Shown: positions 1-64,000 of the stretch, one piece after another
Numbering within the stretch: position 1 is the stretch's first letter
Layout of the letters: every line of letters starts with the position of its first letter
Source: a virus
Taxonomy: Duplodnaviria; Caudoviricetes
Virus record (IMG/VR): IMGVR_UViG_3300033072_001172
Location: 32,001-96,000 of that record
Strand: one strand, 5' to 3'
Length of the DNA stretch: 64,000 bases
The notes under the pieces: model-generated
The model's input: only the letters and a program-made list of their open reading frames with translations
The model's database searches: none
Told to the model about the DNA's origin: nothing
Program-made: the position numbers and the translations under genes

Positions 1-41
1 TGGTGTAGGCGGAAAGTAGAAGTAATCCGCGGGAGTCGGTT

Positions 42-1895
42 ATGTCGATGGGTCCTGGTTCTTCCAATGCCGGTGGTGCGCTCGGCGGTCTCGGTAACGA
101 TCCGCAGCTGCTCGACGCGTCACGTGCGTATCCGCACCAGTTTTTCTCGATCAGCGACAAGTACATCCCCAACACGATGAAGGAGCTGTTCCGTTGGGCG
201 ATGTACATCTACTCGACCAACGGGTCAGTCAACCAGACCATCCGAAAGATGGCGGGCTACGTGACTACGGAGCTCGTCTACAACGACGCCGACAGCAAGG
301 TCGTCGACAACTGGAAGAACATCTTCAAGATTGTCGAGTACACACGTTTTGAGAAGTTGATGCTGCTCGACTACTTCACGTACGGCAACGCGTTTGCCCG
401 GTTCATGTACCCGAAGCAGCGCATGCTGAAGTGCAAAAAGTGCTCGGCCGCGGAGCCCATTCACAATCTCTCGTACTCGTTTCGCAGCTTCAGATTTCAC
501 GCCAAGTGCCCGAAGTGCTCGTACGAAGGTCCGATGGACGCGTACGACCGTCCGACGCGCAATAAGTCCAGGTTCAAGCTGATCCGCATTGACCCGCGGT
601 ACATTCAGCCGATCTACGAGCCGGTCAGCGGCGAAACGGAGTTCCTGTACGCTGTGCCCCGCGCACTGGCGAACCGGATACGTGAGGGCTCCAAGAACAA
701 AGCTAGTATCCGTGTGATCCTGGAAAATGTTCCGCTGGAGGTGATCACGGCGGTGGAGAAGGGGCATTTGATCAAGTTCCCCAGCGACACCATCTATCAC
801 TTCAAATGGGATTCGATCAGCCGCGACGACAACTCGCTGGGCGAGATCCCGTTTCTCGCGGTCTTCAAGACGGTGTGGCTGTACAACACGCTGTGGCGCG
901 CCCAGGAGGCCGTCTCACTTGAACACGTGTTGCCCTGGCTGATGGTTTCGCCGGCGACAACTTCTGGCGGTGTCGATCCTATTGGCAACTTCAACATGGA
1001 AGGGTGGACGTCGTTCATGCGCGAAGCCATTCCGCGCTGGCGGCGTGACCCGAACTTCATCGCCATCGCGCCGTTTCCGGTTAACGCGGTGCAATTGCGC
1101 GGTGACGCCAAAGGTTTGGACAACTGGCAGGGTCTGCAGCATTTGCGTGAGACTATCGCCGGCGGCATGGGTATTCCGGAATCGTTCCTGTACGGTGGCG
1201 CCACGTACACCGGCCAGGCGGTTGAGCTGCGTGTGCTGGAAAACGAATTTCGAAACATCGTCAACCAGCTCGACACGTTCCTTACGGACTTCACGATACC
1301 GAAGATCATTCGGTACTTCCGGTACAAGCGCATCGACATCCATCATCAGCAGTTCAAGATGGCGGACGACGTGCAGCAACGTCAGATGCTGGTGACCCTG
1401 CACCAGTCCGGCATTGTGTCCGAGCAGACGGTCGCTTCCGAGTTCGGCCTGAACTACGCAATGGAGAAGGCGCAGATCGCCAAGGAGCTGGAAGAACGTG
1501 CCGCCCTGCAGCGAAACATCCAGCTGCGCGACGCAGAGGTTCAGGCGGAAATCCAGGTGATCATGGCCAAGGCCCAGACACGGGTGAACCAGATTCTCAC
1601 GTCGGGCGGAGCAACGGACGACAGCGAGACAGGCGACAAGAACGCGCCGTTCGGAAACCAGGGCCAGACCTTCATGACGAACCCGGACGTTCTTACCATG
1701 CAGGCCCAGAACTTCCTGCGCACCCGTTCGCCCATGGTGCGTGAGCAGGAGCTGGCGATGCTTGATCAGACGAACCCGACATACGCCAAGCGTATCCGCC
1801 AGGAAATGGAACGTGTGACTAAGTCGTCCACGAAACCGGCGGAGCTGCCTGTGCAACGTCCGCCGCGTGCGTCACCGGCACGGGCCCAGGTGTGA
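42..1895 (+). CDS. Portal protein with CxxC..CxxC zinc-ribbon insertion
   Basis: 617 aa; portal-like segments DYFTYGNAF, IYHFK, IAGGMGIPESFLYGG, GIVSEQTV; first gene of the structural block; GGAG upstream. Confidence 0.8.
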   Translation: MSMGPGSSNAGGALGGLGNDPQLLDASRAYPHQFFSISDKYIPNTMKELFRWAMYIYSTNGSVNQTIRKMAGYVTTELVYNDADSKVVDNWKNIFKIVEYTRFEKLMLLDYFTYGNAFARFMYPKQRMLKCKKCSAAEPIHNLSYSFRSFRFHAKCPKCSYEGPMDAYDRPTRNKSRFKLIRIDPRYIQPIYEPVSGETEFLYAVPRALANRIREGSKNKASIRVILENVPLEVITAVEKGHLIKFPSDTIYHFKWDSISRDDNSLGEIPFLAVFKTVWLYNTLWRAQEAVSLEHVLPWLMVSPATTSGGVDPIGNFNMEGWTSFMREAIPRWRRDPNFIAIAPFPVNAVQLRGDAKGLDNWQGLQHLRETIAGGMGIPESFLYGGATYTGQAVELRVLENEFRNIVNQLDTFLTDFTIPKIIRYFRYKRIDIHHQQFKMADDVQQRQMLVTLHQSGIVSEQTVASEFGLNYAMEKAQIAKELEERAALQRNIQLRDAEVQAEIQVIMAKAQTRVNQILTSGGATDDSETGDKNAPFGNQGQTFMTNPDVLTMQAQNFLRTRSPMVREQELAMLDQTNPTYAKRIRQEMERVTKSSTKPAELPVQRPPRASPARAQV

Positions 1896-1897
1896 TT

Positions 1898-2497
1898 ATG
1901 GCCGAGGATCGTTTCACCGAGCAGTTGTCCACAGCGCTGCCCGGCGCCAAGCCGAAAACACGGCCGCGCGGCCCGCAAACATCTGAGGCTGCGATCGAAC
2001 GGGCCCTGCGGGAGACAATGCCGGCCGCTGCCGGTGGCTCCGGTCGCCCGAGCCACCAGGTGTACGTCAACCCCCGATACAGCCTGCTGTTGCACACCGC
2101 ATGGACCAACAGCGATTCGCTGACCGGAACCAAACTGTTGTGGCAGTGGGAACGTGAGCGACGTCTCTACAATCTTGTGGCGTCACTGCACGGGACACGG
2201 TTCATGGTCGACGGGAACGATAGTCGTATGATTGTAGATAAGGACTCCAAGTTCACTGAGCAGGTGGTGAGCCTGGAGTTCATCGACTTGGCCGTGAAGT
2301 TGAAGCCAGCTGAGTTCATCACACGGGATCCGTTTGATCTGCTGGTCGAGTACGGTGTCGATTTGCCGCCGTACGTGGACCCGGAAAAACAGATCGCCGA
2401 GGTCAAGCAGGAAGTCAAGGCGATCAAAAAGACAGTGACCAGAAAAAGCGCGTCAAGATCACGTAAAAGGCCGGCCACCCGCGGCAAACGAACATGA
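1898..2497 (+). CDS. Hypothetical protein coupled to the RNAP gene
   Basis: About 200 aa with a basic C-terminal tail; its stop overlaps the RNAP start (ATGA at 2494-2497); start could be the GTG at 1892. Confidence 0.7.
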   Translation: MAEDRFTEQLSTALPGAKPKTRPRGPQTSEAAIERALRETMPAAAGGSGRPSHQVYVNPRYSLLLHTAWTNSDSLTGTKLLWQWERERRLYNLVASLHGTRFMVDGNDSRMIVDKDSKFTEQVVSLEFIDLAVKLKPAEFITRDPFDLLVEYGVDLPPYVDPEKQIAEVKQEVKAIKKTVTRKSASRSRKRPATRGKRT

Positions 2498-5400
2498 ACT
2501 ATCTTGAACGCTTCCAGCAGTACGCCGACAACATCAAGCGCCACACAGAGGCTATTTTCCCGATCGAGTCCCGGCGCAAACGGCTGGAAGTGTCGAATGT
2601 ACGGATCGAGGACGCCAGCGCCGAACGAGCACACAACTGGTCTGACTTTCAAAAGGCCAAGGAAAATGATCGCTCGTTCATGGGGCGCATCGTCGGCGAC
2701 GTCAAGCTGCTGGACAAAGCAACCGGTAACGTCCTGGAACACAAGAAGGGCTACACGCTGAACATGTTCCCGCATGTGACCGCGCTCGGGTCCTATGTGG
2801 TCAACGGGAAAGACCTGCAGGTGGTCAACCAGCTGCGCAGGCGCCCTGGCGCGTACCCGGTGATCACCGCCGACAACAACACCGTCACCAAGGTTACCGC
2901 GGCCGGGCTCAACCACGAAGCGATCCTTGACCGCGAAACCGGCCAGTTGCTGCTCAAGGTCAAGTCGAGCCACCTGAAGCTGGTGCCGCTGCTTCAGGAG
3001 TTGGGCGTCCCGCGTGCCGACCTGGAAAAGCACCTCGGTGCTGAGCTGGTCCAGAACAACCAGCCAAAAACCGGCGCCCGGTCTGAGTTGTTGCGTTTCT
3101 ACCAGCTGAACCGTCGCATTGCGCCGCCGGCCGAAGCCGCCGAACAACGCGACTCCATCATCAAGTACCTGGCGAGCAAGCGTGTTGACCCTGACGTAAC
3201 CCAGGACACGCTGGGCCACCGGCACGACCACGTGTCACCGTTGCTGTATCTGCATTCAGCGAAAGCCGCGGTTGATGTGGCCAAGGGCCACCGGCAACCG
3301 GCGGACATGGAATCCCTGGTGTACAAGTCCGTGCACTCCATTGAGGATTTCGTCGATGATTCGCTCAAAGAGGCCTACCCGCAGATGAAGCGCCGGTTGG
3401 CCTACATGATGGACCGTAAGAAGGATCTGAAGTCCTTCTTGAACGTGAACCAGCTCTCGCGCCCGATCATCAACAAGTTTGTCACGTCGGAGTTCACCCG
3501 TTTCTCGGATCAGTCGAACCCGATGGAGATTCTCGGGACCATGCACACCGTGACCAGCATGGGTGAGGGCGGCATTCAGTCGGAGCACGCGATCACGGAC
3601 GCGCTGCGCAACGTACACAACTCGCATTTTGGTTTCCTGGACCCTGTGCACACACCGGAAGGCCCGGGTATCGGCGTCATCGGCCATTTGGCCATGGGCG
3701 TGCGCAAAGTCGGAAACAAACTTGTGCGGGAAGTTTTCGACACGCACGAGAACAAGCTGGTGACGGCCAGCCCGGTCGAGATTGCCCGCGGAGGGATTGC
3801 GTTCGCGGATCAGTACAAAAAGAACCGCGCCGGTAAGATGGAGCCGATCGCGGCCAAAATCACTGCGATCACTCCGGATGGCAAGATCGATCAGGTGCAC
3901 CACTCGAAGATCCGGTACGTATTGCCCAACGCCACGGATGCCTTTTCGCTGATCACTAACGCCATTCCGTTCCTGCACGCCAACAGCGCTAACCGCATGT
4001 TGATGGCCGACCGTCACATGGAGCAGTCGGTGCCGCTCACCGAGCGTGAGGCGCCGCTGGTCCAGGCTGAACTGCACGGAACCGGCTACGACCAGCTGAT
4101 GGGGACAATCGCCGGTAAAGCTGCTGATGGACCGGGGCGGGTCAAGTCTGTGCGTGACGACCATCTTCAGGTCGTCTACGACAAAGACCCGAAGACCGTC
4201 CACAAGATTTTTTACTCTGACGCGTATCCGCTGAACGCCGGCACCGTGCTCAAGATGACGCCCGCCGTCAAACAGGGACAACGCCTGAAGAAGGGCATGA
4301 CCCTGCTGGACACCAACTTCACCAAGGATGGCGCCCTGGCGTTGGGGCGTCCGTTGGTGACGGCGCTGATGCCCTGGCGCGGTTACAGCTTTGAGGACGG
4401 TATCGTCATCAGCGAGGCGGCCGCACACAAGCTGGCCAGTGAACACCTCACAGAGCACAAGGCCGAAAAAGAGCCTGGTGTGCATGTCGGGTTCGACAAG
4501 TTGTACGCGGCGTACCCGGCGGAGCGCGAGAAGAGCACCACTCACCGGATGCCGAAAGTCGGTGACGTGGTCAAGCCCGGTCAGTTGCTCATTCCGGTTC
4601 TGCGGGAGGTCGGCATCAATCCGGACACGGACTATGCCAAGGTGCACAAGGCACTTCGGCAGCCGTACATGAACGCGTCCGTTTACTGGGATGGCGGGAC
4701 AGACGGCGTAGTCAAAAAGGTCATTCAGAACGCCGGCGTCGTCAAGGTGTACGTGGAGTCCAAAGAGCCCCTGGTGGTCGGTGACAAGCTCAGCAGTCGC
4801 GCCGGATCCAAGGGCATCGTCACGCACATCATACCGATGGACCAGATGCCACGTACCAAAGACGGGCAGCCCATCGACGTGCTGTTCAACCCCTACGGCG
4901 TGCCCGGGCGCGTGAATCCGACGTTTCTCTTTGAGAACGCAGCCAGCAAGATTGCGCGCAAGACCGGCAAGCCTTATCTGTTTCCGGCGTTCGACACCAC
5001 GAACAGTGTTGCAGAACGCCTGCAGAAAGATCTCAAGCAGCACGGTCTCTCCGACACGGAGACTGTGGTTGACCCGACGCATAACGAAGAGCACAAGAAC
5101 GTCATGGTCGGGGAGAACTACTGGCTGAAACTCCGTCATCAAGTGAAGAAGAAATGGGCGGCGCGCTCGCATGAAGGGCCGTACACCGTGGACGAGCGTC
5201 CTGTCCGTGGCGGCCACGAATCCGCCCAGGGCATCGGCCCTCTGGATCTCTACGCCTTGTTGTCCAACGGCTACACCAACTTCCTGCACGATGTGTCGGG
5301 CATAAAATCCACGAAGAACACAGACTACTGGGCCGCTTTCCAGCTTGGAGTGCCCACACCGCCGCCGAAGCGGCCGTTCATCCTGGACAAGTTCGAAACG

Positions 5401-8400
5401 TACCTGCAGGGTGCCGGTATCAACGTGCAACGGCAAGGCGACACGTTGAAGGCAAGTCCGTTTACGGACAAGGATATCAAGCAGCGCTCTAACGGTGCGA
5501 TCACGGCGCCGCAAGTGTTCCGTGTCGGTAAGTCCGGGCTGCTGCCTGAACGTGGCGGCTTGTTTGACCCGGAAACAACGGGCGGTCATGGCGGCACACA
5601 CTGGAACCACATTGAGCTGGCGGAACGCGTGCTGAACCCGTTGTACGAACAACCGGTGAAAGCCATTACAGGCATGGCCATGAAGGATCTTGAGGCCATT
5701 CTGGAAGGCCGGAAGCTCGTCGACAACAGGACGGGCGGCGAAGCTATTGCGCACATACTCGGCAAGATCGATGTCAAACAGGAGTTGAAGGACACCAGCG
5801 CCGCCCTGAAGGATGCGCCGGCGTCCAAGCGCGACGGCATGTTGCGAAAACTGCGGTACCTGGCTGCTCTGGATAAACTGGGGATGTCGCCGGTTGAGGC
5901 CTACACCAACAAGACGATTCCTGTGATCCCGGCAAAGTACCGGCCGGTGTACGATCTCCCCGACGGCTCGCTCAACGTCAGCGACGTCAACCACGGGTAT
6001 CGTGAAGTTCTCATGATCAACCGTGAGCTGGAAAAGCTCAAGCAGCAGGGCGTGTCCCACGAGCACCTGGCCGGTCTGCGCGAGGGTCTCTACAAGGCGT
6101 ACTCAGGCCTTGTCGGCCTGACTGAGCCCGTGACCCGTTCCGGACACTTCAAAGGATTCATCAGCCAGATCGCCGGTAATCAGAACAAACACGGCCTGTA
6201 CCAGGCCAAGGTTGTCATGCGCCGCCAGGATCTTTCCGGGCGGTCAGCCATCATCAACGGGCCGCATCTCGGCATGGACGAGGTCGGCATTCCGGAGCGC
6301 ATGGCGCGTGACCTGTACAAACCGTATCTGGTGCGGTCCCTGGTAAACCTGGCCGGTCTCAAGCCGGCGGACGCACGCAAAGAAGTCGAGACAGGGTCGG
6401 CGCGAGTGAACTCGTTGCTGGACTCGGAGATGAAACAGCGACCCGTGCTGCTGAACCGTGCACCGGCCCTGCACAAGTTTTCCGAAGTAGCGCTCATTCC
6501 GCATCGCGTGCCCGGTGACGCCATTCATCTGAATCCACTGGTGTTCGGTGGCCTCAACGCCGATGTGGACGGCGACGCGTGCTTCAATTACACGTTTCTA
6601 GCCGTACCACCGTACTTGACTAAACACGAATCTCTTGCAGAATGGGTCCTTCATCATCAGGTGGAAGGGCCTATGGCGGCAAGAATTCGAGAGTCAGTAG
6701 CCTACCTTGACAAAAACGACACCTTGGTCGTCTGTGACCTTGAGGACTTCCCACGCAGCGAGATTGTGGGCCGCAAGGATCACCGCACTTTCTTCTCGGT
6801 GCCACCAGGCATCCGGGCGATCGCAATCGACGAGAAGACCGGTACGATGGTCGCCGCCCCGGTTCAATACTGGTCACGCCACGAAAACATCCAGGTTGAG
6901 ATCGTTACCCTGACCAGTGGCAAACAGATCATCAGCGACGATGATGAACGTGCCGTTTACGGGGTTGACTCTTCGTCGCTTCAATGGTGCCGTCGCAGAC
7001 CGACTGAGGCCAAGAACCAGCTTGTTCCGGTACTGAGCAATTTGCCTGTCGATCGCTCAGTGGTTATGGCCGTGAACTGGCGGGACCAGACCGAAGGCCG
7101 AAAGCTGGACCTGAGCACGAAGCTGGAGTTGACGAGCAAGGCTGGTTACTTTGTCGGTGCGCACATCGGCGATGGATGGGCTACGAGTAGCAGACCGAAC
7201 GGCACCCCAAACCAAGTACATCTCGCTTCTATCTACCCTGAAGTCACGGAAGCTTGGGTAGCTGCTGCGGCGACACTGTTCGTTGACGGTGAGCGCCCTC
7301 ACATGCATTCCGTCGATGTTTACGGCGGCAAGCTTGGTAGCAATCCTGATGGGGCAACGACACGACACACGATCAGCCATACTGGTTTGGCCTCGAAGAT
7401 GCGTGTACTTGTCGGCCATGGTGCCGCCAACAAGCATCTTCCGCCGTTCTTCTTCCGGGCTCCGGACGAGTTCCTGCTTGGCATGTTGGCCGGGCTGTGG
7501 GACACCGACGGCACTGCGTACTGGAGCAACAGCAAGAAGAAGCCGCAGTTCGCGTTCACCTACCAGTCGAATAGCTTGCGGCTGGTCAGAGAAATCAAAA
7601 TCGTGATGCTCCTGCTGGGAGTAGAGACACACATCGTTGCGACGAAAACACCAAAGGGGGAACCCACTTGGGTTCTTCAGACGTCCCTTCCGTCTCTGCA
7701 CAAGGCGGGGCTGGATCTGCCACTGAAGCACCAGGCCAAGTTGCGGGCTTTCCGTGAGTTCATGGACGGACCGGCCCCCGCGACCAAGAACAGCTACAGT
7801 CAAAAACGCCTCGTTCCGTTGCCGCAGGCATTGTCCGAAGAACTGGCCAAGTTCTTTTCAAACGGCAGCCGCGGGCAGAAAATGGCCAGCGAGTACGTCG
7901 TATTGCGGCGTGATGGTAAGCGCGGGCACATGACCAAAGAAACTGCCCGCAAGGTTATCGAGGTGGTGGGGGACCGTTGCAACCACCCTCTCTACCCACG
8001 CTGGCGCGAGCTGGTTGAGGCCGAGCATTATCACTTTGAGGCAGTTACCAAGGTCGAGGTAACGGACATTCCGGAAACGGGCTACGATCTTACGGTGCCC
8101 GGCCACGAAACTTTCCTGTCACTCGATGGTGTCGTGCTCTCGAATACCGTCGGTGTTCACATACCGCACTCGGAACTGGCGCGCGAGGAGTTGTTGAAGA
8201 ATCTGCCGAGCCGCAACATCATGTCGCCGAAATCGGGCGACGTGCAGCACAGCGTCGGCAAAGAGGCCACGCTCGGGCTGTACATGATGACCACGCCGCA
8301 TCGCAATCAGGAAACAGTCTCGGTCAAGAGTCCGGGCGAGGCCGTTGAGAAATACCAGCAGAAAAAGATTCAGCTCAACACTCCGCTGCATGTCGCGGGG

Positions 8401-10056
8401 CGTGACGGTACCTGGACGGTCGGGCACTTCCTGCTCAACGCGGAGCTTCCCGAACAGTACAAGCTGAAGAAGCCGATGGCGGTCGGAGGCAAGCAGTATA
8501 AATCGCTGATCAACAGCCTGGTGGCGTCGCACCCGGACCAGGCCGGCCGCGTCATTTCGCGCATGAAGGACCTCGGGTTCGATGCCGTGACCCGCCTGGG
8601 TTTCTCTGTGAATCTGAAAAGCCTGACTGAGAACAACGCGGAGCGCGACCGCGTCGCCAAAGAAGTCGAGCAGATCATGAAGACGGATCCCGAGGGCGCG
8701 GTGCGTCACGCCGAGAAGCGCCTGGAGGAGATCCTGGACAAGCACGTAACTGAGGAGAATCCGTTCGCGCTCATGTCGTACAAATCCGGAGCGTCGAACA
8801 AACACCGAATCAATGTCCGTCAGCTGATCCTGGCTCCGGGCGGTGTCACCGACCTGAAGGGCCGCATCGTGCCCATTCCGCTGATGCGCTCGTACGCTGA
8901 CGGTCTCACGCTGCCGCAGTATTGGGCGACCATGCCCGGCGCCCGCAAAGGCATCGCGGACCGTGCCGTGTCCACCCAGGATACCGGCGCGTTCAACAAG
9001 GAACTGGTCAACACCACAATCGGAGTGCGTGTGACCGACAAGGACTGCGGCACCAAACACGGTATTTCGCTGCCCGCCGACCACCCGGATTTGCCCGGGC
9101 GCTGGATCGCTTCGGGCGCGCATGCCGGACAGTTGATCACGTCGGATCTTGCTGTGCAGCTGCGGAAAGAAGGTAAGCCGGTCATGGTGCGGTCTCCCAT
9201 GACGTGTGCGCTCGTGGAGGGAGTGTGCCAGCACTGTGCCGGCCTCAATGAGGCGAGTCGTCCGCACCCGATCGGTTTTCACATCGGCGCCTATGCCGGA
9301 ACAACCATCACAGAACCGATCACGCAGATGGTGTTGCGCGCGTTCCACAGTCAGGGCGCGGTTGGCGCCGGCGAAGTCGGTTACAAGCGCATCCGTCAGA
9401 TTTTCACAATGCCGCAGAACATTCGCGGCAAGGCCACACTGGCCAAAGACACCGGTCAGGTGTCCGAAGTAATCACGACGGACCGCGGCGGCTGGGATGT
9501 CGTGGTCAACGGGATAAAGCACTTTGTTCCTAACGAACTTGGCCTGGCAGTTAAGGTCGGCGATCACGTCAAGCAGGGCGATCAGCTGTCCAACCACGGT
9601 GTGCTGAAGATCCAGGAGGTCGCGGAGTTGCGCGGGCATGAAGCCGCACGCGACCAGTTGATCAAGGACCTGGACTCGGAGATGAGCGCGGCCGGCCAGA
9701 ACATTCGACGTCGCATCTATGAAGTGGCCATGCGCCCGCTGATCAACCGTGTAGAAGTGCTTGACCCGGGTGACGCGGCGCGGCAAGGTGTTGTGGCCGG
9801 CGACGTGCTGAACGTAAACTACGTCAAGCAGTTGAACGAGAAACTGAAGACGCCGATCGAGTTCAAGCCCATCGTGATGTCGATCAAGGATGTTCCGTTC
9901 GTCGGGGAGGACTTCGTCGGCCCGTTGATGTACCAGCGGCTGCCGCGCACGTTGAGGGAGGCGCCGGCCGTTGGCGGAGTAACACACCTCAAGGGCGAAA
10001 AGGCTCACCCGATTGTTGAGTACGCCTGGGGTAACCTAGGCGACCAGAAGAAATGA
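2494..10056 (+). CDS. rpoBC: Single-chain fused beta-beta' DNA-directed RNA polymerase (intein-containing)
   Basis: beta motifs HTPEGPGIG, NRMLM, GYSFEDGIVIS, GDKLSSRAGSKG, KLRHQV; beta' motifs GGLFD, LLNRAPALHK, NADVDGD, bridge helix GARKGIADRAVST, trigger loop EPITQMVLRAFH; fusion junction near 5430-5445. Confidence 0.97.
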   Translation: MNYLERFQQYADNIKRHTEAIFPIESRRKRLEVSNVRIEDASAERAHNWSDFQKAKENDRSFMGRIVGDVKLLDKATGNVLEHKKGYTLNMFPHVTALGSYVVNGKDLQVVNQLRRRPGAYPVITADNNTVTKVTAAGLNHEAILDRETGQLLLKVKSSHLKLVPLLQELGVPRADLEKHLGAELVQNNQPKTGARSELLRFYQLNRRIAPPAEAAEQRDSIIKYLASKRVDPDVTQDTLGHRHDHVSPLLYLHSAKAAVDVAKGHRQPADMESLVYKSVHSIEDFVDDSLKEAYPQMKRRLAYMMDRKKDLKSFLNVNQLSRPIINKFVTSEFTRFSDQSNPMEILGTMHTVTSMGEGGIQSEHAITDALRNVHNSHFGFLDPVHTPEGPGIGVIGHLAMGVRKVGNKLVREVFDTHENKLVTASPVEIARGGIAFADQYKKNRAGKMEPIAAKITAITPDGKIDQVHHSKIRYVLPNATDAFSLITNAIPFLHANSANRMLMADRHMEQSVPLTEREAPLVQAELHGTGYDQLMGTIAGKAADGPGRVKSVRDDHLQVVYDKDPKTVHKIFYSDAYPLNAGTVLKMTPAVKQGQRLKKGMTLLDTNFTKDGALALGRPLVTALMPWRGYSFEDGIVISEAAAHKLASEHLTEHKAEKEPGVHVGFDKLYAAYPAEREKSTTHRMPKVGDVVKPGQLLIPVLREVGINPDTDYAKVHKALRQPYMNASVYWDGGTDGVVKKVIQNAGVVKVYVESKEPLVVGDKLSSRAGSKGIVTHIIPMDQMPRTKDGQPIDVLFNPYGVPGRVNPTFLFENAASKIARKTGKPYLFPAFDTTNSVAERLQKDLKQHGLSDTETVVDPTHNEEHKNVMVGENYWLKLRHQVKKKWAARSHEGPYTVDERPVRGGHESAQGIGPLDLYALLSNGYTNFLHDVSGIKSTKNTDYWAAFQLGVPTPPPKRPFILDKFETYLQGAGINVQRQGDTLKASPFTDKDIKQRSNGAITAPQVFRVGKSGLLPERGGLFDPETTGGHGGTHWNHIELAERVLNPLYEQPVKAITGMAMKDLEAILEGRKLVDNRTGGEAIAHILGKIDVKQELKDTSAALKDAPASKRDGMLRKLRYLAALDKLGMSPVEAYTNKTIPVIPAKYRPVYDLPDGSLNVSDVNHGYREVLMINRELEKLKQQGVSHEHLAGLREGLYKAYSGLVGLTEPVTRSGHFKGFISQIAGNQNKHGLYQAKVVMRRQDLSGRSAIINGPHLGMDEVGIPERMARDLYKPYLVRSLVNLAGLKPADARKEVETGSARVNSLLDSEMKQRPVLLNRAPALHKFSEVALIPHRVPGDAIHLNPLVFGGLNADVDGDACFNYTFLAVPPYLTKHESLAEWVLHHQVEGPMAARIRESVAYLDKNDTLVVCDLEDFPRSEIVGRKDHRTFFSVPPGIRAIAIDEKTGTMVAAPVQYWSRHENIQVEIVTLTSGKQIISDDDERAVYGVDSSSLQWCRRRPTEAKNQLVPVLSNLPVDRSVVMAVNWRDQTEGRKLDLSTKLELTSKAGYFVGAHIGDGWATSSRPNGTPNQVHLASIYPEVTEAWVAAAATLFVDGERPHMHSVDVYGGKLGSNPDGATTRHTISHTGLASKMRVLVGHGAANKHLPPFFFRAPDEFLLGMLAGLWDTDGTAYWSNSKKKPQFAFTYQSNSLRLVREIKIVMLLLGVETHIVATKTPKGEPTWVLQTSLPSLHKAGLDLPLKHQAKLRAFREFMDGPAPATKNSYSQKRLVPLPQALSEELAKFFSNGSRGQKMASEYVVLRRDGKRGHMTKETARKVIEVVGDRCNHPLYPRWRELVEAEHYHFEAVTKVEVTDIPETGYDLTVPGHETFLSLDGVVLSNTVGVHIPHSELAREELLKNLPSRNIMSPKSGDVQHSVGKEATLGLYMMTTPHRNQETVSVKSPGEAVEKYQQKKIQLNTPLHVAGRDGTWTVGHFLLNAELPEQYKLKKPMAVGGKQYKSLINSLVASHPDQAGRVISRMKDLGFDAVTRLGFSVNLKSLTENNAERDRVAKEVEQIMKTDPEGAVRHAEKRLEEILDKHVTEENPFALMSYKSGASNKHRINVRQLILAPGGVTDLKGRIVPIPLMRSYADGLTLPQYWATMPGARKGIADRAVSTQDTGAFNKELVNTTIGVRVTDKDCGTKHGISLPADHPDLPGRWIASGAHAGQLITSDLAVQLRKEGKPVMVRSPMTCALVEGVCQHCAGLNEASRPHPIGFHIGAYAGTTITEPITQMVLRAFHSQGAVGAGEVGYKRIRQIFTMPQNIRGKATLAKDTGQVSEVITTDRGGWDVVVNGIKHFVPNELGLAVKVGDHVKQGDQLSNHGVLKIQEVAELRGHEAARDQLIKDLDSEMSAAGQNIRRRIYEVAMRPLINRVEVLDPGDAARQGVVAGDVLNVNYVKQLNEKLKTPIEFKPIVMSIKDVPFVGEDFVGPLMYQRLPRTLREAPAVGGVTHLKGEKAHPIVEYAWGNLGDQKK
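6577..8145 (+). mobile_element. Intein with LAGLIDADG homing endonuclease inside the RNAP active-site loop
   Basis: Removing 6577-8145 restores NADVDGD-TVGVHIP (cf. NADFDGD-QMAVHVP); ends GYDLTVPGHETF..VVLSN/T; LAGLIDADG-like helices FVGAHIGDG and LAGLWDTDG; first residue is Ala (6577) or Cys (6580). Confidence 0.93.
6616..6675 (+). promoter_or_regulatory. Possible sigma70-like promoter, RBS and in-frame ATG inside the RNAP intein
   Basis: TTGACT (6616)-N16-CAGAAT (6638), GGAAGG (6663), in-frame ATG (6673), in a locally AT-richer patch. Confidence 0.3.
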
Positions 10057-11189
10057 AAGACACCGTAAACAAGAACGTTTCCCGCGCCGACGGACACTTC
10101 GTCGGCTTCGTTCTTGCGTACGATGTTGACCGGCAAACGTATCGTGTACGCCTCACCGACAGCAATCGGCAACCTGTTCAGTGTCCGGCGCTGGACACCG
10201 GTGCCGACAGTCCGTACGCCGTCGGTGACCGTGTCGCTGTGCATCACTACCATGACTACGGTTTTGTGGTGGTTGGGCGCCTGCCCGTGCCGCTGTCTCA
10301 GCTGCCGTTAACACCACAAGAACCGAACGACACCACGCCCGTCTCCATAAAATCAGGTGATGCCCTGTCCTACCGGGACGTCCTGGACAAGGAAGCCTCC
10401 CTGTACGCCGAGGCCGGCGACATGTCTGTGCGGCGCGGGGCGTCCAGATTCTTCCTCAGCAAGACTGGTGCTCTGCTGATGCAGGTCGCGGTGACGTGCT
10501 CACGTTACATGTCCAAAACGCTGTCGACGATCAAGGACATCTGCTACACCTACATCTTGTCGCAACCTGGTGTCACCGCGGTCAGCCGTGTGGATATGGA
10601 CCAGACAAGCCCCTCCGTGGGGCAGCCCCAGATGTCGCTGGAAGTCGTGCCGAAGGATACCGCCAACACGATTACTGGACGTCTTGGCGGCGGTGTGCTT
10701 GACAGCGGCGACGACGGGCTATCATTGGCGATGGGCCAGCTGGTCAAGCTGATGCTCAAGTTGACTAAGGCAAACCCGCTGCTTGAGTACACGCACGGCG
10801 ATGGGCGAACCAAGGTGCAAATTGATCTTCAGCAGTTCTTGCTGCAGTTCGGCCAGGCCCAGTTCGTGTGGAATGCCACCGGGCTGACCATCACCCAGGG
10901 AGCATCCCGCCTGGCGCTTACTGCCGCCGACATCCTTGAGATTGTGTCTTCAGGCCTTACCATTTTGCTGAGTGGTAATGTGGACGTGCAGGCCGCGGGG
11001 TTGAATGTGAACGCGCCAGCGGTGTTCGTGACCCCTGTGAAGATTCAGGGATTTGACGCGTTGACCGTATACAACACGTTGAACTCACTGATTCTGGCTT
11101 TCAACGCCCACATCCATCAGGTGGGTCCGATCCCGTCAAGTCCGCCGGCTGGCGCCGGTGCTGTGCTGCCGGTGATACCGACCCCGTAA
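10053..11189 (+). CDS. Baseplate central spike (gpV/gp5-like)
   Basis: N-terminal OB-fold-like segment (YRVRL..VGDRVAV..VVVGRL), beta-strand repeats, C-terminal FNAHIH (HxH) apex motif followed by SSPP. Confidence 0.7.
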   Translation: MKDTVNKNVSRADGHFVGFVLAYDVDRQTYRVRLTDSNRQPVQCPALDTGADSPYAVGDRVAVHHYHDYGFVVVGRLPVPLSQLPLTPQEPNDTTPVSIKSGDALSYRDVLDKEASLYAEAGDMSVRRGASRFFLSKTGALLMQVAVTCSRYMSKTLSTIKDICYTYILSQPGVTAVSRVDMDQTSPSVGQPQMSLEVVPKDTANTITGRLGGGVLDSGDDGLSLAMGQLVKLMLKLTKANPLLEYTHGDGRTKVQIDLQQFLLQFGQAQFVWNATGLTITQGASRLALTAADILEIVSSGLTILLSGNVDVQAAGLNVNAPAVFVTPVKIQGFDALTVYNTLNSLILAFNAHIHQVGPIPSSPPAGAGAVLPVIPTP

Positions 11190-11202
11190 CGAGGATTGAC
11201 CC

Positions 11203-13290
11203 ATGGCGTCATCGACGTTCTACGCGAAACGGCCCGCCCCCCAAACGTACACCACGAAGGTGGCCGACGTGCGCCTGCCGTACGATGGCACGAAATGGCA
11301 GGAGGAGATCATCGGTGCGCTGCACGAACAGCACCCGTACCTGCCGAACACACAACTGCAGCTGTCGATGAACGTTCGCAACGTCAAGCAGGGCTACGCG
11401 ATCGGCAACCTCAACGTGTCCGACCGGGTTCGGATTCCGGTGATTATCGATCAGTTCCTGCTGAAGCCGTTCGACATGTTTCTCAAGGACGGCCAGTTGC
11501 ATCCGCTGAACAAGAGCACGCTTCTGGCCGCGTTGGAGGCTCGCAATTTCGGGACGGCAACACCCCCTGGTCAAGGTGAGTCGTCGGACGTGTTTCTCAC
11601 GAACTCTCGCCCGCCGTATGACGGCAAGTACACGTTCGCTTCTGCCCAGGACAAACATGCTTTTTTGGGCATGTTCAACAAGCGGAAAGACCAGGCGGGA
11701 GCGGGCGGCCGCGACCCTTTCCATGTTGATATCAAACAGCTCGCCGCCACAGACCACGGCATGGACGACCGGCTTGTCCAGAAGTTGCTCAGTTCACCTG
11801 GTGGGCGTATTTACTTGCAGATGATGCTGAGCGGTCAGGTTTCGCCGCCAAAGAAAGAGAAGGCGCACGGCAAGCTGGGAGCCTGGACCGAAGGCAAGCC
11901 GGAAGAAGTTGAGAAGGCGCTGACGAACGTGTTCGGCGCTGACGGTGCCGAATACTACATGGCGGGCGACCCCGCGGTGAAGGAAGTACTGGAGAACGCC
12001 AGAAAGGGTGACTTCTCCAAGATGAAGCACCACGGCTCCGTGCGCAAAATGCTTGAAACCAACGCGCAGCGCAAGATCGCCATGGTCAAGCAGTCTGCTG
12101 TGCATTTGCCGGATCAGCCGACTGACGAGCTGGTTGCCGGCACCGTCAAGGTCGCCAACGCGGGCGGCGCGCTGGTCGGTGGTCTGTTGTTCGACCGTGT
12201 GTACGACCTGGCGTTCGGTACGCGCAACGACGCCCTGTTCTTTGTCGAACCGGACGTTGGCTTCGACAACAACCGCGTGTTCTACGGGCAACAGTCAATC
12301 AAACAGGCGGAGCTCAAGGAGTTCAGGAAGAACTTCCAGAACATCGAACCGAACGTCGGGGACACCGGTGTCTGGTTCTGGTTCGAGGGGGACAAGCTGG
12401 CCTGTACCTCGGTGGCGCGAATCGTCGACCGCCAGCAGCACAGCCAGACCTATTTCGTGCGTGGCGGTGGCTCCGTCAAGCTGAGCCACTCAGTGGTCAC
12501 CAAAAACGACCTGGTGGCCGCCGGCGCCCCGGAAGGCGACACGCTGGTGGTGCCTGGCACCGCTCTCTGGTTGCCGGTCCCCCAGAAGCGTGCCATGTAC
12601 GGGCGCCCGGCCACGAATTTCACCCGGGATTACCTGCTGGTGCAGGAGGCACACGGCAATGTCAAAGTGTCCGTGTACCAGAACAACATGCGGCATGTCA
12701 TGCACGACGCCATGCTGCCCTCGCAGGCCGAAAAGTGGCTCCACAACTATTACGAGCCGGAGTCAGTTCAGACGATCATGACGGCCGCGCGCAACAACGG
12801 CACCGTCAAGATCGCGGCGCACCCCGGCATGTTCGTCACGGAGACCAAGACGGCCACGATCGACCTGGACACGATGCTGACTCGCATCCGTGAACAGGCC
12901 AAAGTCGCCGCGGACGCCTTGTTCGTGGTGAAGGACGCTGACTTCGGTCCTCTGACCAACTACGACACGACGGCGCTCGGCAAGGTGGACCCGATGGCGG
13001 CAGCGATCGTCAAAGCCGCGACCGACATCGAAGACGACGAGCGCGCCCGCAGTGTTGACAACGTGCTGGGCTTGAACATCATCAACGACCAGAACATCCA
13101 GAGATTCCTTGACGGCATCGACGGCCTGGACCGGTGCAAACAGTTCTGCATGAAATTGTTGCTGGCGGCGCGACTTGGTCTTAACATCGACGCGAACGCG
13201 GCACGCACGGCTGCCTTCGCCCTGGAGTCGATCATTCAGGATCTGGAGCAGCTGCGGCACGCAACCATGTCGGCCTCTGACGGTGAGTAG
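11203..13290 (+). CDS. Hypothetical virion/head protein (695 aa), K-x-A rich
   Basis: GAGGA RBS; coding-like codon bias; KIA, KVA, KQA, KTA, KAA motifs. Confidence 0.75.
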   Translation: MASSTFYAKRPAPQTYTTKVADVRLPYDGTKWQEEIIGALHEQHPYLPNTQLQLSMNVRNVKQGYAIGNLNVSDRVRIPVIIDQFLLKPFDMFLKDGQLHPLNKSTLLAALEARNFGTATPPGQGESSDVFLTNSRPPYDGKYTFASAQDKHAFLGMFNKRKDQAGAGGRDPFHVDIKQLAATDHGMDDRLVQKLLSSPGGRIYLQMMLSGQVSPPKKEKAHGKLGAWTEGKPEEVEKALTNVFGADGAEYYMAGDPAVKEVLENARKGDFSKMKHHGSVRKMLETNAQRKIAMVKQSAVHLPDQPTDELVAGTVKVANAGGALVGGLLFDRVYDLAFGTRNDALFFVEPDVGFDNNRVFYGQQSIKQAELKEFRKNFQNIEPNVGDTGVWFWFEGDKLACTSVARIVDRQQHSQTYFVRGGGSVKLSHSVVTKNDLVAAGAPEGDTLVVPGTALWLPVPQKRAMYGRPATNFTRDYLLVQEAHGNVKVSVYQNNMRHVMHDAMLPSQAEKWLHNYYEPESVQTIMTAARNNGTVKIAAHPGMFVTETKTATIDLDTMLTRIREQAKVAADALFVVKDADFGPLTNYDTTALGKVDPMAAAIVKAATDIEDDERARSVDNVLGLNIINDQNIQRFLDGIDGLDRCKQFCMKLLLAARLGLNIDANAARTAAFALESIIQDLEQLRHATMSASDGE

Positions 13291-13292
13291 CC

Positions 13293-13649
13293 ATGTCGAA
13301 CGCCATTGCCAAAGTAAAACGTGTGTCAGTACGGCGACGGCTTGAAAACGTCAGACGTGATCCGAACAGCACGTTCTTCGGTAAGAACGTAAAGGTCGCC
13401 AACGTTCTCAGGTTGAGGGAAGCATTGTCCTCGGAGAACCTTCGCGAGATCGTTGCTCATCTTCTTAATGTCCGTCCGGCGAACGTATCGAGTGCTGTCG
13501 CCCAGCTGACACTTGACCAGTTGTCGAAGTTGCGGGAACTGGTCCAGAAGGTCAGCCGGCAACTGCATCGGGAAGTTGCTCGCCAACGGTGGGAAGCGAC
13601 AATGTCTCCGCCGAAGAAGGCACCGTCCAATGCCGCTCAGTCGGTCTGA
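13293..13649 (+). CDS. Small basic hypothetical protein
   Basis: 118-aa ORF filling the operon gap. Confidence 0.6.
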   Translation: MSNAIAKVKRVSVRRRLENVRRDPNSTFFGKNVKVANVLRLREALSSENLREIVAHLLNVRPANVSSAVAQLTLDQLSKLRELVQKVSRQLHREVARQRWEATMSPPKKAPSNAAQSV

Positions 13650-14712
13650 ACTGGCCGCTAAGTACGCGCTATCCGAGCAAACGCTCGTTCAGCTTGAGGA
13701 GCTGGACGACAGCCCGTTGATTGACGGTTCCAATCAGAAAACAGTCCGTGGACGCATCGTCTACGAAGTAACACCGGAACTTGATCGCTGGCTGCGGGTT
13801 GGCCGCACGCAGTTCACCCAGTTCCGTGGCCGGCTGATGCCGTGTCAGCGCGCCATTTTCAGCGCACTGATCGCAGAGGCCGACGTAACACGGGCCTACT
13901 CGTCCTTGCGTGAGCGCGGGGTCATTCCGCCGTTCATGAACGCGAACTTGATCGGCGTGTACTGGCAGGAACTTTTGCGCCTGGCGCCACCGGAATGCTT
14001 GCCCTTTCTTACCGGCCAGCAGCAGGAGCCTGATGACCTCAGCAGGTTGATGATGCAGCAGCTGGGCATTCTGGATGCGTTCGAGGATCCGGAGCGTCTG
14101 GCGGAGAAGTTTTACTGGCTGAACACACCTGATCTTCGCGTGCTCACAGACGCGTTTCTGGCCGTGCAGTCGGACACCCAAACCTTGAAGAAGTACCTGT
14201 CGGATGCGCATCGTTTCGATGTGACGGATGCGAGTATCCGCGAGTATCGCCGGTACTTTTTCGACATCGCCGTTTGCGGCATGGAGGGCGCCGCGGCCTT
14301 TGCCGACCTGGCAGCGTCACCACAATACCGGAGCGTGGTCGGTAACGCTTTGCGCGATGGCACCCTGGGCTCCGTGGTGTCCGAGCTGAAACTGAGCTCG
14401 TTGATCGACCATCGAATTTCGTTGGAGGCCGCCCTCACACGCAGCCGCGCGTTTGTGGCGACCAACCCGAGCAAAAGCGCCGGAGTACAGGCGCAGGTCG
14501 GCGCGTTCAAGGCCATGCAGGACCTGTACTACACCGTACACACGCTTGAGCACGCCAAGGACAAGGATGAGGGGACAAGCGACGCCGCGATGATGGAAAT
14601 CCTGAAGCTGAAGCACAACCAGACCGTCAACGAGAATCAGCTGTCGATTAACGACATTCCAAAAGAGGCACGCGATGCCATTGTCACTGGTCCGGTCAAA
14701 GCCAGATCATAA
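13630..14712 (+). CDS. Hypothetical protein, candidate terminase small subunit
   Basis: ATG 13630 (MPLSRS) follows GAAGG; helical; directly upstream of and overlapping TerL; function inferred from position only. Confidence 0.5.
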   Translation: MPLSRSELAAKYALSEQTLVQLEELDDSPLIDGSNQKTVRGRIVYEVTPELDRWLRVGRTQFTQFRGRLMPCQRAIFSALIAEADVTRAYSSLRERGVIPPFMNANLIGVYWQELLRLAPPECLPFLTGQQQEPDDLSRLMMQQLGILDAFEDPERLAEKFYWLNTPDLRVLTDAFLAVQSDTQTLKKYLSDAHRFDVTDASIREYRRYFFDIAVCGMEGAAAFADLAASPQYRSVVGNALRDGTLGSVVSELKLSSLIDHRISLEAALTRSRAFVATNPSKSAGVQAQVGAFKAMQDLYYTVHTLEHAKDKDEGTSDAAMMEILKLKHNQTVNENQLSINDIPKEARDAIVTGPVKARS

Positions 14713-16309
14713 TGACGAAGCCGCCGTCATTGCCAGCTATACCGACGCGTTTCGGAATCTGATTTACGTTCAACGCGATAAACGCTTCGACGTCGACAGC
14801 CGTCAGTATCTCCCGGTACTGCTTGAGTCGTCGGCACCTGAGTTCACGCTCAAGTGTGGACGCCAGGTAGGCAAGACACAAACCATCTGCGGAATTTTAG
14901 GCCTGCACGGCGCCACGACGCCAGGCTACGCCCACATGTACATCACGCCGCGAGGCGATCAGGCCAAGGACGTGTCACGTAATAAGTTTTCGACGATGAT
15001 GCGCGACTCACCCTTTCTGCACAAGTTCGTGCCCGGTCAGCGTTCACGTGATGAGTCGTGGCAGCTGGGCATGAAGATGCTGAAGAACGGCGCTCATTTC
15101 TATTTCATGTCCGCGTACCACACAGCGGACGCCATCCGCGGGCGTTCGGCCGGCTACCTGGTAAAGGACGAAATCCAGGACTTGATCGCCGACCACATGG
15201 CGCCGATTGACGAGTGCGCAGCCAACTTTCCTGACGCCAGGTTCTTTAACTGCGGTACCCCCAAGACATTTCAGAATCTTCTGGAACAAAAATGGCAGCG
15301 CTCCACCCAGGCGGAATGGCTGGTCAAGTGCGCCGCGTGCGGTCATTGGAACTTCCAGGATCACAAGATCCTCGGCAAGAAGCACTACGTGTGCGTGAAA
15401 TGTGGCGGGCAGATCCGCATCGAGAACGGTCAGTGGGTCATGGGCAACCCGGATCGTTTTTCGGTTCATCAGGGTTTTCGGATCTCCCAGTTCATGAACC
15501 CGAACACACGCTACTGGCGTCTGATTGAGAAGCTGGAGACATACCCGTTTGCCCAGTTCTGTAACGAAGTTCTCGGGATCAGCTATGCGGAAGGCGATGT
15601 CGTTCTCACCAGGGACGACATTCTGAACGCGTGCGATGACAATACGCCGATGTTGCGTCGGGTCCCGACAAGATTCGGCATCGTTGTGCATGGCGGGGTT
15701 GACCACGGTACCGGTAACATGGCGGCCAAACGGGCCCGCGGTCTCACACAGGCCTCGTTCACTGTGGTTGCTACCGGCGGGTTTGACAGTGAAGGACGTT
15801 TTCGCGTGTTGTCGTTGCAACGACTGACCGGATCGGATTCTGATCTGTCGGCCCAGCCGGCTGTCATCAATAACATCCTGCGCAAGATGAACTGTCGCTT
15901 CGTGATCTCTGACTGGGGGTTTGGTGCGCCAAATAACCGCCGGCTCATCAACGAATTCGCCTGGGACCCGTCGCGGTTTTTTGAGATCCAGGAGTCGGAC
16001 TCATTGGGCAAGTTTGTGGCGTGGAACGACGCCGCCGGACGGTACATCGTCAATCGCAGCGAGATGTTCATGAAGGTCATTGACGACATCAAAAATCGGC
16101 GCATCGTGTTTCCGCGGCGCCAGGACATGGAGCCGTTCATTCAGGACTTCACGTCGATTTACGTCGAGCTCGACGCCGACCACAACAAACGCCGGTACGA
16201 TCACACCAACCCGGATGACGCCTTCCACGCGGTGGCCTTTGCGTATCTGGCCGCGTTAATGGACGCCGGGCTGCTGAGCAGATTCAATCTGGTACCGGAT
16301 GTGACTTGA
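14675..16309 (+). CDS. terL: Terminase large subunit
   Basis: Walker A KCGRQVGKT, IRGRS, Walker B LVKDEIQD, GTPK coupling motif, CAAC..CVKC zinc finger, nuclease GGVDHG and DDAFHA. Confidence 0.93.
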   Translation: MPLSLVRSKPDHNDEAAVIASYTDAFRNLIYVQRDKRFDVDSRQYLPVLLESSAPEFTLKCGRQVGKTQTICGILGLHGATTPGYAHMYITPRGDQAKDVSRNKFSTMMRDSPFLHKFVPGQRSRDESWQLGMKMLKNGAHFYFMSAYHTADAIRGRSAGYLVKDEIQDLIADHMAPIDECAANFPDARFFNCGTPKTFQNLLEQKWQRSTQAEWLVKCAACGHWNFQDHKILGKKHYVCVKCGGQIRIENGQWVMGNPDRFSVHQGFRISQFMNPNTRYWRLIEKLETYPFAQFCNEVLGISYAEGDVVLTRDDILNACDDNTPMLRRVPTRFGIVVHGGVDHGTGNMAAKRARGLTQASFTVVATGGFDSEGRFRVLSLQRLTGSDSDLSAQPAVINNILRKMNCRFVISDWGFGAPNNRRLINEFAWDPSRFFEIQESDSLGKFVAWNDAAGRYIVNRSEMFMKVIDDIKNRRIVFPRRQDMEPFIQDFTSIYVELDADHNKRRYDHTNPDDAFHAVAFAYLAALMDAGLLSRFNLVPDVT

Positions 16310-16347
16310 AAGTAAGGGCCCGGTGTAGATTATTTAGGCTGACGACC

Positions 16348-17913
16348 ATGCGTAACTGCCTGACGAAAGCATCGCTTTTCGAGCCCAAGAAATCCGAGAC
16401 ATTCTCGGCTGTTGGTCCTTACAAGACCAAACAGCAGTGGCTTCCTTCCGCCGGGAAAGGTGTGCCTGGCGAAATGATCAACCTGGTGAAGACCCCGCGG
16501 GCCAAATCGCTCGATGAACTGAGCGCCCAGGATCCGGTGGCCCAGGCCATGCAGACGCTCCTGCTGATGCAGCTGGTGGCCGGTCAGTCCGGCAACAAAC
16601 CGATGATCGGTCCGGAAGCTGCCGGGCCGCTCATTGGCGCCCAGCTGTTGACGGATGACAAGAAGACTGCGGCGGCCGACAAACCAGACAAACTGGAGGA
16701 GCTTGCCGGTAAAGGCATACACGGTTACGCCAAGAATATCGTCAAGCAGCTGACTCCTGAGCACTACGCGGCCGCCGGCGGCAGCACGACCGAAGAAACA
16801 GTGCGGAACCTGGTAGAGGACATCATCCCGCGGCAGCTGGTGCGCGAACACGCCGCCCGCCTCGGGCGCGGCAACGTTGATCTCGGCAGCCGCATGCTCG
16901 AACAATACCTGTCGGCGTCCCTGCAGGACACTGGCGAAACTCTGCCGCGAGTGCTGACCCGCATGCTGACCGGACACGTGCAGGGTATGCGCGAGGCCGA
17001 CAAACAGAAGGCCATGCTGGACTTGAACATTGACGCTGGATTGCCGCACAAAACCAAAGCCGCCCCCTCGTGGCTTGACATCATCAAGAAGAACGCGCCG
17101 AAACCGGAACATGATCCGAACCGCGGACAGCATGCGTTGTCTCCGGCAGACGATGTGTCCAAGTACGGTTCGGCGCCTGGTTCGATTCCGTACCGGCCGG
17201 AAGTTCTGCAGGAAAAGTTGGCGACATTCTTGGGAACAACCAAAAAAGTTCTCACACACCCATTGACGCTCGGTCTCGGCGCCGCGGCCATGCCTGTCGT
17301 TCTCGATAGTGCGTGGCCGTCGATTTTGGCCGGTGGGCTCGGCGTGGCTGGCGGTGCATTGGCCCATCATATGATGGGCCCGCGCAAACTCGATCTGTCC
17401 GACAAGAAGATCGATCCGTTTTACCAACCGGTCGACGGCAAGGCTCGCGCGTTGACGGTTGATCCGGACATCCTGCGGACGGTGTTTGCCGAGAATCCTC
17501 AAGTCGGCGCCCTGGCACGGTCAGTAGACCCTAAGACACTGGCTATGTTGGGAGCTGCAGGAGATCCGACTGTCAGCGGTAAGTTCCGGCGGTTCATGGC
17601 GCACATCAGCGGACAGGGACGCGCGCTGGACAATGCCGAACAAGTACTCAAGCACATCGTGTATGCAACTCACGGTGATGTCGGCCGGAAAGACTGGCGA
17701 GACCACCTGGAGACGATTACCGGGCAGCAGGGGCACCGCTCTGGTGAATTCCTGTCGGACATTCTGCGGTCAGCCACCGGTAACCGCGGGGCGCTTGGCG
17801 GCATGAGCGCCGCCAGGTCGTTGTTCGGTAACATGAACATCAAGGACGATTTTGGTGACCAGGTGCGTCAGCTTCTGCTGCAGCGTCTGGCGGTACCGGC
17901 TCAAGCGAGGTAG
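16348..17913 (+). CDS. Putative internal/ejection virion protein
   Basis: KTA and KLA motifs; Gly/Ala-rich hydrophobic segment after EKLA; start may be the TTG at 16306. Confidence 0.6.
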   Translation: MRNCLTKASLFEPKKSETFSAVGPYKTKQQWLPSAGKGVPGEMINLVKTPRAKSLDELSAQDPVAQAMQTLLLMQLVAGQSGNKPMIGPEAAGPLIGAQLLTDDKKTAAADKPDKLEELAGKGIHGYAKNIVKQLTPEHYAAAGGSTTEETVRNLVEDIIPRQLVREHAARLGRGNVDLGSRMLEQYLSASLQDTGETLPRVLTRMLTGHVQGMREADKQKAMLDLNIDAGLPHKTKAAPSWLDIIKKNAPKPEHDPNRGQHALSPADDVSKYGSAPGSIPYRPEVLQEKLATFLGTTKKVLTHPLTLGLGAAAMPVVLDSAWPSILAGGLGVAGGALAHHMMGPRKLDLSDKKIDPFYQPVDGKARALTVDPDILRTVFAENPQVGALARSVDPKTLAMLGAAGDPTVSGKFRRFMAHISGQGRALDNAEQVLKHIVYATHGDVGRKDWRDHLETITGQQGHRSGEFLSDILRSATGNRGALGGMSAARSLFGNMNIKDDFGDQVRQLLLQRLAVPAQAR

Positions 17914-17915
17914 GC

Positions 17916-19115
17916 ATGCAGCTGACCAACATGCGCGTTACTGACTTCGCCCGTCAGGCGGCCGACGGCTACCTGGAGAACGGTGGCGACCTCAACAAGG
18001 CCGTGGCCAAATTGGCCAAGGACAACGAACTCACGCCGATGCAGATCCAGCGTGTCGTGGAAGCCGCGAACCATGAAGTGAACGCCCGGCAGTACAAGAC
18101 CGCGGAGGACAAGCGCTTCGTGTTTGAACTGGCTTCCCGCGACAAGGTGATGGAGTTGCTCGGCACCAAGGAAGCAGAGAGTGTGAAGACCGCCGCTGCT
18201 GACGTGGAATCGTTCTATGTGCTGGAACGTGATCGCCGGCAGCCGCCGCACACCAAGATTGCCTCGACCGATGATGCCGCCCGTTCGAAAGAAGGGCTGT
18301 ACACGCGCATGAACGATGTGTCGGCCGGCCGTGACGCGGCGCTGCACATGCTGGAGCGTTGCTACGCCAAGCTCAGCGAATATTCGCGCGATGTTCGTGC
18401 GGAAAAACTGGCTGTCGACCTGCGCCGCAACGAGAACTTCACCAAGTTCGTCAAAGAGGCGCAGCGGCTGATGCTGGAAGAGAACATCCCGTTCCACTTC
18501 ATGTTCAGTGGCTCACCCGGGCTGATCCACCCGGAAGTGAAGGAGGCCATTTTCAAGGACGCACACGCGCAGTTGACCAAGCGCGCCAACTCCGTTGAAA
18601 AAGCGTTGCTGGCCAAGTTTGACCCCAAGGCCAGCAAGGAAATGGGCATGGAGGTGGTTAACGGAAACCAGCCCCTGTTCATTCATCTGCGAGCGACCGC
18701 TGGTGACGCCATCAACAGTTTCGGCGTCGGCTGCGTGAGCGACGCTGTGAACAACTGCCTGGCCGGCGTGGTTACCGCGATTCACCAGTTGAACAGCGAC
18801 AAGGACGTCAAGCGTTACATCGAGCAGGAAGTCCAGCCATTCGCCAACAACGTGCAGCGTGGCGTCAAGTACGCCATGGCGTACGTGCGCGAACACGCCA
18901 ACGACAATACCTGGCTGGCCAAAACTGCGAACTGGTCCGGTGTGGTGTCCATGCTGGACAAAATCGGCCGGATCTTCCAGCTGATCAACCAGGGCGGGCA
19001 GGCCGCGGAATCGGCCGGTGGCAACATGTCTCGCTACGTGCGTGATCTCATGTCCCCCGCGTTCGTGGAAGGTGGTCAGATCATCAACTCGACCGGACTG
19101 TCCAAGGCAAAGTAA
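17916..19115 (+). CDS. Putative internal head protein, K-x-A rich
   Basis: GAGG RBS; KLA, KTA x3, KIA, KEA, KRA motifs. Confidence 0.7.
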   Translation: MQLTNMRVTDFARQAADGYLENGGDLNKAVAKLAKDNELTPMQIQRVVEAANHEVNARQYKTAEDKRFVFELASRDKVMELLGTKEAESVKTAAADVESFYVLERDRRQPPHTKIASTDDAARSKEGLYTRMNDVSAGRDAALHMLERCYAKLSEYSRDVRAEKLAVDLRRNENFTKFVKEAQRLMLEENIPFHFMFSGSPGLIHPEVKEAIFKDAHAQLTKRANSVEKALLAKFDPKASKEMGMEVVNGNQPLFIHLRATAGDAINSFGVGCVSDAVNNCLAGVVTAIHQLNSDKDVKRYIEQEVQPFANNVQRGVKYAMAYVREHANDNTWLAKTANWSGVVSMLDKIGRIFQLINQGGQAAESAGGNMSRYVRDLMSPAFVEGGQIINSTGLSKAK

Positions 19116-19118
19116 CTG

Positions 19119-19748
19119 ATGATGCTCAAGCACGCTTACGCGCCATTGTTCCGGATTACGGACCTCTCACGGGATGACGAGGTGGCCGCAGTTCGCTTCG
19201 CCACACATATCGCGAAGCTGGCGATCAGCGGGGACACTGCCGGCCTGGAGTGCTTCGTAAAGGAAGCGTTCGCGGGGGTTCGCCCGGAGGCTCTTGCGGA
19301 GCTGACCGCGCTCGCCCAGGTGTTTGTGAACCACGGAACCGCCACGGAGAAACGTGCCTTTTCGCCGATGATGTCAGGCCTGCAGGCGTCCCTGGCCGCG
19401 CTGCCCATGAAGGAGCTGCAGAAACTGCGCGAACAGGAAGCCAAACGCAGCGAGGCACTGGCCCAGGCGCTGGCGGAAGTGGTCAAGACGCATCCGCACC
19501 TGGCCAGCGACCCGAAGACCTTGGCGGAACATTTTGACGTCATGGCGCGGTTCGCCCCTGATGTTGCATCATCGTCGGTGCTGTCGGGGAACATTCTGAG
19601 CCAGCTGCACAAACTGGGCCCGGGCGCTTTGACACACCAAATGATCAGCGAATTGCGTAAGATTCAAGAAGGGATGGACGCCGAACGCCAGAATCGTGTC
19701 AAGCAGACCATCGACGCTGTTTCGCCGTTTACCCGACTGCCGTCATGA
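19119..19748 (+). CDS. Putative internal head protein
   Basis: 209 aa, helical; KHA, KLA, KEA, KRA. Confidence 0.7.
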   Translation: MMLKHAYAPLFRITDLSRDDEVAAVRFATHIAKLAISGDTAGLECFVKEAFAGVRPEALAELTALAQVFVNHGTATEKRAFSPMMSGLQASLAALPMKELQKLREQEAKRSEALAQALAEVVKTHPHLASDPKTLAEHFDVMARFAPDVASSSVLSGNILSQLHKLGPGALTHQMISELRKIQEGMDAERQNRVKQTIDAVSPFTRLPS

Positions 19749-21157
19749 GTGAGCAGCCCACAGTTGAGTACCAGGCACCGGACGCCAATGTCACGTTCTC
19801 ACGTGATGTTGGTGGTCCGTTTCGGTCAGATGACCCGGCGATCCTCAACACCTCGGAGCAATCAGGGTACACACCGGGGCGCGGTCTCGCTGCGTTCACG
19901 ACTGGTGCGCTGAGCGCCGCCGCACTGCAGCCGCTGATCGCGATGCTGATGGGCGTCAAGAAAAGCCCGTTGAACTTGAGGAAACTTATGGCGATTGCCG
20001 GTCTTTCTGGTGCCAGCGCAACTGGCCTGGACTACATGCGCGAAAAGATCCGCTCCGCCGTGGACAAACCCAAACACGTCAAGCGTGCCCAGATGACGGA
20101 GTCGGAGCTGATCGACACACTGTGGGTGACAAAGCTGGCGGCCGGATATCGTACTATCGATCCGAATGCTCCGTTCATCGGCGGCAGCGGTGGTGGTAGC
20201 GCGTCCGCACCAGGGACTCCTCCGCGCGGCATTCCGCTTCCGCCGCAACCGGTCGCTACGACGGCCGCAACACCGACCGCGCCGCCGCTTAGTCGGCACC
20301 CCAGCGATGTGGACGCTCGCTCCGTTTTGAAAAACAAAGCGGTGCAACGTGCCCGCTTGAGTGGCACGGGACCGGCAAGGGGTTACTCGACGTTCGATGC
20401 TATCGATAAGCTGAAGCAACAGCGTCTCCAGCAGCCGACAATTCTGCCCGTATACGGGACCATGCCCTGGTCACGCGGTAATGAACAAGCATCGGCTGCT
20501 ACTGCGCCGACCTCTGTGCCGGCTGCTGCTGCGCCGACCGCTGCTGTTATGCCGACTGCCACGCCGGCCTCCGCACCGGCCTCCGCACCGGCCTCCGCAC
20601 CGACCGCTTCTGGTGACCTCAGCACGTTGGAGACACCAAAAGATGTATTTAAGAGGCACATCGAGGCCGCGCGTGCCGACGTGCGTAACGCGTTGCCCGA
20701 ACTTTACAGTCAAGGTGCGGTCGATAACGCCACACTGGCGCGCGGGCTGGGTATAGCACAGCCAGGCCTGTGGAACTTCCTTAAGGATCATGCTTCCATA
20801 GATCCGCGGACAATTATCCACGGCAAAGCTCGACGCGGACAGAATGAGTTTTTGGACACGCTTCGGCCATCGCTACTGGGTCGCGCACAGAAAGGTGAAG
20901 TGTCGGACGTTGCCAATCCGTTGCTCGTCCCGTCTGCCGGCAAGGCCCCGGCAGAGAAAGAGCTGCCGGCAGAGTCTGACGGCACATTTGACATCAAACA
21001 GATGATGCCGTTGCTGATGCTGAGCCAGCTTGGCGGTCAAGGCGGTCAAGGCGGATTCGGCAACATGATCAACATGATGATGATGCTGCCGATGCAGATG
21101 AAGTTCATGGAGCGCGCGATGCGCGGGATGGAAGGACCGAAGAAAGGCAAGCTGTAA
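19745..21157 (+). CDS. Putative internal/ejection protein with Pro/Ala-rich linker and Met-rich C-terminus
   Basis: Two hydrophobic helices near the N-terminus; KRA and KLA; translational coupling at both ends. Confidence 0.65.
   Translation: MSEQPTVEYQAPDANVTFSRDVGGPFRSDDPAILNTSEQSGYTPGRGLAAFTTGALSAAALQPLIAMLMGVKKSPLNLRKLMAIAGLSGASATGLDYMREKIRSAVDKPKHVKRAQMTESELIDTLWVTKLAAGYRTIDPNAPFIGGSGGGSASAPGTPPRGIPLPPQPVATTAATPTAPPLSRHPSDVDARSVLKNKAVQRARLSGTGPARGYSTFDAIDKLKQQRLQQPTILPVYGTMPWSRGNEQASAATAPTSVPAAAAPTAAVMPTATPASAPASAPASAPTASGDLSTLETPKDVFKRHIEAARADVRNALPELYSQGAVDNATLARGLGIAQPGLWNFLKDHASIDPRTIIHGKARRGQNEFLDTLRPSLLGRAQKGEVSDVANPLLVPSAGKAPAEKELPAESDGTFDIKQMMPLLMLSQLGGQGGQGGFGNMINMMMMLPMQMKFMERAMRGMEGPKKGKL
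20564..20602 (+). repeat. 12-bp tandem repeat CCGGCCTCCGCA x3 (PASA)
   Basis: Three exact copies read directly from the sequence. Confidence 0.9.
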
Positions 21158-23889
21158 TGAGCTTCGTCAAATTCGTTGATCCTTGTGTGGACTTCGGCGA
21201 GGCGCCCGCGGTGGATATGTTCAGCCGCAGCTGGGCGAAGCTGGCGTCGTCCACGTACATGCCGGCCGAAGTCGAACAGTTCCTCAAGACAGCCAGGCCT
21301 GTGCCTGGACACCGTCTGTTGCTGGTTCATGGTCTGGGATCCAGTGAGTACTATGGGGCGAATCGTAACGGCGACGCCTTTCCTGAGATGTGGAAAGGCG
21401 CCAAGAACCTCATCGAGGACAACGTTGACCGCGGCTACGGGTTCAAGACGTTTGAGAAGAACGCACACACCTACCGTGATCACCGCAACCATGACCCGAA
21501 GCTCAGCATTGGCGGCAAGGTCAAGCTGGCTGCCTGGAACGACAAGATGCACCGGGTTGAGCTGGTGATTCCTGTCAGCGAGAAGCTGGCCGGTGACGTG
21601 GTCGATGCGATTGACCGCGGCATGAAGATTGCCGTCAGCATGGGGTGTTTCATCGCGGGCACATTGATCACGATGGCGGATGGCTCGCGCAAACCGATCG
21701 AGCAGATTCAGGTCGGTGACCGTGTGCTGACGCATCACGGCCGCGCACGGCCAGTCACGGAGCTGCACAAGCGTCCGTACGACGGTGTGTTTTTCGCGAT
21801 TCGCCCAGAAGCACACGAACCGTTTGTGTGCACGCAAGAGCACCCGCTGCTCGTGGTTGACCGCGACCAGGTAAAAAAGGACAAGTCAGGCGGTCCGCGT
21901 TGGGTGACTCGCGAAGAAGCGGAGCAGCTGGAGCCGAAGTGGCTTCATGCCGAGTGCTTCGACCCGGAGCAGCACTACCTGCTCGAACCGGTACCGACCG
22001 ACGTGTTGACCCCGGAGTACGCGACGCGTGCGTTTGCCCGTCTGCTTGGCTATTACGTCGCTGAAGGCCATGTTCTGCGCAACAAAGACAAGCAGATCTG
22101 CGGTGTCGAGTTCACGGTCAACAAGTCCGACCAGTTTTTGACGGAAGTTGACGAGCTCTGTGCTGCGTACGGCACGAAGAACAAACCGGTTGTCCGCCAG
22201 CGCGACAACACGGAGCATGCTGTTTGCGTGCAGGTGTTCGATGCCGAGTTTGCCGAACGATGCTACGCGCACGGCGGGTCTTACGCCAAGAACAAGAAGC
22301 TGTCCGAGTCGTTCATGGCGTGGCATCCGGAAATCCAGCGCGAGTTCATCGGTGCGTTCGCTGAGGGTGATGGCTGCGGCCCTGACGACGGTACGCTGCG
22401 TCTCTCCACCGGATCCGATGCTCTGGCGTGGCAGCTCCTGCAGGTGCTGGCGCGGCTCGACATCTGCGCTTCGATCAGCTGCTTGACCCACAAGGCCGGT
22501 TCAGGTTTCTCGACCAACACCACGTATGAGTGGGTGTTGCATGTCGGGAAGCAGTGGGCACAGCGCCTGCGTGATGTCTGCTCCAAGATTCAGCACGCTG
22601 ACGTGGCGTTGACCAAGAACTCTCGCCTGCATGCGGGCAACTACATCATCACTCCGGTGCGTGAACTTGAAGCCTATCGCGCCCAGACCGACGTCTACAA
22701 CTTCGAAGTGGATGAGGACGAATCGTACGTGGCGGCCGGCGTCGCCGTGCATAACTGCCGTGTGCCATTTGACGTCTGCAGCATTTGCGGCAACAAGGCC
22801 AAGCATCGTGGCCAATACTGCAAGCACGCCGCTTACCAGATGAATGATGTGCTTGACGACGGGCGCAAGGTGTACGTCGATAACCCGCAACCGAACTTCT
22901 TCGACATTTCTGTCCTGGGGCATCAGGGCCAGGGTCGTCCGGCCGACGCATCGGCCTACTCGATCATGAAAGTGGCCAACCACGAAGTGAAAATTTTCCG
23001 CGGATTCAGCCCCGCAAAGAAGGCCGACGAGAAGAAGTCAGACATCAATAAGGAGATCCCGGCGACCGGTGAGGGTCTGCCGGAACTTGAAGCTCCGGCG
23101 ACATCAGAAAAGCGGGGCCCGTTTGCCCGCTCTGAACTGGAGCTGACGCCGGAAAAACTGATGGAAATGATCCGTCAGATCCTGCCGATCGACATGGACA
23201 CCGCCGATGGCCCGTCGCCACAGTGTGTTATCACCATCCGGCGGACGATTGGTTTCGGCAAGGCGCCGAAGGAACAGGACGAAGCACACAAGGTTGCGGC
23301 GCTGTCAACGTTGACAGCCGCCGGCGCCATTCTTCGTCCGGAACTTCTCGACGAGCTGCAGCTGCATGACGTGGCCATTGACTTCAGCAAAGTGTCGGCC
23401 TCGATGCTATCGCTGTTGCGGCCCGAGATGCCTCGCTTTTCTTTGTGGTTGCCCTACTTCGGTGATCGCGTGTATCGTAACGTCAAACTGGCAACGACAC
23501 CGCGTCCCATTATGATGACCGACAAGTACGGTCAGTACCTCAACACCGTGAAGCACGCCTTGACCAACCGCAACAGCGTGGCCGAGCTGGTTAAGGCTGT
23601 CGAAAACAGCTTCAGCCTCAAGATGGCCATCGCACGTGACGACCTGGCGGAGTTGCAGAAGTTTGCAGCCAAAGGTTCAGGTGGGCCTGGCGGACTTAGT
23701 GCAGAAAATCTTGTCGCGGCCATGTTGGCACCGTTGCTCGCCGGTGCATACTTTAGAAGTCAGCAGTACTCCGGGACGCCAGTCGGACCGGTCCGCAGTT
23801 TTGTGGCGGACCACCCGGTGGCAACTGGAACATTGTCAGCGTTGCTGTGGCACAAACTGAAGGGCGGGCGTATCCCGCTCATGCAGTAG
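21157..23889 (+). CDS. Prohead maturation protease (HK97/assemblin-type fold) with intein and C-terminal extension
   Basis: NRNGDAF, putative catalytic His in YRDHRNH, putative catalytic Ser in VSMG, CSIC..CKH zinc finger, FFDISV..PAD; upstream of the capsid genes. Confidence 0.85.
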   Translation: MSFVKFVDPCVDFGEAPAVDMFSRSWAKLASSTYMPAEVEQFLKTARPVPGHRLLLVHGLGSSEYYGANRNGDAFPEMWKGAKNLIEDNVDRGYGFKTFEKNAHTYRDHRNHDPKLSIGGKVKLAAWNDKMHRVELVIPVSEKLAGDVVDAIDRGMKIAVSMGCFIAGTLITMADGSRKPIEQIQVGDRVLTHHGRARPVTELHKRPYDGVFFAIRPEAHEPFVCTQEHPLLVVDRDQVKKDKSGGPRWVTREEAEQLEPKWLHAECFDPEQHYLLEPVPTDVLTPEYATRAFARLLGYYVAEGHVLRNKDKQICGVEFTVNKSDQFLTEVDELCAAYGTKNKPVVRQRDNTEHAVCVQVFDAEFAERCYAHGGSYAKNKKLSESFMAWHPEIQREFIGAFAEGDGCGPDDGTLRLSTGSDALAWQLLQVLARLDICASISCLTHKAGSGFSTNTTYEWVLHVGKQWAQRLRDVCSKIQHADVALTKNSRLHAGNYIITPVRELEAYRAQTDVYNFEVDEDESYVAAGVAVHNCRVPFDVCSICGNKAKHRGQYCKHAAYQMNDVLDDGRKVYVDNPQPNFFDISVLGHQGQGRPADASAYSIMKVANHEVKIFRGFSPAKKADEKKSDINKEIPATGEGLPELEAPATSEKRGPFARSELELTPEKLMEMIRQILPIDMDTADGPSPQCVITIRRTIGFGKAPKEQDEAHKVAALSTLTAAGAILRPELLDELQLHDVAIDFSKVSASMLSLLRPEMPRFSLWLPYFGDRVYRNVKLATTPRPIMMTDKYGQYLNTVKHALTNRNSVAELVKAVENSFSLKMAIARDDLAELQKFAAKGSGGPGGLSAENLVAAMLAPLLAGAYFRSQQYSGTPVGPVRSFVADHPVATGTLSALLWHKLKGGRIPLMQ
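21646..22755 (+). mobile_element. Class 1 intein with LAGLIDADG endonuclease (370 aa)
   Basis: CFIAGTLITMADG start, block B TQEHP, LLGYYVAEG and FIGAFAEGDG, VYNFEV..VAVHN/C end. Confidence 0.96.
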
Positions 23890-23935
23890 CAGTCAGAGGG
23901 ACTTTGCCGCGCGTGCGGCCAATAGGGAGAAGAAA

Positions 23936-24367
23936 ATGTTTCTGGATACCATCGACAAGGCGCTCGCGGCCGCTGCCAAGAATGAACCCGTCAAGACGGC
24001 CGCTGAACAGATCACTGAGCAGACGGTGACCAAGACGGCTTCCGGCGACGAGAAGCTCGCGAAGCTGGCCAGCGAAGCGATCGCAACCGGTCGCCTCATG
24101 GGCCACGGTTTCGTGCTCGAACTGCGCAAGGAAGCCGCCGCGGCCTGGAACAAGGCGGCAACCCTGGAAGGTGGCCACGTGTCCGGCTCGAAGATCACCG
24201 AGCCCGGGTCGGTCACCGACAAGGCCAACAAGCTGCCGACCAACAAGGACAACCCGTCCAAGTCCGACATCGACGAGACCTCGGTCAAGCATCTGACCGA
24301 GAAGAACCTGACGATGCCGACCAAGACGGAGAAGGCCGACAAGCTGATCAAGAAGGTCTCCAAGTAG
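23936..24367 (+). CDS. Putative scaffold/internal head protein
   Basis: GGGAG RBS; strong C-ending codon bias; KTA, KTA, KLA, KLA, KEA, KAA within about 75 aa. Confidence 0.75.
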   Translation: MFLDTIDKALAAAAKNEPVKTAAEQITEQTVTKTASGDEKLAKLASEAIATGRLMGHGFVLELRKEAAAAWNKAATLEGGHVSGSKITEPGSVTDKANKLPTNKDNPSKSDIDETSVKHLTEKNLTMPTKTEKADKLIKKVSK

Positions 24368-24438
24368 TAAGCGCAGGCCGCCGGTCGAGTGAACTGGCGC
24401 TTTCGGAAACACAGGCTGACGCGCACAAGAACAATGGC

Positions 24439-24469
24439 GACTGTGGGCGGTGATGAACCGCCCACAGTC
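24439..24469 (+). other. Intergenic 13-bp stem hairpin without a U-tract
   Basis: GACTGTGGGCGGT-gatga-ACCGCCCACAGTC. Confidence 0.7.
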
Positions 24470-24483
24470 CAGGGAAAACAAAC

Positions 24484-24933
24484 ATGACCAACTTCGTTGA
24501 GATTCTCCAGCGCAAGCAGGCGCAGCTGGTGACGAAGGAAGCCGAGCTTCCGGAAGCCTTGAAGGCCAACCAGTTCGCCAAGAAGGAAAAGAAGGAACCG
24601 AAGGAAGACAACGACAAGGACGACAAGAACGACGCCGATGACAAGGGCGGCCGCGACGAGTATCCCAAGGGATACGACAAGGAAGCGGCTCAAAAAGAAA
24701 TCGGCACGTTCGCTGACACGGTGGTGCAGCTGACCGAAAAGATCGCGACCATCGTGCGGGAGAATCACAACACGGTGGCGGAACAGCTGTTTCGCAACAT
24801 GGTGTCGTCGAGCATGAACATGAAACTCGCCGGCATGACCAATGAGGCGTTCGAGGACCCGAAGGTCCTGGTCAAGAACGCCTACACCATGATGCTGAAT
24901 GCGGCTGATCTGCTGGACCTGCAGTTGAGCTGA
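24484..24933 (+). CDS. Putative scaffold/internal head protein
   Basis: Charged low-complexity stretch; KEA x2, KIA, KLA. Confidence 0.7.
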   Translation: MTNFVEILQRKQAQLVTKEAELPEALKANQFAKKEKKEPKEDNDKDDKNDADDKGGRDEYPKGYDKEAAQKEIGTFADTVVQLTEKIATIVRENHNTVAEQLFRNMVSSSMNMKLAGMTNEAFEDPKVLVKNAYTMMLNAADLLDLQLS

Positions 24934-25009
24934 AATCCGGGGTTAGCCGCCCGGAAGTAGTCTGGCCATACCCGCTGCCTTTGAGAAAACAACCGAACGA
25001 GGAATTGTC

Positions 25010-25333
25010 ATGACCACGCTGACCAAGATTGCCAACGAACTGAGCCAGGCCCGGCACGACCAGGCCTACGCCGACCTGTTCGAGACCATTCGCAAGTACC
25101 CGAAGCACGAAAAGGTCGCGGTTCTCCACGCGGCCCAGCAGGTGGTGGAGGCCGAGGGCCGCGGTGAAATCCCGCCGCAGACCGAGTTCGGCCGCCTGCA
25201 CCTGGCGAATGAACTGACCAAGGCCGCGGCCATTGCCGGCAACGAGGAGTTCCGCAAGGAAGCGGCCAACGCGTTTGCCGCCGGCCAGCTGGCCGCCATC
25301 CTCCTGCAGGAAGCCGCCGCCAAGGCCGAGTAG
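25010..25333 (+). CDS. Putative scaffold/internal head protein
   Basis: GAGGA RBS; KIA, KVA, KAA, KEA. Confidence 0.75.
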   Translation: MTTLTKIANELSQARHDQAYADLFETIRKYPKHEKVAVLHAAQQVVEAEGRGEIPPQTEFGRLHLANELTKAAAIAGNEEFRKEAANAFAAGQLAAILLQEAAAKAE

Positions 25334-25354
25334 TTTTCGAATTGGGTTTGTGCC

Positions 25355-25597
25355 ATGAAGAATCTTCAGGATCTGCTCGATCGTGCTCACACGGCTGCCG
25401 GGGTTTCGCCCCAGCGGTCGTTCGACACGGGCGAGCATTTTGAAGAGGACAAACCCGATTCGATTGTCCAGGCGCACATGGCCGAACTGCAGAAGAAGGC
25501 CGACGCGGATGTTGTGCGTCGGCAGGTGTGTCTCGGCATGCATCTGTTGTTGTCTGCCGCAGACAATCTTTCGGTGTTGGACACAAAGAAGGCTTAG
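25355..25597 (+). CDS. Small hypothetical head-region protein
   Basis: 80 aa; contains KKA and ends in KKA. Confidence 0.6.
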   Translation: MKNLQDLLDRAHTAAGVSPQRSFDTGEHFEEDKPDSIVQAHMAELQKKADADVVRRQVCLGMHLLLSAADNLSVLDTKKA

Positions 25598-25603
25598 CCT
25601 GCT

Positions 25604-26050
25604 ATGTCCAGTCAGAAAGACTTCGTTGAGCTGACCAAAGCCGCCAAGGACACTTTGGCGGAGTTGCAAACCGTGGCCAGTGAGAACACCAAGCTGCACA
25701 CGGAACTGGCGCGCCGGGACAGCTTGCTGCAAAAGCAGGCACAACTGCTCGACGCGTACGCGCACGTACTGACCCTGGTCAAAGAAGGTGAGATTGATGT
25801 CGGCCAGGTCGCAGAGGAACTTGATCGCATCATCAAGCTAGGATTGTCGACGTACAAAGAAGCGTCTGTGGCGCCTGGCGCTGCCGACAGGATTTTTGGT
25901 GAAATCCTGCCGGAAAATTCTGGTGGTCAGGTTGAAAACCAGAAGACAGCACACATGCTTGAAGACGGAAGAGCGCTCGACTCCGTTTCAGCGTGGTTGC
26001 TGCAATGGCGCGAAAAACGCTTTGGCACCCCATCGGGTCTTGTGACCTGA
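25604..26050 (+). CDS. Putative capsid scaffolding protein
   Basis: Coiled-coil N-terminus; KAA, KQA, KEA, KTA; precedes the decoration and capsid genes. Confidence 0.6.
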   Translation: MSSQKDFVELTKAAKDTLAELQTVASENTKLHTELARRDSLLQKQAQLLDAYAHVLTLVKEGEIDVGQVAEELDRIIKLGLSTYKEASVAPGAADRIFGEILPENSGGQVENQKTAHMLEDGRALDSVSAWLLQWREKRFGTPSGLVT

Positions 26051-26078
26051 ACAGGGCGAACAAACAGGAGCATTACAC

Positions 26079-26675
26079 ATGCCTCAGATCAACGACACGA
26101 CGGGGAACCAGAAGACTTCGACCGTTCTCCGCATCGACAACAAGGTCGAGAACTTTGAACGGTTCACGATCCCTCGCGGCACCGTGGACATCATCGAAGG
26201 TGGCCTCATGGTGCGCAATGCCGCCGGCAAGGCTGCCAAGCCCAACACCGGTGGCGGCAACGTGGTGGACAACAACGTCTACCTGAACTTCGCCAATCCC
26301 AGCGGTGGCAGCGCCTATGACCGCCAGACCATCAACGATGTTGGTGGTGTGGTGATCGGCACCGACCTGGAGAGCGGCGGCTACGTGGGCATCGGCGGTG
26401 CCGGCGTCCGCCTGGGCCTGCCCCTGACCGAACGTTTCTTCGTCAAGGCCGACCTGGCGACCATCGCTGTCCCGGGCTGCAAACTGATCCTGCGCCGTGA
26501 GACTGACGGCGCCGCGGAACGCACCGGCGAGATCAAGCTGGGTGGTGTGGCCCGTGGCTCGGCGCTGCCGGCCGCCGGCGCCAACGAAGGCGCACTGTGC
26601 TTCGGCATCGTGGACCAGGTTGACGGCAACGTGGTCTTCTTCCTCTTCTCCAACCAGGGCTACGTCACCGCTTAG
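26079..26675 (+). CDS. Putative head decoration/cement protein
   Basis: AGGAG RBS; Gly-rich beta protein immediately upstream of the MCP; highly biased codons. Confidence 0.6.
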   Translation: MPQINDTTGNQKTSTVLRIDNKVENFERFTIPRGTVDIIEGGLMVRNAAGKAAKPNTGGGNVVDNNVYLNFANPSGGSAYDRQTINDVGGVVIGTDLESGGYVGIGGAGVRLGLPLTERFFVKADLATIAVPGCKLILRRETDGAAERTGEIKLGGVARGSALPAAGANEGALCFGIVDQVDGNVVFFLFSNQGYVTA

Positions 26676-26698
26676 TAGCCCCTGAGCACGCTTTTGCA

Positions 26699-26730
26699 TC
26701 CCGGGTGGTGCTGTGTGGTACCACCCGGGA
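26699..26730 (+). other. Hairpin in the 159-nt leader of the major capsid gene
   Basis: TCCCGGGTGGTGC-tgtgtg-GTACCACCCGGGA. Confidence 0.7.
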
Positions 26731-26834
26731 GTCAGACCCCAAAAGACAGCACCTACGAAACAAGCAGGTAAACGCAACCAAAACTCAATCCTGTCCTGCA
26801 GTCCACGACAGGTGTCCATACAGGAGACATACCA

Positions 26835-27995
26835 ATGAGTCTGGCCATGGCAGACCTGCAGAGCCAGGAGTTCAACGAACTCTTCATCGACTCCGTGAAT
26901 TACGGAGGCGAGGCGCTGGAAAAGACGTCGGCGGCGATCGGCGACTACATCCAGCAGAAGATCCGCGAACAGGGCTTTGCACGCAAGATCCTCGAATTCG
27001 GCACCGTGACCGAACGCGACCCGCAGATGCAGCGCGACCCCAACGGTGTCCACGACGAGCTGGAGTACGTGGTGCCGCTGGAACCCGACACTGTCGCCCA
27101 GCGCATCGCCGTCCGCGGTGAACCCGACAAGACCTGGATCCAGGGCAAGCGCTTCCCGATCCGGTTCTACGACGTCAGCACCGATGAGTTCAACAAGACC
27201 GAACAGGAGCTGCTGGCCCACCTGGAACCGGTCCTGAAGATCATCGAGCAGAACAGCCTGAAGGACCTGCAGGAACAGGAAGACATCAGCTTCCTGGACC
27301 ACGCCAAGGCCTCGGCCTTCCTGGCCACCTGGCGCCTGAACCAGGCCGACCGCCTGAGCGGTGGTCTGACTGGCTTCAGCACCGGTGAAGGCAGCCTGGT
27401 CGACGCCTTCTTCAAGGGCACGACCACGGTTCCGCCCATTGCCAACCCGGTGACCAGCAACATCATCATGAGCCCCAACACCTACTGGCGCCGCGAGACC
27501 GTCGCGGACCTGGCCCAGGTGATGGCGAACCGCCAGCTGCAGCTGCGGGTCATCCTGATGCACGAAGCGACGTACGTCGACGCCCTGCGCTGGTTCGCGG
27601 ATGAAATCGGTTATGGGATCGCAGAAAAGATCACCGTGGACGGTTACCGTGAAGCCAAGGTCGGCGGCTACACAATCATCACCACGATCAAGACCAACCC
27701 GAAGCTGGTCCGCCCTGGCCATATCTACGGGTTCTGCGACAAGTCGGCCCTGGGCAAGTTCCTGCAGCTGATCGCACCGAAGTTCTGGATTAACAAGCGG
27801 GCAAATGTCATCACCATGCGCGGCTGGGAAACCGTTGGTGCCGGCATCGGCAACGTCAACGGCTGCGCCCTGCTGATGCTGGCAGGCAGCGAAACGCTGG
27901 ACGTGCGTGTGCCCACTTCGGTGTACGCCACCGGCGTGATCAAGCTGTACCCGGAAGGTGTCGACCGCACCGCGGGCGCCGACCCCGACGCGTAG
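26835..27995 (+). CDS. Major capsid protein (HK97 fold)
   Basis: 386 aa; AGGAG RBS; very strong codon bias; KIREQGFARKIL and DLQEQEDISFL; followed by a terminator; expected position after protease and scaffold genes. Confidence 0.85.
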   Translation: MSLAMADLQSQEFNELFIDSVNYGGEALEKTSAAIGDYIQQKIREQGFARKILEFGTVTERDPQMQRDPNGVHDELEYVVPLEPDTVAQRIAVRGEPDKTWIQGKRFPIRFYDVSTDEFNKTEQELLAHLEPVLKIIEQNSLKDLQEQEDISFLDHAKASAFLATWRLNQADRLSGGLTGFSTGEGSLVDAFFKGTTTVPPIANPVTSNIIMSPNTYWRRETVADLAQVMANRQLQLRVILMHEATYVDALRWFADEIGYGIAEKITVDGYREAKVGGYTIITTIKTNPKLVRPGHIYGFCDKSALGKFLQLIAPKFWINKRANVITMRGWETVGAGIGNVNGCALLMLAGSETLDVRVPTSVYATGVIKLYPEGVDRTAGADPDA

Positions 27996-28013
27996 TCGTC
28001 AAGGCCTACACCC

Positions 28014-28048
28014 ACAGGGCCCTCTTTCCGGAGGGCCCTGTTTGTTTT
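28014..28048 (+). terminator. Intrinsic terminator after the MCP
   Basis: ACAGGGCCCTC-tttccg-GAGGGCCCTGT followed by TTGTTTT. Confidence 0.85.
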
Positions 28049-28099
28049 CCGGAGGTCCCTGGGTATGCTGGGCTTATACTTCCAACAGGAGTTTTTGTT

Positions 28100-28852
28100 A
28101 TGAAGACGTTCAACGGTCAGCACATTCGGGCAGTCAAGGATCGTGAACTGGTGGTTGTTCAATCGATTGTTCCGCGGCAGATCCACGTAAAGCTGCCCAT
28201 CGTTGACGGTGGCCGCAGGTCATTCGTGCTGCTGCCGGATCAACATGTGCTGACGACAGGAAAGGGCATGCGCGACGCCGGTCTGCTCAAGGAACGCGAT
28301 CGCAGCGGCGTGGTGGTGTCTGTGCTGCCGGAAGCAGTGGCCGACATGGCAGAGCGGCGCCTCGGCCGCCATGGTGTGGTGGCCCTTGGTGCCGACGACG
28401 CGCGCGCACTGCTTGACATCACGGCGGTGAAGATCGCCGAAGATGACGCGAAAAAGAAAGCCGAAGAAGAGGCCGCGGCCGCGGCGGCCGCCGAGGAAAA
28501 TGCTCGTAGACAGGCCGAGCTGGCTAAGCAGGCCGCTGATCACGAGAAGTTCCTGGAAGATGAGCGCCGGCAGTCCAAAGCCAATTCCACGCTGGAAGAC
28601 GCGATCAAACTGCAGGAGACCGACACTCCCCCGGTGACTCAGGAGGACATGGTGGTCGATGATGCGCCGCCGGAACCCGGCGAACCCGCCGCGGCCACTG
28701 AGGTCGCCGCCGCTGACGACAGTGCTTCTCCGGTTGTGGCGGAGGACGCCGGTGTTCGCGACGACAGTCCAGCGGACCAGACAAAGGAACAGAGCACCCT
28801 GGCGGGCGACACGCAGCCCAAGAAGACAAAACGCCCCAAGAAGCGCGACTAG
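28100..28852 (+). CDS. Hypothetical protein with acidic/Ala-rich C-half
   Basis: AGGAG RBS; 250 aa; KIA, KKA, KQA. Confidence 0.7.
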   Translation: MKTFNGQHIRAVKDRELVVVQSIVPRQIHVKLPIVDGGRRSFVLLPDQHVLTTGKGMRDAGLLKERDRSGVVVSVLPEAVADMAERRLGRHGVVALGADDARALLDITAVKIAEDDAKKKAEEEAAAAAAAEENARRQAELAKQAADHEKFLEDERRQSKANSTLEDAIKLQETDTPPVTQEDMVVDDAPPEPGEPAAATEVAAADDSASPVVAEDAGVRDDSPADQTKEQSTLAGDTQPKKTKRPKKRD

Positions 28853-28861
28853 GAGTAACCA

Positions 28862-29428
28862 ATGCCGGGACCGGAAGGCGAGAAGCCACACATCAACGTG
28901 AGCGACAAGCAGCTCAAGGTGTCGGTGCCGTCATTTTACCCGGTACCCCCGGAGTATTTTGTGGAGGCGCTCAGGTCGTACCTGATGGACGTGCGTAATC
29001 GAAACTTCATGTTCGATCTGGACTACGCACACTCGGATCAGCAGCTCCGCGAGGCCTGGGGGCGTGCCCTGCTGGATTTCAACGAGACGCCGCCCAGGTT
29101 CAGCCGCATCTTCTCGTTCACGGACGCCCCGCGGTACATCCTGCTGAAGAAGGCGGCGTCTGAAGCGCTGTTCTCGCTGATGAATTACATGCAGCGTAAC
29201 GAGACATCGTACCAGGATGGTGAGCAGTCCTTCCAGATCAACCATCAGTGGAAGGCCATTGCGCAGACCGCTAACATGCTCAACGAGGAGTACAAGCAAG
29301 AGCGCATGCGCATCAAGATGGAGATCAACGCGAACCTGGTGTACCTCGGCGCCAACTCTGAGTTCGGTAACTACTTCAGAGAGCTGTCGGCCGGCGGCCC
29401 TGATCCTGGTAACGGCGCCGGTGTGTAG
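28862..29428 (+). CDS. Head-tail adaptor (neck 1)-like protein
   Basis: AGGAG RBS; helical; LRSYLMD..SDQQL..ALLDFNETPP; position after the MCP. Confidence 0.65.
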   Translation: MPGPEGEKPHINVSDKQLKVSVPSFYPVPPEYFVEALRSYLMDVRNRNFMFDLDYAHSDQQLREAWGRALLDFNETPPRFSRIFSFTDAPRYILLKKAASEALFSLMNYMQRNETSYQDGEQSFQINHQWKAIAQTANMLNEEYKQERMRIKMEINANLVYLGANSEFGNYFRELSAGGPDPGNGAGV

Positions 29429-29434
29429 TCTTTT

Positions 29435-29459
29435 GGTGGCTCGGTTCGCCTGAGCCACC
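29435..29459 (+). repeat. 25-nt hairpin GGTGGCTCGGTTCGCCTGAGCCACC, copy 1
   Basis: Identical to the reverse complement of 44947-44971. Confidence 0.9.
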
Positions 29460-29468
29460 GGTGATGAT

Positions 29469-30326
29469 GTGCCCGCAGGACATTCTGTGCTCGACTTTGA
29501 CGAACTGACGGTCAACGGCATCACCGCGAGATCCCTCGTGGTGAACTGGTCGTTCCGTCCCACGGTGGATCTCATCGGGAACTACCGCGTCGATGTCAGC
29601 CGCTCCCTGTCTCCGCAGGATGAGTTCATCGTAATCGCGAAAGGTGTCCGCGCGGACCAGTTCGTGTACGTGGACCAGGATCCCGCGGAGCTCAGCAAGT
29701 GGGCGACCTTGTACTACAAGGTCAGGGTGTATCAGGTGGACTCCACGGGAGCTGAGCTCCCGAACACGGAGTCCACGTCGGTAGCCGTGCGAATGAACCA
29801 GAAGGTGTCCGCACTCGGATTAGCCATCGTGAAAGCCCGTGAGCTGCACTTCCGTCATCTGGAAATCGGCCGGGAATCCCTGGTTTACCGTAAGCGCACC
29901 ACTGGCCAGGCGTGTCCCAATTGCTGGGACCCCGTGGAGGAACGTGTCAAACGACGCGACTGCTCCATCTGCTACGGCACCGGTGTGATCGGCGGGTTTT
30001 ACCCGCCACTGCGGGTACTGATTCAATACCATCCGTCCCGGCGTGCCAACATGGTCGAAGGGTCGATCCGCGAGATTATCTACGTGGACGCGTCCATGGG
30101 GCATTTTCCGGTCGTCAGTCCGCGGGACGTCATCTACGAGATCGGCACTGGTAACTGGTATCTGGTGAACCAGGTCAGCCCGCGTGAACACTTGCGGACG
30201 ATCATCATGCAGCAACTCGTGCTGCGTGTCCTTGACCCGCAAAGCAAGGAGCAGGATCTGGCAGGCCTGACCAAGGATCAGGTCACCTCTGATCTGCACA
30301 CATCCCATTTGATTACGGCGGTCTAA
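29469..30326 (+). CDS. Head closure/neck protein with Fn3-like N-domain and zinc finger
   Basis: Fn3-like pattern (VNWS..YRVDVS..YYKVRV); CPNCWD..CSICYGTG. Confidence 0.65.
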   Translation: MPAGHSVLDFDELTVNGITARSLVVNWSFRPTVDLIGNYRVDVSRSLSPQDEFIVIAKGVRADQFVYVDQDPAELSKWATLYYKVRVYQVDSTGAELPNTESTSVAVRMNQKVSALGLAIVKARELHFRHLEIGRESLVYRKRTTGQACPNCWDPVEERVKRRDCSICYGTGVIGGFYPPLRVLIQYHPSRRANMVEGSIREIIYVDASMGHFPVVSPRDVIYEIGTGNWYLVNQVSPREHLRTIIMQQLVLRVLDPQSKEQDLAGLTKDQVTSDLHTSHLITAV

Positions 30327-30327
30327 C

Positions 30328-30810
30328 GTGCCGGGACCCAAACTAAAAAAGAAGCCACTCGCCATCGTGACTTTCTCGGATGACCCTCCGAAGGAAGTTC
30401 TCGAACGTGTGCGGGCCCAGCTTGAGGCCTCGGTGCGCCAGGCGGCCGACGCCAACACGTCGCCGCTGGCCAAAGACTCGCTGCCAAGATCGATTCACGC
30501 CACCGTCCTCAACGACAACACGATTGTCATCGACTCGGACAAAACCTGGGCCAAGTACGTCGATGAGGGCACGAGCGGGGCAACATTGTTTTCGTTGATA
30601 GGGAAGATCGTTCCTCTAAGATTAAGGTCAGGAGTCACGATCTTCAGGCGGGTGACCTTGGAGGCCATCAGCCGCGGTCGCTGGCGTATACCGCCTCGGG
30701 CCGGGACGCATTTTGTCCAGGAAGGTATGCTGGCCGCCATGGCCAGAGACCCCGCAATAGCACGGTACGGCGCCGATCTTGATGACGACGTCGACGAAAT
30801 CTGGGTTTAG
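30328..30810 (+). CDS. Neck/tail completion protein
   Basis: WAKYVDEGT and W.IP...GTHFV motifs, typical of HK97 gp10-like tail completion proteins. Confidence 0.6.
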   Translation: MPGPKLKKKPLAIVTFSDDPPKEVLERVRAQLEASVRQAADANTSPLAKDSLPRSIHATVLNDNTIVIDSDKTWAKYVDEGTSGATLFSLIGKIVPLRLRSGVTIFRRVTLEAISRGRWRIPPRAGTHFVQEGMLAAMARDPAIARYGADLDDDVDEIWV

Positions 30811-30820
30811 GAGAAGACAC

Positions 30821-31312
30821 ATGTCGGAAAACGTGAAAACTCTGATCGAAAGCATGCGCGCTGCCGTGTCGACCACAAAGACAGCTCGCGAGCGCGTCAA
30901 GACCGCGTCGGTCCAGGACGACTTCGATCGTGGCGACCTTCTGGCCAACACCATCCACCGGATTACCGCTCAGGAAGAAGAGCGCGTGTTCCCGGAGGAA
31001 GTTCGCCAGCGCAAGGAGGCCGCCGAAAAAGCGAACGCGGTCAAGGAAGCTGCCGACGAATCCGCCAACGAGTCCGCCGACGACTCCGCCAAGGAAGTCG
31101 ACGAGAACAAGGCTGGCGAACAGCCGCCGGCCGAGTCGGCCGCGCCCGCCGCAACCGAGACCAAGGAAGCCAGCGTGGAGCTGCCTGGTGCCGCGACACT
31201 GCTGCAGCATCCGCTGGTCCGCAAGGGCTTCGATGACTACATCGAGGAGCACCGTGAAGAAGTGCAGAAACTGGCGGCCGAAATCGTCAGCAACGCATCG
31301 ATCACGGCCTGA
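30821..31312 (+). CDS. Acidic K-x-A-containing protein
   Basis: AGGAG RBS before ATG 30821; KTA x2, KEA x3, KLA. Confidence 0.7.
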   Translation: MSENVKTLIESMRAAVSTTKTARERVKTASVQDDFDRGDLLANTIHRITAQEEERVFPEEVRQRKEAAEKANAVKEAADESANESADDSAKEVDENKAGEQPPAESAAPAATETKEASVELPGAATLLQHPLVRKGFDDYIEEHREEVQKLAAEIVSNASITA

Positions 31313-31351
31313 GCACTCGTGATGTGTCCGTAAGTCCGCCAGGAGCACACC

Positions 31352-31927
31352 GTGGCTATTCGCGTTGTTCGTTACGACATGGATCCGCTCAAGAGCGGAA
31401 AGACACGTGACCGCTGGGACTTCAACCTGCGGCGTGCTTCCGCCCGTTTGGTTCTGAGCGGATCCGTCGCCGGCATGGTGTTGACGATTCAATCACCGGT
31501 AGCCACCGCGCCGGCCATTGTCATCACCGAAGGTGTCGAATGGAACGAAGTCGGCGGCGACGTCATGGCATCGATGTACGCGCTGATCGCGGCGATCGAT
31601 GTGGCTGCCGGAGAACTGCTTCGAGTCAACGGGCGCGTTGAGCTGGTCGCCGGTAACGCCGAGGTCACCCTGGAGGCGCACACGCCCGGTAGCTGGGGCG
31701 AGCAGATTGAACTCGACATTGATGCCGCCGGCGCCAACTTGAGCATCAACGGCAACGCGGGCCCCACCACTGAGCTGCTGACGAACGGCGCAGGGCCCGA
31801 CTCTGCTGTCACGTTTCAGGCGTTCCTCAACGCTCTGCCGGGCACGCCGACGATTGCCGAGATCATCATTGTTCCGTTGACCACGGAAAGTTCATCGTTC
31901 CTGGTGATTTGGGACGACACACCGTAG
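31352..31927 (+). CDS. Virion protein, paralog A
   Basis: AGGAG RBS; shares VRYDxDPLKSGKTRD and PLxTESxSFLVxW with the next gene. Confidence 0.75.
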   Translation: MAIRVVRYDMDPLKSGKTRDRWDFNLRRASARLVLSGSVAGMVLTIQSPVATAPAIVITEGVEWNEVGGDVMASMYALIAAIDVAAGELLRVNGRVELVAGNAEVTLEAHTPGSWGEQIELDIDAAGANLSINGNAGPTTELLTNGAGPDSAVTFQAFLNALPGTPTIAEIIIVPLTTESSSFLVIWDDTP

Positions 31928-31936
31928 GAGTGACCC

Positions 31937-32512
31937 GTGGCGCTGAACTCCGTCCGGTACGACTTTGACCCGCTGAAGAGCGGGAAAACCCGCGACTACA
32001 ACACGTTCAACCTGCAGCCGGCCACGCTGACTCTGCGGGTTACCGGTACCCTGGCCGGCATTTCCATCACGATCAACACACCGCAACGTGTGTTGATGGG
32101 TCTGCCGGCCATCACCGTGGCAGCAGGCGCTGACTTCACCAACGTGGTCGGTGACAGGTTGAAGACATTGACGAACCTGGCCGCTGCGATTCACCGCAAG
32201 ACCGAAGGGGCGTTTCTCCCGGCACCCGCTTACATGGTCGGTGCCAACGCCGAAATGGTCATGGTGGCCGGCCAGCGCGGCAGCTGGGGCGCCGCCATTA
32301 CTTTCGTCCTGGCGGTGTCGGCAAACGCCGGCAACTTGACAGTCAACGGGACCGTCGGCGCCGGCTCCTACACTGGCGTCGAAACCAGCGGGCCTGACGC
32401 CGTGGCTGAGTTCGAGACCTTCCTGAATGGCCTGGGCGTACCTATCGGGAACATCCGTGTGTACCCGCTGTTCACTGAGAGCACGTCGTTTCTCGTTACG
32501 TGGGAGACGTAA
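31937..32512 (+). CDS. Virion protein, paralog B
   Basis: AGGAG RBS; same length (191 aa) and same terminal motifs as the previous gene. Confidence 0.75.
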   Translation: MALNSVRYDFDPLKSGKTRDYNTFNLQPATLTLRVTGTLAGISITINTPQRVLMGLPAITVAAGADFTNVVGDRLKTLTNLAAAIHRKTEGAFLPAPAYMVGANAEMVMVAGQRGSWGAAITFVLAVSANAGNLTVNGTVGAGSYTGVETSGPDAVAEFETFLNGLGVPIGNIRVYPLFTESTSFLVTWET

Positions 32513-33204
32513 TGGCCGACGAGACCCAGCTACCGGCGGCCGTCGCACAGGTTCTGGGCCAAACGGACGCCAACACCAAAGCTGATTTTGTTTCGCATCC
32601 GCGCCGCGTGTTCATTGACGCGCTCAAGACATTTTTTGCCGAACCCAACATGCTGGGTGTGCCGAATCCATATCAGTGGCTTCCTGAGCGCACCAAGTCC
32701 AGGATCGTGATCGCCGCGGAGTACACCGAAGACCAGGCGGTCAAAAATCCCAATCACATGATCCTGGTGAACCGCGGCCCGATCCGGTTCACACGACTGC
32801 ACATGCGCAACCTGCAGCAGGAACGGGTCTCACCGATTTTGCGCAAGCCGGTGGCTCCGCCGGACGGATCCACCCGGCAAGGCCGGCACTACAGCACACT
32901 GTTGCAGACCGACATTCAAATCGTCTGCTTCAGCCACAAACCGGCCGAAGCCGAACAGATAGCGCAAATCGTCACTGTGTGCTGTCTGACGTTTCAGGAC
33001 CGAATCAAGCAACAGGCCGGACTGCACCGTATTGACAACCCGACAGTCGGCAACGAGTCGCCGGTGCAAAGCACTGACGCCCAAATCATGCTGAGCGTGG
33101 TCCCGGTGACCGTACCGATCATGATGCCTTTCTCCTGGCAAGTTTTGCGGGACCCGGAAAACATCAATGTCGAACCTATACTTACCCAAGTAGAGGATTG
33201 CTGA
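32512..33204 (+). CDS. Tail terminator-like protein
   Basis: TAATG coupling; IVCFS..AEAEQIAQIV; immediately before the sheath. Confidence 0.6.
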   Translation: MADETQLPAAVAQVLGQTDANTKADFVSHPRRVFIDALKTFFAEPNMLGVPNPYQWLPERTKSRIVIAAEYTEDQAVKNPNHMILVNRGPIRFTRLHMRNLQQERVSPILRKPVAPPDGSTRQGRHYSTLLQTDIQIVCFSHKPAEAEQIAQIVTVCCLTFQDRIKQQAGLHRIDNPTVGNESPVQSTDAQIMLSVVPVTVPIMMPFSWQVLRDPENINVEPILTQVEDC

Positions 33205-33227
33205 CGATCTTTAGCGAGGACTGACCC

Positions 33228-36065
33228 ATGGCTGGTGCCTTCATCAATGGTCCGATCACGCCCCCGAGTCTGCGTGTTGAGCAGATTTTCCGACTGCGTG
33301 AGCCGCTCGTGCCTGATTCCGGTCTGCCGCTCGTGGTGATCGGGTTGAATCGTCAGGTTGTGTTTGACGAAAACATCGGCAGCTACGACGGTGCCGAGGT
33401 CGACCTGCTGCTGGCCAGCCTCAGCCTGTACAGCGCGACCCTGGTCGAACTGGACAGCCTTGCTTACGAGGACAGCGACACGGAAGAGCTGTACGCCACA
33501 CCGAGTCTGCCCAACGTGGTGTTCCGCCACCCGAATTTCGGTGACTCGATCGTACCGAAGAAGACCGGCAGCGTTGACGGCTGGTCATTCGACCAGAGCA
33601 CCGGTAAGTTCACGCTGGACGCCGGCCTCTCGTTCACCTACTCGATCCTGACCGGTACCGGCGACCTCGGCGCGGCCCTGGCATCATCGGGCACGACCGT
33701 TGAGGCCAACGCCGGTCTGCGCTACTTTGATGCGTCTGCCGCTGACTTTATCGGCGACGGTGTGGCCGCGGGTGACACCCTGGTGCTTGCCGCCGGGCGC
33801 TTCACCGTGATCGCCGTGATCAATGAGACGCGCCTGCTGGTGCAGGATACCGAAAGCGGCACGGTTCCGTTCACCACGGCATTGACCGACGCGTCGTTCA
33901 CCATCGAAAAGAGCGTGACGGACGGCGGCGAGATTTACGTGTCCTACGTGGCCAACCGTGCCGACATGGCCAACCGTCTGATGTCGGTTGAACGTGACAC
34001 CGTGGACGAGCTGTTCGGTCCGGAATCGATTCTGGATCCTCTCGGCTTCTACGTCCGCATGGCGCTGCGCAACACCAACACGACCGTGCTGGCGCTGCAG
34101 GTCGCAAGCGACGACCTGTCCGGGCACACCGCGGCCATGGCCGTGTTGTCGGCATCGGATGTCCCGTACAACCTGGCGCCGCTGACCCAGGACGAAGACA
34201 TCCTCAACGAGTACATCACGCACGTCAACCTGATGAGCACGGTCGACAAGGCCAAGGAACGTCGCGTCATCACCAACTTTCCGCTGGTCACCCGCACAAC
34301 GAAAGCCAGCAACAACGCCAACTTTGAGGCCTTTGGTCTGGCCGGAGGCGACTCCGAGCGCAACGTGGCGGCGTCAGCCGTCATCAAAGTGCTGGCGGGC
34401 CAGAACAACATTCACATGATGGGCGTTGCCCAGGGCGACTTGTTCCGCGACCTCACACCTGGCTTCGAAGGTGAGGCCCGCATCATTTCAGTGACACCGG
34501 CCAGCCCGGCGGCGGACGCCGAAGTGACGTTGGCCCTGGCGACGCCAAACACGTCACTGTTGTTCGGAACGCAGGCCGAAAGGCAGCTGATCCCGACCGC
34601 GACCCAGATCGTGGGCGCCCGTGTTGACGTGTCGGCAGGTGTACCGGCTAACGGCCACACCGTGGTCATCGTGATCGACGGCATCACGTACACGTTTACT
34701 GCGGCCGCTGTGCCCGCGACTGCGCTGGAGTTCCTCACCGGCGACAATGACAGCTTCCTGGCTAAGGTCCAGGCGTACTTCGGTGATCGCCTGGACATCA
34801 CGCAGCCCGGCGGCGCCGGCACGTATGTTCTGATCCGCGAGACCCTGGGCGGTTTCCTCAACACGGTCGCCGGCGTGCCCATTTCGGCGACCGGTGGCCA
34901 GATCTCCATCCTGGCACCGGGCGGCGGCGCGCTCACCACTGCCGGCTACATGGACTACTCGGGTACCGGCATCAAGGACGGCGACACGTTTGTTCTTGAT
35001 GATGACGTCACCCCGACCACGTTCACCTTCGTGAACGACCAGACCACCGCTAACGGTGCCCTGCTGGCGCCGAATGATTACGCGGTGCAGATCGGCGGTC
35101 TGGTCATGAGCGCGGCCAACGTCCGTGACCGCATCATTGAGGCCGTGAACGGCGTAGGCCTGTTGCTGACGGCGTCCGCCCACACCACCTCACCCAACGT
35201 GCTGATCAAGCAGAATGCCACAGGCGTTCTGGGTGGCTCCGTCATCACGTCAGTGACCGCGCCCGTCACCATGAGCGCGGACGTCCCGGGCACCGGGGCC
35301 ACCGGCGGCAGCCCGCTGACCGACTGGGAGATTACCACGAAGACCCTGACGGTCGACGAGCAGGCCACGTACGTCGCGCAAAAGGCCCGCGACCTCGCGA
35401 ACCGTCGAGTGATGAATGTGTGGCCGGACATCTGCGATGAGCGGTTCGAAGACCTGAGCGCCGGCGAGCAGCTGCAGCAGCAGGGCTACGGCATCTTCGA
35501 AGGACGAACGGTCATCATGCAGAACCAGCCCAATTACGGCGGCGGTGTCATGCTGATGGCTGCCCGGTCGAACCTGCTGGCGGCGGATCCGCTGACCAAA
35601 CGCCCGTTGCTTGGCCCGTACGATCTGCACCGTGTGGACGACTACTTCACCGCGACCCAGCTGGAGCGCATCCTCTCCACGGGCACGATGCTGCTGGAAC
35701 AGCTGCAGGGCGCCGGCGGCACGGTCCAGGTGGTCCGCGGGGTAACCACGGACACCTCCGACCTCAAGGTGGTCGAGGAGAACGTCGGCGCGGCCGTCGA
35801 CAAGTTCACGCGCCTGGTCCGCCAGGCCACCAAGGCACTGTTCGGTCCGAACGTGATTGACCCGGACGGCAACTTCTTCGAGCTGCTGTCGACGAAGGTG
35901 CAGTCGGTGATCAACCGGATGACCCGCCGGGAAACGCGCGAAGCCCGCGACATCCAGATCGTGAGAATCTACGAGAACCCCGACCGTAAGGACTCGGTCA
36001 TCATGGAAGTCGTGTTCACACCGCTGTTTGGTGCGAACGACGGCATCATCCGCATCTTCATCTAA
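33228..36065 (+). CDS. Contractile tail sheath protein with inserted domains
   Basis: 945 aa; GAGGA RBS; sheath-like C-terminus (QLERILSTGTMLLEQ..VVRGVTT..VEEN..AVD..EVVFTPLFGAN.IIRIFI). Confidence 0.85.
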   Translation: MAGAFINGPITPPSLRVEQIFRLREPLVPDSGLPLVVIGLNRQVVFDENIGSYDGAEVDLLLASLSLYSATLVELDSLAYEDSDTEELYATPSLPNVVFRHPNFGDSIVPKKTGSVDGWSFDQSTGKFTLDAGLSFTYSILTGTGDLGAALASSGTTVEANAGLRYFDASAADFIGDGVAAGDTLVLAAGRFTVIAVINETRLLVQDTESGTVPFTTALTDASFTIEKSVTDGGEIYVSYVANRADMANRLMSVERDTVDELFGPESILDPLGFYVRMALRNTNTTVLALQVASDDLSGHTAAMAVLSASDVPYNLAPLTQDEDILNEYITHVNLMSTVDKAKERRVITNFPLVTRTTKASNNANFEAFGLAGGDSERNVAASAVIKVLAGQNNIHMMGVAQGDLFRDLTPGFEGEARIISVTPASPAADAEVTLALATPNTSLLFGTQAERQLIPTATQIVGARVDVSAGVPANGHTVVIVIDGITYTFTAAAVPATALEFLTGDNDSFLAKVQAYFGDRLDITQPGGAGTYVLIRETLGGFLNTVAGVPISATGGQISILAPGGGALTTAGYMDYSGTGIKDGDTFVLDDDVTPTTFTFVNDQTTANGALLAPNDYAVQIGGLVMSAANVRDRIIEAVNGVGLLLTASAHTTSPNVLIKQNATGVLGGSVITSVTAPVTMSADVPGTGATGGSPLTDWEITTKTLTVDEQATYVAQKARDLANRRVMNVWPDICDERFEDLSAGEQLQQQGYGIFEGRTVIMQNQPNYGGGVMLMAARSNLLAADPLTKRPLLGPYDLHRVDDYFTATQLERILSTGTMLLEQLQGAGGTVQVVRGVTTDTSDLKVVEENVGAAVDKFTRLVRQATKALFGPNVIDPDGNFFELLSTKVQSVINRMTRRETREARDIQIVRIYENPDRKDSVIMEVVFTPLFGANDGIIRIFI

Positions 36066-36117
36066 GCCAGGTCAGTGGCTCCGGTGAGCTGATACACCAC
36101 GAAGAAGGAACACGACA

Positions 36118-36891
36118 ATGGGAACGAACTTTCTGAACTGGTCATGGTCGACGCAGCACGTGCAGACCGAAGTGACCAACTCGGAATACCTGTCCGGCGA
36201 ACACACGCTGCTGATGGCGGGCCCGCCGCGGCTCAGCCAGCTGCCTGTTGGCAACAACGGTGTGGCCGCGGATGCGCTCAACCAAATCTCCGACGGCTCG
36301 AATTCATTGTTCCCGATCGGCCTGGTGGCGAACTTCGCCATGCAGCAGGGACGCAGCATCCGTGACCTGTTCGAAATCGGCTCGGTGCGTCGTTACCTGA
36401 TCGCCGAGAAGATCCAGAGCACGGTGCGCCTGGCGCGTGTCAAGTTCTACGGCCCCAGCCTGCTGCGCGTTCTCTACGCGTACTACCCGTCATCCCGGTT
36501 GCCGGGCAGCGGTTCCTTCGCGTCAGCGCTCAAGGACAGTGACGTCGACGCCCAGAATCTCACACTGCCGACCGCCAACGGCGACGGTGTCCCTGGCTAC
36601 GGCGACAGCAACTCGGATGAGGTCGGCGCCAACTTCGGCCAGGCCCAGGACAGTGGCCGAAACAACCGCGACTTCTGGATCAACCTGCAGTCGGTCATCT
36701 TCCGTCAGCCGCTGGGGCTCGGCCTGTACTTCAAGGCCAACAACAACCGCCCCTACGGCGCCTGCTACCTGGAAGAGATGCTGTTGGGGTCGCACACCAT
36801 CAGCATCGACGCCGACCAGATTGTCATGCAGGAAGGCGTCGACGGCAAGTTTGACCGGATCGTCCCCATCAAGATCGCGATGGCTGCCTAA
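36118..36891 (+). CDS. Tail tube protein
   Basis: Follows the sheath; IGLVANFAMQQGR..LFEIGS motif; YLEE..SH..SIDA. Confidence 0.8.
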   Translation: MGTNFLNWSWSTQHVQTEVTNSEYLSGEHTLLMAGPPRLSQLPVGNNGVAADALNQISDGSNSLFPIGLVANFAMQQGRSIRDLFEIGSVRRYLIAEKIQSTVRLARVKFYGPSLLRVLYAYYPSSRLPGSGSFASALKDSDVDAQNLTLPTANGDGVPGYGDSNSDEVGANFGQAQDSGRNNRDFWINLQSVIFRQPLGLGLYFKANNNRPYGACYLEEMLLGSHTISIDADQIVMQEGVDGKFDRIVPIKIAMAA

Positions 36892-37682
36892 CGCACCCGC
36901 CGGCGCGAATTGAGCATTTCCACAACCGAGAAGGACGACATGCTTCCCTGCGTGTCGTCCTTCTCATGCAACCGGGCCATTTCGTTGCGTCGCAGATGGG
37001 CCCACATCTTCTTCAGAGCGTGGTTTTCGATTTGGCGCACGCGCTCTGTGGACAGCCCAAGCATGTTGGCCATGTCACTGTAGGTGAGCTCAGTGCCGTG
37101 GAAACCGTACCGGTTCTGAATGATGTAGCGTTCCTTCTTCGTGAGGATCGTGGAGACGGCGGCCATCATCTCCGTGATGACTGTCTTTCGGTGAAGTTCC
37201 TCATTGATCTCGTCGCCGTCGACCTCGTGCTCCTTGTCGAAGTCCTCAATGAACGACAACATCGTGATGTTGATCTTGACGTCCCGGGAGCGTTCCAGCG
37301 TCCGGATCGGCTTGACCGAGTTCTTGTCGAACACCAGGGCACGTCGAATGCTTTCCTTGATATGCCACATCGCATAGGTGCTGAACTTGTTGCCGCGGGA
37401 AAGATCGAATGCGGCGATCGCCCGGCACAGCCCCATGCTGCCCTCGCTCAGCGCAGACTGCAGAATGTCAACCTTGTCCGACGACACCGAGTTGTGATTT
37501 CGAACCATGCGCGAGGCTTCTTTGATCACCAGCGGCATGTTCCGCCAGACCAGTTCCTTGCGCGCTTCCGTGTCGCCGGCCTTGGCGCGGCGCAGTAGAT
37601 CCCGCTCCTCTTCTGCCGTAGGGATCGTGATGCCCTTCATGGTTTTGAACAGGTACGACATTTCGTCGTCGAGCTCGGTCAT
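36888..37682 (-). CDS. Sigma70-family RNA polymerase sigma factor
   Basis: Region 1.2/2 (AEEERDL..ARKELVWRNMPLV..EGSMGL..FDLSRGNKFSTYAMWHI), region 4 HTH (LSTERVRQIENHALKK); region 3 short or absent. Confidence 0.93.
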   Translation of the reverse strand: MTELDDEMSYLFKTMKGITIPTAEEERDLLRRAKAGDTEARKELVWRNMPLVIKEASRMVRNHNSVSSDKVDILQSALSEGSMGLCRAIAAFDLSRGNKFSTYAMWHIKESIRRALVFDKNSVKPIRTLERSRDVKINITMLSFIEDFDKEHEVDGDEINEELHRKTVITEMMAAVSTILTKKERYIIQNRYGFHGTELTYSDMANMLGLSTERVRQIENHALKKMWAHLRRNEMARLHEKDDTQGSMSSFSVVEMLNSRRRVR

Positions 37683-38110
37683 ACCTTGTCCTTGAGCAAC
37701 GTGAAAAAGCGGTCAATGACCTCTTCAATGAAGCGGCCCGGGACACCGATGATCAGCAAATCAATCTGGTTGCGGAGTGGGGGCATGCCCTCATGCTGGC
37801 TCACGACAAGCAGCGGCGAGTCACGCTTGATCTTGTCGATGACCTTGGCGCAGAAGTACTTGTTGAAGTTGTTGATCCATTTCTTGATCACCAGACCGTT
37901 GACGTCGCGGTAGAACACGCGGAAGTCAAAATGCTCGCCCTTCTCATCCTCTTTCGATATCTGGTACAGCAGGGAGAACTCACCACGAAAATGCTCGGGC
38001 CCCTTGGAAAACTGAACGGGAATCCCGGCTGACACTCCTTTCGGGTTGCGGAACAGGTCCGCATACGGTTTATAGTCCGGATCAGATGCGGTCAGGAATG
38101 ACGCAGCCAT
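37679..38110 (-). CDS. Hypothetical protein
   Basis: 143 aa; ATGA-coupled to the sigma gene. Confidence 0.7.
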   Translation of the reverse strand: MAASFLTASDPDYKPYADLFRNPKGVSAGIPVQFSKGPEHFRGEFSLLYQISKEDEKGEHFDFRVFYRDVNGLVIKKWINNFNKYFCAKVIDKIKRDSPLLVVSQHEGMPPLRNQIDLLIIGVPGRFIEEVIDRFFTLLKDKV

Positions 38111-38532
38111 GCTGCTATTCTCCTCAAGTCAGGCCTGGCCAGCACAATAGCGGCAAGCTGCTCGGTGGTATACCGTTCAGTCATCGCGTTCAACAACCAG
38201 TTCAACAACCCGCTGAGACCAAGCAGCCCGCGGTTCAGCCCGAGCTGGCGCCAGCATTTGATCGTTTCACGGGGCAGCACAACGTCGGTGCGGATGGTGC
38301 AGGTTTCGATGTGGGGCAGAGGGTACGACGCAATCTCATGCAGACAGCGGATGGCTTCGGCGGCCAAAATACGCACCACGACCGTCCGAGGTGTCTTGGC
38401 GGCGTCTGCGACCTTGTCCAGATCAGTCAGGAGCCTTCGGGAGAAGCAGGAGCAGGTTCGGGCGAAGCCTTGGGGGCCACGACGCCGTTTCGTGTGAACG
38501 CCCGATGAGTGCACTTGTTGCATTGCCGCCAT
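38092..38532 (-). CDS. Hypothetical protein, possible ribbon-helix-helix DNA-binding protein
   Basis: RTCSCFSRRLLTDLDKVA..RTVVVRILAAEAI pattern; start uncertain. Confidence 0.45.
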   Translation of the reverse strand: MAAMQQVHSSGVHTKRRRGPQGFARTCSCFSRRLLTDLDKVADAAKTPRTVVVRILAAEAIRCLHEIASYPLPHIETCTIRTDVVLPRETIKCWRQLGLNRGLLGLSGLLNWLLNAMTERYTTEQLAAIVLARPDLRRIAAWLRHS

Positions 38533-38624
38533 TCTCTGCGCTCCCTGGCATCACTTTCAACCTTGACTACTTGCATTTGTCCTGAACACACCGGGCACAC
38601 ATCCTGGGTTCCGTACTTGATCAT
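38427..38624 (-). CDS. Small zinc-ribbon protein (NrdR-N/Ogr-like)
   Basis: CPVC..RREWRQCNKC..AFT. Confidence 0.55.
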   Translation of the reverse strand: MIKYGTQDVCPVCSGQMQVVKVESDARERREWRQCNKCTHRAFTRNGVVAPKASPEPAPASPEGS

Positions 38625-38830
38625 GACGGTACGTCCATCACTTGTGCGGCACCGGCCAGGCCAATGGTGTCCGCCAGATCGTGGTTATCGACAACTGTTT
38701 CGGTCAGATCTTTCACGTGAAGGATCGCCGCGGCCCTTGTGATCTCTCAGTCCTTCTGAGTGTACTCCCTGGATTTGTGAGTTACCAATGCCTCAAGCAC
38801 TTTTCGTCACTTTGCCTGGGTCAGCCCGTA

Positions 38831-39622
38831 CTATGGTTTCAGCCCCTTGCTCCTGGCCATCTCTGCACGCAACCACTGCGGGACGGCCGCCATCGATCGA
38901 GGCATAGGCGCGGCCCGGATCATCTCAAAAGCCAGGTTGGCGAACATGCCGGTAAGTGCCTGTGTGGCTTCGTGCAATGAGATCATGTCCGGGCGGCGTT
39001 GTTGATCTGGCGTGAACAACCACAAGGGCACATTCAGGTCAACCGGGGCTTCCATCAGCTTGGTCACCTGCATCGCCGGTTCACGCGTACTGCTCGGTGT
39101 GACGTCAGTAGCCACGGTCTGAAAACGAACAACGGCCAGCATCGCCGTTACTTTGACGTCAGCTGTCAGCTTTCCAACCTCGTCACGACGATGCTGGATG
39201 CTCACCCCGGTCACGATCCAGGTCAGGTGCTGCCGGCGGTCGCCGACGGCCGGTGCCGGTGCCGGGGCGCTCATGACGGGCACCAGCTCCTCCTCGCGGT
39301 GGCCTGGTTCCGGCGCCGGCAGTCGTGTGTGCGTGATGTCGATGGTTTCTGTCGCCGGCGCCTGTTGCCCGGGGGTCGCCATCGCGACAGATGGCAGCGG
39401 AAGCTCCGGCACCTTGGCGGTGTCCAGCGCGTCGCCAACGCCATCAATAAACTCTGACCCGGGAAAGTTGTCACCGCCGTCAGTCGGGTCGTCGAGCGGG
39501 AAGTTACGTTTGATTTCCGGAGGAACTTTGCTCATGGGCACAGTTGTACCGGACTCCAGTTCGTTCTTCCTGGCTTCCGGTGCGTAGGCGTAGTGGTTCT
39601 TTTTGCGGCGGCGACGACCCAT
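38831..39622 (-). CDS. Hypothetical protein
   Basis: GGAGG RBS; 263 aa; Pro-rich N-half. Confidence 0.75.
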   Translation of the reverse strand: MGRRRRKKNHYAYAPEARKNELESGTTVPMSKVPPEIKRNFPLDDPTDGGDNFPGSEFIDGVGDALDTAKVPELPLPSVAMATPGQQAPATETIDITHTRLPAPEPGHREEELVPVMSAPAPAPAVGDRRQHLTWIVTGVSIQHRRDEVGKLTADVKVTAMLAVVRFQTVATDVTPSSTREPAMQVTKLMEAPVDLNVPLWLFTPDQQRRPDMISLHEATQALTGMFANLAFEMIRAAPMPRSMAAVPQWLRAEMARSKGLKP

Positions 39623-39640
39623 GGCTTCCTCCGTCCAAGT

Positions 39641-39674
39641 AAAAGAAAAGGAGCAGACGTGCTGCTCCTTTTCC
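39641..39674 (-). terminator. Intrinsic terminator, potentially bidirectional
   Basis: GAAAAGGAGCAG-acgtg-CTGCTCCTTTTC with an A/T tract; lies after the 39682 stop. Confidence 0.8.
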
Positions 39675-39681
39675 GTGACGC

Positions 39682-41349
39682 TCAGGCCGACTCCTCCTCA
39701 GAGTCGTCCTCTTCCTCCTCCTCGCTGACCTCTTCGTCCTCTTCATGGGTGACGATGTCGGCGTCCTTGACCTCTTCGGCTTCTTCTTCTTCACCTTCTT
39801 CTTCGGAAACTTCCGGATCCTCTTCGTCTGTTGCATCCGCGTCGGCTGCCGCGGTCTCATCGCTTGCGGAAGGCATCGGAGCACTGCCTGACGCCACTTC
39901 AAGCAAGTAAGCAAGCTGATCGCGCAGCGACTTGTTCAATGCCACGCTTGCCCACTCGTCAGGTGCGATGTCCAGGTTCTTGCGGAGACGCGCGATATGC
40001 GCGCTCAGCTGCTTGGCCGACATCTTGTCGATGTGCATCGGTGTCTCTTCCGCCGGCTGCATCTCCTCGGAGTACCCGAGGGTCGACAAGTACGGCAGGG
40101 CGTCCAGCTGGATCTCGGTGACTTCGCCGACCGGCACACCAAAGTGCCGCGCGGCGTCCCGCTTGTTCGTGTGCAGAATATACCGGCCGTCCTTGGCGTA
40201 GGCGTTCACCACCGGTACGCCTTGCATGGCCTGCTGCCGTCCGGCATGCGGGATCACCAGAATCTTCAGGCCGTAACCACGCTCAATGCCGCTGATGAGC
40301 TTGGGCAGCTCAGCGTAGGCTGTCCCGTGGTTCCCCAGGTACAGGCCGCACGCCTTGGCGATGGTGACGCCGATCGGGAGCTTCGGATTCTTTTCTTCCT
40401 CACATGACACGTCGTGTGCGGCGCGGATGGTGGCCTCATCGATTTTGCGCACTTCGTACGCCGGCATCTTCACCGGTTTTTCCGCATCGGCCAGGGCATC
40501 CACGGCGGCCGCGTCCGCCGTCAGCGCGTCCGCCTGGTACTTGCGCTTGAGCATACCTTCGAACTCTTTGGTGCCGGTGTTTGCGTCCAGACGGCACATG
40601 GAGACGTCTTCCTGAATCTCCCTGAGAGTTCGGCGGGACTTGTACGCCAGTTTGGCAAACTGGTTCAACCGCGTGTGGTTGTACTGGGCGAACACCGCCT
40701 CGACCTTGTTGGGGTTGATGCCCAGATCCATCAACAACCTGAGACCGGTGATGTACACGCTGACGGCGCCAGCACCTTTCCCGAAACGGCTCTCCCAGTA
40801 TTCGCCGGCCGACGCGTAGCCGAGCTCACGGAAGTTTCCGTTCTTGTTCAGGTTGTACATGATGACGGCGGTACGCGCACGCTCGCGATTCTGATCCTTG
40901 TGGGCCTTGGCAAACAGCTTGTCCAGCACCTTCATCGTGGGCCGTTCGACCACTTCACCTTCGTCGTACACTGGCGGCAGCAGATCGTGCGAGTCAGCAG
41001 TGCTGAGGGTCGGCACCAGTTTGGCTTTCTCGGCGCGATCTTTGTTCACATGCGCCAGCGCCCGCGACTTGATGTCCTCGGTCGCCGGAACAATCACGGC
41101 AGCGCTGGGCTTCGCCGCTGCGGCCGGCTCTTTCTTCGGTGCTGCTCCTGCACGCTTCTTGTCGGCTTTGGGCTTGGCCGTGGCCTTGGGCTTGGGTTTG
41201 GGCTTGGTTTCGGTCTTGGGCTTGGGTTTGGCCGCCGCTTTGGGCTTGGCCTCGGTCTTGGGTTTGGTCGCGGCCTTGGGCTTGGGCTCCGCCTTTGGCT
41301 TGGGCTCCGCCTTTGAAACGTTGAGCGTCAGAACTTTCGACAATGCCAT
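39682..41349 (-). CDS. Putative DNA-binding protein: histone H1-like basic N-terminus, acidic C-terminus
   Basis: KPKPKA repeats; central FRELGYASAGEY; Glu-rich tail; ATG 41349. Confidence 0.7.
   Translation of the reverse strand: MALSKVLTLNVSKAEPKPKAEPKPKAATKPKTEAKPKAAAKPKPKTETKPKPKPKATAKPKADKKRAGAAPKKEPAAAAKPSAAVIVPATEDIKSRALAHVNKDRAEKAKLVPTLSTADSHDLLPPVYDEGEVVERPTMKVLDKLFAKAHKDQNRERARTAVIMYNLNKNGNFRELGYASAGEYWESRFGKGAGAVSVYITGLRLLMDLGINPNKVEAVFAQYNHTRLNQFAKLAYKSRRTLREIQEDVSMCRLDANTGTKEFEGMLKRKYQADALTADAAAVDALADAEKPVKMPAYEVRKIDEATIRAAHDVSCEEEKNPKLPIGVTIAKACGLYLGNHGTAYAELPKLISGIERGYGLKILVIPHAGRQQAMQGVPVVNAYAKDGRYILHTNKRDAARHFGVPVGEVTEIQLDALPYLSTLGYSEEMQPAEETPMHIDKMSAKQLSAHIARLRKNLDIAPDEWASVALNKSLRDQLAYLLEVASGSAPMPSASDETAAADADATDEEDPEVSEEEGEEEEAEEVKDADIVTHEEDEEVSEEEEEDDSEEESA
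41162..41315 (-). repeat. Degenerate tandem repeats encoding (K/A/E)PKPK
   Basis: Repeated TTGGGCTT/TTGGGTTT units on the + strand. Confidence 0.8.
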
Positions 41350-41351
41350 GA

Positions 41352-42296
41352 TTATGACCCTTTCTTGGCTTTCGGGACTCCGTTGAAGCACTCTTTGCGT
41401 GAGGGACAGGAACGTGCGTTCGATACCTGATCACTCTTGCAGACGATGGGGCAGCTGGCTTTGAACGTTTCCAATTGCGAAATGCGCAGCAGGTCCTGGG
41501 CGTTGTTGACCGTCTTAGCCCACGCCTCCGCGACGTCGGTGACAGCGGCGACTTCGGCCATTACCCACTTGAACACTTGCTCCGACAACGGGACCAGGTA
41601 AGCCTTCATGGCCCCATTGGTCTTGTTGACGTAGATGACGAGAATCGAGTTAACGTCTACGCCGAGAACATGCTTCGCCAGGCCGGCGTAAACATGGCCC
41701 TGATGCACGTGTCCGGCTGACGGGGCCATCCGTTTTTTCCACGCGTCTTCGCGCTCAGACTTGATCTCCGCGACACGCAATTTCCCGCGGTAGTCGATGA
41801 AACCGTCAAGCGACCCGGTGAGTGGTCGGTCCGCCGCGGTCACCTTGGTCTCTTCGTACCGAAAGGCATGCCACAGGCAGTGGTATCGCCGGTTACCGCA
41901 GTTTTCGCAGACAGACGGGCATTTGATCAGTGGCCCGTGAAGTTTGCTGCATTTCCGGCATGTCCAGGAGCCCACCATCATTTCAGACAGCACGGTGTCC
42001 CGGAAGTGCTCGTGCACCGCCGTTCCGATCTCAAGCAACTTCTTCATTCTCGGGTCGAACTTCGAACGCGGCACCGCAATGTTCAGCCGCTGCTTCAGCA
42101 CACGGAACACTTCTCGGCGCCGACACCAGCGATTGAACGAGCTCGGATGCACGTTCTTGTCGGCAACTTCCACCGGGACATCACTGATGATCGTGCCGGT
42201 CGCCTTGTCAAAATTGGCGTCAATAGCGAACTTGAAGGCCGGCGCCTTCTTTGTGGCAATCACAAGACTTGTGTCGGTTGGTGGCGGGTTGGTCAT
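41352..42296 (-). CDS. Cas4-like PD-(D/E)xK exonuclease
   Basis: HPSS..WC, IGTAVH, GSLDG, AEIKS, QGHVY, three C-terminal Cys (Fe-S staple); CRKC..CENC insert; start may be 42314. Confidence 0.85.
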   Translation of the reverse strand: MTNPPPTDTSLVIATKKAPAFKFAIDANFDKATGTIISDVPVEVADKNVHPSSFNRWCRRREVFRVLKQRLNIAVPRSKFDPRMKKLLEIGTAVHEHFRDTVLSEMMVGSWTCRKCSKLHGPLIKCPSVCENCGNRRYHCLWHAFRYEETKVTAADRPLTGSLDGFIDYRGKLRVAEIKSEREDAWKKRMAPSAGHVHQGHVYAGLAKHVLGVDVNSILVIYVNKTNGAMKAYLVPLSEQVFKWVMAEVAAVTDVAEAWAKTVNNAQDLLRISQLETFKASCPIVCKSDQVSNARSCPSRKECFNGVPKAKKGS

Positions 42297-42336
42297 AGTA
42301 AGGTCTGTCGACAATACTTCCTGTGTAAGTTTGTGC

Positions 42337-43068
42337 CTAGTCCTCTGTGGTGGTTACTGGCCGACAAGCCTGCCAGGCCAACGACAACACCTGCTTCAAC
42401 CAGCTGCGGCTCTGTCCTTCTGCGGCGTGACGTCGGTGGATTACGTACTCCGGGGACACCGTGAAGGCCAGGAACGTGTTCGGAATTGGCGCCTTCAACA
42501 AGGTGCCGATGCCCCGGATAACCTTGCACTGGGTCAGCGGTACGCCGCTGAGCGCAGACATCGCGACGGTTCCCAGACCCACAATGACCTTGGGTTTGAT
42601 GATGGCGATCTGTCGGCCAAGCCACGGCAGACACGCCTGAATGTGCTTCTGGCGGATCTTGTGCGTTTCCAGCCCGGGCGGCAAGCATCGGACAGCAGAC
42701 ACCGTGCTCACGCCCTGGCCCTGGAAGATGAAATTCGTGCGGTCCGCCATCAGATTGACGACGCCAAGTTCGTGCAGAATGCGGTACAACAACCGTGTGC
42801 CTTCGGACAGCTCACGGTCAGGATCAACTTCGTGTGGTTCCGGATGCCCAGTGACCAGCAGCAGCGGGTTGCCGGCGCCAGTGTACCCGGCGTGCGGTGA
42901 GCCGCGTGCACCACAATGGGCCCTAAGATCACACCTGGAACACATCTTGACGTCATCTCGCACCTCACGCAGCTTGAGCTGGTCAGCTATGTATTGGGCA
43001 AGATACTCGTCTCGCTCTCTCTGGAGCTTCGTGTGCTTCGGCAATGGGTCAGCCACTCCTTTGTCCAT
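42337..43068 (-). CDS. Uracil-DNA glycosylase family 4-like protein, divergent
   Basis: CSRCDL, AVRCLPP, ACLPWL..IKPKVIVGLG..A; GGAGG RBS; catalytic motifs altered. Confidence 0.8.
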   Translation of the reverse strand: MDKGVADPLPKHTKLQRERDEYLAQYIADQLKLREVRDDVKMCSRCDLRAHCGARGSPHAGYTGAGNPLLLVTGHPEPHEVDPDRELSEGTRLLYRILHELGVVNLMADRTNFIFQGQGVSTVSAVRCLPPGLETHKIRQKHIQACLPWLGRQIAIIKPKVIVGLGTVAMSALSGVPLTQCKVIRGIGTLLKAPIPNTFLAFTVSPEYVIHRRHAAEGQSRSWLKQVLSLAWQACRPVTTTED

Positions 43069-43613
43069 CCAAGCCTCCACAGCTTCGGGACGCCTATCGT
43101 TGTGCTCAGTCGGAAAAGTCCTTCAGGTGATGTTCGTTTGACGGTGACCCCGTTTCCTGCGTCTTCTGCGACGCCCGCGGTGTCCGGCACCGGCCAGAAG
43201 AAGCCACACCAGGCCATGGTCAGCATGGACGGTAGATCCGGGTCGCCGTCAATGAACATCACACTTAGCGTCGGGATCCTTCGGTCGGCTTCACGGTAGA
43301 TACTGCTGAGCAGCCCCGCCGACACGCGAAAACTGCTGCGCTGGGTGGCCTTGCATTCGACCATGAGAACCTGGTTGGTGATGTCTCCTTTGGTGCGGCC
43401 TGCCCCGCTTCTCGGTGTGCGTCTGACACCAGACCAGGAGGCAACCAGGTTCTCATGGAAATCAGCCAGCGCTTGCTGTCGCGTCCGGAGGATTGATCTT
43501 GGCAAGCTCTTCGTTGGCGGTTTTGTTGTTTCGGCGATCTCGTGGTTTAGTGCCGCCCCCAACGCTGTCCCGCGCAACCAGTCGGAATCTTGAAATCGCT
43601 TTTTCTTCGCCAT
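42987..43613 (-). CDS. Holliday junction resolvase (Hjc-like PD-(D/E)xK)
   Basis: HE..TPRSGAG..KGD..VECK; ATG 43613. Confidence 0.75.
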   Translation of the reverse strand: MAKKKRFQDSDWLRGTALGAALNHEIAETTKPPTKSLPRSILRTRQQALADFHENLVASWSGVRRTPRSGAGRTKGDITNQVLMVECKATQRSSFRVSAGLLSSIYREADRRIPTLSVMFIDGDPDLPSMLTMAWCGFFWPVPDTAGVAEDAGNGVTVKRTSPEGLFRLSTTIGVPKLWRLGWTKEWLTHCRSTRSSRESETSILPNT

Positions 43614-44895
43614 CACCTTGCTCCGGCGCATCCAACACCAGTTCATAGAACGGGTCGTAGTTGAACCGCTCCATGTCCAGGTAACTGCGGGAGTCGGCCG
43701 GCAGATAGTTGTAGAGCAGCACGTACCGCGCGACCAGCGAGAACGTCTCATTCTTACGGACGGCGTCCATCATGTCGTTGATCGTGGCGAACGGCAGCCC
43801 GAGAATATGGTACCCGTCACCGTCTTTACCCGCCATCTTCAACGCGTTCAACGCCTCCAGCACGCGTTTGGGTTCGTCGCTCTCACCGGATTGGTAGGAC
43901 GAGTAGGCCTTCGTGTACAGGCGCCAGTGTGCCTGGTTGTTCTCGTTTCCGCCCAGGCTGGCCTTGGCGATCTTTCCGGTAAAGTCCACGTAATGGGTGG
44001 AGGCATCAGCGACCTTCTTCTTGTCGATGCCTTCATTGGCCCGCGGGGACATCATGGCAACATGGGTGGTCAGTCCGTGGCGCAGGTACCAGCCGCCGGG
44101 AATCATCACTTTTGGTCCGTACATCACGCCGATGTTCGCCCGATACTGCTGAGTGCCCAGCACGGTGCAGCGGCGCTTGGTTTTGCCGCCGTCACGCATG
44201 TTCTCGTGCAGAATAGTCATCAGCAGGTTCTGGATCATCTTCGCCGAGTCACCGGGCATTTGCTGCCCGGCCAGGCGCCCTTCACGGGCCTCCGGAAACA
44301 TCGCCGCGTAGGAGTCCACAACCAGGAAGTCCAGAATGCCGTCCTGGATCATTTTGCGCACACTGTCTGCGACCATTTCGCCGGTATTGGGCTTCACCAG
44401 CATCAGGTGTTCGCTCAGCGGATCGGCGTCGTTGACCGGAAGACCGTGCTTGCCGGCCCACACCGCGTCGTACCGGTCCTCGGCGTCAATGTACAAACCG
44501 TTCATTGGCTGCATCTTCCCACAGCGACACGCTGTCCGGATTTCGCCGCTCTGGTAGTTGATGAAGTCAACGATTGGCGTGAAGCATTGGCGGCACGTAC
44601 GCAGCATCCTGGCAACCGTGCATAGCATCAGCGTGGTCTTTCCAGACGAGTCGGCCCCGGAGACCAGCGACATCTTTCCGTACGGGAAGCCGCCCATCAG
44701 GTTGAGATCCAGATCAAGGAACCCCGTGTAGAACTTGATCGATCCGGCCTTGATGCAGTCCGCGGCCGTCACATACCACTGACGGTTCTCGACGTTCTGC
44801 TGCACGTACTTTTTGATCGACGTCGTCTGTGCGGCGGACTTGGACTTGGTCGCCGGAGCGTCATCGCTCTGTCTGGTTTGTTTGCGCTTGGCCAT
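43462..44895 (-). CDS. recA: RecA-like recombinase with zinc-finger insertion
   Basis: LDLNLMGGFPYG, GADSSGKTT, YIDAE, LVVDS, QYRANIGVMYG..PGG. Confidence 0.9.
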   Translation of the reverse strand: MAKRKQTRQSDDAPATKSKSAAQTTSIKKYVQQNVENRQWYVTAADCIKAGSIKFYTGFLDLDLNLMGGFPYGKMSLVSGADSSGKTTLMLCTVARMLRTCRQCFTPIVDFINYQSGEIRTACRCGKMQPMNGLYIDAEDRYDAVWAGKHGLPVNDADPLSEHLMLVKPNTGEMVADSVRKMIQDGILDFLVVDSYAAMFPEAREGRLAGQQMPGDSAKMIQNLLMTILHENMRDGGKTKRRCTVLGTQQYRANIGVMYGPKVMIPGGWYLRHGLTTHVAMMSPRANEGIDKKKVADASTHYVDFTGKIAKASLGGNENNQAHWRLYTKAYSSYQSGESDEPKRVLEALNALKMAGKDGDGYHILGLPFATINDMMDAVRKNETFSLVARYVLLYNYLPADSRSYLDMERFNYDPFYELVLDAPEQGDGEEKAISRFRLVARDSVGGGTKPRDRRNNKTANEELAKINPPDATASAG

Positions 44896-44929
44896 GGTTG
44901 TTTGTTTATTCCCGGTAGGTGAAACTAGC

Positions 44930-44978
44930 AACAGAAGAATGGTGCGGGTGGCTCAGGCGAACCGAGCCACCCGCACCA
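44930..44978 (-). terminator. Long hairpin plus U-rich tract; contains copy 2 of the 25-nt element
   Basis: 15-bp stem at 44940-44978 followed by TTCTTCTGTT on the - strand. Confidence 0.7.
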
Positions 44979-44982
44979 CGTG

Positions 44983-45756
44983 TTACTTGACCATCGCGCG
45001 GTACTCGTCCTTGATCTCAACACCGGGGCAACCGCCCAGGCCCAGAATGACAGCGTCCTTGACGGTGTCGCGGCGGCGCAGGTTCTCCGGCAGGTCCAGC
45101 GGCTTCACCTTCACCATCAAGGTGCCGTCGGCCTGCACCTGAATCAGCGGGTTCCTGACGCCGAGCTTTTCCAGCGAGGCCTTCACCGTGTCCGCGTCCG
45201 CAACCCAGTTGCAGTAGTCACCGGGCACCTGGTTGATGTCGATGACCTTGACCACACGACGCGTCGTGTAGTTGAGGTCGTGGCCGCCCTTGCTGATGGC
45301 GTGCGTCGCCGCGTCAGACGCTTTCGGCATGAAAACAGGCTCGCCATCCGCGGTGTCCGGTGCCGCCACCTTGTTCGCGGCTTCGATCTGGGCCGTCGTG
45401 TATGCGCTGATGGCATCACGTGCTTCGTCGTCGATGCGGTCCAGTTCGCGGTTGGCGTCCTTGAACGGTTCGACGGCCGACTTGTACTCGTCCTTGGCCT
45501 TGGCGAGTTCGGCCTCCAGTTTCTTCACACCGGGCTTGTGCTTCTCGTCGAGCGCGCCGATGGCCTTCTTCAAACGGCCCTTGAGATCCTTCACGAGCAC
45601 GGCGACCTTCAGAAAGGACTCCTTATCCTTGTCGGAGGTCATCTCGTTGACGGAAACGTTCTTGAGCGTTTCCGTCAGGGCTTCCACTTCCGATTTCTTG
45701 AACGATTCGGCCTTGTTGGACAAGATCGTCATTGCCTTCTTGATGTCTGTTGCCAT
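44983..45756 (-). CDS. Coiled-coil protein, Siphovirus Gp157/Gam-like
   Basis: AGGAG RBS; long coiled coil; VIDINQVPGDY and CPGVEI. Confidence 0.55.
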   Translation of the reverse strand: MATDIKKAMTILSNKAESFKKSEVEALTETLKNVSVNEMTSDKDKESFLKVAVLVKDLKGRLKKAIGALDEKHKPGVKKLEAELAKAKDEYKSAVEPFKDANRELDRIDDEARDAISAYTTAQIEAANKVAAPDTADGEPVFMPKASDAATHAISKGGHDLNYTTRRVVKVIDINQVPGDYCNWVADADTVKASLEKLGVRNPLIQVQADGTLMVKVKPLDLPENLRRRDTVKDAVILGLGGCPGVEIKDEYRAMVK

Positions 45757-45759
45757 GCG

Positions 45760-46125
45760 TTACTCCTGAAAGTGGTCATCGTCCAGTGAGACTGTCGGGG
45801 CCGCCGGTTCTGGTATGACCACAGCCACCAGACCCATCTTCTTGGCCTCCTGTTTGATCACGTCGCGAATCATGCTGCCGAGATCCGCGAAGCCGGCACG
45901 AATTGCGTTACGTACGTCCACCCCTGGCGTGATGTTGATGCGCAGATCGAGCCCGGTCTCCAACGATGAGTACATGTTGGTCTGTGCTCCGTTGTCCGCC
46001 TGGGCGAACAATGCCGATCGTACGTTATACCGAAGGGTTACTGCGGTTACCTGTGAGCTGGGTGACTTGCCAGCGGTAGATGGCGCTGTTGATTGTTTCG
46101 GTTTGTCTGCCACTTTGTCCTCCAA
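45760..46125 (-). CDS. Hypothetical protein
   Basis: 121 aa; fills the operon; start uncertain. Confidence 0.6.
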   Translation of the reverse strand: MEDKVADKPKQSTAPSTAGKSPSSQVTAVTLRYNVRSALFAQADNGAQTNMYSSLETGLDLRINITPGVDVRNAIRAGFADLGSMIRDVIKQEAKKMGLVAVVIPEPAAPTVSLDDDHFQE

Positions 46126-47542
46126 TCTTTCCTCGGTACCACGGACACTGGTTGTGCACGATGCATTTCTCTTTCAGCGGAAGCAGCGCCATGAAGTACG
46201 CAGCCAACATGCGGTCTTTCGGAGACGTCAGGTCGTCGACAAGAACCACAACCTCCGGCGGGTTCTTGCCTGGAAGGGCCCGTTGGACACGCCCGATGAC
46301 CTGCCGCGGGTCCAGCATCGGCAACGCCATCAGCAGGTAATCCTTGTTGGGATCGTCGTAACCAACGCCGGCCTTCCCCACCGTGGTGAACACAACGGCG
46401 TCCGGGTCGTTCAGATAGCGTTCATCCTGCAGTACTTCCGCGGCGGATCTGCCGGTCTCCTTGACTCGTTTTCCTCCAATCGAAGGATCACCGGTATACA
46501 CGGCGGTTTTGATATCAGGACGCACGCTCGTGAAAACCGTCCAGAGCAACCGCAACTGCACGATGCTCTTGCTGATGACGATGATCCGGCGCTTACGGGC
46601 CACCGCGTCCAACAACAGTTCTATGAGCTTTGTGTTTCGTGGCGCGTACAACGCCAGGGAGTGGTCGATTCTTATCGGGTCGACGGCGTTCAGCGCATCC
46701 TGCATGGCTTTGTCGCGGTAGGTAAACGGGACGTAACGTACCGTCACAGGCAGCTGATCGGTGTCGAGCGTGACCGTGGTGTGGGCCAACGGCCAGCGAA
46801 ACAACGGGTCCATCCTATCGAACCGGTCGCCCGTCGCGGTCAATGCCAATGAGTGCTTGAAGTTGACATTGAACATGGCACGGCTGAACACGTTGGTGGC
46901 CGCCATGTGCGCCTCGTCCAAAATCAACAACGAGAACTTCCTGTCTATGCGGTCGGCCGCCAACAGCTGCAGTGACGCGACAACAACGTCCCCGGTCAGG
47001 TCCTTTTTCGCGGACCCACAGTACTTGGTTACTCTGGCGCCGGGCAAAAACCGTTTGAGCTGTGCACACCACTGCTTGAGCAGCGTCTGGTTCGGAACGA
47101 TCACTAGCGAGCTGCCGCCCAGGGCGGCGATCACATAGATGGCTGAGATGGTCTTACCGGACCCGCAGGGGGCCGAGGCGAAGACACCTTTCTTCTTTCT
47201 GACGAGTTCGGCCAGCTGCGGAGTCGACACACAACCTGACTTGGGGGCAAGTTGGTGCGGCCGCAGCTGGCCGGCAAACGTCCACTTTTTCGGCTTTTCT
47301 GTGAGCTCCGTGTTTACCAGATACGGACGCACCCGGTCAAGCAGGTGCTTGACCACGTAGTACTTCGGGAGCTCAATCGTCGTCAGGTCTCTGCTGAAGC
47401 GGTATGCCTTGACTGACTTCGCTGCATCACGCTTGTTGTGCACCAGCAATGTCTTTTCAATGTGCGCGAGCTCAGCCTTAGTCAGTATCGACACCGGCAC
47501 CTCAACCACGCCGCGGACGATCACCTTCGGTTTCTCCGGCAT
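46025..47542 (-). CDS. Superfamily 2 DEAH helicase (UvsW/XPB-like)
   Basis: LRPHQ, APCGSGKT, LDEAH, LTAT, GVGYDDP, QVIGRVQR; AGGAG RBS. Confidence 0.92.
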   Translation of the reverse strand: MPEKPKVIVRGVVEVPVSILTKAELAHIEKTLLVHNKRDAAKSVKAYRFSRDLTTIELPKYYVVKHLLDRVRPYLVNTELTEKPKKWTFAGQLRPHQLAPKSGCVSTPQLAELVRKKKGVFASAPCGSGKTISAIYVIAALGGSSLVIVPNQTLLKQWCAQLKRFLPGARVTKYCGSAKKDLTGDVVVASLQLLAADRIDRKFSLLILDEAHMAATNVFSRAMFNVNFKHSLALTATGDRFDRMDPLFRWPLAHTTVTLDTDQLPVTVRYVPFTYRDKAMQDALNAVDPIRIDHSLALYAPRNTKLIELLLDAVARKRRIIVISKSIVQLRLLWTVFTSVRPDIKTAVYTGDPSIGGKRVKETGRSAAEVLQDERYLNDPDAVVFTTVGKAGVGYDDPNKDYLLMALPMLDPRQVIGRVQRALPGKNPPEVVVLVDDLTSPKDRMLAAYFMALLPLKEKCIVHNQCPWYRGKIGGQSGRQTETINSAIYRWQVTQLTGNRSNPSV

Positions 47543-47550
47543 GGTCTCTC

Positions 47551-49959
47551 CTAGTTACGTGTCACCGCGACTTCCTCTGCCGTCAGCACGTACGATTTGT
47601 GAATGTCGATCGACGGCAGCTTCGGTATGTACTTGCGGCACTTCTCCAACACGTCAGGCGTCAGGTACTTCAGCCCGGCGTTCATCTCCGGCAAAACCTC
47701 TTCCATGACGGGTTTCCCGTTTTCGCCCATGATCGGCTTGCCGTTTTCGTCGCGCTTCTCACGCTTGCCGTTCTTGCCCTCGGACCAGCGGTTGACAATG
47801 TGCACGTCCGCCAGGATCGGGCACGGTGTGTCGAACCACGGGTATTCCATGCAGTACTTGAGCAGCTGAGCCACAAAGACCGCAACGTCCTCGCGAACCT
47901 CCACCACGACTTCATCGTGCACCTGCATGGTTGGGAACACGGCATCCTCGAAATCAGGATGGAGCACAACCCACTGCCAGAAGGCCCGAAGCGCGATCTT
48001 GAATACGTCCGCGGCAGATCCCTGAACCAGTGTGTTCAGGATGTTGCCTTTGGACACCTTGGTGTCTGTGCGGAATTGTTCGCCGGTGTTGGCGTCGTAC
48101 ACGTAGTCGAAACGGTCCCAGTGACGGTGCCGGCCGGAAAACGGAATGCGCCAGGAACGAATCTTGTCGTAGCGCCACAGCGCCCCAAGATGCTCCAGCA
48201 TCGCCATCACCGCGCGATACTTCTCGAAGAACGCTGTTCGGATTGCCTCCGCGACATCAAAGGCCAGCAGGTACAGCAGGGCGAACGAAACCGAACTCTG
48301 ACCGTAAAGAAGCGCAAAATTCGCGACCTTGGCGTGTTCGCGCGTGACGTCAAACGGGCAAATCTCCTGCAGGCCCTTTTGGGTCACATCGTGGATGTCA
48401 CCGACCGTGTAGTCTCTGGTGCCGTCCGGGCGCGTGACGTACCGGTTGAATGTTTCCAGCATCACCGGTTCATCGCACACAGTGGCACCGACACGCAATT
48501 CGATCTGGCTCAGGTCAGCCACAATCAGGACGAAGCCTGGTCGGGCGACAAACGCTTCTCGGATCTTTTTGCCTACAGGTGACCGACTGGGGATGTTCTG
48601 CAGGTTTGGACCTGAACTACTGAAGCGGCCAGTATCGGTACCGGAACTGCGGAAGAACGCGTGCAGTCGTCCCTTCACGTTGCTCAGTTTCTTCGTGTAG
48701 GTCCCGCGCAACTTCACCAGGGCCCGGTACTCAAGGATCTTCTGCGCCAGCGGATGCTTGGTGTACTGCAGGACTCGCTTGCTGGTTTTGAACCACGGGG
48801 CCAGCGTCGGGTCGGCTGCCCGTTTCTTGGCTGACTCGGCTGACTCCTCAATGGTCACATACTGCGGATCAGGGAAGGCGCCAATCAGGTTGTGCAGCAC
48901 CGCCGACACTTCGTGCAAGGACTGCAGGTTGAACACCAGCCGGTCCTGCCCGGCTTTTTCGCCGGCCAGTTTGTAGCACTCTTCCTGTACACGCTCGATT
49001 TCCGGGACGAACTGCTGGTCGAGTTTCGTCAGCATGGCGTGATCGAGCTCAACGCCGTTCAGCTCCATGTCGGTGGCCAGGTTTCGGCAGGCCATTTCCA
49101 CACGTGCCCACTTGTCCAGGCCAAGCTGTACCAGTTTCTTCCTGAACAACCAGAACAACCGCAAGGTAACCGAGGCGTCGTCCAGCGCATACTGAACGAA
49201 CATGGCCTGCAGGGCCGGTGTGATCTTGTCGTGCTCGCGCTTGTAGTACGCGAGCCGGCGCAACATGGCCTGCCTGGCGCGAGGAAAGTCGTAGCGGTAG
49301 CTCTTGTACTGTTCGGTCAACTGCGCGTTGAACGACCGTTTCTCGGCCGGCGGCATTGTAGCATCCGCCTTAACGGCGGCGCGGGCAATGCCATGCTCCA
49401 TGCGGAGGAATCGCTTGAAACGCGCTTCATGTCGTTTGGCCAAACGCTCCCAGTTCTTTTTCAGCGAGAGAGCGCGCTTTTCGAGGGCCTTGCGCCGGAG
49501 AGCCAGGGGGCCCGACACAAAGATTTCGTCCAGCGTTTTCATCTTGTGGCCAAGGTAGTGCTGGGCCAGAGATTTCAAACTGAACGGCTTGCCGTACTTG
49601 CGCGCCCCTCGGTTGTCGACCAACCACGCAAGCACCATGGTGTCGAGAATGGTCGCTTTGACTTTGCGGAAGCGGCAGATGAACCGGTGCACAATCTTGC
49701 AGTCAAAGCTGCTGTTGTGCATGACCACCTTCAGTGTCGGGTCCGTGAAAATCCCGCGAAGGTATTCATGCACCATCTTGGTTGGTCGTAACGCGATCGA
49801 GTGAATGCCGGCGCCTTTACCGGCGGACAACGTGTACAAAAGAGGCGTACAGGTGAACGCGTTCTTACCGGTGGTTTCACAGTCAAAGGTGACTACCCCG
49901 CCGGCGTCATGCGCGAGTTTGAGAAACGCTACCGGATCCAGTTTGTTCTTGTGTGACAT
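47551..49959 (-). CDS. polA: Family A DNA polymerase (3'-5' exonuclease plus polymerase; no 5'-3' exonuclease)
   Basis: TFDCET, HNSSFD, YALDD; TGRFSSSGPNLQNIP, ADLSQIELR, AKVANFALLYG, VQGSAAD, QVHDE. Confidence 0.96.
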   Translation of the reverse strand: MSHKNKLDPVAFLKLAHDAGGVVTFDCETTGKNAFTCTPLLYTLSAGKGAGIHSIALRPTKMVHEYLRGIFTDPTLKVVMHNSSFDCKIVHRFICRFRKVKATILDTMVLAWLVDNRGARKYGKPFSLKSLAQHYLGHKMKTLDEIFVSGPLALRRKALEKRALSLKKNWERLAKRHEARFKRFLRMEHGIARAAVKADATMPPAEKRSFNAQLTEQYKSYRYDFPRARQAMLRRLAYYKREHDKITPALQAMFVQYALDDASVTLRLFWLFRKKLVQLGLDKWARVEMACRNLATDMELNGVELDHAMLTKLDQQFVPEIERVQEECYKLAGEKAGQDRLVFNLQSLHEVSAVLHNLIGAFPDPQYVTIEESAESAKKRAADPTLAPWFKTSKRVLQYTKHPLAQKILEYRALVKLRGTYTKKLSNVKGRLHAFFRSSGTDTGRFSSSGPNLQNIPSRSPVGKKIREAFVARPGFVLIVADLSQIELRVGATVCDEPVMLETFNRYVTRPDGTRDYTVGDIHDVTQKGLQEICPFDVTREHAKVANFALLYGQSSVSFALLYLLAFDVAEAIRTAFFEKYRAVMAMLEHLGALWRYDKIRSWRIPFSGRHRHWDRFDYVYDANTGEQFRTDTKVSKGNILNTLVQGSAADVFKIALRAFWQWVVLHPDFEDAVFPTMQVHDEVVVEVREDVAVFVAQLLKYCMEYPWFDTPCPILADVHIVNRWSEGKNGKREKRDENGKPIMGENGKPVMEEVLPEMNAGLKYLTPDVLEKCRKYIPKLPSIDIHKSYVLTAEEVAVTRN

Positions 49960-49983
49960 CACCGCTCCGGTTCAGGGACGATT

Positions 49984-50016
49984 CGGCGGTGGACCAGTTG
50001 ACCTGATCCACCGCCG
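49984..50016 (-). other. Intergenic hairpin without a U-tract
   Basis: CGGCGGTGGACCAG-ttgac-CTGATCCACCGCCG (read on +). Confidence 0.65.
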
Positions 50017-50030
50017 TCATTCTCACGTAC

Positions 50031-51545
50031 TTACTTCTTGGCGGCCTTGCCTGCCGCCGCCTTGGCGGGTGCCTTGGTCGCCGCTTTGGCCGGTGCCTTG
50101 GTCGTCGCCTTGGCCGCCGGTTTGGCGGTTGCTGCCGGCTTGGTCGCCGTCTTCGTTGCGGTGGTCTTGGCCGCCGGTTTCTCTTCGTCGACGTAGTCGA
50201 ACGCCGAGACGTTGCCTTCGAGATCGACCACGGGTTCTTCCTGCATTGCGTCTTCCGTGGCAGCCTCACCTTCGTCCGCTGCCTCCTCGACGACCTCGTC
50301 GGAAGGCTCTTCCTCCGCGGCTTCCTCGGTGGCTTCTTCGGTGGCTTCCTCTTCCGCGGATTCTTCTTCTTCTTCCTCGGCGACTTCTTCCGTGGTCTCT
50401 TCGGCCGCGGCTTCCGTCGTCGCCCCTTCATCAGCGTCAAAGGTCGGCTCGGCGTTGTCGCCGTCAGCACTTTCCAGGCTGACCTCGGTGCCGTCGTCGA
50501 AGTCGGAGCCGTCATCCGTGATGGCGCCGGCGTCGTCCGTGATCAGGGCACCGTCGGACCCGATGATCTTCACAGCCTTCGGGAAACGACGATCGAACTC
50601 CGGGTGTGCCTGCAGAATGGAGAAATGCGTCTGCAGCACCAGGCGCTGCTTGTCCGCGGTCGCCGGCGGGTAGGCCTCGTCAATGGTGGCCGCGTACATC
50701 TTGGTCTTGCCCTGCTTCTTGTCTTCGTCCGTCAGTACACGGTTCGACAACCGCGCGATCTGCTCGAACAGCTTGGTCGGTTCCATGTACCGCGGAATCA
50801 TGCTGCCGTCGCCCTTGTCTGTCGTGAGCAACTGCCAGCGTCCGAGGTATTCGCCACGCTCCGAGGACTTGACGACCTCAAAGTGGGCGCCGACCAGGCC
50901 GGTCTGCTTGGTGGTGAAGAACTTCATGTTGGCCGCCTTTTCGATCTCGGCCAGTACCGGGTCGCCGCCCGGGATCTCGACGAAACGGTAATCGTAGCGG
51001 TACTCGCTGACAGGACGGCCGTTGACCATGCGGACCACCGGTTCGCCCTTGGCGTTGAGCAGCGGTGTTTTCTGCACCACGGGGATGATCGTCCAGGTTT
51101 CGGGCTCCAGGAACGTTTCCGCGTACAGGTCGGTGGCACGCGGATCGTCCGCACGGTACATCATCCCGTTCTGGACGCCCACACGGTAACGCATGCTGCG
51201 GTGCAGACGGTCCAGGCAGAAGGGCGGACGGTTGGTCAGCTGCTTGACGCCGCACGCTGTACGGTACATGTACATGATCACCGGGTTCCCGGCGATGATC
51301 AGTGTGTGCTTGGCGTCTTTCGAGATGAACCAGCGCGCGTACTCACGCTTGTCGGATCCCGGGTACACCAGCTTGGTGTCGCTGGTGCGCATGCCCTCGG
51401 ACTTCTTGGCCATGCTCAATGCGGCCACGGCGTTGCCGGTAGCCTGGTTCATCAGCTGGGCGATGGTGATTTTCGGCGTGTTGGCCCCCGCCTTCCCGCC
51501 TGCAGCAGCGCCAGCAGTCGATCCCTGAGAGTTGTTTTTTGCCAT
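50031..51545 (-). CDS. Putative single-stranded DNA-binding protein with acidic region and basic PAK tail
   Basis: Lies between primase and polymerase; strong codon bias; long Glu/Asp tract followed by KPAAKATTKAPAK repeats. Confidence 0.55.
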   Translation of the reverse strand: MAKNNSQGSTAGAAAGGKAGANTPKITIAQLMNQATGNAVAALSMAKKSEGMRTSDTKLVYPGSDKREYARWFISKDAKHTLIIAGNPVIMYMYRTACGVKQLTNRPPFCLDRLHRSMRYRVGVQNGMMYRADDPRATDLYAETFLEPETWTIIPVVQKTPLLNAKGEPVVRMVNGRPVSEYRYDYRFVEIPGGDPVLAEIEKAANMKFFTTKQTGLVGAHFEVVKSSERGEYLGRWQLLTTDKGDGSMIPRYMEPTKLFEQIARLSNRVLTDEDKKQGKTKMYAATIDEAYPPATADKQRLVLQTHFSILQAHPEFDRRFPKAVKIIGSDGALITDDAGAITDDGSDFDDGTEVSLESADGDNAEPTFDADEGATTEAAAEETTEEVAEEEEEESAEEEATEEATEEAAEEEPSDEVVEEAADEGEAATEDAMQEEPVVDLEGNVSAFDYVDEEKPAAKTTATKTATKPAATAKPAAKATTKAPAKAATKAPAKAAAGKAAKK

Positions 51546-52558
51546 TGGGTTTCCCTGTCGTTCAGTGCCTTAAGAAAGTCAGACAGCGTCAGTTGCTTCG
51601 GGTCCTTCGGTACTGTGCAAATCCGCACGTCGATGTCCGGATTCATGTCCAGGAACAATTCATCCACCGAACGTTTGGCGCCCGCCCGGCCGGCTGAATC
51701 CGGATCCAGAACGAAATACACTGTTTTTCGTGGATGACCTGGCGGCGTCTTGGCGTACGCGGCGAACAAGCGCATCTGTGGCTCGGATACTTTTGCCCCC
51801 ATCAGCGCAACAACGTTGCGCAACCCAACGTCGTAAGCGTGCATGCAGTCCAGCGGACCTTCGAAGACGATCAGACCTTTACCTGTGAATCGCCAGAGAC
51901 GGCGACCGTCAGCGGTGTCTTTGGTCTGAAAGTTAAGAAGATGTTCGCCGAAGAGGTGATGGGCCTTGCTGGTGTGGGGGTAGAACGAAAAGTACTTACC
52001 GCCGTCACCGCCCTCGTTCACAAACTGCCGGGCTTGCGCGCCGACAATCACCTGCTCACGGTTGATAATGGGGAACAGGATCAGTCCCTGTTTCGTGTCG
52101 ACTCCTACTTTGAAAGCGTCAATGGTTTCGGTCTTGGTTACGCCTTTGGAACGCAGAAAGTCAGTTGGAACCTGCTTCGGTTTTCGGTATCGGTTTAGGT
52201 AGTCGGTTGTTACGTCAGTGGGAAGGTATACCCACGGCTTGAACACGCGTCCAGCGTTTTCATCCAGATTTCTGGCGCGGTCAACGGCGCGTGCGTACCT
52301 GCCATTCGCCATCAAGTTCAATGTCTCGACGGCCGTAACCAAGGGTGTCGTGATCGGTGTGCAGGTCCAGCAGCCAAGGACGGGCCTGGCTGTCCGTAGC
52401 GACACCCAGCCCGACGGCTTCTTGTCCTGACTGTTTGCGTGCTCTGCCTTGTATGGCGCGAACGGGCATCGGAAGTGAATGTACTCCCCGGTTGAGGAGC
52501 GTCTGATCCGATCCGCGCCAACCATGCGGAGCAGCTCTTCAGCCTCATCCGGTGTCAT
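51452..52558 (-). CDS. DNA primase (zinc finger plus TOPRIM)
   Basis: CPF..H..CWTC; FEGPLD, VALMG, LDPDSAG. Confidence 0.92.
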   Translation of the reverse strand: MTPDEAEELLRMVGADRIRRSSTGEYIHFRCPFAPYKAEHANSQDKKPSGWVSLRTARPVLGCWTCTPITTPLVTAVETLNLMANGRYARAVDRARNLDENAGRVFKPWVYLPTDVTTDYLNRYRKPKQVPTDFLRSKGVTKTETIDAFKVGVDTKQGLILFPIINREQVIVGAQARQFVNEGGDGGKYFSFYPHTSKAHHLFGEHLLNFQTKDTADGRRLWRFTGKGLIVFEGPLDCMHAYDVGLRNVVALMGAKVSEPQMRLFAAYAKTPPGHPRKTVYFVLDPDSAGRAGAKRSVDELFLDMNPDIDVRICTVPKDPKQLTLSDFLKALNDRETQWQKTTLRDRLLALLQAGRRGPTRRKSPSPS

Positions 52559-53925
52559 TACAATCCTTCAGTGAGTGCGTTCTGCTGTCTCGGTGCTGCC
52601 GCCGTGTCGGCGCCAACACTCTGCATGCGCATGCTGCGGAACTCGGCCTTGTCAAGGTCGATGGTCCAGGCGTACTGCTTGTTACCGATACCGCTTCGTA
52701 CTTTGATCGTGTTGACCTGGACTTTGCGCTCGTCGATCCGCTTCATGTTGATCATGTTGGACGACCACGTGTTGAACGCGTCGCCGTACGCCACACCCTC
52801 CATGCCGGACCCGCCGTAACGGTTCTGGTGGGTGGTGTAGACAACAGCGGCGCGCCGGCGAATCGCCATGTACTTGAGGTCAAACATCAGATTGGCAATC
52901 TTGATGTGTTCGTCGCCGCGGGATTCCATCGTGTGTACGTTGTCCAGACACACCAGCTCGATGTTGTTGTCCGCGCAGTAGATCTCCAGATCCTCTACTG
53001 TGCTCATTGCCGTTGGACCGGCAATGAACAGATGCTTGTCGAGCATTGTCGCAACGGTTGACCCGAGGAACTTCTTCAATCTGGCGAACTCGTCATCAGC
53101 GAGCTTGCCTTTGGTGAACCGGGTGAAGTTCAACTGGGCCAGCATGGCCACGGCGCGTTCTTTCAGTTCCGCCGGTTCCATTTCCGACGACCAGATGAAC
53201 GTGTTCTTTTGCCCCGCAGCGACCATGCAGGCCATGAGCACCAGCGCCCATGTCTTCTTGACGCCAGGGCGGGCGAACAAACCGGTGAGGTGCCCGTATC
53301 CCAAGGGCCCCATATCCTCCATCACGTCCTGGAACATGCCGCCCGGAATACGCACACCGTACACCACACCGCGCCGGACGTCGTCGTATCGTTTGAGAAC
53401 ATCCTTCCCGTCACCAAACGTCTGAACACGATCCGCCACCGAGGTGAACCACAACGCATGCTGCTTCAGCAACATGCGTGCGCCCTCGTAGATCTTTTCG
53501 AGGTTCTCTTCCCGGTTGATGTTGCCGCCGGTTTCGGCGGTCAACTCCTGGTCGATCTGCAGACGGAACGTTGCGATGTGTCGTTGCTTGGCCGCCAGCA
53601 TCACGTCCAGCAGTATCTCCTTGGCGCTGACACGGTAGCGTTCAGGGAGTTCCAGCCCTGGATGGCGCTTCTGGAACCGGTCCAGGCTCATCGGTTCGCT
53701 ATGCTGGGCGAAGTGCGACAGAATGTCCTGGTAGGCCTCCTGGTAGCGGGCATCGCCAATGAGTTCTGGATGCAGACCGGACGCGTGAACGGTTTTCAGG
53801 ATGTCCACACTGTCCAGCATTGCCAAAACGAGCTCGGCGGCCGTGTCGGTGGTGGCTCCGGCGAGCTGATCCACCGGAAGACCGTCAGCTCCGGTCTCGA
53901 AAAAGTCGTCTCCGGTGTCTGTCAT
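52558..53925 (-). CDS. dnaB: Replicative DnaB-like helicase
   Basis: ARPGVKKT, SSEM, CLDN, HQNR, KVRSG; GGAG RBS. Confidence 0.9.
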   Translation of the reverse strand: MTDTGDDFFETGADGLPVDQLAGATTDTAAELVLAMLDSVDILKTVHASGLHPELIGDARYQEAYQDILSHFAQHSEPMSLDRFQKRHPGLELPERYRVSAKEILLDVMLAAKQRHIATFRLQIDQELTAETGGNINREENLEKIYEGARMLLKQHALWFTSVADRVQTFGDGKDVLKRYDDVRRGVVYGVRIPGGMFQDVMEDMGPLGYGHLTGLFARPGVKKTWALVLMACMVAAGQKNTFIWSSEMEPAELKERAVAMLAQLNFTRFTKGKLADDEFARLKKFLGSTVATMLDKHLFIAGPTAMSTVEDLEIYCADNNIELVCLDNVHTMESRGDEHIKIANLMFDLKYMAIRRRAAVVYTTHQNRYGGSGMEGVAYGDAFNTWSSNMINMKRIDERKVQVNTIKVRSGIGNKQYAWTIDLDKAEFRSMRMQSVGADTAAAPRQQNALTEGL

Positions 53926-54539
53926 GCTTTCTCCGTTAACGCAACACGGTACACGAGTCTGGCGTCACCGGCCCGTTCGTGAAGCAACGGGTACGGATTG
54001 GCCAGGTTGGCGACGCTGTTGTCTTTGGTCGCCAGTACCGCCGGCGGATTCCAGCCCGACACAATGTTCCGCAGGCCGGCGGCAAATCGTCGTTGAAGCA
54101 CCGTGTCCAGTTCGTGTGCGGCGTCCAACCCGATGTACGACAGGTTCGCCCAGACGATCACGTGACAGCTTTCGAAGCAGTGGTCAAGGCTGTCGAACAG
54201 ATCCGGGTGTGGTGACGTGTTCTTGTGCTTATGCCGGTTGAACAACGTCGCGTCATAGTACAGACAGTAGACACCGGGTTGTTCCGTCAGGAACTCACCG
54301 GCGATCAGTGTCGCGTACGCCGCTGCCATGAACGCTGATTTCGCGATGACATGTACGTCAAGCCCGGCCAACAAGGCGTCGACCGGGCTCTCCGGCAGCG
54401 TATCACGTGGCGAAGGTGTCGAAGAAGTCTTCGCCGTCGTTGGCTTCTTCCGCTTCATCGACACTGTCGTCGTCATCAGCTGCTCTGCTTGCTGCAGCAA
54501 CCGCGACGGGATCAATAAGATGTCGGTTAGCGATTCCAT
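53922..54539 (-). CDS. Hypothetical protein, possible degenerate helicase loader
   Basis: Coupled to dnaB; ELDTVLQRRFAAGLRNIVS resembles the DnaC/IstB C-part; no Walker A; start probably internal. Confidence 0.45.
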   Translation of the reverse strand: MESLTDILLIPSRLLQQAEQLMTTTVSMKRKKPTTAKTSSTPSPRDTLPESPVDALLAGLDVHVIAKSAFMAAAYATLIAGEFLTEQPGVYCLYYDATLFNRHKHKNTSPHPDLFDSLDHCFESCHVIVWANLSYIGLDAAHELDTVLQRRFAAGLRNIVSGWNPPAVLATKDNSVANLANPYPLLHERAGDARLVYRVALTEKA

Positions 54540-56766
54540 GGTCCAATCCCGGTCGAGTCAGTAGGTTGAGCGCGGTCAGTCGTTCGGTTTCTTCCAGTCG
54601 TGTGGCGTCGAGAAAGGCTTGCTTGTCCCCGATGATGATGACCTTCTTCCGCGCTCGCGTGATCGCCGTGTACACCATGTTGCGGTTCATAAACTGGCCG
54701 AACGATGGTGAACACAGGAAGACCACTGTGTCGGTCTCACAGCCCTGGTACTTGTGCACGGTGATCGCCCAGGCGAAGTCGAGCCCTTTAGCCTGGCGGG
54801 GCACCAGGTATTTGTCGTCCTCTCCCGGCTGACGAAGTTCCTTGACGATCTCCATGGTACCGGTTTTCTCGTCAACCCCCGTCACCATGAACATGTCGCC
54901 GTTCACCATGTTGGCCGACGGGAACGTCGCCAAGCACAGACCCTTGTCGCCGACCACAAAACGGTAGTCGGTCGTCCGCAGATGCTGCTCGCGGAACTTC
55001 TTGTTGATCTCGTAAGTGCTCAACGCGTGGCCCGTGCGTCTCGGTGTGATGATCTGAAAACCGTACGGGCCCGTCTGAGCCGACAACGGCGCCGCGACAC
55101 GCAACAGGGCGGTCATGATCTCATCGTCGTTCGCGCACTCGATGAACTGCCAGTCGGCCGCTGCTTCGTGCCGCACGTGACTGAGTCGTCCGGCACGGAT
55201 GGCCGCGTGGTTCAGCTGCATCTGGCCGGGGTTCGACCGCAGAATCTTTGTCAGGTGCGATGTCGGAACACGATCCAGCAGATCGCGAAGCGGGTAACCC
55301 TCGCGAATCGGCGGGAGCTGCTGGTGGTCACCGATCATGATCAGACGACAACCGGAACCCAGCGCCGACACGATCGCCGCAAACAACCGGGTGTCGATCA
55401 TGGAACTTTCGTCGAGCACCAGTGTTGTGTTCCGGAACGGGTTGGCCGCGTTCTTGTCAAACACGAAGCCGTTGCCGAACTCGTCACCTTCGTAGCTGTG
55501 GTCTGGAAACGCACCAAGCAGCCGGTGAACGCTGCTGGTTGACAAGCCGGTCTGCTGGTGCAGTCGTCGCGCCGCCTTATTCGTTGGCGCGGCCAGCAGG
55601 ATGTCGGTTTTGACGGCGTGGTTCAACACGTTGATCAGCGCACGGACTGATGATGTTTTGCCGACACCAGGGCCACCAGTGATGATGGAGACCGGCGCAC
55701 AGACGCTGCGGGTTACCGTATCGATCTGTTCCTGGGTCAATGTGATGCCGGTGACGAGTCCGTGGTGCATTTCTTCGGCGGTCAACTTCGGCATTTCAAC
55801 CACCGGTGACCGCATGAGACTGGACAGTCCGCGCAGAATGGCGTGCTCCGCCTTCAACAGTTTGGCTTCGGCGAGGTAGTCGCCGCCGGCGAGCTCGACC
55901 CGCAGGATGTTGTTGGGAAGCTCCGCGGGCTCAGCTTCGTCGTCCGCGAACAGATCGGTCTCCAGCTCGATCCCGTATTCAGCGTTGGCCTGGTGCACCG
56001 CCGCGTGGTACGGCATGATCGTGTCAGGCTTCTCGGTCAGCAGATCATCCAGCGCGTACCGCATCCGTACCTGATCGTGTTTGTCGATGAACCCGCGTTT
56101 CACCAGAATGGTGTCCGCTTCACGGAAGCTGTACTGGTGGCGCATAACGCTGTACGGATCCGTCGAGAAGACCGTCAGGCATCTGTCGAGCGCCGTTTCG
56201 ATCTTGGCACGGAAACCACGGACCGTGGTGCTCTTCATCTTCTTTCCGGTTTCCGGATCGACGCGCGACTCGTACTGCGCGTAGTTGCTCTTGAGCCAGG
56301 AGACGAACGCTGACAGGCCGCGCGGGCCGAGCTTCGGCGTCACCGCCAGCAACTTTGGCAGTTCTGGAGCGAGCCAGTTTGCCAGCACATCGCTGACGCG
56401 CAGGTGATTCATCAGGTACCGCATGAACTCTTTCGGGTCCTGCGGATCGTCGTTCGCGTAAATATCAGCCAGCCGCGCCGCGTGCACCTTGCCGATTCCC
56501 TGGAACGAGATGATGGCATGCTCAACGCCAGGGTGGCCGAGCTGCTCCACCAGTTCGATGTCGACGACCTCAAACTGGTTACCGTACCGTTCGTGGTGCT
56601 TGTCATCACCGTGAGCAACAATGTTGTCGCCTTCGGTCAGATCGCCAACACCGCGCCCGACAATGGTTATTCTGTTCTTGCTGTTGGCAACGCGAATGCT
56701 CGCGATGCCCCAGCCACCGTGTTTGCGCACAGACACACGTGCCACGGTGCCGGAAAGGCTGCGCAT
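54403..56766 (-). CDS. RecD2-like SF1B helicase
   Basis: N-terminal OB and HhH (YGNQF, GIGK), GGPGVGKT, APTNKAA, DESSM, GDHQQLPP, AITVHKYQGCE, YTAITRA. Confidence 0.93.
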   Translation of the reverse strand: MRSLSGTVARVSVRKHGGWGIASIRVANSKNRITIVGRGVGDLTEGDNIVAHGDDKHHERYGNQFEVVDIELVEQLGHPGVEHAIISFQGIGKVHAARLADIYANDDPQDPKEFMRYLMNHLRVSDVLANWLAPELPKLLAVTPKLGPRGLSAFVSWLKSNYAQYESRVDPETGKKMKSTTVRGFRAKIETALDRCLTVFSTDPYSVMRHQYSFREADTILVKRGFIDKHDQVRMRYALDDLLTEKPDTIMPYHAAVHQANAEYGIELETDLFADDEAEPAELPNNILRVELAGGDYLAEAKLLKAEHAILRGLSSLMRSPVVEMPKLTAEEMHHGLVTGITLTQEQIDTVTRSVCAPVSIITGGPGVGKTSSVRALINVLNHAVKTDILLAAPTNKAARRLHQQTGLSTSSVHRLLGAFPDHSYEGDEFGNGFVFDKNAANPFRNTTLVLDESSMIDTRLFAAIVSALGSGCRLIMIGDHQQLPPIREGYPLRDLLDRVPTSHLTKILRSNPGQMQLNHAAIRAGRLSHVRHEAAADWQFIECANDDEIMTALLRVAAPLSAQTGPYGFQIITPRRTGHALSTYEINKKFREQHLRTTDYRFVVGDKGLCLATFPSANMVNGDMFMVTGVDEKTGTMEIVKELRQPGEDDKYLVPRQAKGLDFAWAITVHKYQGCETDTVVFLCSPSFGQFMNRNMVYTAITRARKKVIIIGDKQAFLDATRLEETERLTALNLLTRPGLDHGIANRHLIDPVAVAAASRAADDDDSVDEAEEANDGEDFFDTFAT

Positions 56767-56772
56767 GGTACC

Positions 56773-57459
56773 TCACGTCAGAATCGGCAGGTCATCGTCG
56801 GCCGGCCGTGGTTTAGAAAGACCCAGGCGGCGCCTGAGCTTCGGATTCAGGATGCGATCTGTTTCCGAATCGAGTATCTGCAGGACCTGACCGGAGGCCA
56901 ACGTCAGCAACCAGCCGGTCGTTGTTTTTGCTATAGGAAGTTCTTGTACATCCGTGTTCTCGTTCAGCAAGTACTGAGGGGAGTCGCTCGTGTAGATCAG
57001 GTGAGCGAACTCTTCCAGCACCTGGTCGGTCATCATCGACAACACCCACGGACCGAACGGGATCTTCATTTTCCACTTGAGCTGCAGCGCCGGCGCCGCT
57101 ACCGCCAGCGAACTCAACACAAGACAGATCGAACGTGGCGCCGCGTTCTGCGTGCTGATCACGTCCAGAAAGCGCCTCATCTGTGCCAGGTACTTCTTTG
57201 CCGCTCCACCTGGACGGAACGACGGGCGTTCCATGCGCAGGCAGGCTAAAAAATAGTCCAGGTACTCCTTCGTTGTCCAGGCGTTCAACGCTTCGGTGGT
57301 GTAGTCGCCGGTGTCACCGGTGGCTTTCTTGAGCTGAGCCACCGGTGTGCGGAACACGACATCAGCCCGCGGCTGCCTGGCTATGCGGGCCTTCTTGCGT
57401 TCGTGTCCATCCTTGATGGACTGCCGTACGATCTCAAGCATTCGTTTTTTGGCGGTCAT
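56773..57459 (-). CDS. Hypothetical protein
   Basis: Likely start ATG 57459; lies within the operon. Confidence 0.6.
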   Translation of the reverse strand: MTAKKRMLEIVRQSIKDGHERKKARIARQPRADVVFRTPVAQLKKATGDTGDYTTEALNAWTTKEYLDYFLACLRMERPSFRPGGAAKKYLAQMRRFLDVISTQNAAPRSICLVLSSLAVAAPALQLKWKMKIPFGPWVLSMMTDQVLEEFAHLIYTSDSPQYLLNENTDVQELPIAKTTTGWLLTLASGQVLQILDSETDRILNPKLRRRLGLSKPRPADDDLPILT

Positions 57460-58132
57460 AGTGGTCGATGTCCACGCCCAGGAGGTCCGCCTGAATGGTG
57501 CGCAGCTGGCGGTGCAGTTTGCGAACGGCACGTTTCGGTGCCAGGTCCGCCCCGTTGATGTACGCAAGATACTGTCCGGCGCTTTTCTTGAACAGCACGG
57601 CCAGTCTTGTCTTGATGTGATCGCGCAGCAGGAGCTCAAAGGCCATGTGCATTGTCTGGATACAGGTCGCGTTCCACATCGCATTGTGCAGGATGAGGAT
57701 GGTCAACTCGGATTCCTGCGCCGTGCACGCCTTGTCGAGCAGCGCGTAATTGACGTTGCCGTCGAGGTCCGGCGTTTTCAGTAGCTCCAGCAGGTGCTCG
57801 ACGATGTGCTCCGCGAGTACCGCCAGCTGTTCCGTCGTGTGGGTGATCTTCTGGTTGGGTGAGTACACACGACCATTGACCAGCAGGGCACCCGTCTCTT
57901 CGTCGTATTGGTAATGATCGTCGTGTTTGGTTGCCTGGTCGCTCAGCACGCGAATCGGCGACGCATCCGGTCGGATGTCGTTAACGAACTCGTTTGAGAC
58001 GCCGAGAACCTTTTCGGAGCGCACGCCTTTTTCCAACTTCTCAACCAGGGCTATCGCCTTCTGGGTCTCGATGGCGTGGAGTGCGAACGTCATGCCGTCC
58101 CGCCCGCGCTTTGTGACACTGCCGTAGATCAT
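57434..58132 (-). CDS. Hypothetical protein
   Basis: ATGA coupling at 58129-58132; GAGGA RBS. Confidence 0.7.
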   Translation of the reverse strand: MIYGSVTKRGRDGMTFALHAIETQKAIALVEKLEKGVRSEKVLGVSNEFVNDIRPDASPIRVLSDQATKHDDHYQYDEETGALLVNGRVYSPNQKITHTTEQLAVLAEHIVEHLLELLKTPDLDGNVNYALLDKACTAQESELTILILHNAMWNATCIQTMHMAFELLLRDHIKTRLAVLFKKSAGQYLAYINGADLAPKRAVRKLHRQLRTIQADLLGVDIDHYDRQKTNA

Positions 58133-58764
58133 GCGTCCTCGTCCTTGTCGGTGTCGATGTAAATAGCCTTGATGCCAATGAACTGGCAGCTGTCCGCGGC
58201 GAACAGTTCCTTGCACGCGGTTTCCTTCACATAGCTGCCGGCGTTTTCCGCCTTGACGTCTACCAGCACGTCAAACGTTGCTGTCACGCGCACACGGGTC
58301 TGCCCGGCACGTATTTCGGACTTGAGCTGTTTGGCCTTCTCCGCCAGCACCACGACCCGAGGAATGAACCAGATACCCGCGGCGGCGACCAACGTGGACA
58401 CTGCCGGTGTTTGTTGATCTTGGTGCTCGTATTCGTAGCGGAAAGCCTGACGCCGCAAGTCCATGAATTTGGCGTACAACAGCCGAACGTCCGGCATCGC
58501 CGGAACCTGTCCCTCGACCCACGACGCGGTCTCGATCAGAAAACTGATAACGAGGTTCGTCATCAGCTCCATCGCCGGGCCTTCATGCCCAGGCCCGGTC
58601 TTGGCCACGTCATACAGATTCACTGCTCGGCGGTACATCTCGTGGAACAACTCACCGAACGTCAACTTCTGCATGTACTTTTCAACGGGAAACTTGACGG
58701 GGTCAATGTCCGGTGGCTGCGGGTACGTGCTCCGCAACACTGGCCGAAAATTACGTTGGGCCAT
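58129..58764 (-). CDS. Hypothetical protein
   Basis: GGAG RBS; 211 aa. Confidence 0.7.
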   Translation of the reverse strand: MAQRNFRPVLRSTYPQPPDIDPVKFPVEKYMQKLTFGELFHEMYRRAVNLYDVAKTGPGHEGPAMELMTNLVISFLIETASWVEGQVPAMPDVRLLYAKFMDLRRQAFRYEYEHQDQQTPAVSTLVAAAGIWFIPRVVVLAEKAKQLKSEIRAGQTRVRVTATFDVLVDVKAENAGSYVKETACKELFAADSCQFIGIKAIYIDTDKDEDA

Positions 58765-58770
58765 TCGTGA

Positions 58771-59172
58771 CTACTCCTCGTCTTCTCCGGGGATCATGTC
58801 GTGTCCACCGATGAGCGCCAGCCGCTCATTCAGCGCCTCTTGTTCTTCGCGTGACCATTCTCGTTCATCAACGACCGGGATACTGCCCGTTGCACAGGGC
58901 GGAAGGACGTACACATCTCCGGTTATGTTCACGTAGGCATGACTGCCTGGATACAACTCCACCAGGTACGCGCCGCCGGCGTCGTTGTCGGCGTGCAGCC
59001 CGGTATACAGTCGTCCGCCGATCCTGGCAGCCAGTGCCATGGCTTCCTTCAAGTCACGGTCACGGAATTTGTACGCGCGGACCACCAGCATTACTTGTTC
59101 AGGCACGGCGCTCCTTGGTAAAAAAAGCAACACCGCGGCCAACGTGTAGTCGGCCGCGGTGTTCCACCCCAC
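58771..59172 (-). CDS. Hypothetical protein
   Basis: 133 aa; tightly packed in the operon. Confidence 0.6.
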   Translation of the reverse strand: MGWNTAADYTLAAVLLFLPRSAVPEQVMLVVRAYKFRDRDLKEAMALAARIGGRLYTGLHADNDAGGAYLVELYPGSHAYVNITGDVYVLPPCATGSIPVVDEREWSREEQEALNERLALIGGHDMIPGEDEE

Positions 59173-59173
59173 G

Positions 59174-59425
59174 CTACTTCTTCTTCTTTTTCTTCTTGAG
59201 GCTGTCCCAAAACTTCGGGTCCACGTACACCGACAGGATTTTCATACCTGTCAGCTCCGGGGCGGCCTTGGCAAGTTCCGTGGCCTGACTGACGCTCATC
59301 GCGGTCAGTTTCGCCAGGCGAACTTTTGACTGCCGATTGCCTCTTCCTGCTTTGCGAAACTCCACCAGGTACGTGCGTTCGCCACGCATGGCGTCCTCAT
59401 AGGTCGGCCCACCCAGTTGAGCCAA
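59174..59425 (-). CDS. Small basic hypothetical protein with poly-Lys end
   Basis: 83 aa ending in KKKKKKK. Confidence 0.6.
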   Translation of the reverse strand: MAQLGGPTYEDAMRGERTYLVEFRKAGRGNRQSKVRLAKLTAMSVSQATELAKAAPELTGMKILSVYVDPKFWDSLKKKKKKK

Positions 59426-59461
59426 CTTACTTTTACCTGATGAAGTTCCTACGTCAACCTT

Positions 59462-59947
59462 CTAGTCGCGGTTGACGCGCAGCTCGTTGTTCTCCGCCAG
59501 TTCGCACTGACGGGTGACGATGAACTTGCCGGCTGGGACTTCATAGTCGCCGTGCACCGGGTGGGTGAACAGCACCGGGGCCTCGGCGATGCCGACCGCG
59601 ACAATGAAGTCGCGGCGGAAGTGGTTCTTCTGCACCTCGAACAGCTTCCACGCGCCGGCCTTGGCGACGTGACGGCTGCCGACGCTGGCACCCGCCACCA
59701 GCTGGTGGTCGGTGTCGCCGATCTTGACGACGGCGTCAAGGTCGGCGATCTCGTCGAACGTGATCCTGGCCGGCGGGCGGCCGAACGTGTCGACCACGTA
59801 GCTGAAGTCCCCGGCCGCGATGATCAGGTCACCCTGGCGGCCGGCCTTACCTTGGCGCAGCTTGCGAACTTCGTTGTTGGTTTTCGCCGTCGTCGTCGTC
59901 GTTTCGTGCGCGGCGCGCAGCTGGTCGGTGAGCGTGCTGTCTTGCAT
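59462..59947 (-). CDS. RQGD-motif His-containing beta protein
   Basis: GGAGAGGAG RBS; RQGDL, GSRH, HPVH, PAGKFIVTRQCE, RVNRD. Confidence 0.75.
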   Translation of the reverse strand: MQDSTLTDQLRAAHETTTTTAKTNNEVRKLRQGKAGRQGDLIIAAGDFSYVVDTFGRPPARITFDEIADLDAVVKIGDTDHQLVAGASVGSRHVAKAGAWKLFEVQKNHFRRDFIVAVGIAEAPVLFTHPVHGDYEVPAGKFIVTRQCELAENNELRVNRD

Positions 59948-59999
59948 AAAGCTCCTCTCCTGTGTGTGGTTACAGTACAGTACAGTACCGGCTGGCCAG

Positions 60000-60728
60000 T
60001 TAACTTTCAAACTGAAGGAACGAGTCTGGTACCCCGTTTACCCATTCGGCCGCTTCGTCGGCCGTTTTCGTTTCCACGGGCACCGGGATGCAGAATGTCC
60101 GTGAGCTGCTGCCGTCGGTGCAGACAAAGAATCGCTCTTTGCTGTTACCGACCAGGGCGCGCATCGCCCTGACGTTGATCTTGCCAGGGCTGACGTCGAA
60201 AGTCGTCCATTTTGCGGCGGACGCGATCTTATCGAAGCCCACGATGCGCACACCTATTGCTCTGGCCTCGGAGTTCTCCGCGGCCAGGATGGCGTCGACA
60301 TCGCCGTTGGCAATCTCTCGTGAGATTACCACGCCCCAGCCATACCAACGGTTGATACCGAAAAATGGCGCCACCAATGCGGGGGCCGCCAAGGAATGCA
60401 AGGCACCGTCCTTGTCGAGCAGCGCCAGGATGGGGCATATCTCGTTTTTTGCGAGCAGATCGCCGTATTCCAACGGGTCTGTCGCGATCTTCGCCGCGAA
60501 TCCCTTTCGATGCACGTGGAAAGACCACGTGGCTTTCGTGCCCGGTTCCAGGAAGAAGCTCAGTTCCTCCGCCAGTTCGCAGCGAAGGGCTTCCTGCATA
60601 ACTTCCCGTACGACCTGGGTCAGGGAAGGGCTGGTGACCGCCAGCTCCGGCGGCGGAGGCACGATCGACAAAGCCACTGGCGGCCGGTCCGCCAGCGTAA
60701 GCAGTTTTCTCGGCTTCTTTGTTTTCAT
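60000..60728 (-). CDS. DUF6745-like protein
   Basis: ILAAENSEARA..G..I and VCTDGSSSRTFCIPVP..TADEAAEW; family recognised by eye. Confidence 0.6.
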   Translation of the reverse strand: MKTKKPRKLLTLADRPPVALSIVPPPPELAVTSPSLTQVVREVMQEALRCELAEELSFFLEPGTKATWSFHVHRKGFAAKIATDPLEYGDLLAKNEICPILALLDKDGALHSLAAPALVAPFFGINRWYGWGVVISREIANGDVDAILAAENSEARAIGVRIVGFDKIASAAKWTTFDVSPGKINVRAMRALVGNSKERFFVCTDGSSSRTFCIPVPVETKTADEAAEWVNGVPDSFLQFES

Positions 60729-60730
60729 GT

Positions 60731-61108
60731 TTACTTCCAGCGCGACGCCAGCGTTGCCGACGCCTTGGCCGCAACCGGAATGATTTCGCAGACATTCGCC
60801 AGGAACGACCGCACCGGCGTCGAGATCTTCGAGTTGACCGCGACACCGTCAGCCGCGATCTCGTGGCTGGAGTACGCGCCGGACCACGACCACAGGCAGC
60901 GGCACTTGTCCAGCATCACGTTGACACCAGCCGCCGAGCTTTCGTAGGCGATCAGGATGCCCACGTGGGCGCCGCCCTGGTTGTTGCTGCGGACGAGGAC
61001 TTCCTTGCCCTTGAGCGTGTCCATGTAGTCGGAAAAGTCACCGTCTTTGATGATGACCTTGAGGTGCTCTTCCTCGGCAGCCGTCACTTCCTTCTTTGTT
61101 TTGCTCAC
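60731..61108 (-). CDS. DUF6948-like small beta protein
   Basis: VLVRS..GAHVGIL..RCLWSWSGA.S..EIA.DG..CEIIP; family recognised by eye. Confidence 0.6.
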   Translation of the reverse strand: MSKTKKEVTAAEEEHLKVIIKDGDFSDYMDTLKGKEVLVRSNNQGGAHVGILIAYESSAAGVNVMLDKCRCLWSWSGAYSSHEIAADGVAVNSKISTPVRSFLANVCEIIPVAAKASATLASRWK

Positions 61109-61181
61109 AACAGTTCCTTTCTTTGGTGTGTCTGGTCACCGGATCCACCATGAATCCGGAGATAACACACGTTCCTTTTTC

Positions 61182-61925
61182 TTATGCCTTGATTGCACCT
61201 ATCTTTTTGTGGTGCATTGTGCACTCGGTGAAGAACAACAGGTCATCACCGTCCATGCGGGATCGGGCCGAATATCGGGCGTTGATTTTCTGGCTGACCT
61301 TCCTTGTCAACTCCTCTTCCGACACGTCTCCTGGTGCATGCAGCCACAGGTCCACGGTCAGCTTTCGGGCAACGAGAGGAGCAAGTGATTGAATGACTGC
61401 CGGCGTCAAACCAACATACGGAAGACATCCGTGGAGCACTTTGGCGCTGTACATGCCTGGCCCGCACCACGTGCCGCGCACGACGTACTCACGCGTGGTC
61501 AGCACGTATGCGTGCACGACTCGTTCGGCCTCGCCGCGTCGACGGGCACGCCGGATATGTGACCAGCGGTAGAGGATTCCGCCCTTGGTATGACACAACG
61601 CGGTCACCGCGTCTACGACCTGCCGCGGCATGTGCCGATCGACAGTGTCGCAGTCGAAGCGCAACAGTTCGCCGGGAGATCGTAAACGCGGGTCGCCGTC
61701 AATGTGCACATCGTTGAACGCTCGCAGGTACGAGCTCGTCTGGGTGGGAGAAAAAACGTTACCGGTGCTGATCGTGACGGTCTGGCGGTCGAACGTCTTG
61801 TTGCCGGTGTTGATCAGCATTTTCATGCCGTCGTCGCTCCAGGTTTTCGGCGCCAGAAGCTCGTGAACACGGGAGGCGGTCCACCCGGACGGCAGATCAA
61901 TTTGCGGGTACAGTTTCTGGCGCAT
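61182..61925 (-). CDS. Hypothetical protein
   Basis: ATG 61925 after GGAG. Confidence 0.6.
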   Translation of the reverse strand: MRQKLYPQIDLPSGWTASRVHELLAPKTWSDDGMKMLINTGNKTFDRQTVTISTGNVFSPTQTSSYLRAFNDVHIDGDPRLRSPGELLRFDCDTVDRHMPRQVVDAVTALCHTKGGILYRWSHIRRARRRGEAERVVHAYVLTTREYVVRGTWCGPGMYSAKVLHGCLPYVGLTPAVIQSLAPLVARKLTVDLWLHAPGDVSEEELTRKVSQKINARYSARSRMDGDDLLFFTECTMHHKKIGAIKA

Positions 61926-62154
61926 TGGCCTGCTCCAGGCACTCCTGGTAGATCTGACCGAAGTTCTCATCGGTCGCGTTCACCCGCATGATGTTGGCGA
62001 GCTGGTGGGCGATCAGCCGCGCCGCCGCGTCATCCTTCATCGAGCCCTTCTCTTCCAGAATCTCCTTGAACGCTGAAACGAGCGCGTTGGCTACACCGAA
62101 CGGATTAGACGCACCGTCCAGAATACTCAACGCAGTTGTGTGGCGGTCGGCCAA
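61897..62154 (-). CDS. Small hypothetical protein
   Basis: TTG 62154 after AAAGGAG; helical. Confidence 0.55.
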   Translation of the reverse strand: MADRHTTALSILDGASNPFGVANALVSAFKEILEEKGSMKDDAAARLIAHQLANIMRVNATDENFGQIYQECLEQANAPETVPAN

Positions 62155-63317
62155 TCGATCTCCTTTGTCTGATACGAATGGTGCACGGTCGTTTCCTTGT
62201 CGGGCGTCTCGCCGATCCAGCGCAAGTACCCGAACGAGGAAGCATCCCTCAGAAACAGATGTTGGGTCAGCAGCGTCCCCAGTGGTGCCCACTCCCACAA
62301 ACCACTGTCGATGCACAAATGCAGGAATGTCAAGTAGTCGTTCAGATTGTCGTCGTGATCGTCGTCGAACACGACGCAATAGGTGGTGATGCCGAACGAG
62401 TCCGTAGTCTGCCGTACCCAGTTGGTCCATTGTGTGGGTGTCTCGTGATGCGTACCGACGTAATGTCTGTCCAGCAACGTTATCGGTGATGTCCAAGACG
62501 GACATTCCAGGTGGATGCATAACGGTGTGTCAACCACGGGGCCCAGGATCCTGCGGGACGCGTAGTCAAGATGCTGAAAGACTGTTTCGACAATTGAGTG
62601 GCGCATGTCGTCAGCGTCTGCGAGGACGGTAACGATTTCAGGCCACGCTCGCCCCAGAAGTGCGAGTGCTGTGTTTGCCGGCACAACGCACATTGTGTCC
62701 CGTTCAGTCACCCGCACCAGGTGGTCGTCGGCCTTTTCATTAGCGCCGACACCGCCGACTATGAACACACGAAGACGGTCTACGGCTATGTTGTTCTGGC
62801 TGTCGCTGGCGTTCACCTCTCTGAAATGAACATCATTAGGAGGTGCCTGCGCGGCCAACCGAACAAACACCATCGCCTCCTCGGTCGTTATGTCGTAGCT
62901 GGACGATCGCACGGACATCACAAGCGCGCACTGTTCTGTGGTTGTCAGCACCTTCAAAATGTCGCCGTAACTTTCACGGACGCGGCGGAGGGCCTCCTTC
63001 AGCACCAGATTTTTCTGGTAAGCGTTCGGGTCATCGAGCAGCAGCCCTGACTGGTTCACGTAGTGACGAATCGCTTTCGGCAGCATGCTGAGCCCGTAGC
63101 AATCCGTGATCTGATGGAATCGTCTGTCGTGCGCGTAGCGCGGGAGTACGCGCGTTTCCCAGGTTCCCACCAACTTGGCCAGTTTTTCGATGATTGGCGC
63201 GGCGACCAGGGTCGGCTCTCCGGTGCGCGCATTGTACCACCATGGGCACTTTGCAACGGCGTTGGCTGCCTGCACCCGGCGGTCAGGTGCGAATATTGTT
63301 CGATCCGGCGTCGGCAC
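62127..63317 (-). CDS. Hypothetical protein
   Basis: Long ORF; start uncertain (GTG 63317 or 63275). Confidence 0.6.
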   Translation of the reverse strand: MPTPDRTIFAPDRRVQAANAVAKCPWWYNARTGEPTLVAAPIIEKLAKLVGTWETRVLPRYAHDRRFHQITDCYGLSMLPKAIRHYVNQSGLLLDDPNAYQKNLVLKEALRRVRESYGDILKVLTTTEQCALVMSVRSSSYDITTEEAMVFVRLAAQAPPNDVHFREVNASDSQNNIAVDRLRVFIVGGVGANEKADDHLVRVTERDTMCVVPANTALALLGRAWPEIVTVLADADDMRHSIVETVFQHLDYASRRILGPVVDTPLCIHLECPSWTSPITLLDRHYVGTHHETPTQWTNWVRQTTDSFGITTYCVVFDDDHDDNLNDYLTFLHLCIDSGLWEWAPLGTLLTQHLFLRDASSFGYLRWIGETPDKETTVHHSYQTKEIDWPTATQLR

Positions 63318-63999
63318 CTTCCATGTTTGTGTGCCCGAGCACTTCCAGGTAAACGTTTTCACCCAACAATTCCTTAAAGGCTTCCTTTTGTTTGACGACG
63401 GCCTGGTAGATGTCGTAGTGCTTACGCGAGTCCACGTCATAGCCAAGGTCGGTCGCCCAATCTTCGAATGACCGCGCGTTCTCCGCGGTTTCAGCGTCAG
63501 AGATCAAGCACTCCATGACATCTTCCAGCAGCGGCGGCCGAAGCACTCGGTGCCAGCTCTCACTGTTGGTGTGTCCGCCCGGCACCGACCACAACAGGCC
63601 GCTGCCCATTGAGAACGGAAACTTCATCGTGTTCTGTCCACGCGTGAGCGTGCACATGTAGTGGCGTGCTGCCTTGTCCCAGTCCGTGACTGCCGGACGG
63701 GTTGTCGGTACCGTTTCCAGCTTGAGCCCGAGCTCACGGCACATTTCGCCCATTCCGGACAGTTCAAACATCCGTTCCATGTCGTCTTTGGTGCGGTGGT
63801 CCGTCACGCCAGGTTCGGTCGGAATTTTCAACTCGTACTGCTTGATCACTTCTTCCACACGTTGCGCCATGGCCGCATGGCGGCGCGACAGCCAGGCGTC
63901 GAGTTCATCTTCACGTGCGGTCAGCAACGTGTGCAGCCCGTCGATGGTCGGCGCAGGATCGTCTGGAAACAATCCGAGACGGACCGCGCCGGCAAATTC
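63283..63999 (-). CDS. Phage hypothetical protein, probably 5'-truncated by the window edge
   Basis: Frame stays open to the edge; SFEDWATDLGYDVDSRK motif. Confidence 0.65.
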   Translation of the reverse strand, partial: EFAGAVRLGLFPDDPAPTIDGLHTLLTAREDELDAWLSRRHAAMAQRVEEVIKQYELKIPTEPGVTDHRTKDDMERMFELSGMGEMCRELGLKLETVPTTRPAVTDWDKAARHYMCTLTRGQNTMKFPFSMGSGLLWSVPGGHTNSESWHRVLRPPLLEDVMECLISDAETAENARSFEDWATDLGYDVDSRKHYDIYQAVVKQKEAFKELLGENVYLEVLGHTNMEGADAGSNNIRT

Positions 64000-64000
64000 C

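Follow-up and report, generated by a model that had tools for sequence, protein, structure and literature searches.

The window analysed here (a stretch of 64,000 nucleotides from the IMG/VR virus record IMGVR_UViG_3300033072_001172, which represents a large uncultured phage) contains, at positions 2494-10056 of the plus strand, one open reading frame of 2520 aa in which the beta (aa 1-984) and beta' (aa 985-2520) subunits of RNA polymerase (RNAP) are joined directly. The gene is predicted to encode a complete, catalytically competent core of the bacterial type in one polypeptide. The explanation that we cautiously favour is that the fused core works with phage sigma factors, is made together with the virion proteins, is packaged and carries out early transcription; this guarded preference applies to the explanation as a whole, the competence of the core included.

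The single-chain polymerase and its relatives

Pfam domains were found in the order Rpb2_3, Rpb2_6 (beta) and Rpb1_1, _2, _3, _5 (beta'), together with LAGLIDADG_3. The parts of the gene are as follows.

2494..5445, plus strand: RNAP beta module, aa 1-984 (Pfam Rpb2_3/Rpb2_6; Thermus beta, E 1e-72)
5419..5460, plus strand: beta/beta' joint, aa 976-989, INVQRQ-GD-TLKASP (alignment to the Salmonella RpoB C-terminus and RpoC N-terminus; beta-hairpin in the AlphaFold model)
5446..6576, plus strand: N-terminal part of beta', aa 985-1361, with clamp helices and without the zinc ribbon (PDB beta' matches, E 1e-38)
6556-6576, plus strand: catalytic NADVDGD, aa 1355-1361, within the N-terminal part of beta'
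6577..8145, plus strand: LAGLIDADG intein of 523 aa, aa 1362-1884 (Pfam LAGLIDADG_3 and a weak match to Intein_splicing; homologues with an empty site show an exact gap here)
8146..10056, plus strand: C-terminal part of beta', aa 1885-2520 and the stop codon, with bridge helix, trigger loop and second zinc site (Pfam Rpb1_3/Rpb1_5; Thermus beta', E 5e-55)

An earlier note on this DNA had proposed a fusion through a very short linker (GAGINVQ-RQGDT-LKASPF), and this was confirmed by the reading frame, the Pfam matches and the alignment to Salmonella RpoB and RpoC. The stretch GAGINVQ begins at aa 973, RQGDT closes beta at about aa 984 and LKASPF opens beta'. Relative to the Salmonella proteins, the joint lacks no more than the final residue of beta and residues 1-17 of beta'. 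In an AlphaFold model of aa 560-1361 (pLDDT 86), the joint is the two-residue turn of a beta-hairpin with strands 976-981 and 984-989 (pLDDT of this block 89-95). The nearest solved relatives are bacterial enzymes, with a Foldseek probability of 1.0 to bacterial beta chains. Natural rpoB-rpoC fusions occur in Helicobacter and Wolbachia, and engineered tethers between beta and beta' of Escherichia coli give a functional single chain; since these fusions function, the joint is taken to be structurally permissive. The cellular fusions keep full-length subunits, a linker, the alpha dimer and omega, whereas in the phage chain the termini are trimmed to the hairpin turn and the protein falls about 750 aa short of the combined length of E. 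coli beta and beta'.

Residues were compared in an alignment of the query and 43 relatives (44 family members) to E. coli numbering. The catalytic Asp triad (D1357/1359/1361, equivalent to E. coli D460/462/464), K765, K773 and H882 (E. coli beta K1065, K1073 and H1237), the trigger-loop residues R2282 and H2285 (E. coli R933 and H936), the bridge helix and the four Zn2 cysteines of beta' are all kept. Most of the catalytic residues are invariant in the 43 relatives, the exceptions being H882 (39/43) and R2282 (23/43). Absent from the phage beta are E. coli residues 1-31, SI1, SI2 and parts of 1126-1189; absent from beta' are SI3 and the C-terminal tail (1374-1407). Positions 64-88 of beta', which carry the zinc-ribbon cysteines C70, C72, C85 and C88, are missing from the query and from each of the 43 relatives. 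In the clamp helices R275 is replaced by I and E295 by L, both positions being sigma70-binding residues in E. coli. No phage-specific insert of 12 aa or more was present in the alignment to bacterial enzymes, and no capsid-targeting extension was visible, the N-terminus being shorter than that of bacterial beta. The enzyme would have had nearly everything outside the conserved RNAP core stripped away, and its earlier description as a minimal single chain holds: it is one reading frame that lacks the lineage inserts of E. coli, the zinc ribbon of beta' and, at the joint, the termini of both subunits.

The polymerase is not unique but belongs to a phage family that is very large and in part described. 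The same joint is spanned by at least 596 protein clusters (50% identity; E<=1e-30 to a query across the joint) and is matched in one stretch by at least 150 representatives, the best 150 of at least 596. This clade appears to correspond to the mReC lineage known from the literature, Caudovirales from metagenomes that encode a multisubunit RNAP (Weinheimer & Aylward 2020, PMC7481178). Those are large tailed phages from IMG/VR and other metagenomes with cell-like beta and beta' (COG0085/COG0086) that form a deep clade apart from cells, and the present record is an IMG/VR contig of that kind. In PMC7481178 there is no description of a beta-beta' fusion, portal linkage, inteins, sigma factors or virion association; the words 'sigma', 'intein' and 'virion' are absent from its text, and 'fused' and 'fusion' are used only of crAssphage. 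A megablast search against phages gave no match, and a related-loci search among viral contigs with the single RNAP protein returned no relatives.

Among isolated phages, the same joint is present in Salmonella phage Arash (OQ632216, PMC10585845; RNAP gp206 and gp216, sigma factors gp10 and gp196), and protein 0261 of phage D69 likewise aligns across it. The Arash/D69 group, to which the phages D148 and D181 with the same joint also belong, resembles the present phage in having one RNAP set, no alpha or omega and two sigma70-family factors, with a genome of about 180-190 kb. Its beta' is, however, divided over two genes, the split lying about 85 aa past the catalytic motif and the space between the halves being taken up by other genes or a homing endonuclease, whereas the enzyme studied here is continuous but bears an intein. 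Arash, which is the source of the virion data discussed below, and its group are only 27-29% identical to this enzyme, and in a tree rooted with Salmonella the Arash/D69 forms are sister to all fully fused forms. The phiKZ-like and AR9-like jumbo phages (reviewed in PMC7598289) have a multisubunit-type RNAP without alpha and omega that is packaged for early transcription; it consists of four or five highly diverged polypeptides, is not known to use a sigma70-family factor and is accompanied by a second, non-virion set. Remote homology to this type was detected (PHROG 'RNA polymerase beta subunit' families, E 1e-14 to 1e-26), but the present enzyme is one reading frame, is close to the bacterial enzymes, is the sole set and is accompanied by two sigma genes, and thus is not of the phiKZ/AR9 type.

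Gene neighbourhood, with proposed timing and packaging

The gene lies in a tight co-directional array with the following neighbours.

42..1895, plus strand: portal homologue of 617 aa, with which the array opens (tblastn to Arash gp204 'portal protein', 27% identity, E 1e-66)
1892..2497, plus strand: 201-aa protein of unassigned function (4-nt overlaps with the portal stop and the RNAP start)
10053..11189, plus strand: gene of 378 aa (ATGA-coupled to the RNAP stop)
14675..16309, plus strand: large terminase subunit (PHROG 675, E 2.7e-55; homologous to Arash gp1)

The ATGA overlaps on both sides of the RNAP gene (2494-2497 and 10053-10056) are read directly in the sequence and bear out the translational coupling claimed earlier. 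The placement beside a portal-adjacent gene and within a virion operon also stands, as the 617-aa gene is the portal homologue and the terminase gene marks the same morphogenesis array as portal and RNAP. The supposed baseplate spike downstream was not substantiated: the 378-aa protein has only four close homologues and weak Atlas hints to gp5/gpV-like proteins (TM below 0.5), and its predicted fold (pLDDT 41) was too low in confidence for a structure search. The 201-aa protein has a homologue only in the close relative L005 (50% identity) and gave nothing in an Atlas search, and PHROG and Pfam yielded no match for the portal, 201-aa, 378-aa and other neighbouring genes.

By tblastn, the portal homologue also matches the gene upstream of RNAP in D69, L005, L007 and L008. 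The order portal, small gene, RNAP is the same in these four and in Arash, and the slot between portal and RNAP holds a small gene of 92-218 aa in all relatives; in Arash and the Vibrio phages D69/D148/D181, too, RNAP directly follows the portal and a small ORF. Portal and RNAP stay linked in relatives whose portal identity ranges from 78% to 27%. The location of the gene in the array that runs from portal to terminase, and its translational coupling to the adjoining genes, make it probable that the polymerase is produced along with the virion proteins.

In sucrose-gradient virions of Arash, gp206, gp216 and the sigma factor gp10 are among the most abundant proteins (3516, 1210 and 467 spectra, respectively), and the spectra for gp206 are the most of any protein and exceed those for the major capsid protein (PMC10585845). 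By analogy with Arash, and given the shared synteny, it is plausible that the enzyme studied here, with a sigma factor, is packed in the particle, delivered with the DNA and used to transcribe the early genes. Newly made enzyme would also serve later transcription, since there is only one RNAP gene set.

The signal in Arash could also reflect carry-over of a polymerase that is made and used in the infected cell for middle and late genes, with the host RNAP reading the early ones. Purification of the Arash particles relied on a sucrose gradient and pelleting only, the preparation contained 116 proteins, among them such clearly non-structural enzymes as ribonucleotide reductase, ligases and primase, and carry-over of abundant proteins is conceded as a possibility by the authors (PMC10585845). 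At the N-terminus of the RNAP no targeting peptide or protease motif is evident, and scans of positions 1-17000 for sigma70-type promoters and terminators stayed at the level of shuffled sequence and thus carry no timing signal. A middle/late polymerase should, however, be made early and not from an ATGA-coupled portal-terminase array. The conservation of the RNAP-portal linkage over very deep divergence and the predominance of gp206 in the Arash spectra (PMC10585845) argue in the same direction, and we consider a purely intracellular role unlikely.

Sigma factors and the alpha and omega subunits

No alpha (PF01000, PF01193) or omega (PF01192) match was obtained at E<=1 anywhere in the record of 133,897 bp, which extends the earlier observation made for the window, nor in the complete Arash and D69 genomes; in the same search all 14 control genomes were positive (14/14). 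Two sigma70-family factors, which the first account of this DNA did not mention, are encoded instead.

36888..37682, minus strand: sigma70-family factor of 264 aa, regions 2 and 4 (Pfam Sigma70_r4 46 bits and Sigma70_r2 33 bits, both above cut-off)
G000:C1:128044-128766, outside the window: second sigma factor, P0121, 240 aa (Arash gp10 orthologue, E 5e-20; Sigma70_r3 above cut-off)

The 264-aa factor has weak similarity to Arash gp196 and D69 0246, and the P0121 family profile matches regions 2-4 of RpoS/SigA (E 1e-14). The Arash/D69 group also has an orthologue of P0121. For a sigma factor of the P0121 family (P0124) and for an RNAP (P0003), the longest contig listed has the same length, 180,494 bp. 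There is one RNAP gene set per genome. As the phage encodes two such factors, its RNAP is most likely sigma-dependent rather than a stand-alone enzyme, and the 264-aa protein is a likely partner. We infer that the spliced core would work with the gp10-like 240-aa sigma and the 264-aa sigma, without a phage alpha or omega.

The candidate promoters likely consist of an A-tract, a spacer of about 15 nt and then GGCATAAGA. This motif was found in 10 copies, all on the minus strand, against 0 for a control pattern, and at least four copies precede an RBS and ATG by about 25-30 nt. It is also present in the relatives L005 and L007; the exact motif is not enriched in Arash or D69. No tRNA genes were found in the window.

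Independence of alpha is plausible by analogy, but the fused chain could recruit host alpha. In such a hybrid enzyme it would assemble on the host alpha dimer, perhaps with omega, and the phage need not encode alpha, as absence of the gene is not absence of the partner. The RNAP is of the bacterial type throughout, and the regions flanking the known alpha-contact areas are largely kept in the alignment, in line with such an assembly. The deletion of the beta' C-terminal tail, which we take to be the segment wrapped by omega in bacterial RNAP (Thermus structures), speaks against it. Dependence on host alpha would also constrain host range, whereas the family comprises at least 596 clusters and hosts as unlike as Salmonella and Vibrio, and if the RNAP is packaged, host alpha would need to be packaged too. 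Moreover, phiKZ and AR9 have phage multisubunit RNAPs without alpha (PMC7598289). A hybrid enzyme thus seems improbable.

The intein at the catalytic loop

The intein directly follows NADVDGD and with it the third catalytic Asp. In P0002, a homologue with an empty site (81% identical, 1993 aa), the sequence at this point is NADVDGD|TVGVH, and from this homologue the excised enzyme is calculated to be 1997 aa, in agreement with the earlier figure of about 2000 aa; the 523-aa intein would have to be removed to give this enzyme. The empty-site allele places the first residue of the element at Ala1362 and not at Cys1363. The latter was rejected also because canonical relatives at the same site begin right after DGD and the block A register puts Ala at position 1.

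The LAGLIDADG_3 match has an E value of 5e-9. Block B reads SDDD instead of TxxH, with Asp at the position of His (TDDD in most of the group), block F reads GYDLTVPG, and the intein ends in VVLSN followed by Thr+1, the penultimate residue being Ser rather than His. The position-1 Cys/Ser/Thr and block B TxxH of standard (class 1) inteins are thus both lacking, and the C-terminal features of class 1 are present (Asn then Thr, Hint blocks F/G, LAGLIDADG). Ten related elements at the same site likewise lack a position-1 nucleophile, and an eleventh (P0065) begins with Cys. Common to all eleven elements are W99, H102, D121, D123, R125, DLTVP in block F and the terminal SN; their mean identity is 37%, with 40 invariant positions in splicing blocks. 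There is no invariant Cys in the 11-member group, and a PDB sequence search with the intein gave no match.

A non-nucleophilic first residue is shared with inteins of class 2 as well as those of class 3. Class 3 is defined by a WCT triplet of Trp at B12, Cys at F4 and Thr at G5 (PMC2807308); the phage intein has the Thr at +1 in common with that class but carries Arg, Asp and Leu at B12, F4 and G5, respectively, and assignment to class 3 was therefore rejected. With class 2 it shares the Asp at block F position 4, but class 2 inteins use Cys+1 and keep the block B TxxH, whereas the phage intein has Thr+1 and SDDD. By its motifs, the intein fits neither class. Splicing is not assured, because the position-1 nucleophile and the block B His are missing. 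It is nevertheless very unlikely that the element leaves an inactive or regulated precursor, or undergoes C-terminal cleavage only (into beta-beta'N-intein and beta'C, mimicking the Arash split), for although Ala at position 1, SDDD, the penultimate Ser and the lack of a WCT triplet favour such an outcome, as does the retention of the terminal Asn and Thr+1 that C-terminal cleavage requires, the 40 invariant splicing-block positions over eleven elements of 37% mean identity point to selection for function, each element lies after the catalytic Asp in the sole RNAP gene of its phage, where 523 retained residues should be disruptive, and the beta' split of Arash and D69 is about 85 aa downstream and hence not at the intein site.

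In its most far-reaching form our proposal would be a two-protein machine, an alpha- and omega-free core of 1997 aa with one 240-aa sigma factor that is packaged, injected and independent of the host RNAP, with an intein whose splicing type lies outside classes 1-3; this we put forward tentatively, as a possibility of rather low probability. We know of no biochemical study of any member of the family, despite its at least 596 clusters, and the fused form of the RNAP is not described in the literature searched. What this window adds is a chain that is continuous rather than split and an unusual intein that sits at the catalytic loop. If the proposal is true, the enzyme would be the smallest bacterial-type RNAP known, a single chain of about 2000 aa and a small sigma factor without an assembly platform. 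It would then lend itself to studies of how multisubunit RNAPs are built and evolve and to their engineering. For the phages, it would represent a third way, next to those of N4/crAss and phiKZ, of using a packaged polymerase to transcribe early genes independently of the host.

Domain structure and the beta/beta' joint of the RNA polymerase

The RNA polymerase (RNAP) of the phage lies on an IMG/VR virus record of 133,897 bp (estimated completeness 69%; the window covers record positions 32001-96000) and is encoded as a single chain:

Window 2494-10056, + strand: RNAP gene, single ORF of 2520 aa

Pfam assigned the beta domains Rpb2_3 (aa 337-401) and Rpb2_6 (aa 580-906), followed by the beta' domains Rpb1_1, Rpb1_2, Rpb1_3 and Rpb1_5, with LAGLIDADG_3 between Rpb1_2 and Rpb1_3. 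The closest solved structures are bacterial (Thermus beta, E 1e-72; Thermus beta', E 5e-55). For E. coli numbering, the protein minus its intein (the excised protein) was aligned with 43 intein-free relatives and Salmonella rpoB/rpoC. Beta ends at aa 984, where GINVQRQGDT aligns with Salmonella GINIELEDE, and beta' starts at LKASP, aligned with Salmonella IALASP; compared with Salmonella, the joint lacks only the final residue of beta and residues 1-17 of beta'. An AlphaFold model of aa 560-1361 (mean pLDDT 86.3), which retrieved bacterial beta chains in Foldseek with probability 1.0, gives the joint the form of a hairpin, in which two residues make the turn between the last strand of beta (aa 976-981) and the first strand of beta' (aa 984-989; pLDDT of the block 89-95). 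The alignment and the model bear out the very short linker that the earlier note had described for the fusion.

The excised RNAP is a complete single-chain catalytic core. The Asp triad, K1065, K1073 and H1237 of beta, the bridge helix, and R933 and H936 of the trigger loop are all retained, as are the four cysteines of the second zinc site (Zn2), which are the sole cysteines of the 1997-aa excised protein. Compared with Salmonella, the chain lacks beta 1-31, 225-354 (SI1), 934-1045 (SI2) and parts of 1126-1189, beta' 64-88 (the zinc ribbon), 126-150, 950-1152 (SI3) and the tail 1374-1407, and three short loops. No phage-specific inserts of 12 aa or more were found in the alignment with Salmonella and the 43 relatives. 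Two clamp-helix residues differ: Ile stands in for R275 and Leu for E295, and family-wide these positions are occupied by V/I/L and mostly Leu, respectively.

An intein after the catalytic Asp triad

A close homologue (P0002, 1993 aa, 81% identical) has an empty site and reads NADVDGD/TVGVH (slash, insertion point), so that the inserted element comprises aa 1362-1884 and its first residue is Ala:

Window 6577-8145, + strand: intein, aa 1362-1884, 523 aa, bounds from the empty-site homologue

The same empty site predicts the excised protein of 1997 aa, in agreement with the roughly 2000 aa anticipated for the spliced enzyme. The register of block A likewise places Ala at intein position 1, followed by Cys at position 2; in other members of the family, canonical inteins inserted here have Cys or Ser immediately after DGD. 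Of eleven related elements at this site (mean identity 37%, 40 invariant positions), all but one have A, Q, D, M or N as first residue, the exception (P0065) having Cys. This group has Asp at the His position of block B, keeps Asp at position 4 of block F, and ends in SN followed by Thr. The WCT triplet is absent, and by the definitions of PMC2807308 the group falls into neither class 2 nor class 3. The intein of the RNAP may represent a splicing type outside classes 1-3.

Large inserts are present in 43 of 120 family RNAP proteins, at seven recurrent sites (about residues 390, 618, 766, 802, 1035, 1362 and 1760 of the excised protein), all of which fall on catalytic or invariant, highly conserved motifs. 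They include TPEG, the positions just after K1065 and just after D464, and the inside of the trigger loop; among these proteins, the one after D464 is occupied most often. Most insert-bearing proteins score Pfam intein and homing-endonuclease domains, and the maximum in one protein is three inserts (P0008, 3285 aa). The window holds a second intein-bearing gene:

Window 21157-23889: gene for a 910-aa protein with Hom_end_hint, LAGLIDADG_3 and Hint domains

The flanks of this interrupted protein are homologous to gp222 of Salmonella phage Arash ('structural protein') and to a 'hypothetical protein' of Vibrio phage D69. The terminase of a close relative (locus L005) bears an intein too.

Gene neighbourhood and relatives

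The RNAP gene is tightly coupled inside a morphogenesis array. A 617-aa gene upstream is a homologue of the Arash portal gp204 (E 1e-66), and ATGA overlaps at both ends join the RNAP gene to its neighbours (a 201-aa gene upstream and a 378-aa gene downstream), as the earlier note had described. The array extends, free of gaps, as far as the terminase:

Window 14675-16309: terminase gene

Alpha (PF01000, PF01193) and omega (PF01192) genes, previously noted as missing from the window, were not detected by profile search in the entire record; the complete Arash and D69 genomes gave no match either.

A census with the joint-spanning segment aa 860-1110 (E<=1e-30, clusters at 50% identity) yielded at least 596 clusters, and each of the best 150 matches across the joint in one stretch. 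Full-length intein-free relatives measure 1,987-2,109 aa and occur on contigs reaching about 200 kb. Three relatives' loci (L005, L007 and L008), Arash and D69 all share the gene order portal, small gene, RNAP. In Arash and D69, beta is fused to the N-terminal part of beta' (1525 aa) and the C-terminal part of beta' is separate, the split lying about 85 aa past the intein site of the phage studied here, whose chain is unsplit. A Salmonella-rooted tree places these two phages as the sister group of all the fully fused forms. A deep phage clade with cell-like beta and beta' (mReC) has been published (PMC7481178); that paper mentions neither fusion, inteins, sigma factors nor virions for the clade. 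The RNAP belongs to a known, partly described family, within which it stands out by its unsplit chain and its unusual intein.

Sigma factors, a candidate promoter and the proposed role of the enzyme

The record contains two sigma70-family genes:

Window 36888-37682, - strand: sigma70-family gene, regions 2 and 4
Record 128044-128766 (outside the window; locus L010, 12045-12767): sigma-like protein P0121, 240 aa, orthologue of Arash gp10

P0121 matches the Arash virion sigma factor gp10 with E 5e-20. Sigma70_r3 is its only scoring Pfam domain, above cut-off, and its family profile matches regions 2-4 of RpoS/SigA (E 1e-14).

The motif GGCATAAGA has ten copies in the record, all of them on the minus strand (control pattern, zero):

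Record 1744, 6479, 9300, 15865, 25435, 28392, 93180 (window 61180), 104506, 107821 and 115327, - strand: copies of GGCATAAGA

For at least four copies, a ribosome-binding site and ATG follow about 25-30 nt downstream, and an A-rich tract is found about 15 nt upstream of the motif. The same 9-mer also precedes minus-strand genes in relatives (L005, position 2558; L007, position 5333), the RNAP of L007 being only 42% identical to that of the phage. GGCATAAGA is a candidate for the promoter recognised by the phage sigma and RNAP, a lead that favours a phage-specific sigma.

In Arash virions purified on sucrose gradients, gp206 was the top protein (3516 spectra), with 1210 spectra for gp216 and 467 for the sigma factor gp10; to explain the RNAP in virions, the authors suggest that it acts in early transcription or, alternatively, that abundant proteins were carried over (PMC10585845).

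Overall, the observations of the earlier note on the RNAP gene are confirmed. Its interpretation, a late-made, possibly packaged and alpha-independent enzyme for early transcription, is partly supported. The sequence analysis establishes the single-chain catalytic core, the two sigma genes, the array coupling and the lack of a detectable alpha or omega gene in the record. We propose that the intein would be removed from the 2520-aa precursor and that promoter recognition would depend on sigma. The RNAP would be made alongside the virion proteins, packaged, and delivered for early transcription; as the sole RNAP, it would be used again later in infection.

Follow-up and report, generated by a model that had tools for sequence, protein, structure and literature searches.

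How can an intein be removed from the active site of an RNA polymerase when it has neither a nucleophile at its first residue nor the histidine of block B? This question is raised by a phage gene in IMG/VR record IMGVR_UViG_3300033072_001172, of which positions 32,001 to 96,000 make up the 64,000-nt window analysed here (all coordinates are those of this window). The ORF at 2494–10056 (+) encodes, in an open frame, a fused single-chain beta-beta' phage RNA polymerase of 2520 aa, with Pfam Rpb2 domains 3 and 6 followed by Rpb1 domains 1, 2, 3 and 5, as well as Pfam LAGLIDADG_3 and a weak Intein_splicing match. The original prediction had placed at 6556–8148 a non-canonical intein, possibly a new splicing variant, on whose removal the polymerase should depend. 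This range does hold the intein but also takes in NADVDGD and a Thr: the intein proper, 523 aa long and made up of a Hint splicing domain that is interrupted by a LAGLIDADG homing endonuclease, extends from 6577 to 8145 (+), as judged from the insert relative to intein-free homologues, AlphaFold2, Foldseek and VIA-align.

The N-extein (2494–6576, +) comprises the beta-like part and the N-terminal part of beta' up to the catalytic NADVDGD (Pfam Rpb2_3, Rpb2_6, Rpb1_1 and Rpb1_2), and is 84% identical to that of P0004, the closest intein-free homologue; a scan of viral_contigs with this N-extein yielded no close relative. It ends with DVDGD (6562–6576, +), the Mg-binding aspartate triad, whose final Asp (6574–6576) is the −1 residue of the intein. 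The C-extein (8146–10056, +) contains the remaining beta' (TVGVHIP…, Pfam Rpb1_3 and Rpb1_5) and is 87% identical to that of P0004. In a profile search, it aligns with bacterial beta' from E. coli M466 onward, with Met(+2) of the C-extein on M466, so that Thr+1 corresponds to Q465.

At the junctions the DNA reads AAC GCC GAT GTG GAC GGC GAC / GCG TGC TTC ... CTC TCG AAT / ACC GTC GGT, and the insert is thus located directly behind NADVDGD, where P0004 displays DGD/TVGVH. Seven close intein-free homologues (P0004, P0006–P0010 and P0012; 62–84% identical) read DGD/T[VLI][GA][VL]H without any Ala, and the spacing DGD-x3-hydrophobic-[H/F/Y] is kept in 94 of 94 intein-free alleles, none of which has a longer loop. 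Since the intein-free homologues read DGD/TVGVH, Ala is residue 1 of the intein and Thr is the +1 residue. Ala had indeed been proposed as the first residue in the original prediction, along with an alignment to intein-free homologues to fix the junction; this alignment was run, and the insert starts with Ala, the homologues reading DGDT and never DGDAT. The Ala1-Cys2 pair (6577–6582, +) offers no conserved nucleophile, as the family mostly has Gln-Gln there, and Thr+1 (8146–8148, +), the first residue of the C-extein, is the sole conserved nucleophile of the splice junctions. It is found in 106/106 intein-bearing alleles versus 63/94 empty ones (the +1 residue of the latter being T in 63, A in 26, S in 3 and Q in 1), a difference that we count in favour of the best explanation given below, as it would point to the need for a nucleophile at +1.

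The fallback of the original prediction, i.e. an ordinary class 1 intein starting at Cys2 and leaving an extra Ala in the loop (DGDA-TVGVH), could be supported by the presence of Cys directly behind Ala, and by very distant split homologues from phages Arash and D69, which read DYDGDA. In these two phages, however, Ala is the +1 residue with normal spacing (DGD-ALS-MY) and not an extra one, and DGDT is found in the close homologues with no lengthened loop in any allele. Moreover, 64 of 106 family members have Gln at position 2, the structural alignment puts Ala rather than Cys on position 1, and the block B His that an ordinary class 1 intein would need is missing as well. A start at Cys2 is therefore hardly credible.

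The AlphaFold2 model of the intein (pLDDT 87.3, pTM 0.88) was matched by Foldseek to the TliVMA intein (E 6e-20), and VIA-align superposed it on solved inteins with Z 15–20 and rmsd 2.0–2.6 Å over 140–164 residues. In these superpositions, model residues 8 to 530 are set on chain residues 1 to last, Ala1 coinciding with position 1 and Asn523 with the final residue, and matches to mini-inteins (Z 15–18, rmsd 2.0–2.6 Å) span model residues 4–8 to 530–537. A Hint fold in which the N and C termini are brought together is thus obtained, at the level of the predicted structure. A group I intron is ruled out by the continuous frame and the Hint-domain fold. Searches of PDB sequences returned nothing relevant with single-sequence phmmer; with a 16-sequence profile they returned mostly beta' matches to the C-extein flank, and the intein alignments covered the endonuclease and blocks F and G only, no intein alignment being obtained for the N-terminal splicing region in this search swamped by beta' matches. 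Behind the first Hint strand lies a variable helical insertion (6607–6720, +) that is poorly predicted (pLDDT 43–54, model residues 21–50); it includes an in-frame ATG (Met33, 6673–6675) at a column which is M in 61, V in 19, I in 13 and L in 7 of 106 family members.

The homing endonuclease core (7138–7518, +) displays both LAGLIDADG motifs (KAGYFVGAHIGDGWA and EFLLGMLAGLWDTDGTA) with intact acidic residues. It is recognised as Pfam LAGLIDADG_3 (PF14528, E 1.6e-10), with the GDGW and DTDG motifs kept, and I-DmoI and I-Tsp061I match model residues 189–408 with Z about 16. Within the family, D199 is conserved in 92 and D311 in 101 of 106 members. Inteins and exteins do not share the same degree of relatedness: homologue P0126 carries an intein 72% identical to that of the window in an extein only 46% identical, whereas P0004, with exteins 84–87% identical, is devoid of intein. 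The intein is genuine and still mobile, the activity of its endonuclease being inferred from the kept acidic residues.

A phmmer search with the intein gave 627 matches (218 at E<=1e-30), from which a family of at least 106 cluster representatives was defined; residue counts are taken from 106 full-length members. All 106 are inserted after DxDGD and end with Asn followed by Thr, and Asp(−1) is found in each of them as well as in some 27 additional long-form members, among them those whose triad is DFNGD. Residue 1, by contrast with these fixed positions, varies widely (Q44, A12, D12, E12, L8, C5, G4, F3 and others), Cys or Ser being present in only 6/106 members (Ser in 1/106), and residue 2 is Q in 64, C in 13, N in 8, V in 5 and S in 4, among others, with Cys, Ser and Thr totalling about 17. 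In the tree, a branch with SH-aLRT 99 separates the clade from the rest, and the Cys1 and Ser1 members are scattered within the clade; residue 1 is aligned with Ser1/Cys1 of the sibling type IV inteins found at the same site. The window intein is thus a member of a large clade and not a singleton. Its features are not due to chance, because 106 family representatives share them, and the suggestion of a non-canonical intein is strengthened when transferred from this single sequence to the family, even if splicing itself remains inferred. That the window intein truly belongs to a family lacking both the residue-1 nucleophile and the block B His is, in our opinion, highly probable. This family is large, specific for the DxDGD site and apparently undescribed: our literature searches retrieved neither an account of an intein at the beta' DxDGD site nor one of such a set of catalytic residues. 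The Staphylococcus jumbo-phage intein that surfaces in the literature is located in gyrase A.

The absence of canonical N-terminal catalytic residues could nevertheless indicate an insert that is dead for splicing or only cleaves, so that the polymerase is inactivated or beta' is left in two pieces. Indeed, the sole earlier candidate without nucleophile and W-C-T Cys, from Arthrobacter FB24, turned out to be a pseudogene (PMC3196547), and the viral record is only about 69% complete, such that a second polymerase is not excluded. Yet the 2520-codon frame is open, the exteins are as close to P0004 as indicated above, and the record yielded a single beta' catalytic domain. The same 18 residues, among them Asn523 and Thr+1, have stayed invariant across more than 100 members that have diverged to about 35% identity, and Thr+1 would be unnecessary for cleavage alone. 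A polymerase with a 523-aa domain beside its Mg site could hardly be expected to be active. A dead or cleavage-only insert is therefore very improbable, and the dependence of the polymerase on intein removal, the main inference of the original prediction, is supported, with the reservation that splicing is deduced and not observed.

Which residues could then perform the reaction? The block B variant QIISDDDERAVYG (6925–6963, +) contains no His: Ser120 occupies position 7, and position 10 is Asp123. As had been noticed from the window alone, the TxxH histidine is lacking, and the family has in its place an invariant Asp within T-D-D-D-x-R (D121, D123 and R125 each 106/106; D122 96/106), Asp123 being aligned with the block B His of sibling types III and IV. 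The W-S-R-H motif (6871–6882, +) includes His102, whose column is His in 106/106 members (S/T at the serine position in 106/106, W in 94/106), as well as in Ser1 sibling types III, IV and V; the residue preceding it is Arg or Lys in only 39/106. From His102 to block B position 10 the distance is 21 residues, versus 23 in Tko Pol-2 and Psp Pol-1 according to the PMC10189870 supplement. Judged by position and by the sibling inteins, His102 is probably the NX-motif His of cysteine-less inteins, although an hhalign comparison of the family profile with the 41-aa NX-to-N3 segment of Tko Pol-2 (PMC10189870 supplement) was not significant. Since His102 is invariant and located 21 residues before the block B position, the active site is not free of His.

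Blocks F and G (ETGYDLTVPGHETFLSLDGVVLSN; 8074–8145, +) provide Asp504 at block F position 4, the penultimate Ser522 and the terminal Asn523, conserved in 106, 103 and 106 of 106 members, respectively. This region is matched by the family profile to blocks F and G of the Ssp DnaB mini-intein (E 2e-6); TIGR01443 reached 12.7 bits, which is below its own cut-off, and NCBIfam recognised no intein N-terminal region in the window protein. H102, D121, D123, R125, D504 and N523 are invariant in 106/106 members, as is Thr+1. The remaining elements of the original prediction were confirmed here, i.e. an end in Ser-Asn/Thr (…VLSN/T) instead of His-Asn, and GYDLTV with Asp at block F position 4 in the absence of the W-C-T signature, the corresponding positions reading Arg125 (block B 12), Asp504 (block F 4) and Leu521 (block G 5).

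From these observations, we propose that the intein invaded the codons right behind the DxDGD magnesium loop of a single-chain beta-beta' polymerase, and that its clade may have descended from Ser1/Thr+1 ‘oxyester’ inteins, would have lost the residue-1 nucleophile, and would have exchanged the block B histidine for an aspartate in the invariant T-D-D-D-x-R. Residue 1 is unable to give the initial (thio)ester, and an Asp stands in place of Cys at block F position 4; a direct attack on the Asp(−1)-Ala1 bond is therefore deduced. The hydroxyl of Thr+1 would attack this amide, leading to a branched ester in a class-2-like manner. Thr+1 could be activated by Asp504 and by a His102/Asp121/Asp123 relay resembling a protease triad, with Arg125 helping to polarise the scissile bond. 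Asn523 would then cyclise, and an O-to-N shift would create the DGD-T peptide bond, so that the polymerase …NADVDGD-TVGVHIP… would be restored by protein splicing. As a whole, i.e. a mobile, site-specific intein clade removed in a class-2-like way which restores the polymerase, this explanation seems to us about as likely to hold as to fail, and the Thr+1 direct-attack route specifically, although the most likely of the mechanisms considered, is advanced tentatively, its chemistry and order of steps being inferred. The junctions, the family, its conservation pattern, the fold and the mobility are established by the present analysis; splicing is an inference from them. Indeed, splicing was not observed and the chemistry is all inference, as is the proximity of His102, Asp121/123, Asp504 and Thr+1 to the scissile bond. 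Two features speak against direct attack: Thr+1 is a weaker nucleophile than the Cys+1 of known class 2 inteins, and block B position 10 is Asp.

The main rival to direct attack by Thr+1 is an extein-assisted reaction, in which the side-chain carboxyl of Asp(−1) would attack its own backbone carbonyl to form a cyclic anhydride subsequently captured by Thr+1. The D-D-D cluster would act as proton donor and the Asp-Ala1 bond would be cleaved, Asn cyclisation and acyl shift following. This route would account for the universal Asp(−1), even next to DFNGD triads, for the replacement of His by an invariant acid cluster, and for the free variation of residue 1, which fits with a side chain that is not involved in the reaction. 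Furthermore, Asp-Xaa cleavage via a cyclic anhydride is established chemistry, and has been reported as an intein-promoted side reaction at a flanking Asp (PMC7897204, citing Minteer et al. 2017). However, both the polymerase motif and the homing site impose an Asp at −1, and its invariance therefore proves nothing; sibling Ser1/Cys1 inteins handle the same Asp(−1) by ordinary chemistry, opening at the wrong carbonyl would leave an isoaspartate in the catalytic loop, and productive splicing by the anhydride route has no experimental precedent. We thus regard it as unlikely.

An internal nucleophile used as in class 3 would constitute another possibility, the carboxylate of Asp123 or Asp121, or Ser100, forming an acyl or anhydride branch passed on to Thr+1. 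D121 and D123 are invariant and clade-specific, residue 100 always bears a hydroxyl (S/T), and class 3 inteins show that residue 1 can be replaced by an internal nucleophile (PMC2807308). But block F position 4, which holds the nucleophile in class 3, is here always Asp, just as in class 1, Arg, Asp and Leu stand where the W-C-T triplet would be, and S100 and H102 are common to siblings which keep Ser1, so that they are no clade-specific replacement. A mixed anhydride made from an amide would also be energetically costly, and this reading appears quite improbable. Returning to the attack by Thr+1 and to the anhydride, either of them could amount to a fourth mechanistic splicing class, in which the first acyl transfer takes place without a nucleophile at residue 1 or in block F, via an Asp(−1) cyclic anhydride or a triad-like Thr+1-His102-Asp relay, D-D-D-x-R replacing His; such a class is conceivable, but we consider it doubtful.

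The interest of this family lies in the fact that reviews describe the block B position 10 His as the most conserved intein residue, with two known exceptions only (PMC4031507), and that over 100 divergent inteins, evidently under selection, have now been found without this His and without the residue-1 nucleophile within an essential active site. They represent a natural and abundant test bed for the activation of an ordinary amide bond by a Hint domain, and could provide protein engineering with a cysteine-free, histidine-poor splicing chemistry. The magnesium loop of large-phage RNA polymerases emerges as a hot spot for several competing intein lineages; accordingly, the maturation of the polymerase, and hence phage transcription, would depend on protein splicing, as far as splicing can be inferred.

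How does this intein relate to known systems? Its end (LSN/T) agrees with what is generally required of an intein, a C-terminal Asn (or Gln/Asp) followed by Cys, Ser or Thr. It does not fit class 1, since residue 1 is Ala and not Cys, Ser or Thr, and block B position 10 is Asp and not His. Class 3 inteins, such as that of mycobacteriophage Bethlehem DnaB, share with it a non-nucleophilic residue 1, Thr or Ser at +1 and an association with phages, but they possess W-C-T with a block F Cys nucleophile, where the window intein has Arg/Asp/Leu, and they retain the block B His (PMC2807308). Membership of class 3 is ruled out by Arg125, Asp504 and Leu521 at the W-C-T positions. The class 1 CDC21-1 inteins of Tko and Pab are likewise without a His at block B position 10, and the structure of PabCDC21-1 closely resembles the model (6rpp, Z 17.2, rmsd 2.0 Å); the CDC21-1 inteins retain a nucleophile at residue 1 and make up for the missing His with a Lys located outside the motifs (PMC4031507). 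Regarding the insertion point, the intein of archaeal PolD DP2 (PolII) lies at N962/C963, right behind the third residue of the acidic metal-binding motif (PMC7708050), which is the structurally equivalent place in a two-barrel polymerase, but its host is a DNA polymerase, and it is of the canonical Cys1 type, with Asn at −1.

Cysteine-less class 1 inteins with Ser1, Ser or Thr at +1 and the NX-motif His (PolB16 OarG, Psp Pol-1, Tko Pol-2/PI-PkoII and Aes123 PolB1) have in common with the window family Thr+1, an oxygen-based reaction at the C-terminal junction and an invariant His, probably on the equivalent strand, roughly 21–23 residues before block B, and are structurally the closest to the splicing domain (9hth, Z 18.1; 2cw7, Z 19.4). 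The siblings inserted at the DxDGD site also belong to this group. PolB16 cannot do without its NX His but tolerates the loss of the block B His (PMC10189870). All of these cysteine-less inteins nevertheless start with Ser and form a linear oxyester, whereas the window family is devoid of residue-1 nucleophile; likewise, the block B His, absolutely conserved in 58 Ser1 inteins (Pasch et al.), is Asp in the window family.

Finally, class 2 inteins are characterised by Ala1, Ser at block G position 6, direct attack by the +1 residue and Asp at block F position 4, and as of 2014 this class consisted exclusively of KlbA orthologues (PMC4031507). Part of the residue set that their activation requires is present here (Ser/Thr at block B position 7 and the block F Asp), while the position 10 His and Cys+1 are absent. 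KlbA of Methanocaldococcus jannaschii and its orthologues differ in that they have Cys+1 and require the block B position 10 His, where the window family displays Thr+1 and an invariant Asp. Residue 1 of the window family is mostly Gln and freely varying, and the family carries a probable NX-motif His; the KlbA host is archaeal, the present one is a phage RNA polymerase, and no sequence relationship between the two inteins is detectable. They are alike in having a non-nucleophilic residue 1 (Ala in both KlbA and the window intein), a penultimate Ser instead of His, the block F Asp, Thr/Ser at block B position 7, a terminal Asn and no W-C-T. According to the sequence rule of Tori et al. (PMC2807308), an intein with no N-terminal nucleophile and no W-C-T belongs to class 2; under this published rule, and by its motifs alone, the window intein is formally class 2-like rather than outside all classes.

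When 5.8 billion proteins were searched with polymerase residues 1000–1354, 404 relatives were retrieved, mostly fused polymerases of approximately 2000 aa whose contigs reach approximately 200 kb. The nearest, the database protein P0004 (84% identical over the query, 84–87% on both sides of the site), lacks the insert and reads NADVDGD/TVGVHVPH, NADVDGD being the catalytic Mg-binding motif; the matched proteins P0006–P0010 and P0012 read DGD/T[LVI][GA][VL]H. Exactly three residues separate DGD from the hydrophobic-His pair in all 94 intein-free alleles, and a profile search places the C-extein Met(+2) on M466 of Escherichia coli β′. The insert is thus exactly ACFNY...VLSN, 523 aa (6577–8145, plus strand), followed by the codon of Thr+1, the first C-extein residue (8146–8148, plus strand). 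Alignment with intein-free homologues was the check proposed with the original prediction and, by fixing the junction at DGD/T, it bears out the claim that Ala is residue 1. The range first put forward, 6556–8148, contains the intein but is too wide for the intein proper, as it also takes in the seven codons for NADVDGD and the one for Thr.

The interrupted gene (2494–10056, plus strand) is an open frame of 2520 aa whose product is a single-chain β–β′ RNA polymerase, with Rpb2 domains 3 and 6 ahead of Rpb1 domains 1, 2, 3 and 5; a LAGLIDADG_3 domain and a weak match to Intein_splicing interrupt the chain. It provides the one β′ catalytic domain found in the virus record, which is linear, 133.9 kb long and estimated to be approximately 69% complete, with phage-like gene packing. 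Its named phage relatives, Vibrio phage D69 and Salmonella phage Arash, both cultured, are distant (approx. 27–29% identity), and their genes are split further downstream, approximately 90 codons past DxDGD, whereas here β and β′ remain fused and the inferred spliced chain would hold both in approximately 2000 aa. Around the gene are virion and packaging genes, including that of the large terminase subunit (14675–16309), with large neighbouring ORFs at 42–1895, 1892–2497, 10053–13290, 13513–14712 and 16306–21157. Nine of ten large neighbouring ORFs had no PHROG match at E ≤ 1e-5 or matched nothing but a family of unknown function; the lineage to which this phage belongs is essentially without annotation.

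Judged from sequence and predicted fold, the insert is certainly an intein; that it splices is inferred. An AlphaFold2 model built from a 41-sequence alignment (pLDDT 87.3, pTM 0.88) has a predicted intein fold, weak only in one endonuclease loop and in a variable helical insertion that follows the first strand. Foldseek matched it to endonuclease-bearing inteins (TliVMA, E 6e-20; PI-PkoII; PI-PfuI), TliVMA reaching Z 20.2 in VIA-align. The splicing domain alone matched the mini-inteins Aes123 PolB1 (9hth), PabCDC21-1 (6rpp), Pho RadA and Ssp DnaB at Z 15–18 (rmsd 2.0–2.6 Å, 140–164 residues). Several VIA-align entries place model residue 8 (Ala1) on chain residue 1 and residue 530 (Asn523) on the last residue, and model residues 189–408 are covered by I-DmoI-type endonucleases (Z approx. 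16). Within the low-confidence insertion that follows the first Hint strand, a stretch otherwise unconserved, an in-frame ATG (Met33, 6673–6675) is preceded by GGAAGGG (6661–6675 with the ATG). This column holds Met in 61 of 106 family members (Val 19, Ile 13, Leu 7), and several database proteins, among them P0149, P0153 and P0210, start exactly there; Met33 could serve as an internal start from which the endonuclease is made, or mark the place where naturally split versions are broken.

With the intein as phmmer query, 1.84 billion cluster representatives yielded 627 matches at E ≤ 1e-3 (218 at E ≤ 1e-30), from which at least 106 full-length members of 497–573 aa were sampled, matches past rank 150 not being covered. 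DxDGD, including Asp(-1), precedes the intein in all 106, and all end in Asn followed by Thr+1, the penultimate residue being Ser in 103 and His in three. The invariant residues of the splicing domain are His102, Asp121, Asp123, Arg125, Asp504 and Asn523, plus Thr+1. Residue 1, by contrast, varies (Gln 44, Ala 12, Asp 12, Glu 12, Leu 8, Cys 5, Gly 4, Phe 3, and His, Met, Ser and Asn once each), as does residue 2 (Gln 64, Cys 13, Asn 8, Val 5, Ser 4, others), so that Ala-Cys is a variant of a Gln-Gln consensus with no nucleophile conserved at either position. A start at Cys2, which would give the intein a Cys as its first residue, is less likely, as the constant loop spacing puts Ala first. A longer subgroup (approx. 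630 aa, approx. 27 more representatives) has identical N- and C-terminal signatures. The middle catalytic Asp is Asn (DFNGD/DHNGD) in several intein-bearing alleles (P0029, P0091, P0103, P0223, P0249–P0252, P0255, P0256, P0259, P0265, P0266), with either this long form or a Ser1...THN/T intein, and in none of the 94 intein-free alleles examined. Asn-Gly is a classic deamidation hot spot; the pattern remains unexplained.

Other members of the polymerase family bear different inteins at or adjoining the same site: type III (Ser start, block B S-E-H-H, end THN/T), type IV (start [SC]SINSV, matching QQINSV of the present family column for column; block B S-T-D-H), and types II and V (Cys start). 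A joint MAFFT alignment places residue 1 on the siblings' Ser1/Cys1 and Asp123 on the block B His of these types; in types III, IV and V, the column of His102 also holds a His. In a quick unrooted maximum-likelihood tree, 24 sampled members fall on one side of a branch (SH-aLRT 99), the few Cys1/Ser1 members being scattered among them and not basal. The simplest reading would be a single loss of the residue-1 nucleophile together with replacement of the block B His by Asp, after which residue 1 drifted. A further type, DxDGN/C...[YW]D/T, encodes Asn for the third catalytic Asp at -1 and ends in Asp, not Asn, in five of five cases (P0005, P0014, P0022, P0025, P0106). Either Asn is functional at this position of the polymerase, as is the equivalent N962 of archaeal PolD (PMC7708050), or maturation restores Asp. 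At least five distinguishable types share the same few codons around DxDGD, in approximately 30 of the 120 listed proteins of the polymerase family, and many polymerases of 2900–3700 aa must have additional inteins at other sites. In these phage polymerases the Mg loop is a hot spot for inteins.

Several observations favour an active, mobile element on whose removal the host would depend, splicing itself being inferred. The frame is open across 2520 codons, the endonuclease motifs retain acidic residues, and the same residues are invariant among members only approximately 35% identical, which implies purifying selection; a dead insert is less likely. Thr+1 is present in 106 of 106 intein-bearing alleles versus 63 of 94 empty ones, where Ala is common, as expected if a +1 nucleophile is needed, a need that cleavage by itself would not create. 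The intein and the extein have decoupled histories: the P0126 intein is 72% identical to ours and its extein 46%, the inteins of P0123, P0125 and P0128 likewise show higher similarity than the corresponding exteins, the near-identical polymerase P0004 has no intein, and P0005 (77% identical) bears a different type.

Reviews count three mechanistic intein classes and name the His at block B position 10 as the most conserved intein residue, with two known exceptions, one a pseudogene (PMC4031507). As had been claimed, the present intein has no block B His, ends in Ser-Asn (block G positions 6 and 7), carries Asp and not Cys at block F position 4 and lacks W-C-T. With no residue-1 nucleophile and Thr at +1, this make-up, judged from sequence, fits none of the three classes, which upholds the suggestion of a possibly new splicing variant.

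The intein is class 2-like under the sequence rule that Tori et al. gave (PMC2807308), and it shares the Ala1/Ser-Asn/Asp combination with the class 2 KlbA inteins (PMC4031507). On these grounds we tentatively favour, with somewhat less than even confidence, a class-2-like route in which Thr+1 would attack the Asp(-1)-Ala1 amide directly, activated by Asp504, His102 and the D-D-D-x-R cluster, before Asn cyclization and an O-to-N shift. The main rival, which we consider improbable, is that Asp(-1) of the host polymerase itself acts through a cyclic anhydride. Such Asp-Xaa cleavage is described in PMC7897204, which cites Minteer et al. 2017, as a side reaction that inteins promote if they are flanked by Asp; an acid cluster in place of His would suit it, and no member of this family has another residue at Asp(-1), while other triad positions are replaced in some hosts. 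However, this invariance may be no more than a consequence of the polymerase and of the homing site. Less likely is a carboxylate or hydroxyl nucleophile within the intein, which would substitute for the one missing at residue 1.

His102 is probably the NX-motif His, on positional support alone and without model distances: it lies 21 residues ahead of Asp123, on the equivalent strand, versus 23 between the NX His and the block B His, e.g. ...ALIRHPY...RIKITGSHSLF in Tko Pol-2 (PMC10189870, supplementary alignment). Conservation of the NX His is confined to Ser1/Ser(Thr)+1 inteins, and this residue is essential in three tested, the block B His being dispensable in PolB16 (Pasch et al., PMC10189870). 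Arg or Lys directly precedes His102 in only 39 of 106 members, and hhalign of the family against the short Tko Pol-2 NX segment was not significant.

Our literature search found no paper on an intein at the β′ DxDGD site or on such a residue constellation. The family is not strict class 2, since that class needs the block B position 10 His, uses Cys+1 and so far comprises only KlbA orthologues (PMC4031507). A notable parallel is the archaeal PolD DP2 intein, whose insertion point in a related two-barrel polymerase is structurally equivalent but which, unlike the present one, is a canonical Cys1 intein (PMC7708050).

Follow-up and report, generated by a model that had tools for sequence, protein, structure and literature searches.

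A candidate Lys-x-Ala recognition motif of a predicted prohead protease in the head-assembly proteins of an uncultured phage

Introduction

Prohead proteases recognize short sequence codes that recur in the proteins of the immature head. The L/I-x-Glu code of phage T4 is found in gp22, gp67, gp68, gp23 and gp24. The assemblins of herpesviruses cut (V/L/I)-x-Ala-Ser between Ala and Ser, at the R and M sites. To our knowledge, every prohead protease code studied in the large myoviruses (T4, phiKZ, SPN3US) is cut after Glu. In phiKZ and SPN3US the prohead proteases gp175 and gp245, respectively, process many head proteins at S/A/G-x-Glu (PMC5694885, PMC10052503).

The DNA analysed here, referred to as the window, comprises 64,000 nucleotides (positions 32,001 to 96,000 of IMG/VR record IMGVR_UViG_3300033072_001172) and belongs to an uncultured phage with a 134-kb genome. 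Between positions 11203 and 31312 the initial annotation had noticed K-x-A in otherwise dissimilar proteins, and every one of the pentamers it listed is present in the ORFs to which it was assigned. In the head-assembly proteins of the phage and of its distant relatives Lys-x-Ala occurs at two to three times the chance level. The phage's own prohead serine protease probably recognizes its substrates by this motif, a reading in which catalysis, the bond that is cut and what becomes of the substrates are inferred.

Lys-x-Ala in the head module

The 20 plus-strand ORFs at 11203-31312 contain 91 K-x-A sites vs 44.1 expected (Poisson 4.3e-10). Among 1780 gapped dipeptides K-x-A ranks first, the pair ranked second having a P of 7e-4. 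There is no excess in the other 123 ORFs of the genome (175 observed, 167 expected). When residues were shuffled within blocks of 10-30 residues, K-x-A had a z of ~8 inside 11203-31312 and of ~0 outside, which rules out overall or local composition as the cause of the excess and bears out the prediction that the motif would exceed a shuffled null. A motif at the DNA level was ruled out by the codon pattern AAR NNN GCN, which is found 91 times in frame vs 14 and 10 times out of frame. Paralogy was also rejected, as there is none among the motif-rich ORFs. R-x-A, unlike K-x-A, is depleted. At a per-ORF false discovery rate of 10%, corrected for 143 ORFs, 17916 and the protease alone pass; the K-x-A signal is collective across the ORFs of the head module, which are given below with observed and expected K-x-A counts where available.

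11203..13290, + strand: 695 aa, family not recognised; 12 vs 4.6, with five sites within residues 536-604
17916..19115, + strand: 399 aa, all-helical head-module protein; 12 vs 3.4, the most K-x-A-enriched ORF in the genome
19119..19748, + strand: 209 aa; 4 vs 1.8
21157..21645, + strand: N-extein of the predicted prohead protease, residues 1-163, with His109 and Ser161 (VSMG); 7 vs 1.2
21646..22755, + strand: 370-aa intein, Hint and LAGLIDADG; 0 vs 1.7
22756..23889, + strand: C-extein, comprising the last part of the protease domain (with the Cys-rich site and His557) and a helical scaffold-like tail; 8 vs 2.8
23936..24367, + strand: 143 aa, K/A-rich small head protein; 6 vs 2.9, K-x-A-[AST] 5 vs 0.9
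24484..24933, + strand: 149 aa, acidic helical protein; 6 vs 1.9
25010..25333, + strand: 107 aa; 4 vs 1.5
25355..25597, + strand: 80 aa; two sites, C-terminal three residues K-K-A
25604..26050, + strand: 148 aa, coiled-coil-like; 4 vs 1.0
26835..27995, + strand: major capsid protein (MCP), 386 aa, phrog_2522 match; 2 vs 1.6
30821..31312 (start 30779 in the per-ORF list), + strand: 163 aa, acidic; 6 vs 1.9, K-x-A-[AST] 5 vs 0.6

Pfam and PHROG searches assigned no function to almost all of the motif-rich ORFs, and no match to the region turned up when the phage collection was searched by megablast. The product of 11203..13290, likewise without a match in Pfam and PHROGs, is weakly similar to gp218, an abundant virion protein of Salmonella phage Arash (E 0.009). 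A search for product mimics, that is, proteins ending in K-x-A, yielded ORF 25355 as the sole case. The motif had been described as scarce in the terminase, sheath, tube and portal proteins, and this holds: 2 vs 2.0 sites in the terminase, 0 vs 2.0 in the 945-aa putative sheath, 1 vs 0.5 in the putative tube and 4 vs 2.5 in the putative portal, the last three labels resting on weak family matches or none. It is also scarce in the MCP. The known codes are not enriched in the phage, neither those of the T4 type (L-x-E 44 vs 34.4, I-x-E 20 vs 16.1) nor [SAG]-x-E of the phiKZ type (S-x-E 10 vs 21.4, A-x-E 36 vs 45.4, G-x-E 16 vs 25.8).

The predicted protease and its intein

The ORF at 21157-23889 encodes 910 aa and contains an intein, inserted after the catalytic Ser and before the second His. 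The intein extends from Cys164 to His-Asn533, followed by Cys534; it has the features of a class 1 intein with a homing endonuclease and matches Hom_end_hint, LAGLIDADG_3, Hint_2 and Intein_splicing in Pfam. Homologues are contiguous across the junction (TSMA joined to CNTPFDVCSICGN). The homologues of the exteins include the inteinless gp222 of Arash (E 1e-20) and >600 metagenomic proteins; phage G gp19, which also lacks the intein, is 31% identical (E 7e-22) to the homologue modelled below. Since the intein separates Ser161 from His557, splicing would be needed before the enzyme works. The exteins together contain 15 K-x-A sites vs 4.0 expected and the intein none, which makes the intein an internal control.

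Neither the exteins nor the family profile matched a protease in the sequence profiles of Pfam, PHROGs or the PDB, and the label "protease" occurs only for certain distant homologues, in GenBank or in published annotations; one of these is phage G gp19, annotated as a head maturation protease (PMC12484599). The fold was compared by means of an AF2 model of the inteinless homologue L003:3210-4700, ~37% identical to the exteins, rather than of the phage's own split protein; pLDDT is ~90 over residues 40-223. VIA-align placed this model close to T4 gp21 (5jbl; Z 11.2, rmsd 3.0 over 131 aa) and to the VZV and PRV assemblins (1vzv, Z 11.1; 4v08, Z 10.9), and the top 35 rows of its list are all proteases of the assemblin/gp21 type. 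Foldseek gave probabilities of 0.97-1.0 for the same model but E values of ~0.01. His99, Ser150 and His176, invariant in 48 sequences of the family, correspond to His109, Ser161 and His557 of the phage, the putative catalytic triad as judged from sequence conservation, and are also present in Arash gp222 and phage G gp19. The homologue's modelled fold and the conserved residues support the prediction that the exteins of 21157-23889 form an assemblin-fold prohead serine protease, a group that includes T4 gp21 (S77), the herpesvirus assemblins (S21) and HK97 gp4 (S78). The initial annotation had already treated this intein-split neighbour of the motif-rich ORFs as the protease.

Five K-x-A sites of the protease family are conserved in position (residues 33, 220, 251, 387 and 473). 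All are located within, or at most 5 residues from, segments with a pLDDT <50. The family keeps K-x-A where domains adjoin linkers. Phage G gp19 and Arash gp222 retain sites 33 and 220 in the same alignment columns; two conserved protease sites of the clade thus extend to phage G. IMKVAN at residue 605 of the phage protein aligns with VLQKVAS, the invariant site of the family where the protease domain ends. Seven K-x-A sites inside the catalytic domain of the phage's own protein are not shared by relatives.

The 17916 family and the major capsid protein

In 150 representatives of the 17916 family 1456 K-x-A sites were counted vs 452 expected (3.2x), and 98% of the members exceed 1.5x. Four sites keep their position (residues 32, 61, 114 and 222), and about half of the family's K-x-A positions turn over constantly. 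In the AF2 model of 17916, a disordered linker contains or adjoins sites 85, 91 and 114, and helices end at sites 61 and 222. Sites 32, 164, 180 and 318 are within confidently predicted helices, to which a protease would gain access only after unfolding. The 17916 product is a candidate core or scaffold substrate.

The MCP was identified by its match to phrog_2522, major head protein (E 4e-8), and is 26% identical to the Arash MCP gp226. The EKTSAA that had been noted near residue 30 is indeed found there, starting at residue 29, and forms part of a possible cleavage site.

26916..26933, + strand: MCP residues 28-33, L-E-K-T-S-A, a K-x-S variant; candidate propeptide cut based on an ungapped MCP alignment

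The K-x-S occupies the columns at which relatives carry [LM]-x-K-E-A-[GS]. Of 120 MCP homologues, 119 have G[LMHQ][TEV]KEA[GS] at residues 26-29, and the MCPs of relatives keep a single K-x-A, at residue 28, with the full motif. The only PDB match of the MCP profile was the phage G capsid protein gp27 (6wkk, E 2.5e-5). With a 280-residue chain and a 282-aa gene, phage G gp27 shows no evidence of having a propeptide, and the phage G MCP contains no K-x-A.

Recurrence in relatives and shape of the motif

Conservation in homologues, suggested as a check in the initial annotation, was found in Arash, in seven IMG/VR relatives and in the 17916 family. Arash gp218-225 contain 44 K-x-A vs 19.7 expected, the top-ranked pattern; the paper on the Arash virion proteome reports no cleavage data (PMC10585845). 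In the seven IMG/VR relatives, whose MCPs are ~26% identical and whose loci have a GC content of 40-50%, the ORFs upstream of the MCP gene are enriched in K-x-A, unlike the MCP itself and the ORFs downstream of it. Viral and metagenome contigs were scanned for closer relatives (P0121, 64% identical), and none was found. The excess is weaker in the head block of phage G (20 vs 11) and weak at most in the actinophage homologues Myrna gp97 and E3 gp77, to which the code is therefore not clearly extended.

The logo of 385 sites confines the information to six residues, positions -2 to +3, with the consensus [LM]-[EVT]-K-x-A-[SA]; such an extent is typical of a short linear motif. The strongest flanking position is -2, where [LM] occurs in 46% of the sites (4x), and the residue after Ala is Ser or Ala in 43%. 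In the phage under study the flanks read E-x-[VT]-K-x-A-[ASNT]. Lys and Ala within K-x-A are about twice as conserved as other Lys and Ala residues; at conserved sites Arg almost never takes the place of Lys, and the only substitutes for Ala are Ser and Gly. The sequence comparisons support the view that K-x-A is a motif at the protein level, specific to the head module, kept in relatives and under purifying selection.

As a control of the method, the same blind scan of T4 gp67, gp68, gp21 and gp22 returned I-x-E and L-x-E as the top two patterns. The heads of lambda, HK97 and phiKZ have no K-x-A excess, which rules out a general trait of scaffold proteins. The phiKZ head proteins tested are not enriched even in their own cleavage motif; since the real code of phiKZ leaves no enrichment, K-x-A enrichment is neither needed for cleavage nor proof of it.

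Proposed processing and alternative explanations

According to the preferred model, the intein would first splice out of the 21157-23889 product and thereby enable the protease, which may then cut itself close to its N-terminus, where the catalytic domain ends and within the helical scaffold-like tail. Inside the prohead, the protease would chop the motif-dense helical proteins 17916, 19119, 23936-26050, 30821 and 11203 into peptides, and it probably removes ~30 N-terminal residues from the capsid protein. By analogy to the herpesvirus assemblins, the most likely scissile bond is that between Ala and the following Ser or Ala (P3 Lys, P1 Ala). Weighing against the model are the 17916 sites buried in confident helices, the seven catalytic-domain sites that relatives lack and the K-x-S in place of K-x-A in the phage's MCP. 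The motif-rich proteins had been regarded as internal head proteins packaged as cargo, but the density and position of the sites point rather to a scaffold or core that is degraded. Nor is a protein-by-protein prediction of cargo supported. Enrichment flags only proteins with multiple sites, and the RNA polymerase, whose subunits had been detected in preparations of Arash virions, has no excess (10 vs 14.3).

The same protease might instead use the same motif but cut after Lys, at hydrophobic-x-Lys followed by x-Ala (P3 Leu/Met, P1 Lys), which is unlikely. Such a cut would parallel the T4 rule L/I-x-Glu, with a hydrophobic P3 and a charged P1, and also HK97, whose gp5 reads TFNK-SLGS at a junction that we take to be its maturation cut, after Lys103; K-S is the top adjacent pair of HK97. 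The prominence of [LM] at -2 would be explained as well, and L-x-K is enriched as much as K-x-A in relatives. In the window, however, L-x-K is enriched only weakly (47 vs 34) and [VT] at -1 dominates. The acceptance of Ala, Ser and Gly alone at +2 is more readily explained by a shallow S1 pocket than by a P2' site, and the near absence of Lys-to-Arg replacement differs from what most Lys/Arg-directed S1 pockets allow.

A motif without a role in proteolysis is considerably less probable. K-x-A could serve multivalent docking or capsid targeting, with the scaffold or the inner face of the capsid as the binding partner, or the modification or cross-linking of Lys. Its confinement to the head module and its conservation would fit, as would the sites in stable helices, and in T4 internal proteins the targeting sequence overlaps the cleavage site. 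Arguing against this possibility are the at least 10 copies per 400 aa and the turnover of about half of the positions, both unusual for docking, and the conserved sites of the protease family exactly at domain-linker borders; moreover, Pfam and PHROG searches of the block identified no modifying enzyme.

That K-x-A has no function and simply reflects helix structure, a composition rich in Lys and Ala, or common ancestry is very improbable: the enriched proteins are helical and rich in Lys, Ala and Glu, and several sites are at helix C-termini, but the z of ~8 persists even when the shuffled blocks are as short as 10 residues, ORF 28100 lacks enrichment despite being K/A-rich (3 vs 2.9), the other 35,000 residues of the genome are at expectation, the logo has no i+3/4/7 periodicity, paralogy is absent, the K/A pairs are extra-conserved and the unrelated phage heads tested have no similar excess.

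With cleavage at K-x-A by the prohead protease as the preferred reading, a broader scheme can be outlined tentatively. A large, almost wholly uncultured clade of big Arash-like phages may follow a herpesvirus-like course in which a protease-scaffold fusion cuts Lys-x-Ala-Ser after Ala. Self-cleavages at sites similar to R and M would free the enzyme and separate off the scaffold, a core made of several proteins would be dissolved through a dense array of such sites and, in the phage studied here, the intein between Ser and His would gate activation.

Comparison with known systems

A Lys-x-Ala code, if true, would add a new specificity to a known kind of enzyme, whose family here has hundreds of metagenomic members, and would allow processed head proteins to be recognised from sequence in genomes in which nearly all head genes are unannotated. 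Arash is cultured, so that the code is directly testable there. Arash gp222 and phage G gp19 are true sequence homologues of the exteins and differ in having no intein; the splitting of an active site by an intein is an added curiosity.

The likeness to T4 includes the fold of gp21 (Z 11.2 for the homologue model), the location of the head genes directly upstream of the MCP gene, the presumed self-processing and the enrichment of the own motif, L/I-x-Glu being ~2.5x above chance in the T4 core and scaffold proteins as recovered by the same scan. The core of the motif here, in contrast, is Lys-x-Ala, sequence profiles detect no similarity to gp21, and the phage enzyme carries a Cys-rich insert and a helical tail of ~270-320 aa. 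With phiKZ and SPN3US the phage shares large size and, if the model holds, the use of one short motif across many head proteins, but their motif is S/A/G-x-Glu, not K-x-A.

The herpesvirus assemblin/pUL26 proteases (HCMV, HSV, VZV, PRV) have the same fold as the homologue model (Z 8-11) and the same order His, Ser, His with similar spacing; Ser and His are 26 residues apart in the phage and presumably 25 in the HCMV protease. The analogy to herpesvirus cleavage at Ala/Ser, drawn in the initial annotation, would fit the small Ala followed by Ser or Ala and the restriction of Ala replacements to Ser and Gly. The protease is fused to a scaffold-like tail in both, and conserved sites of the family, located where the catalytic domain ends and ~20 residues before the C-terminus, resemble the R and M sites. 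The phage motif differs in its obligatory Lys two residues before Ala, in the hydrophobic position at -4 relative to Ala instead of P3, and in having far more sites, spread over many separate proteins; the Ala-Ser cut itself is inferred for the phage. If the code is true, the small P1 residue, the protease-scaffold fusion and the terminal release sites would tie capsid maturation of phages and herpesviruses closer together.

The head operon and its putative protease

The window lies within one contig of 133,897 bp. A self-trained codon model predicts a + strand operon that extends without a break from 42 to 36891 and contains, besides the features listed here, a series of unannotated ORFs, five small ORFs and tail-side genes. 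Among cultured phages, the closest are Salmonella phage Arash and three phages of Vibrio, whose major capsid proteins (MCPs) are 25-26% identical to that of the window.

Features of the operon
42-1895, +, putative portal (weak match)
within the operon, +, 2520-aa ORF
14675-16309, +, large terminase (phrog_675, E 3e-55; Pfam GpA_ATPase)
21157-23889, +, 910-aa intein-bearing ORF (putative prohead protease)
26835-27995, +, MCP (phrog_2522, E 4e-8)

The intein in ORF 21157-23889 consists of Hint and LAGLIDADG domains, runs from C164 to HN533 and is followed by C534. Arash gp222 and more than 600 metagenomic homologues, in none of which a Pfam domain was found, are contiguous across the junction (TSMA/CNTPFDVCSICGN); the best 120 of them, only 481-552 aa long, have no room for an intein. 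His99, Ser150, His176 and three Cys are invariant in 48 aligned members. Since the window retains the equivalent His109, Ser161 and His557, the intein falls between the serine and the second histidine. The 370-aa intein (21646-22755) begins two residues past the predicted catalytic Ser161, so that only splicing would bring the halves of the active site together.

The AlphaFold model of an inteinless family member is confident at residues 40-223. This domain resembles T4 gp21 (Z 11.2, rmsd 3.0, 131/165 residues aligned) and the assemblins of VZV, PRV, HSV, HCMV, EBV and KSHV (Z 7-11). The top 35 structural matches were all assemblin/gp21-type proteases, followed by unrelated MCE domains with Z <6. 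Foldseek by itself gave a weak match (E ~0.01), and a sequence-profile search with the protease family matched no solved protease. Tblastn connects the domain to phage G gp19, termed a head maturation protease (PMC12484599), and to proteins of actinophages that carry prohead protease or capsid maturation protease annotations. In the actinophage proteins Myrna gp97 and E3 gp77 the same domain stands at the head of 900-1200-aa fusion proteins, one of which carries the annotation 'tape measure', apparently a mis-annotation.

Enrichment of K-x-A in head proteins

The initial annotation had proposed Lys-x-Ala as a cleavage or packaging code of the head proteins. All the instances it quoted are present in the sequence, and counts against composition-shuffled whole proteins revealed an excess in ORFs 11203, 17916 (a 399-aa helical protein), the protease ORF, 23936, 24484, 25010, 25604 and 30821. 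Tested singly, just two of them (17916 and the protease ORF) remain significant at a 10% FDR over 143 ORFs. Pooled, the 20 + strand ORFs of the head block (11203-31312) contain 91 K-x-A vs 44.1 expected; the remaining 123 ORFs of the genome contain 175 vs 167. In a blind scan of all residue pairs at spacings 0-4, K-x-A ranked first among the 1780 patterns with sufficient expectation (P 4.3e-10), so the post-hoc choice of the motif holds after multiple-testing correction. The second pattern, V-K (P 7e-4), is the left flank of the motif itself. R-x-A is depleted (30 vs 43), and K-x-S and K-x-G occur at expectation. Within the protease ORF, the exteins contain 15 sites vs 4.0 expected and the intein 0 vs 1.7.

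A local abundance of K and A does not account for the excess, since z stays at ~8 when shuffling is confined to blocks of 10-30 residues. Nor does the excess reflect a DNA signal, because AAR NNN GCN occurs 91 times in frame vs 14 and 10 out of frame. Paralogy among the motif-rich ORFs was likewise rejected: the sole paralogous pair in the operon, the adjoining 191-aa ORFs 31352-31927 and 31937-32512 (40% identity, E 5e-38), is almost devoid of Lys and contains no K-x-A. The 470-aa low-complexity ORF 19745-21157, with Pro/Ala/Thr-rich repeats and a Met/Gly-rich C-terminal tail (MMPLLML...MINMMMMLPMQMKFMERAM...), is not enriched (2 vs 3.3).

Two ORFs outside the window, remote from the head block, are candidates for additional substrates.

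K-x-A-rich ORFs outside the window
C1:29873-31060, 395 aa, two genes upstream of the portal, K-x-A 9 vs 3.3, no family hits
C1:126939-128003, 354 aa, K-x-A 9 vs 3.3, no family hits

Since the window had served to define the motif, its relatives provide an out-of-sample test. In Arash, the eight genes that precede the MCP gene (gp218-225) have K-x-A as their top pattern (44 vs 19.7); elsewhere in the 37-kb stretch the genes show no enrichment. In seven IMG/VR relatives (GC 40-50%), K-x-A is in excess in the ORFs upstream of the MCP (e.g. 63 vs 31, 65 vs 34, 46 vs 22) but not in the MCP itself and the ORFs behind it (together 77 vs 90). In a set of 150 proteins that represent the 17916 family at <50% mutual identity, K-x-A is again the top pattern (1456 vs 452), exceeding 1.5-fold in 98% of members.

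Conservation and placement of the sites

The motif is conserved in homologues. Pairwise comparisons within the 17916 family show K and A of K-x-A conserved at 46% and 49%, and K and A elsewhere at 23% and 27%; the protease family gives 75% and 70% vs 51% and 52%. About half of the sites are fixed in position and the others turn over, the count remaining near 10 per protein. Where sites are conserved, Arg hardly ever takes the place of Lys, and Ala is exchanged for Ser or Gly.

Position-conserved sites of the protease family
residue 33, GLVKQAAD, 48/48
residue 220, VLQKVAS, 48/48
residue 251, 39/48
residue 387, 31/48
residue 473, LVKSAS, 44/48

In the model all five lie in, or at most 5 residues from, segments with pLDDT <50. 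One such segment immediately precedes the catalytic domain, the next falls at its final strand and a third in the linker behind it; a fourth separates helical blocks, and the last is ~20 residues short of the C-terminus. As ~29% of the chain is that close to such a segment, five of five is unlikely by chance (~0.002 by our own arithmetic). Sites 33 and 220 occupy identical alignment columns in Arash and phage G, and the window retains site 220 (IMKVAN) and a neighbouring N-terminal WAKLAS. In the 17916 model, sites 85, 91 and 114 lie in or adjoin a disordered linker, 61 and 222 at helix ends, and 32, 164, 180 and 318 within helices.

The sole universal K-x-A of the relatives' MCPs, at residue 26-29, shows the full motif G[LM][TEV]KEA[GS] in 119 of 120 homologues. 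The window MCP has L-E-K-T-S-A in the matching ungapped columns, which explains the EKTSAA of the initial annotation; by alignment, this K-x-S variant fits the Ala-to-Ser tolerance. The window MCP aligns as ~90 aa longer than those of its relatives, with a ~40-aa insertion near residues 175-220 and a ~35-aa C-terminal extension.

Probable function of the motif

K-x-[A/S/G] is probably the recognition motif of the protease, and the motif-dense helical proteins its core or scaffold substrates. Maturation would involve degradation of these proteins, self-processing of the protease-scaffold fusion and trimming of the MCP N-terminus. In 385 sites from seven phages, information is confined to positions -2 to +3, with the consensus [LM] (46%), [EVT], K, x, A, [SA] (43%); the window lineage has the variant E-x-[VT]-K-x-A-[ASNT], and [VT]K-x-A is nine times as dense in the head block as elsewhere. 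We favour a scissile bond after Ala, because that site takes small residues only, Ser/Ala comes next and the fold is that of an assemblin. Cleavage after Lys, which would place Leu/Met at P3, is less likely but a serious rival. Much less likely than either proteolytic reading are a non-proteolytic docking or modification motif and, least likely of all, a structural by-product; outside positions -2 to +3 the logo is flat, with no sign of a helical period.

The 80-aa ORF 25355-25597 ends exactly in K-K-A, with no second head-module ORF among nine phages ending in K-x-A. If the cut falls after Ala, this end would resemble a cleavage product.

The further proposal that the motif predicts packaged cargo is only partly supported. 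The enrichment statistic sees multi-site proteins only, and the putative RNA polymerase, subunits of which have been found in virion preparations of Arash, is not enriched; the Arash virion proteome paper (PMC10585845) contains no cleavage data. A literature search found no paper on head maturation in this protease family.

Comparison with known maturation systems

Applied to T4 gp67, gp68, gp21 and gp22, the blind scan recovers the known gp21 code as its top two patterns, I-x-E (15 vs 5.9) and L-x-E (16 vs 7.0). K-x-A is not in excess in head proteins of lambda (1 vs 5.3), HK97 (7 vs 5.3) or phiKZ (15 vs 14.8). The code of phiKZ is not enriched in its own head proteins; a code therefore shows up as enrichment only if each protein uses it many times. 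Among adjacent pairs in the head genes of HK97 (4028-5185), K-S is the most over-represented (12 vs 4.6), coinciding with the TFNK-SLGS junction, the gp5 maturation cut.

The layout of the conserved protease sites resembles that of the herpesvirus protease-scaffold fusion, which has release and maturation sites. With T4 gp21 the system shares the fold, as modelled for the homologue, and a ~2.5-fold motif excess, whereas neither T4-type nor phiKZ-type patterns are enriched in the window. The K-x-A code would be a new specificity within a known kind of system.
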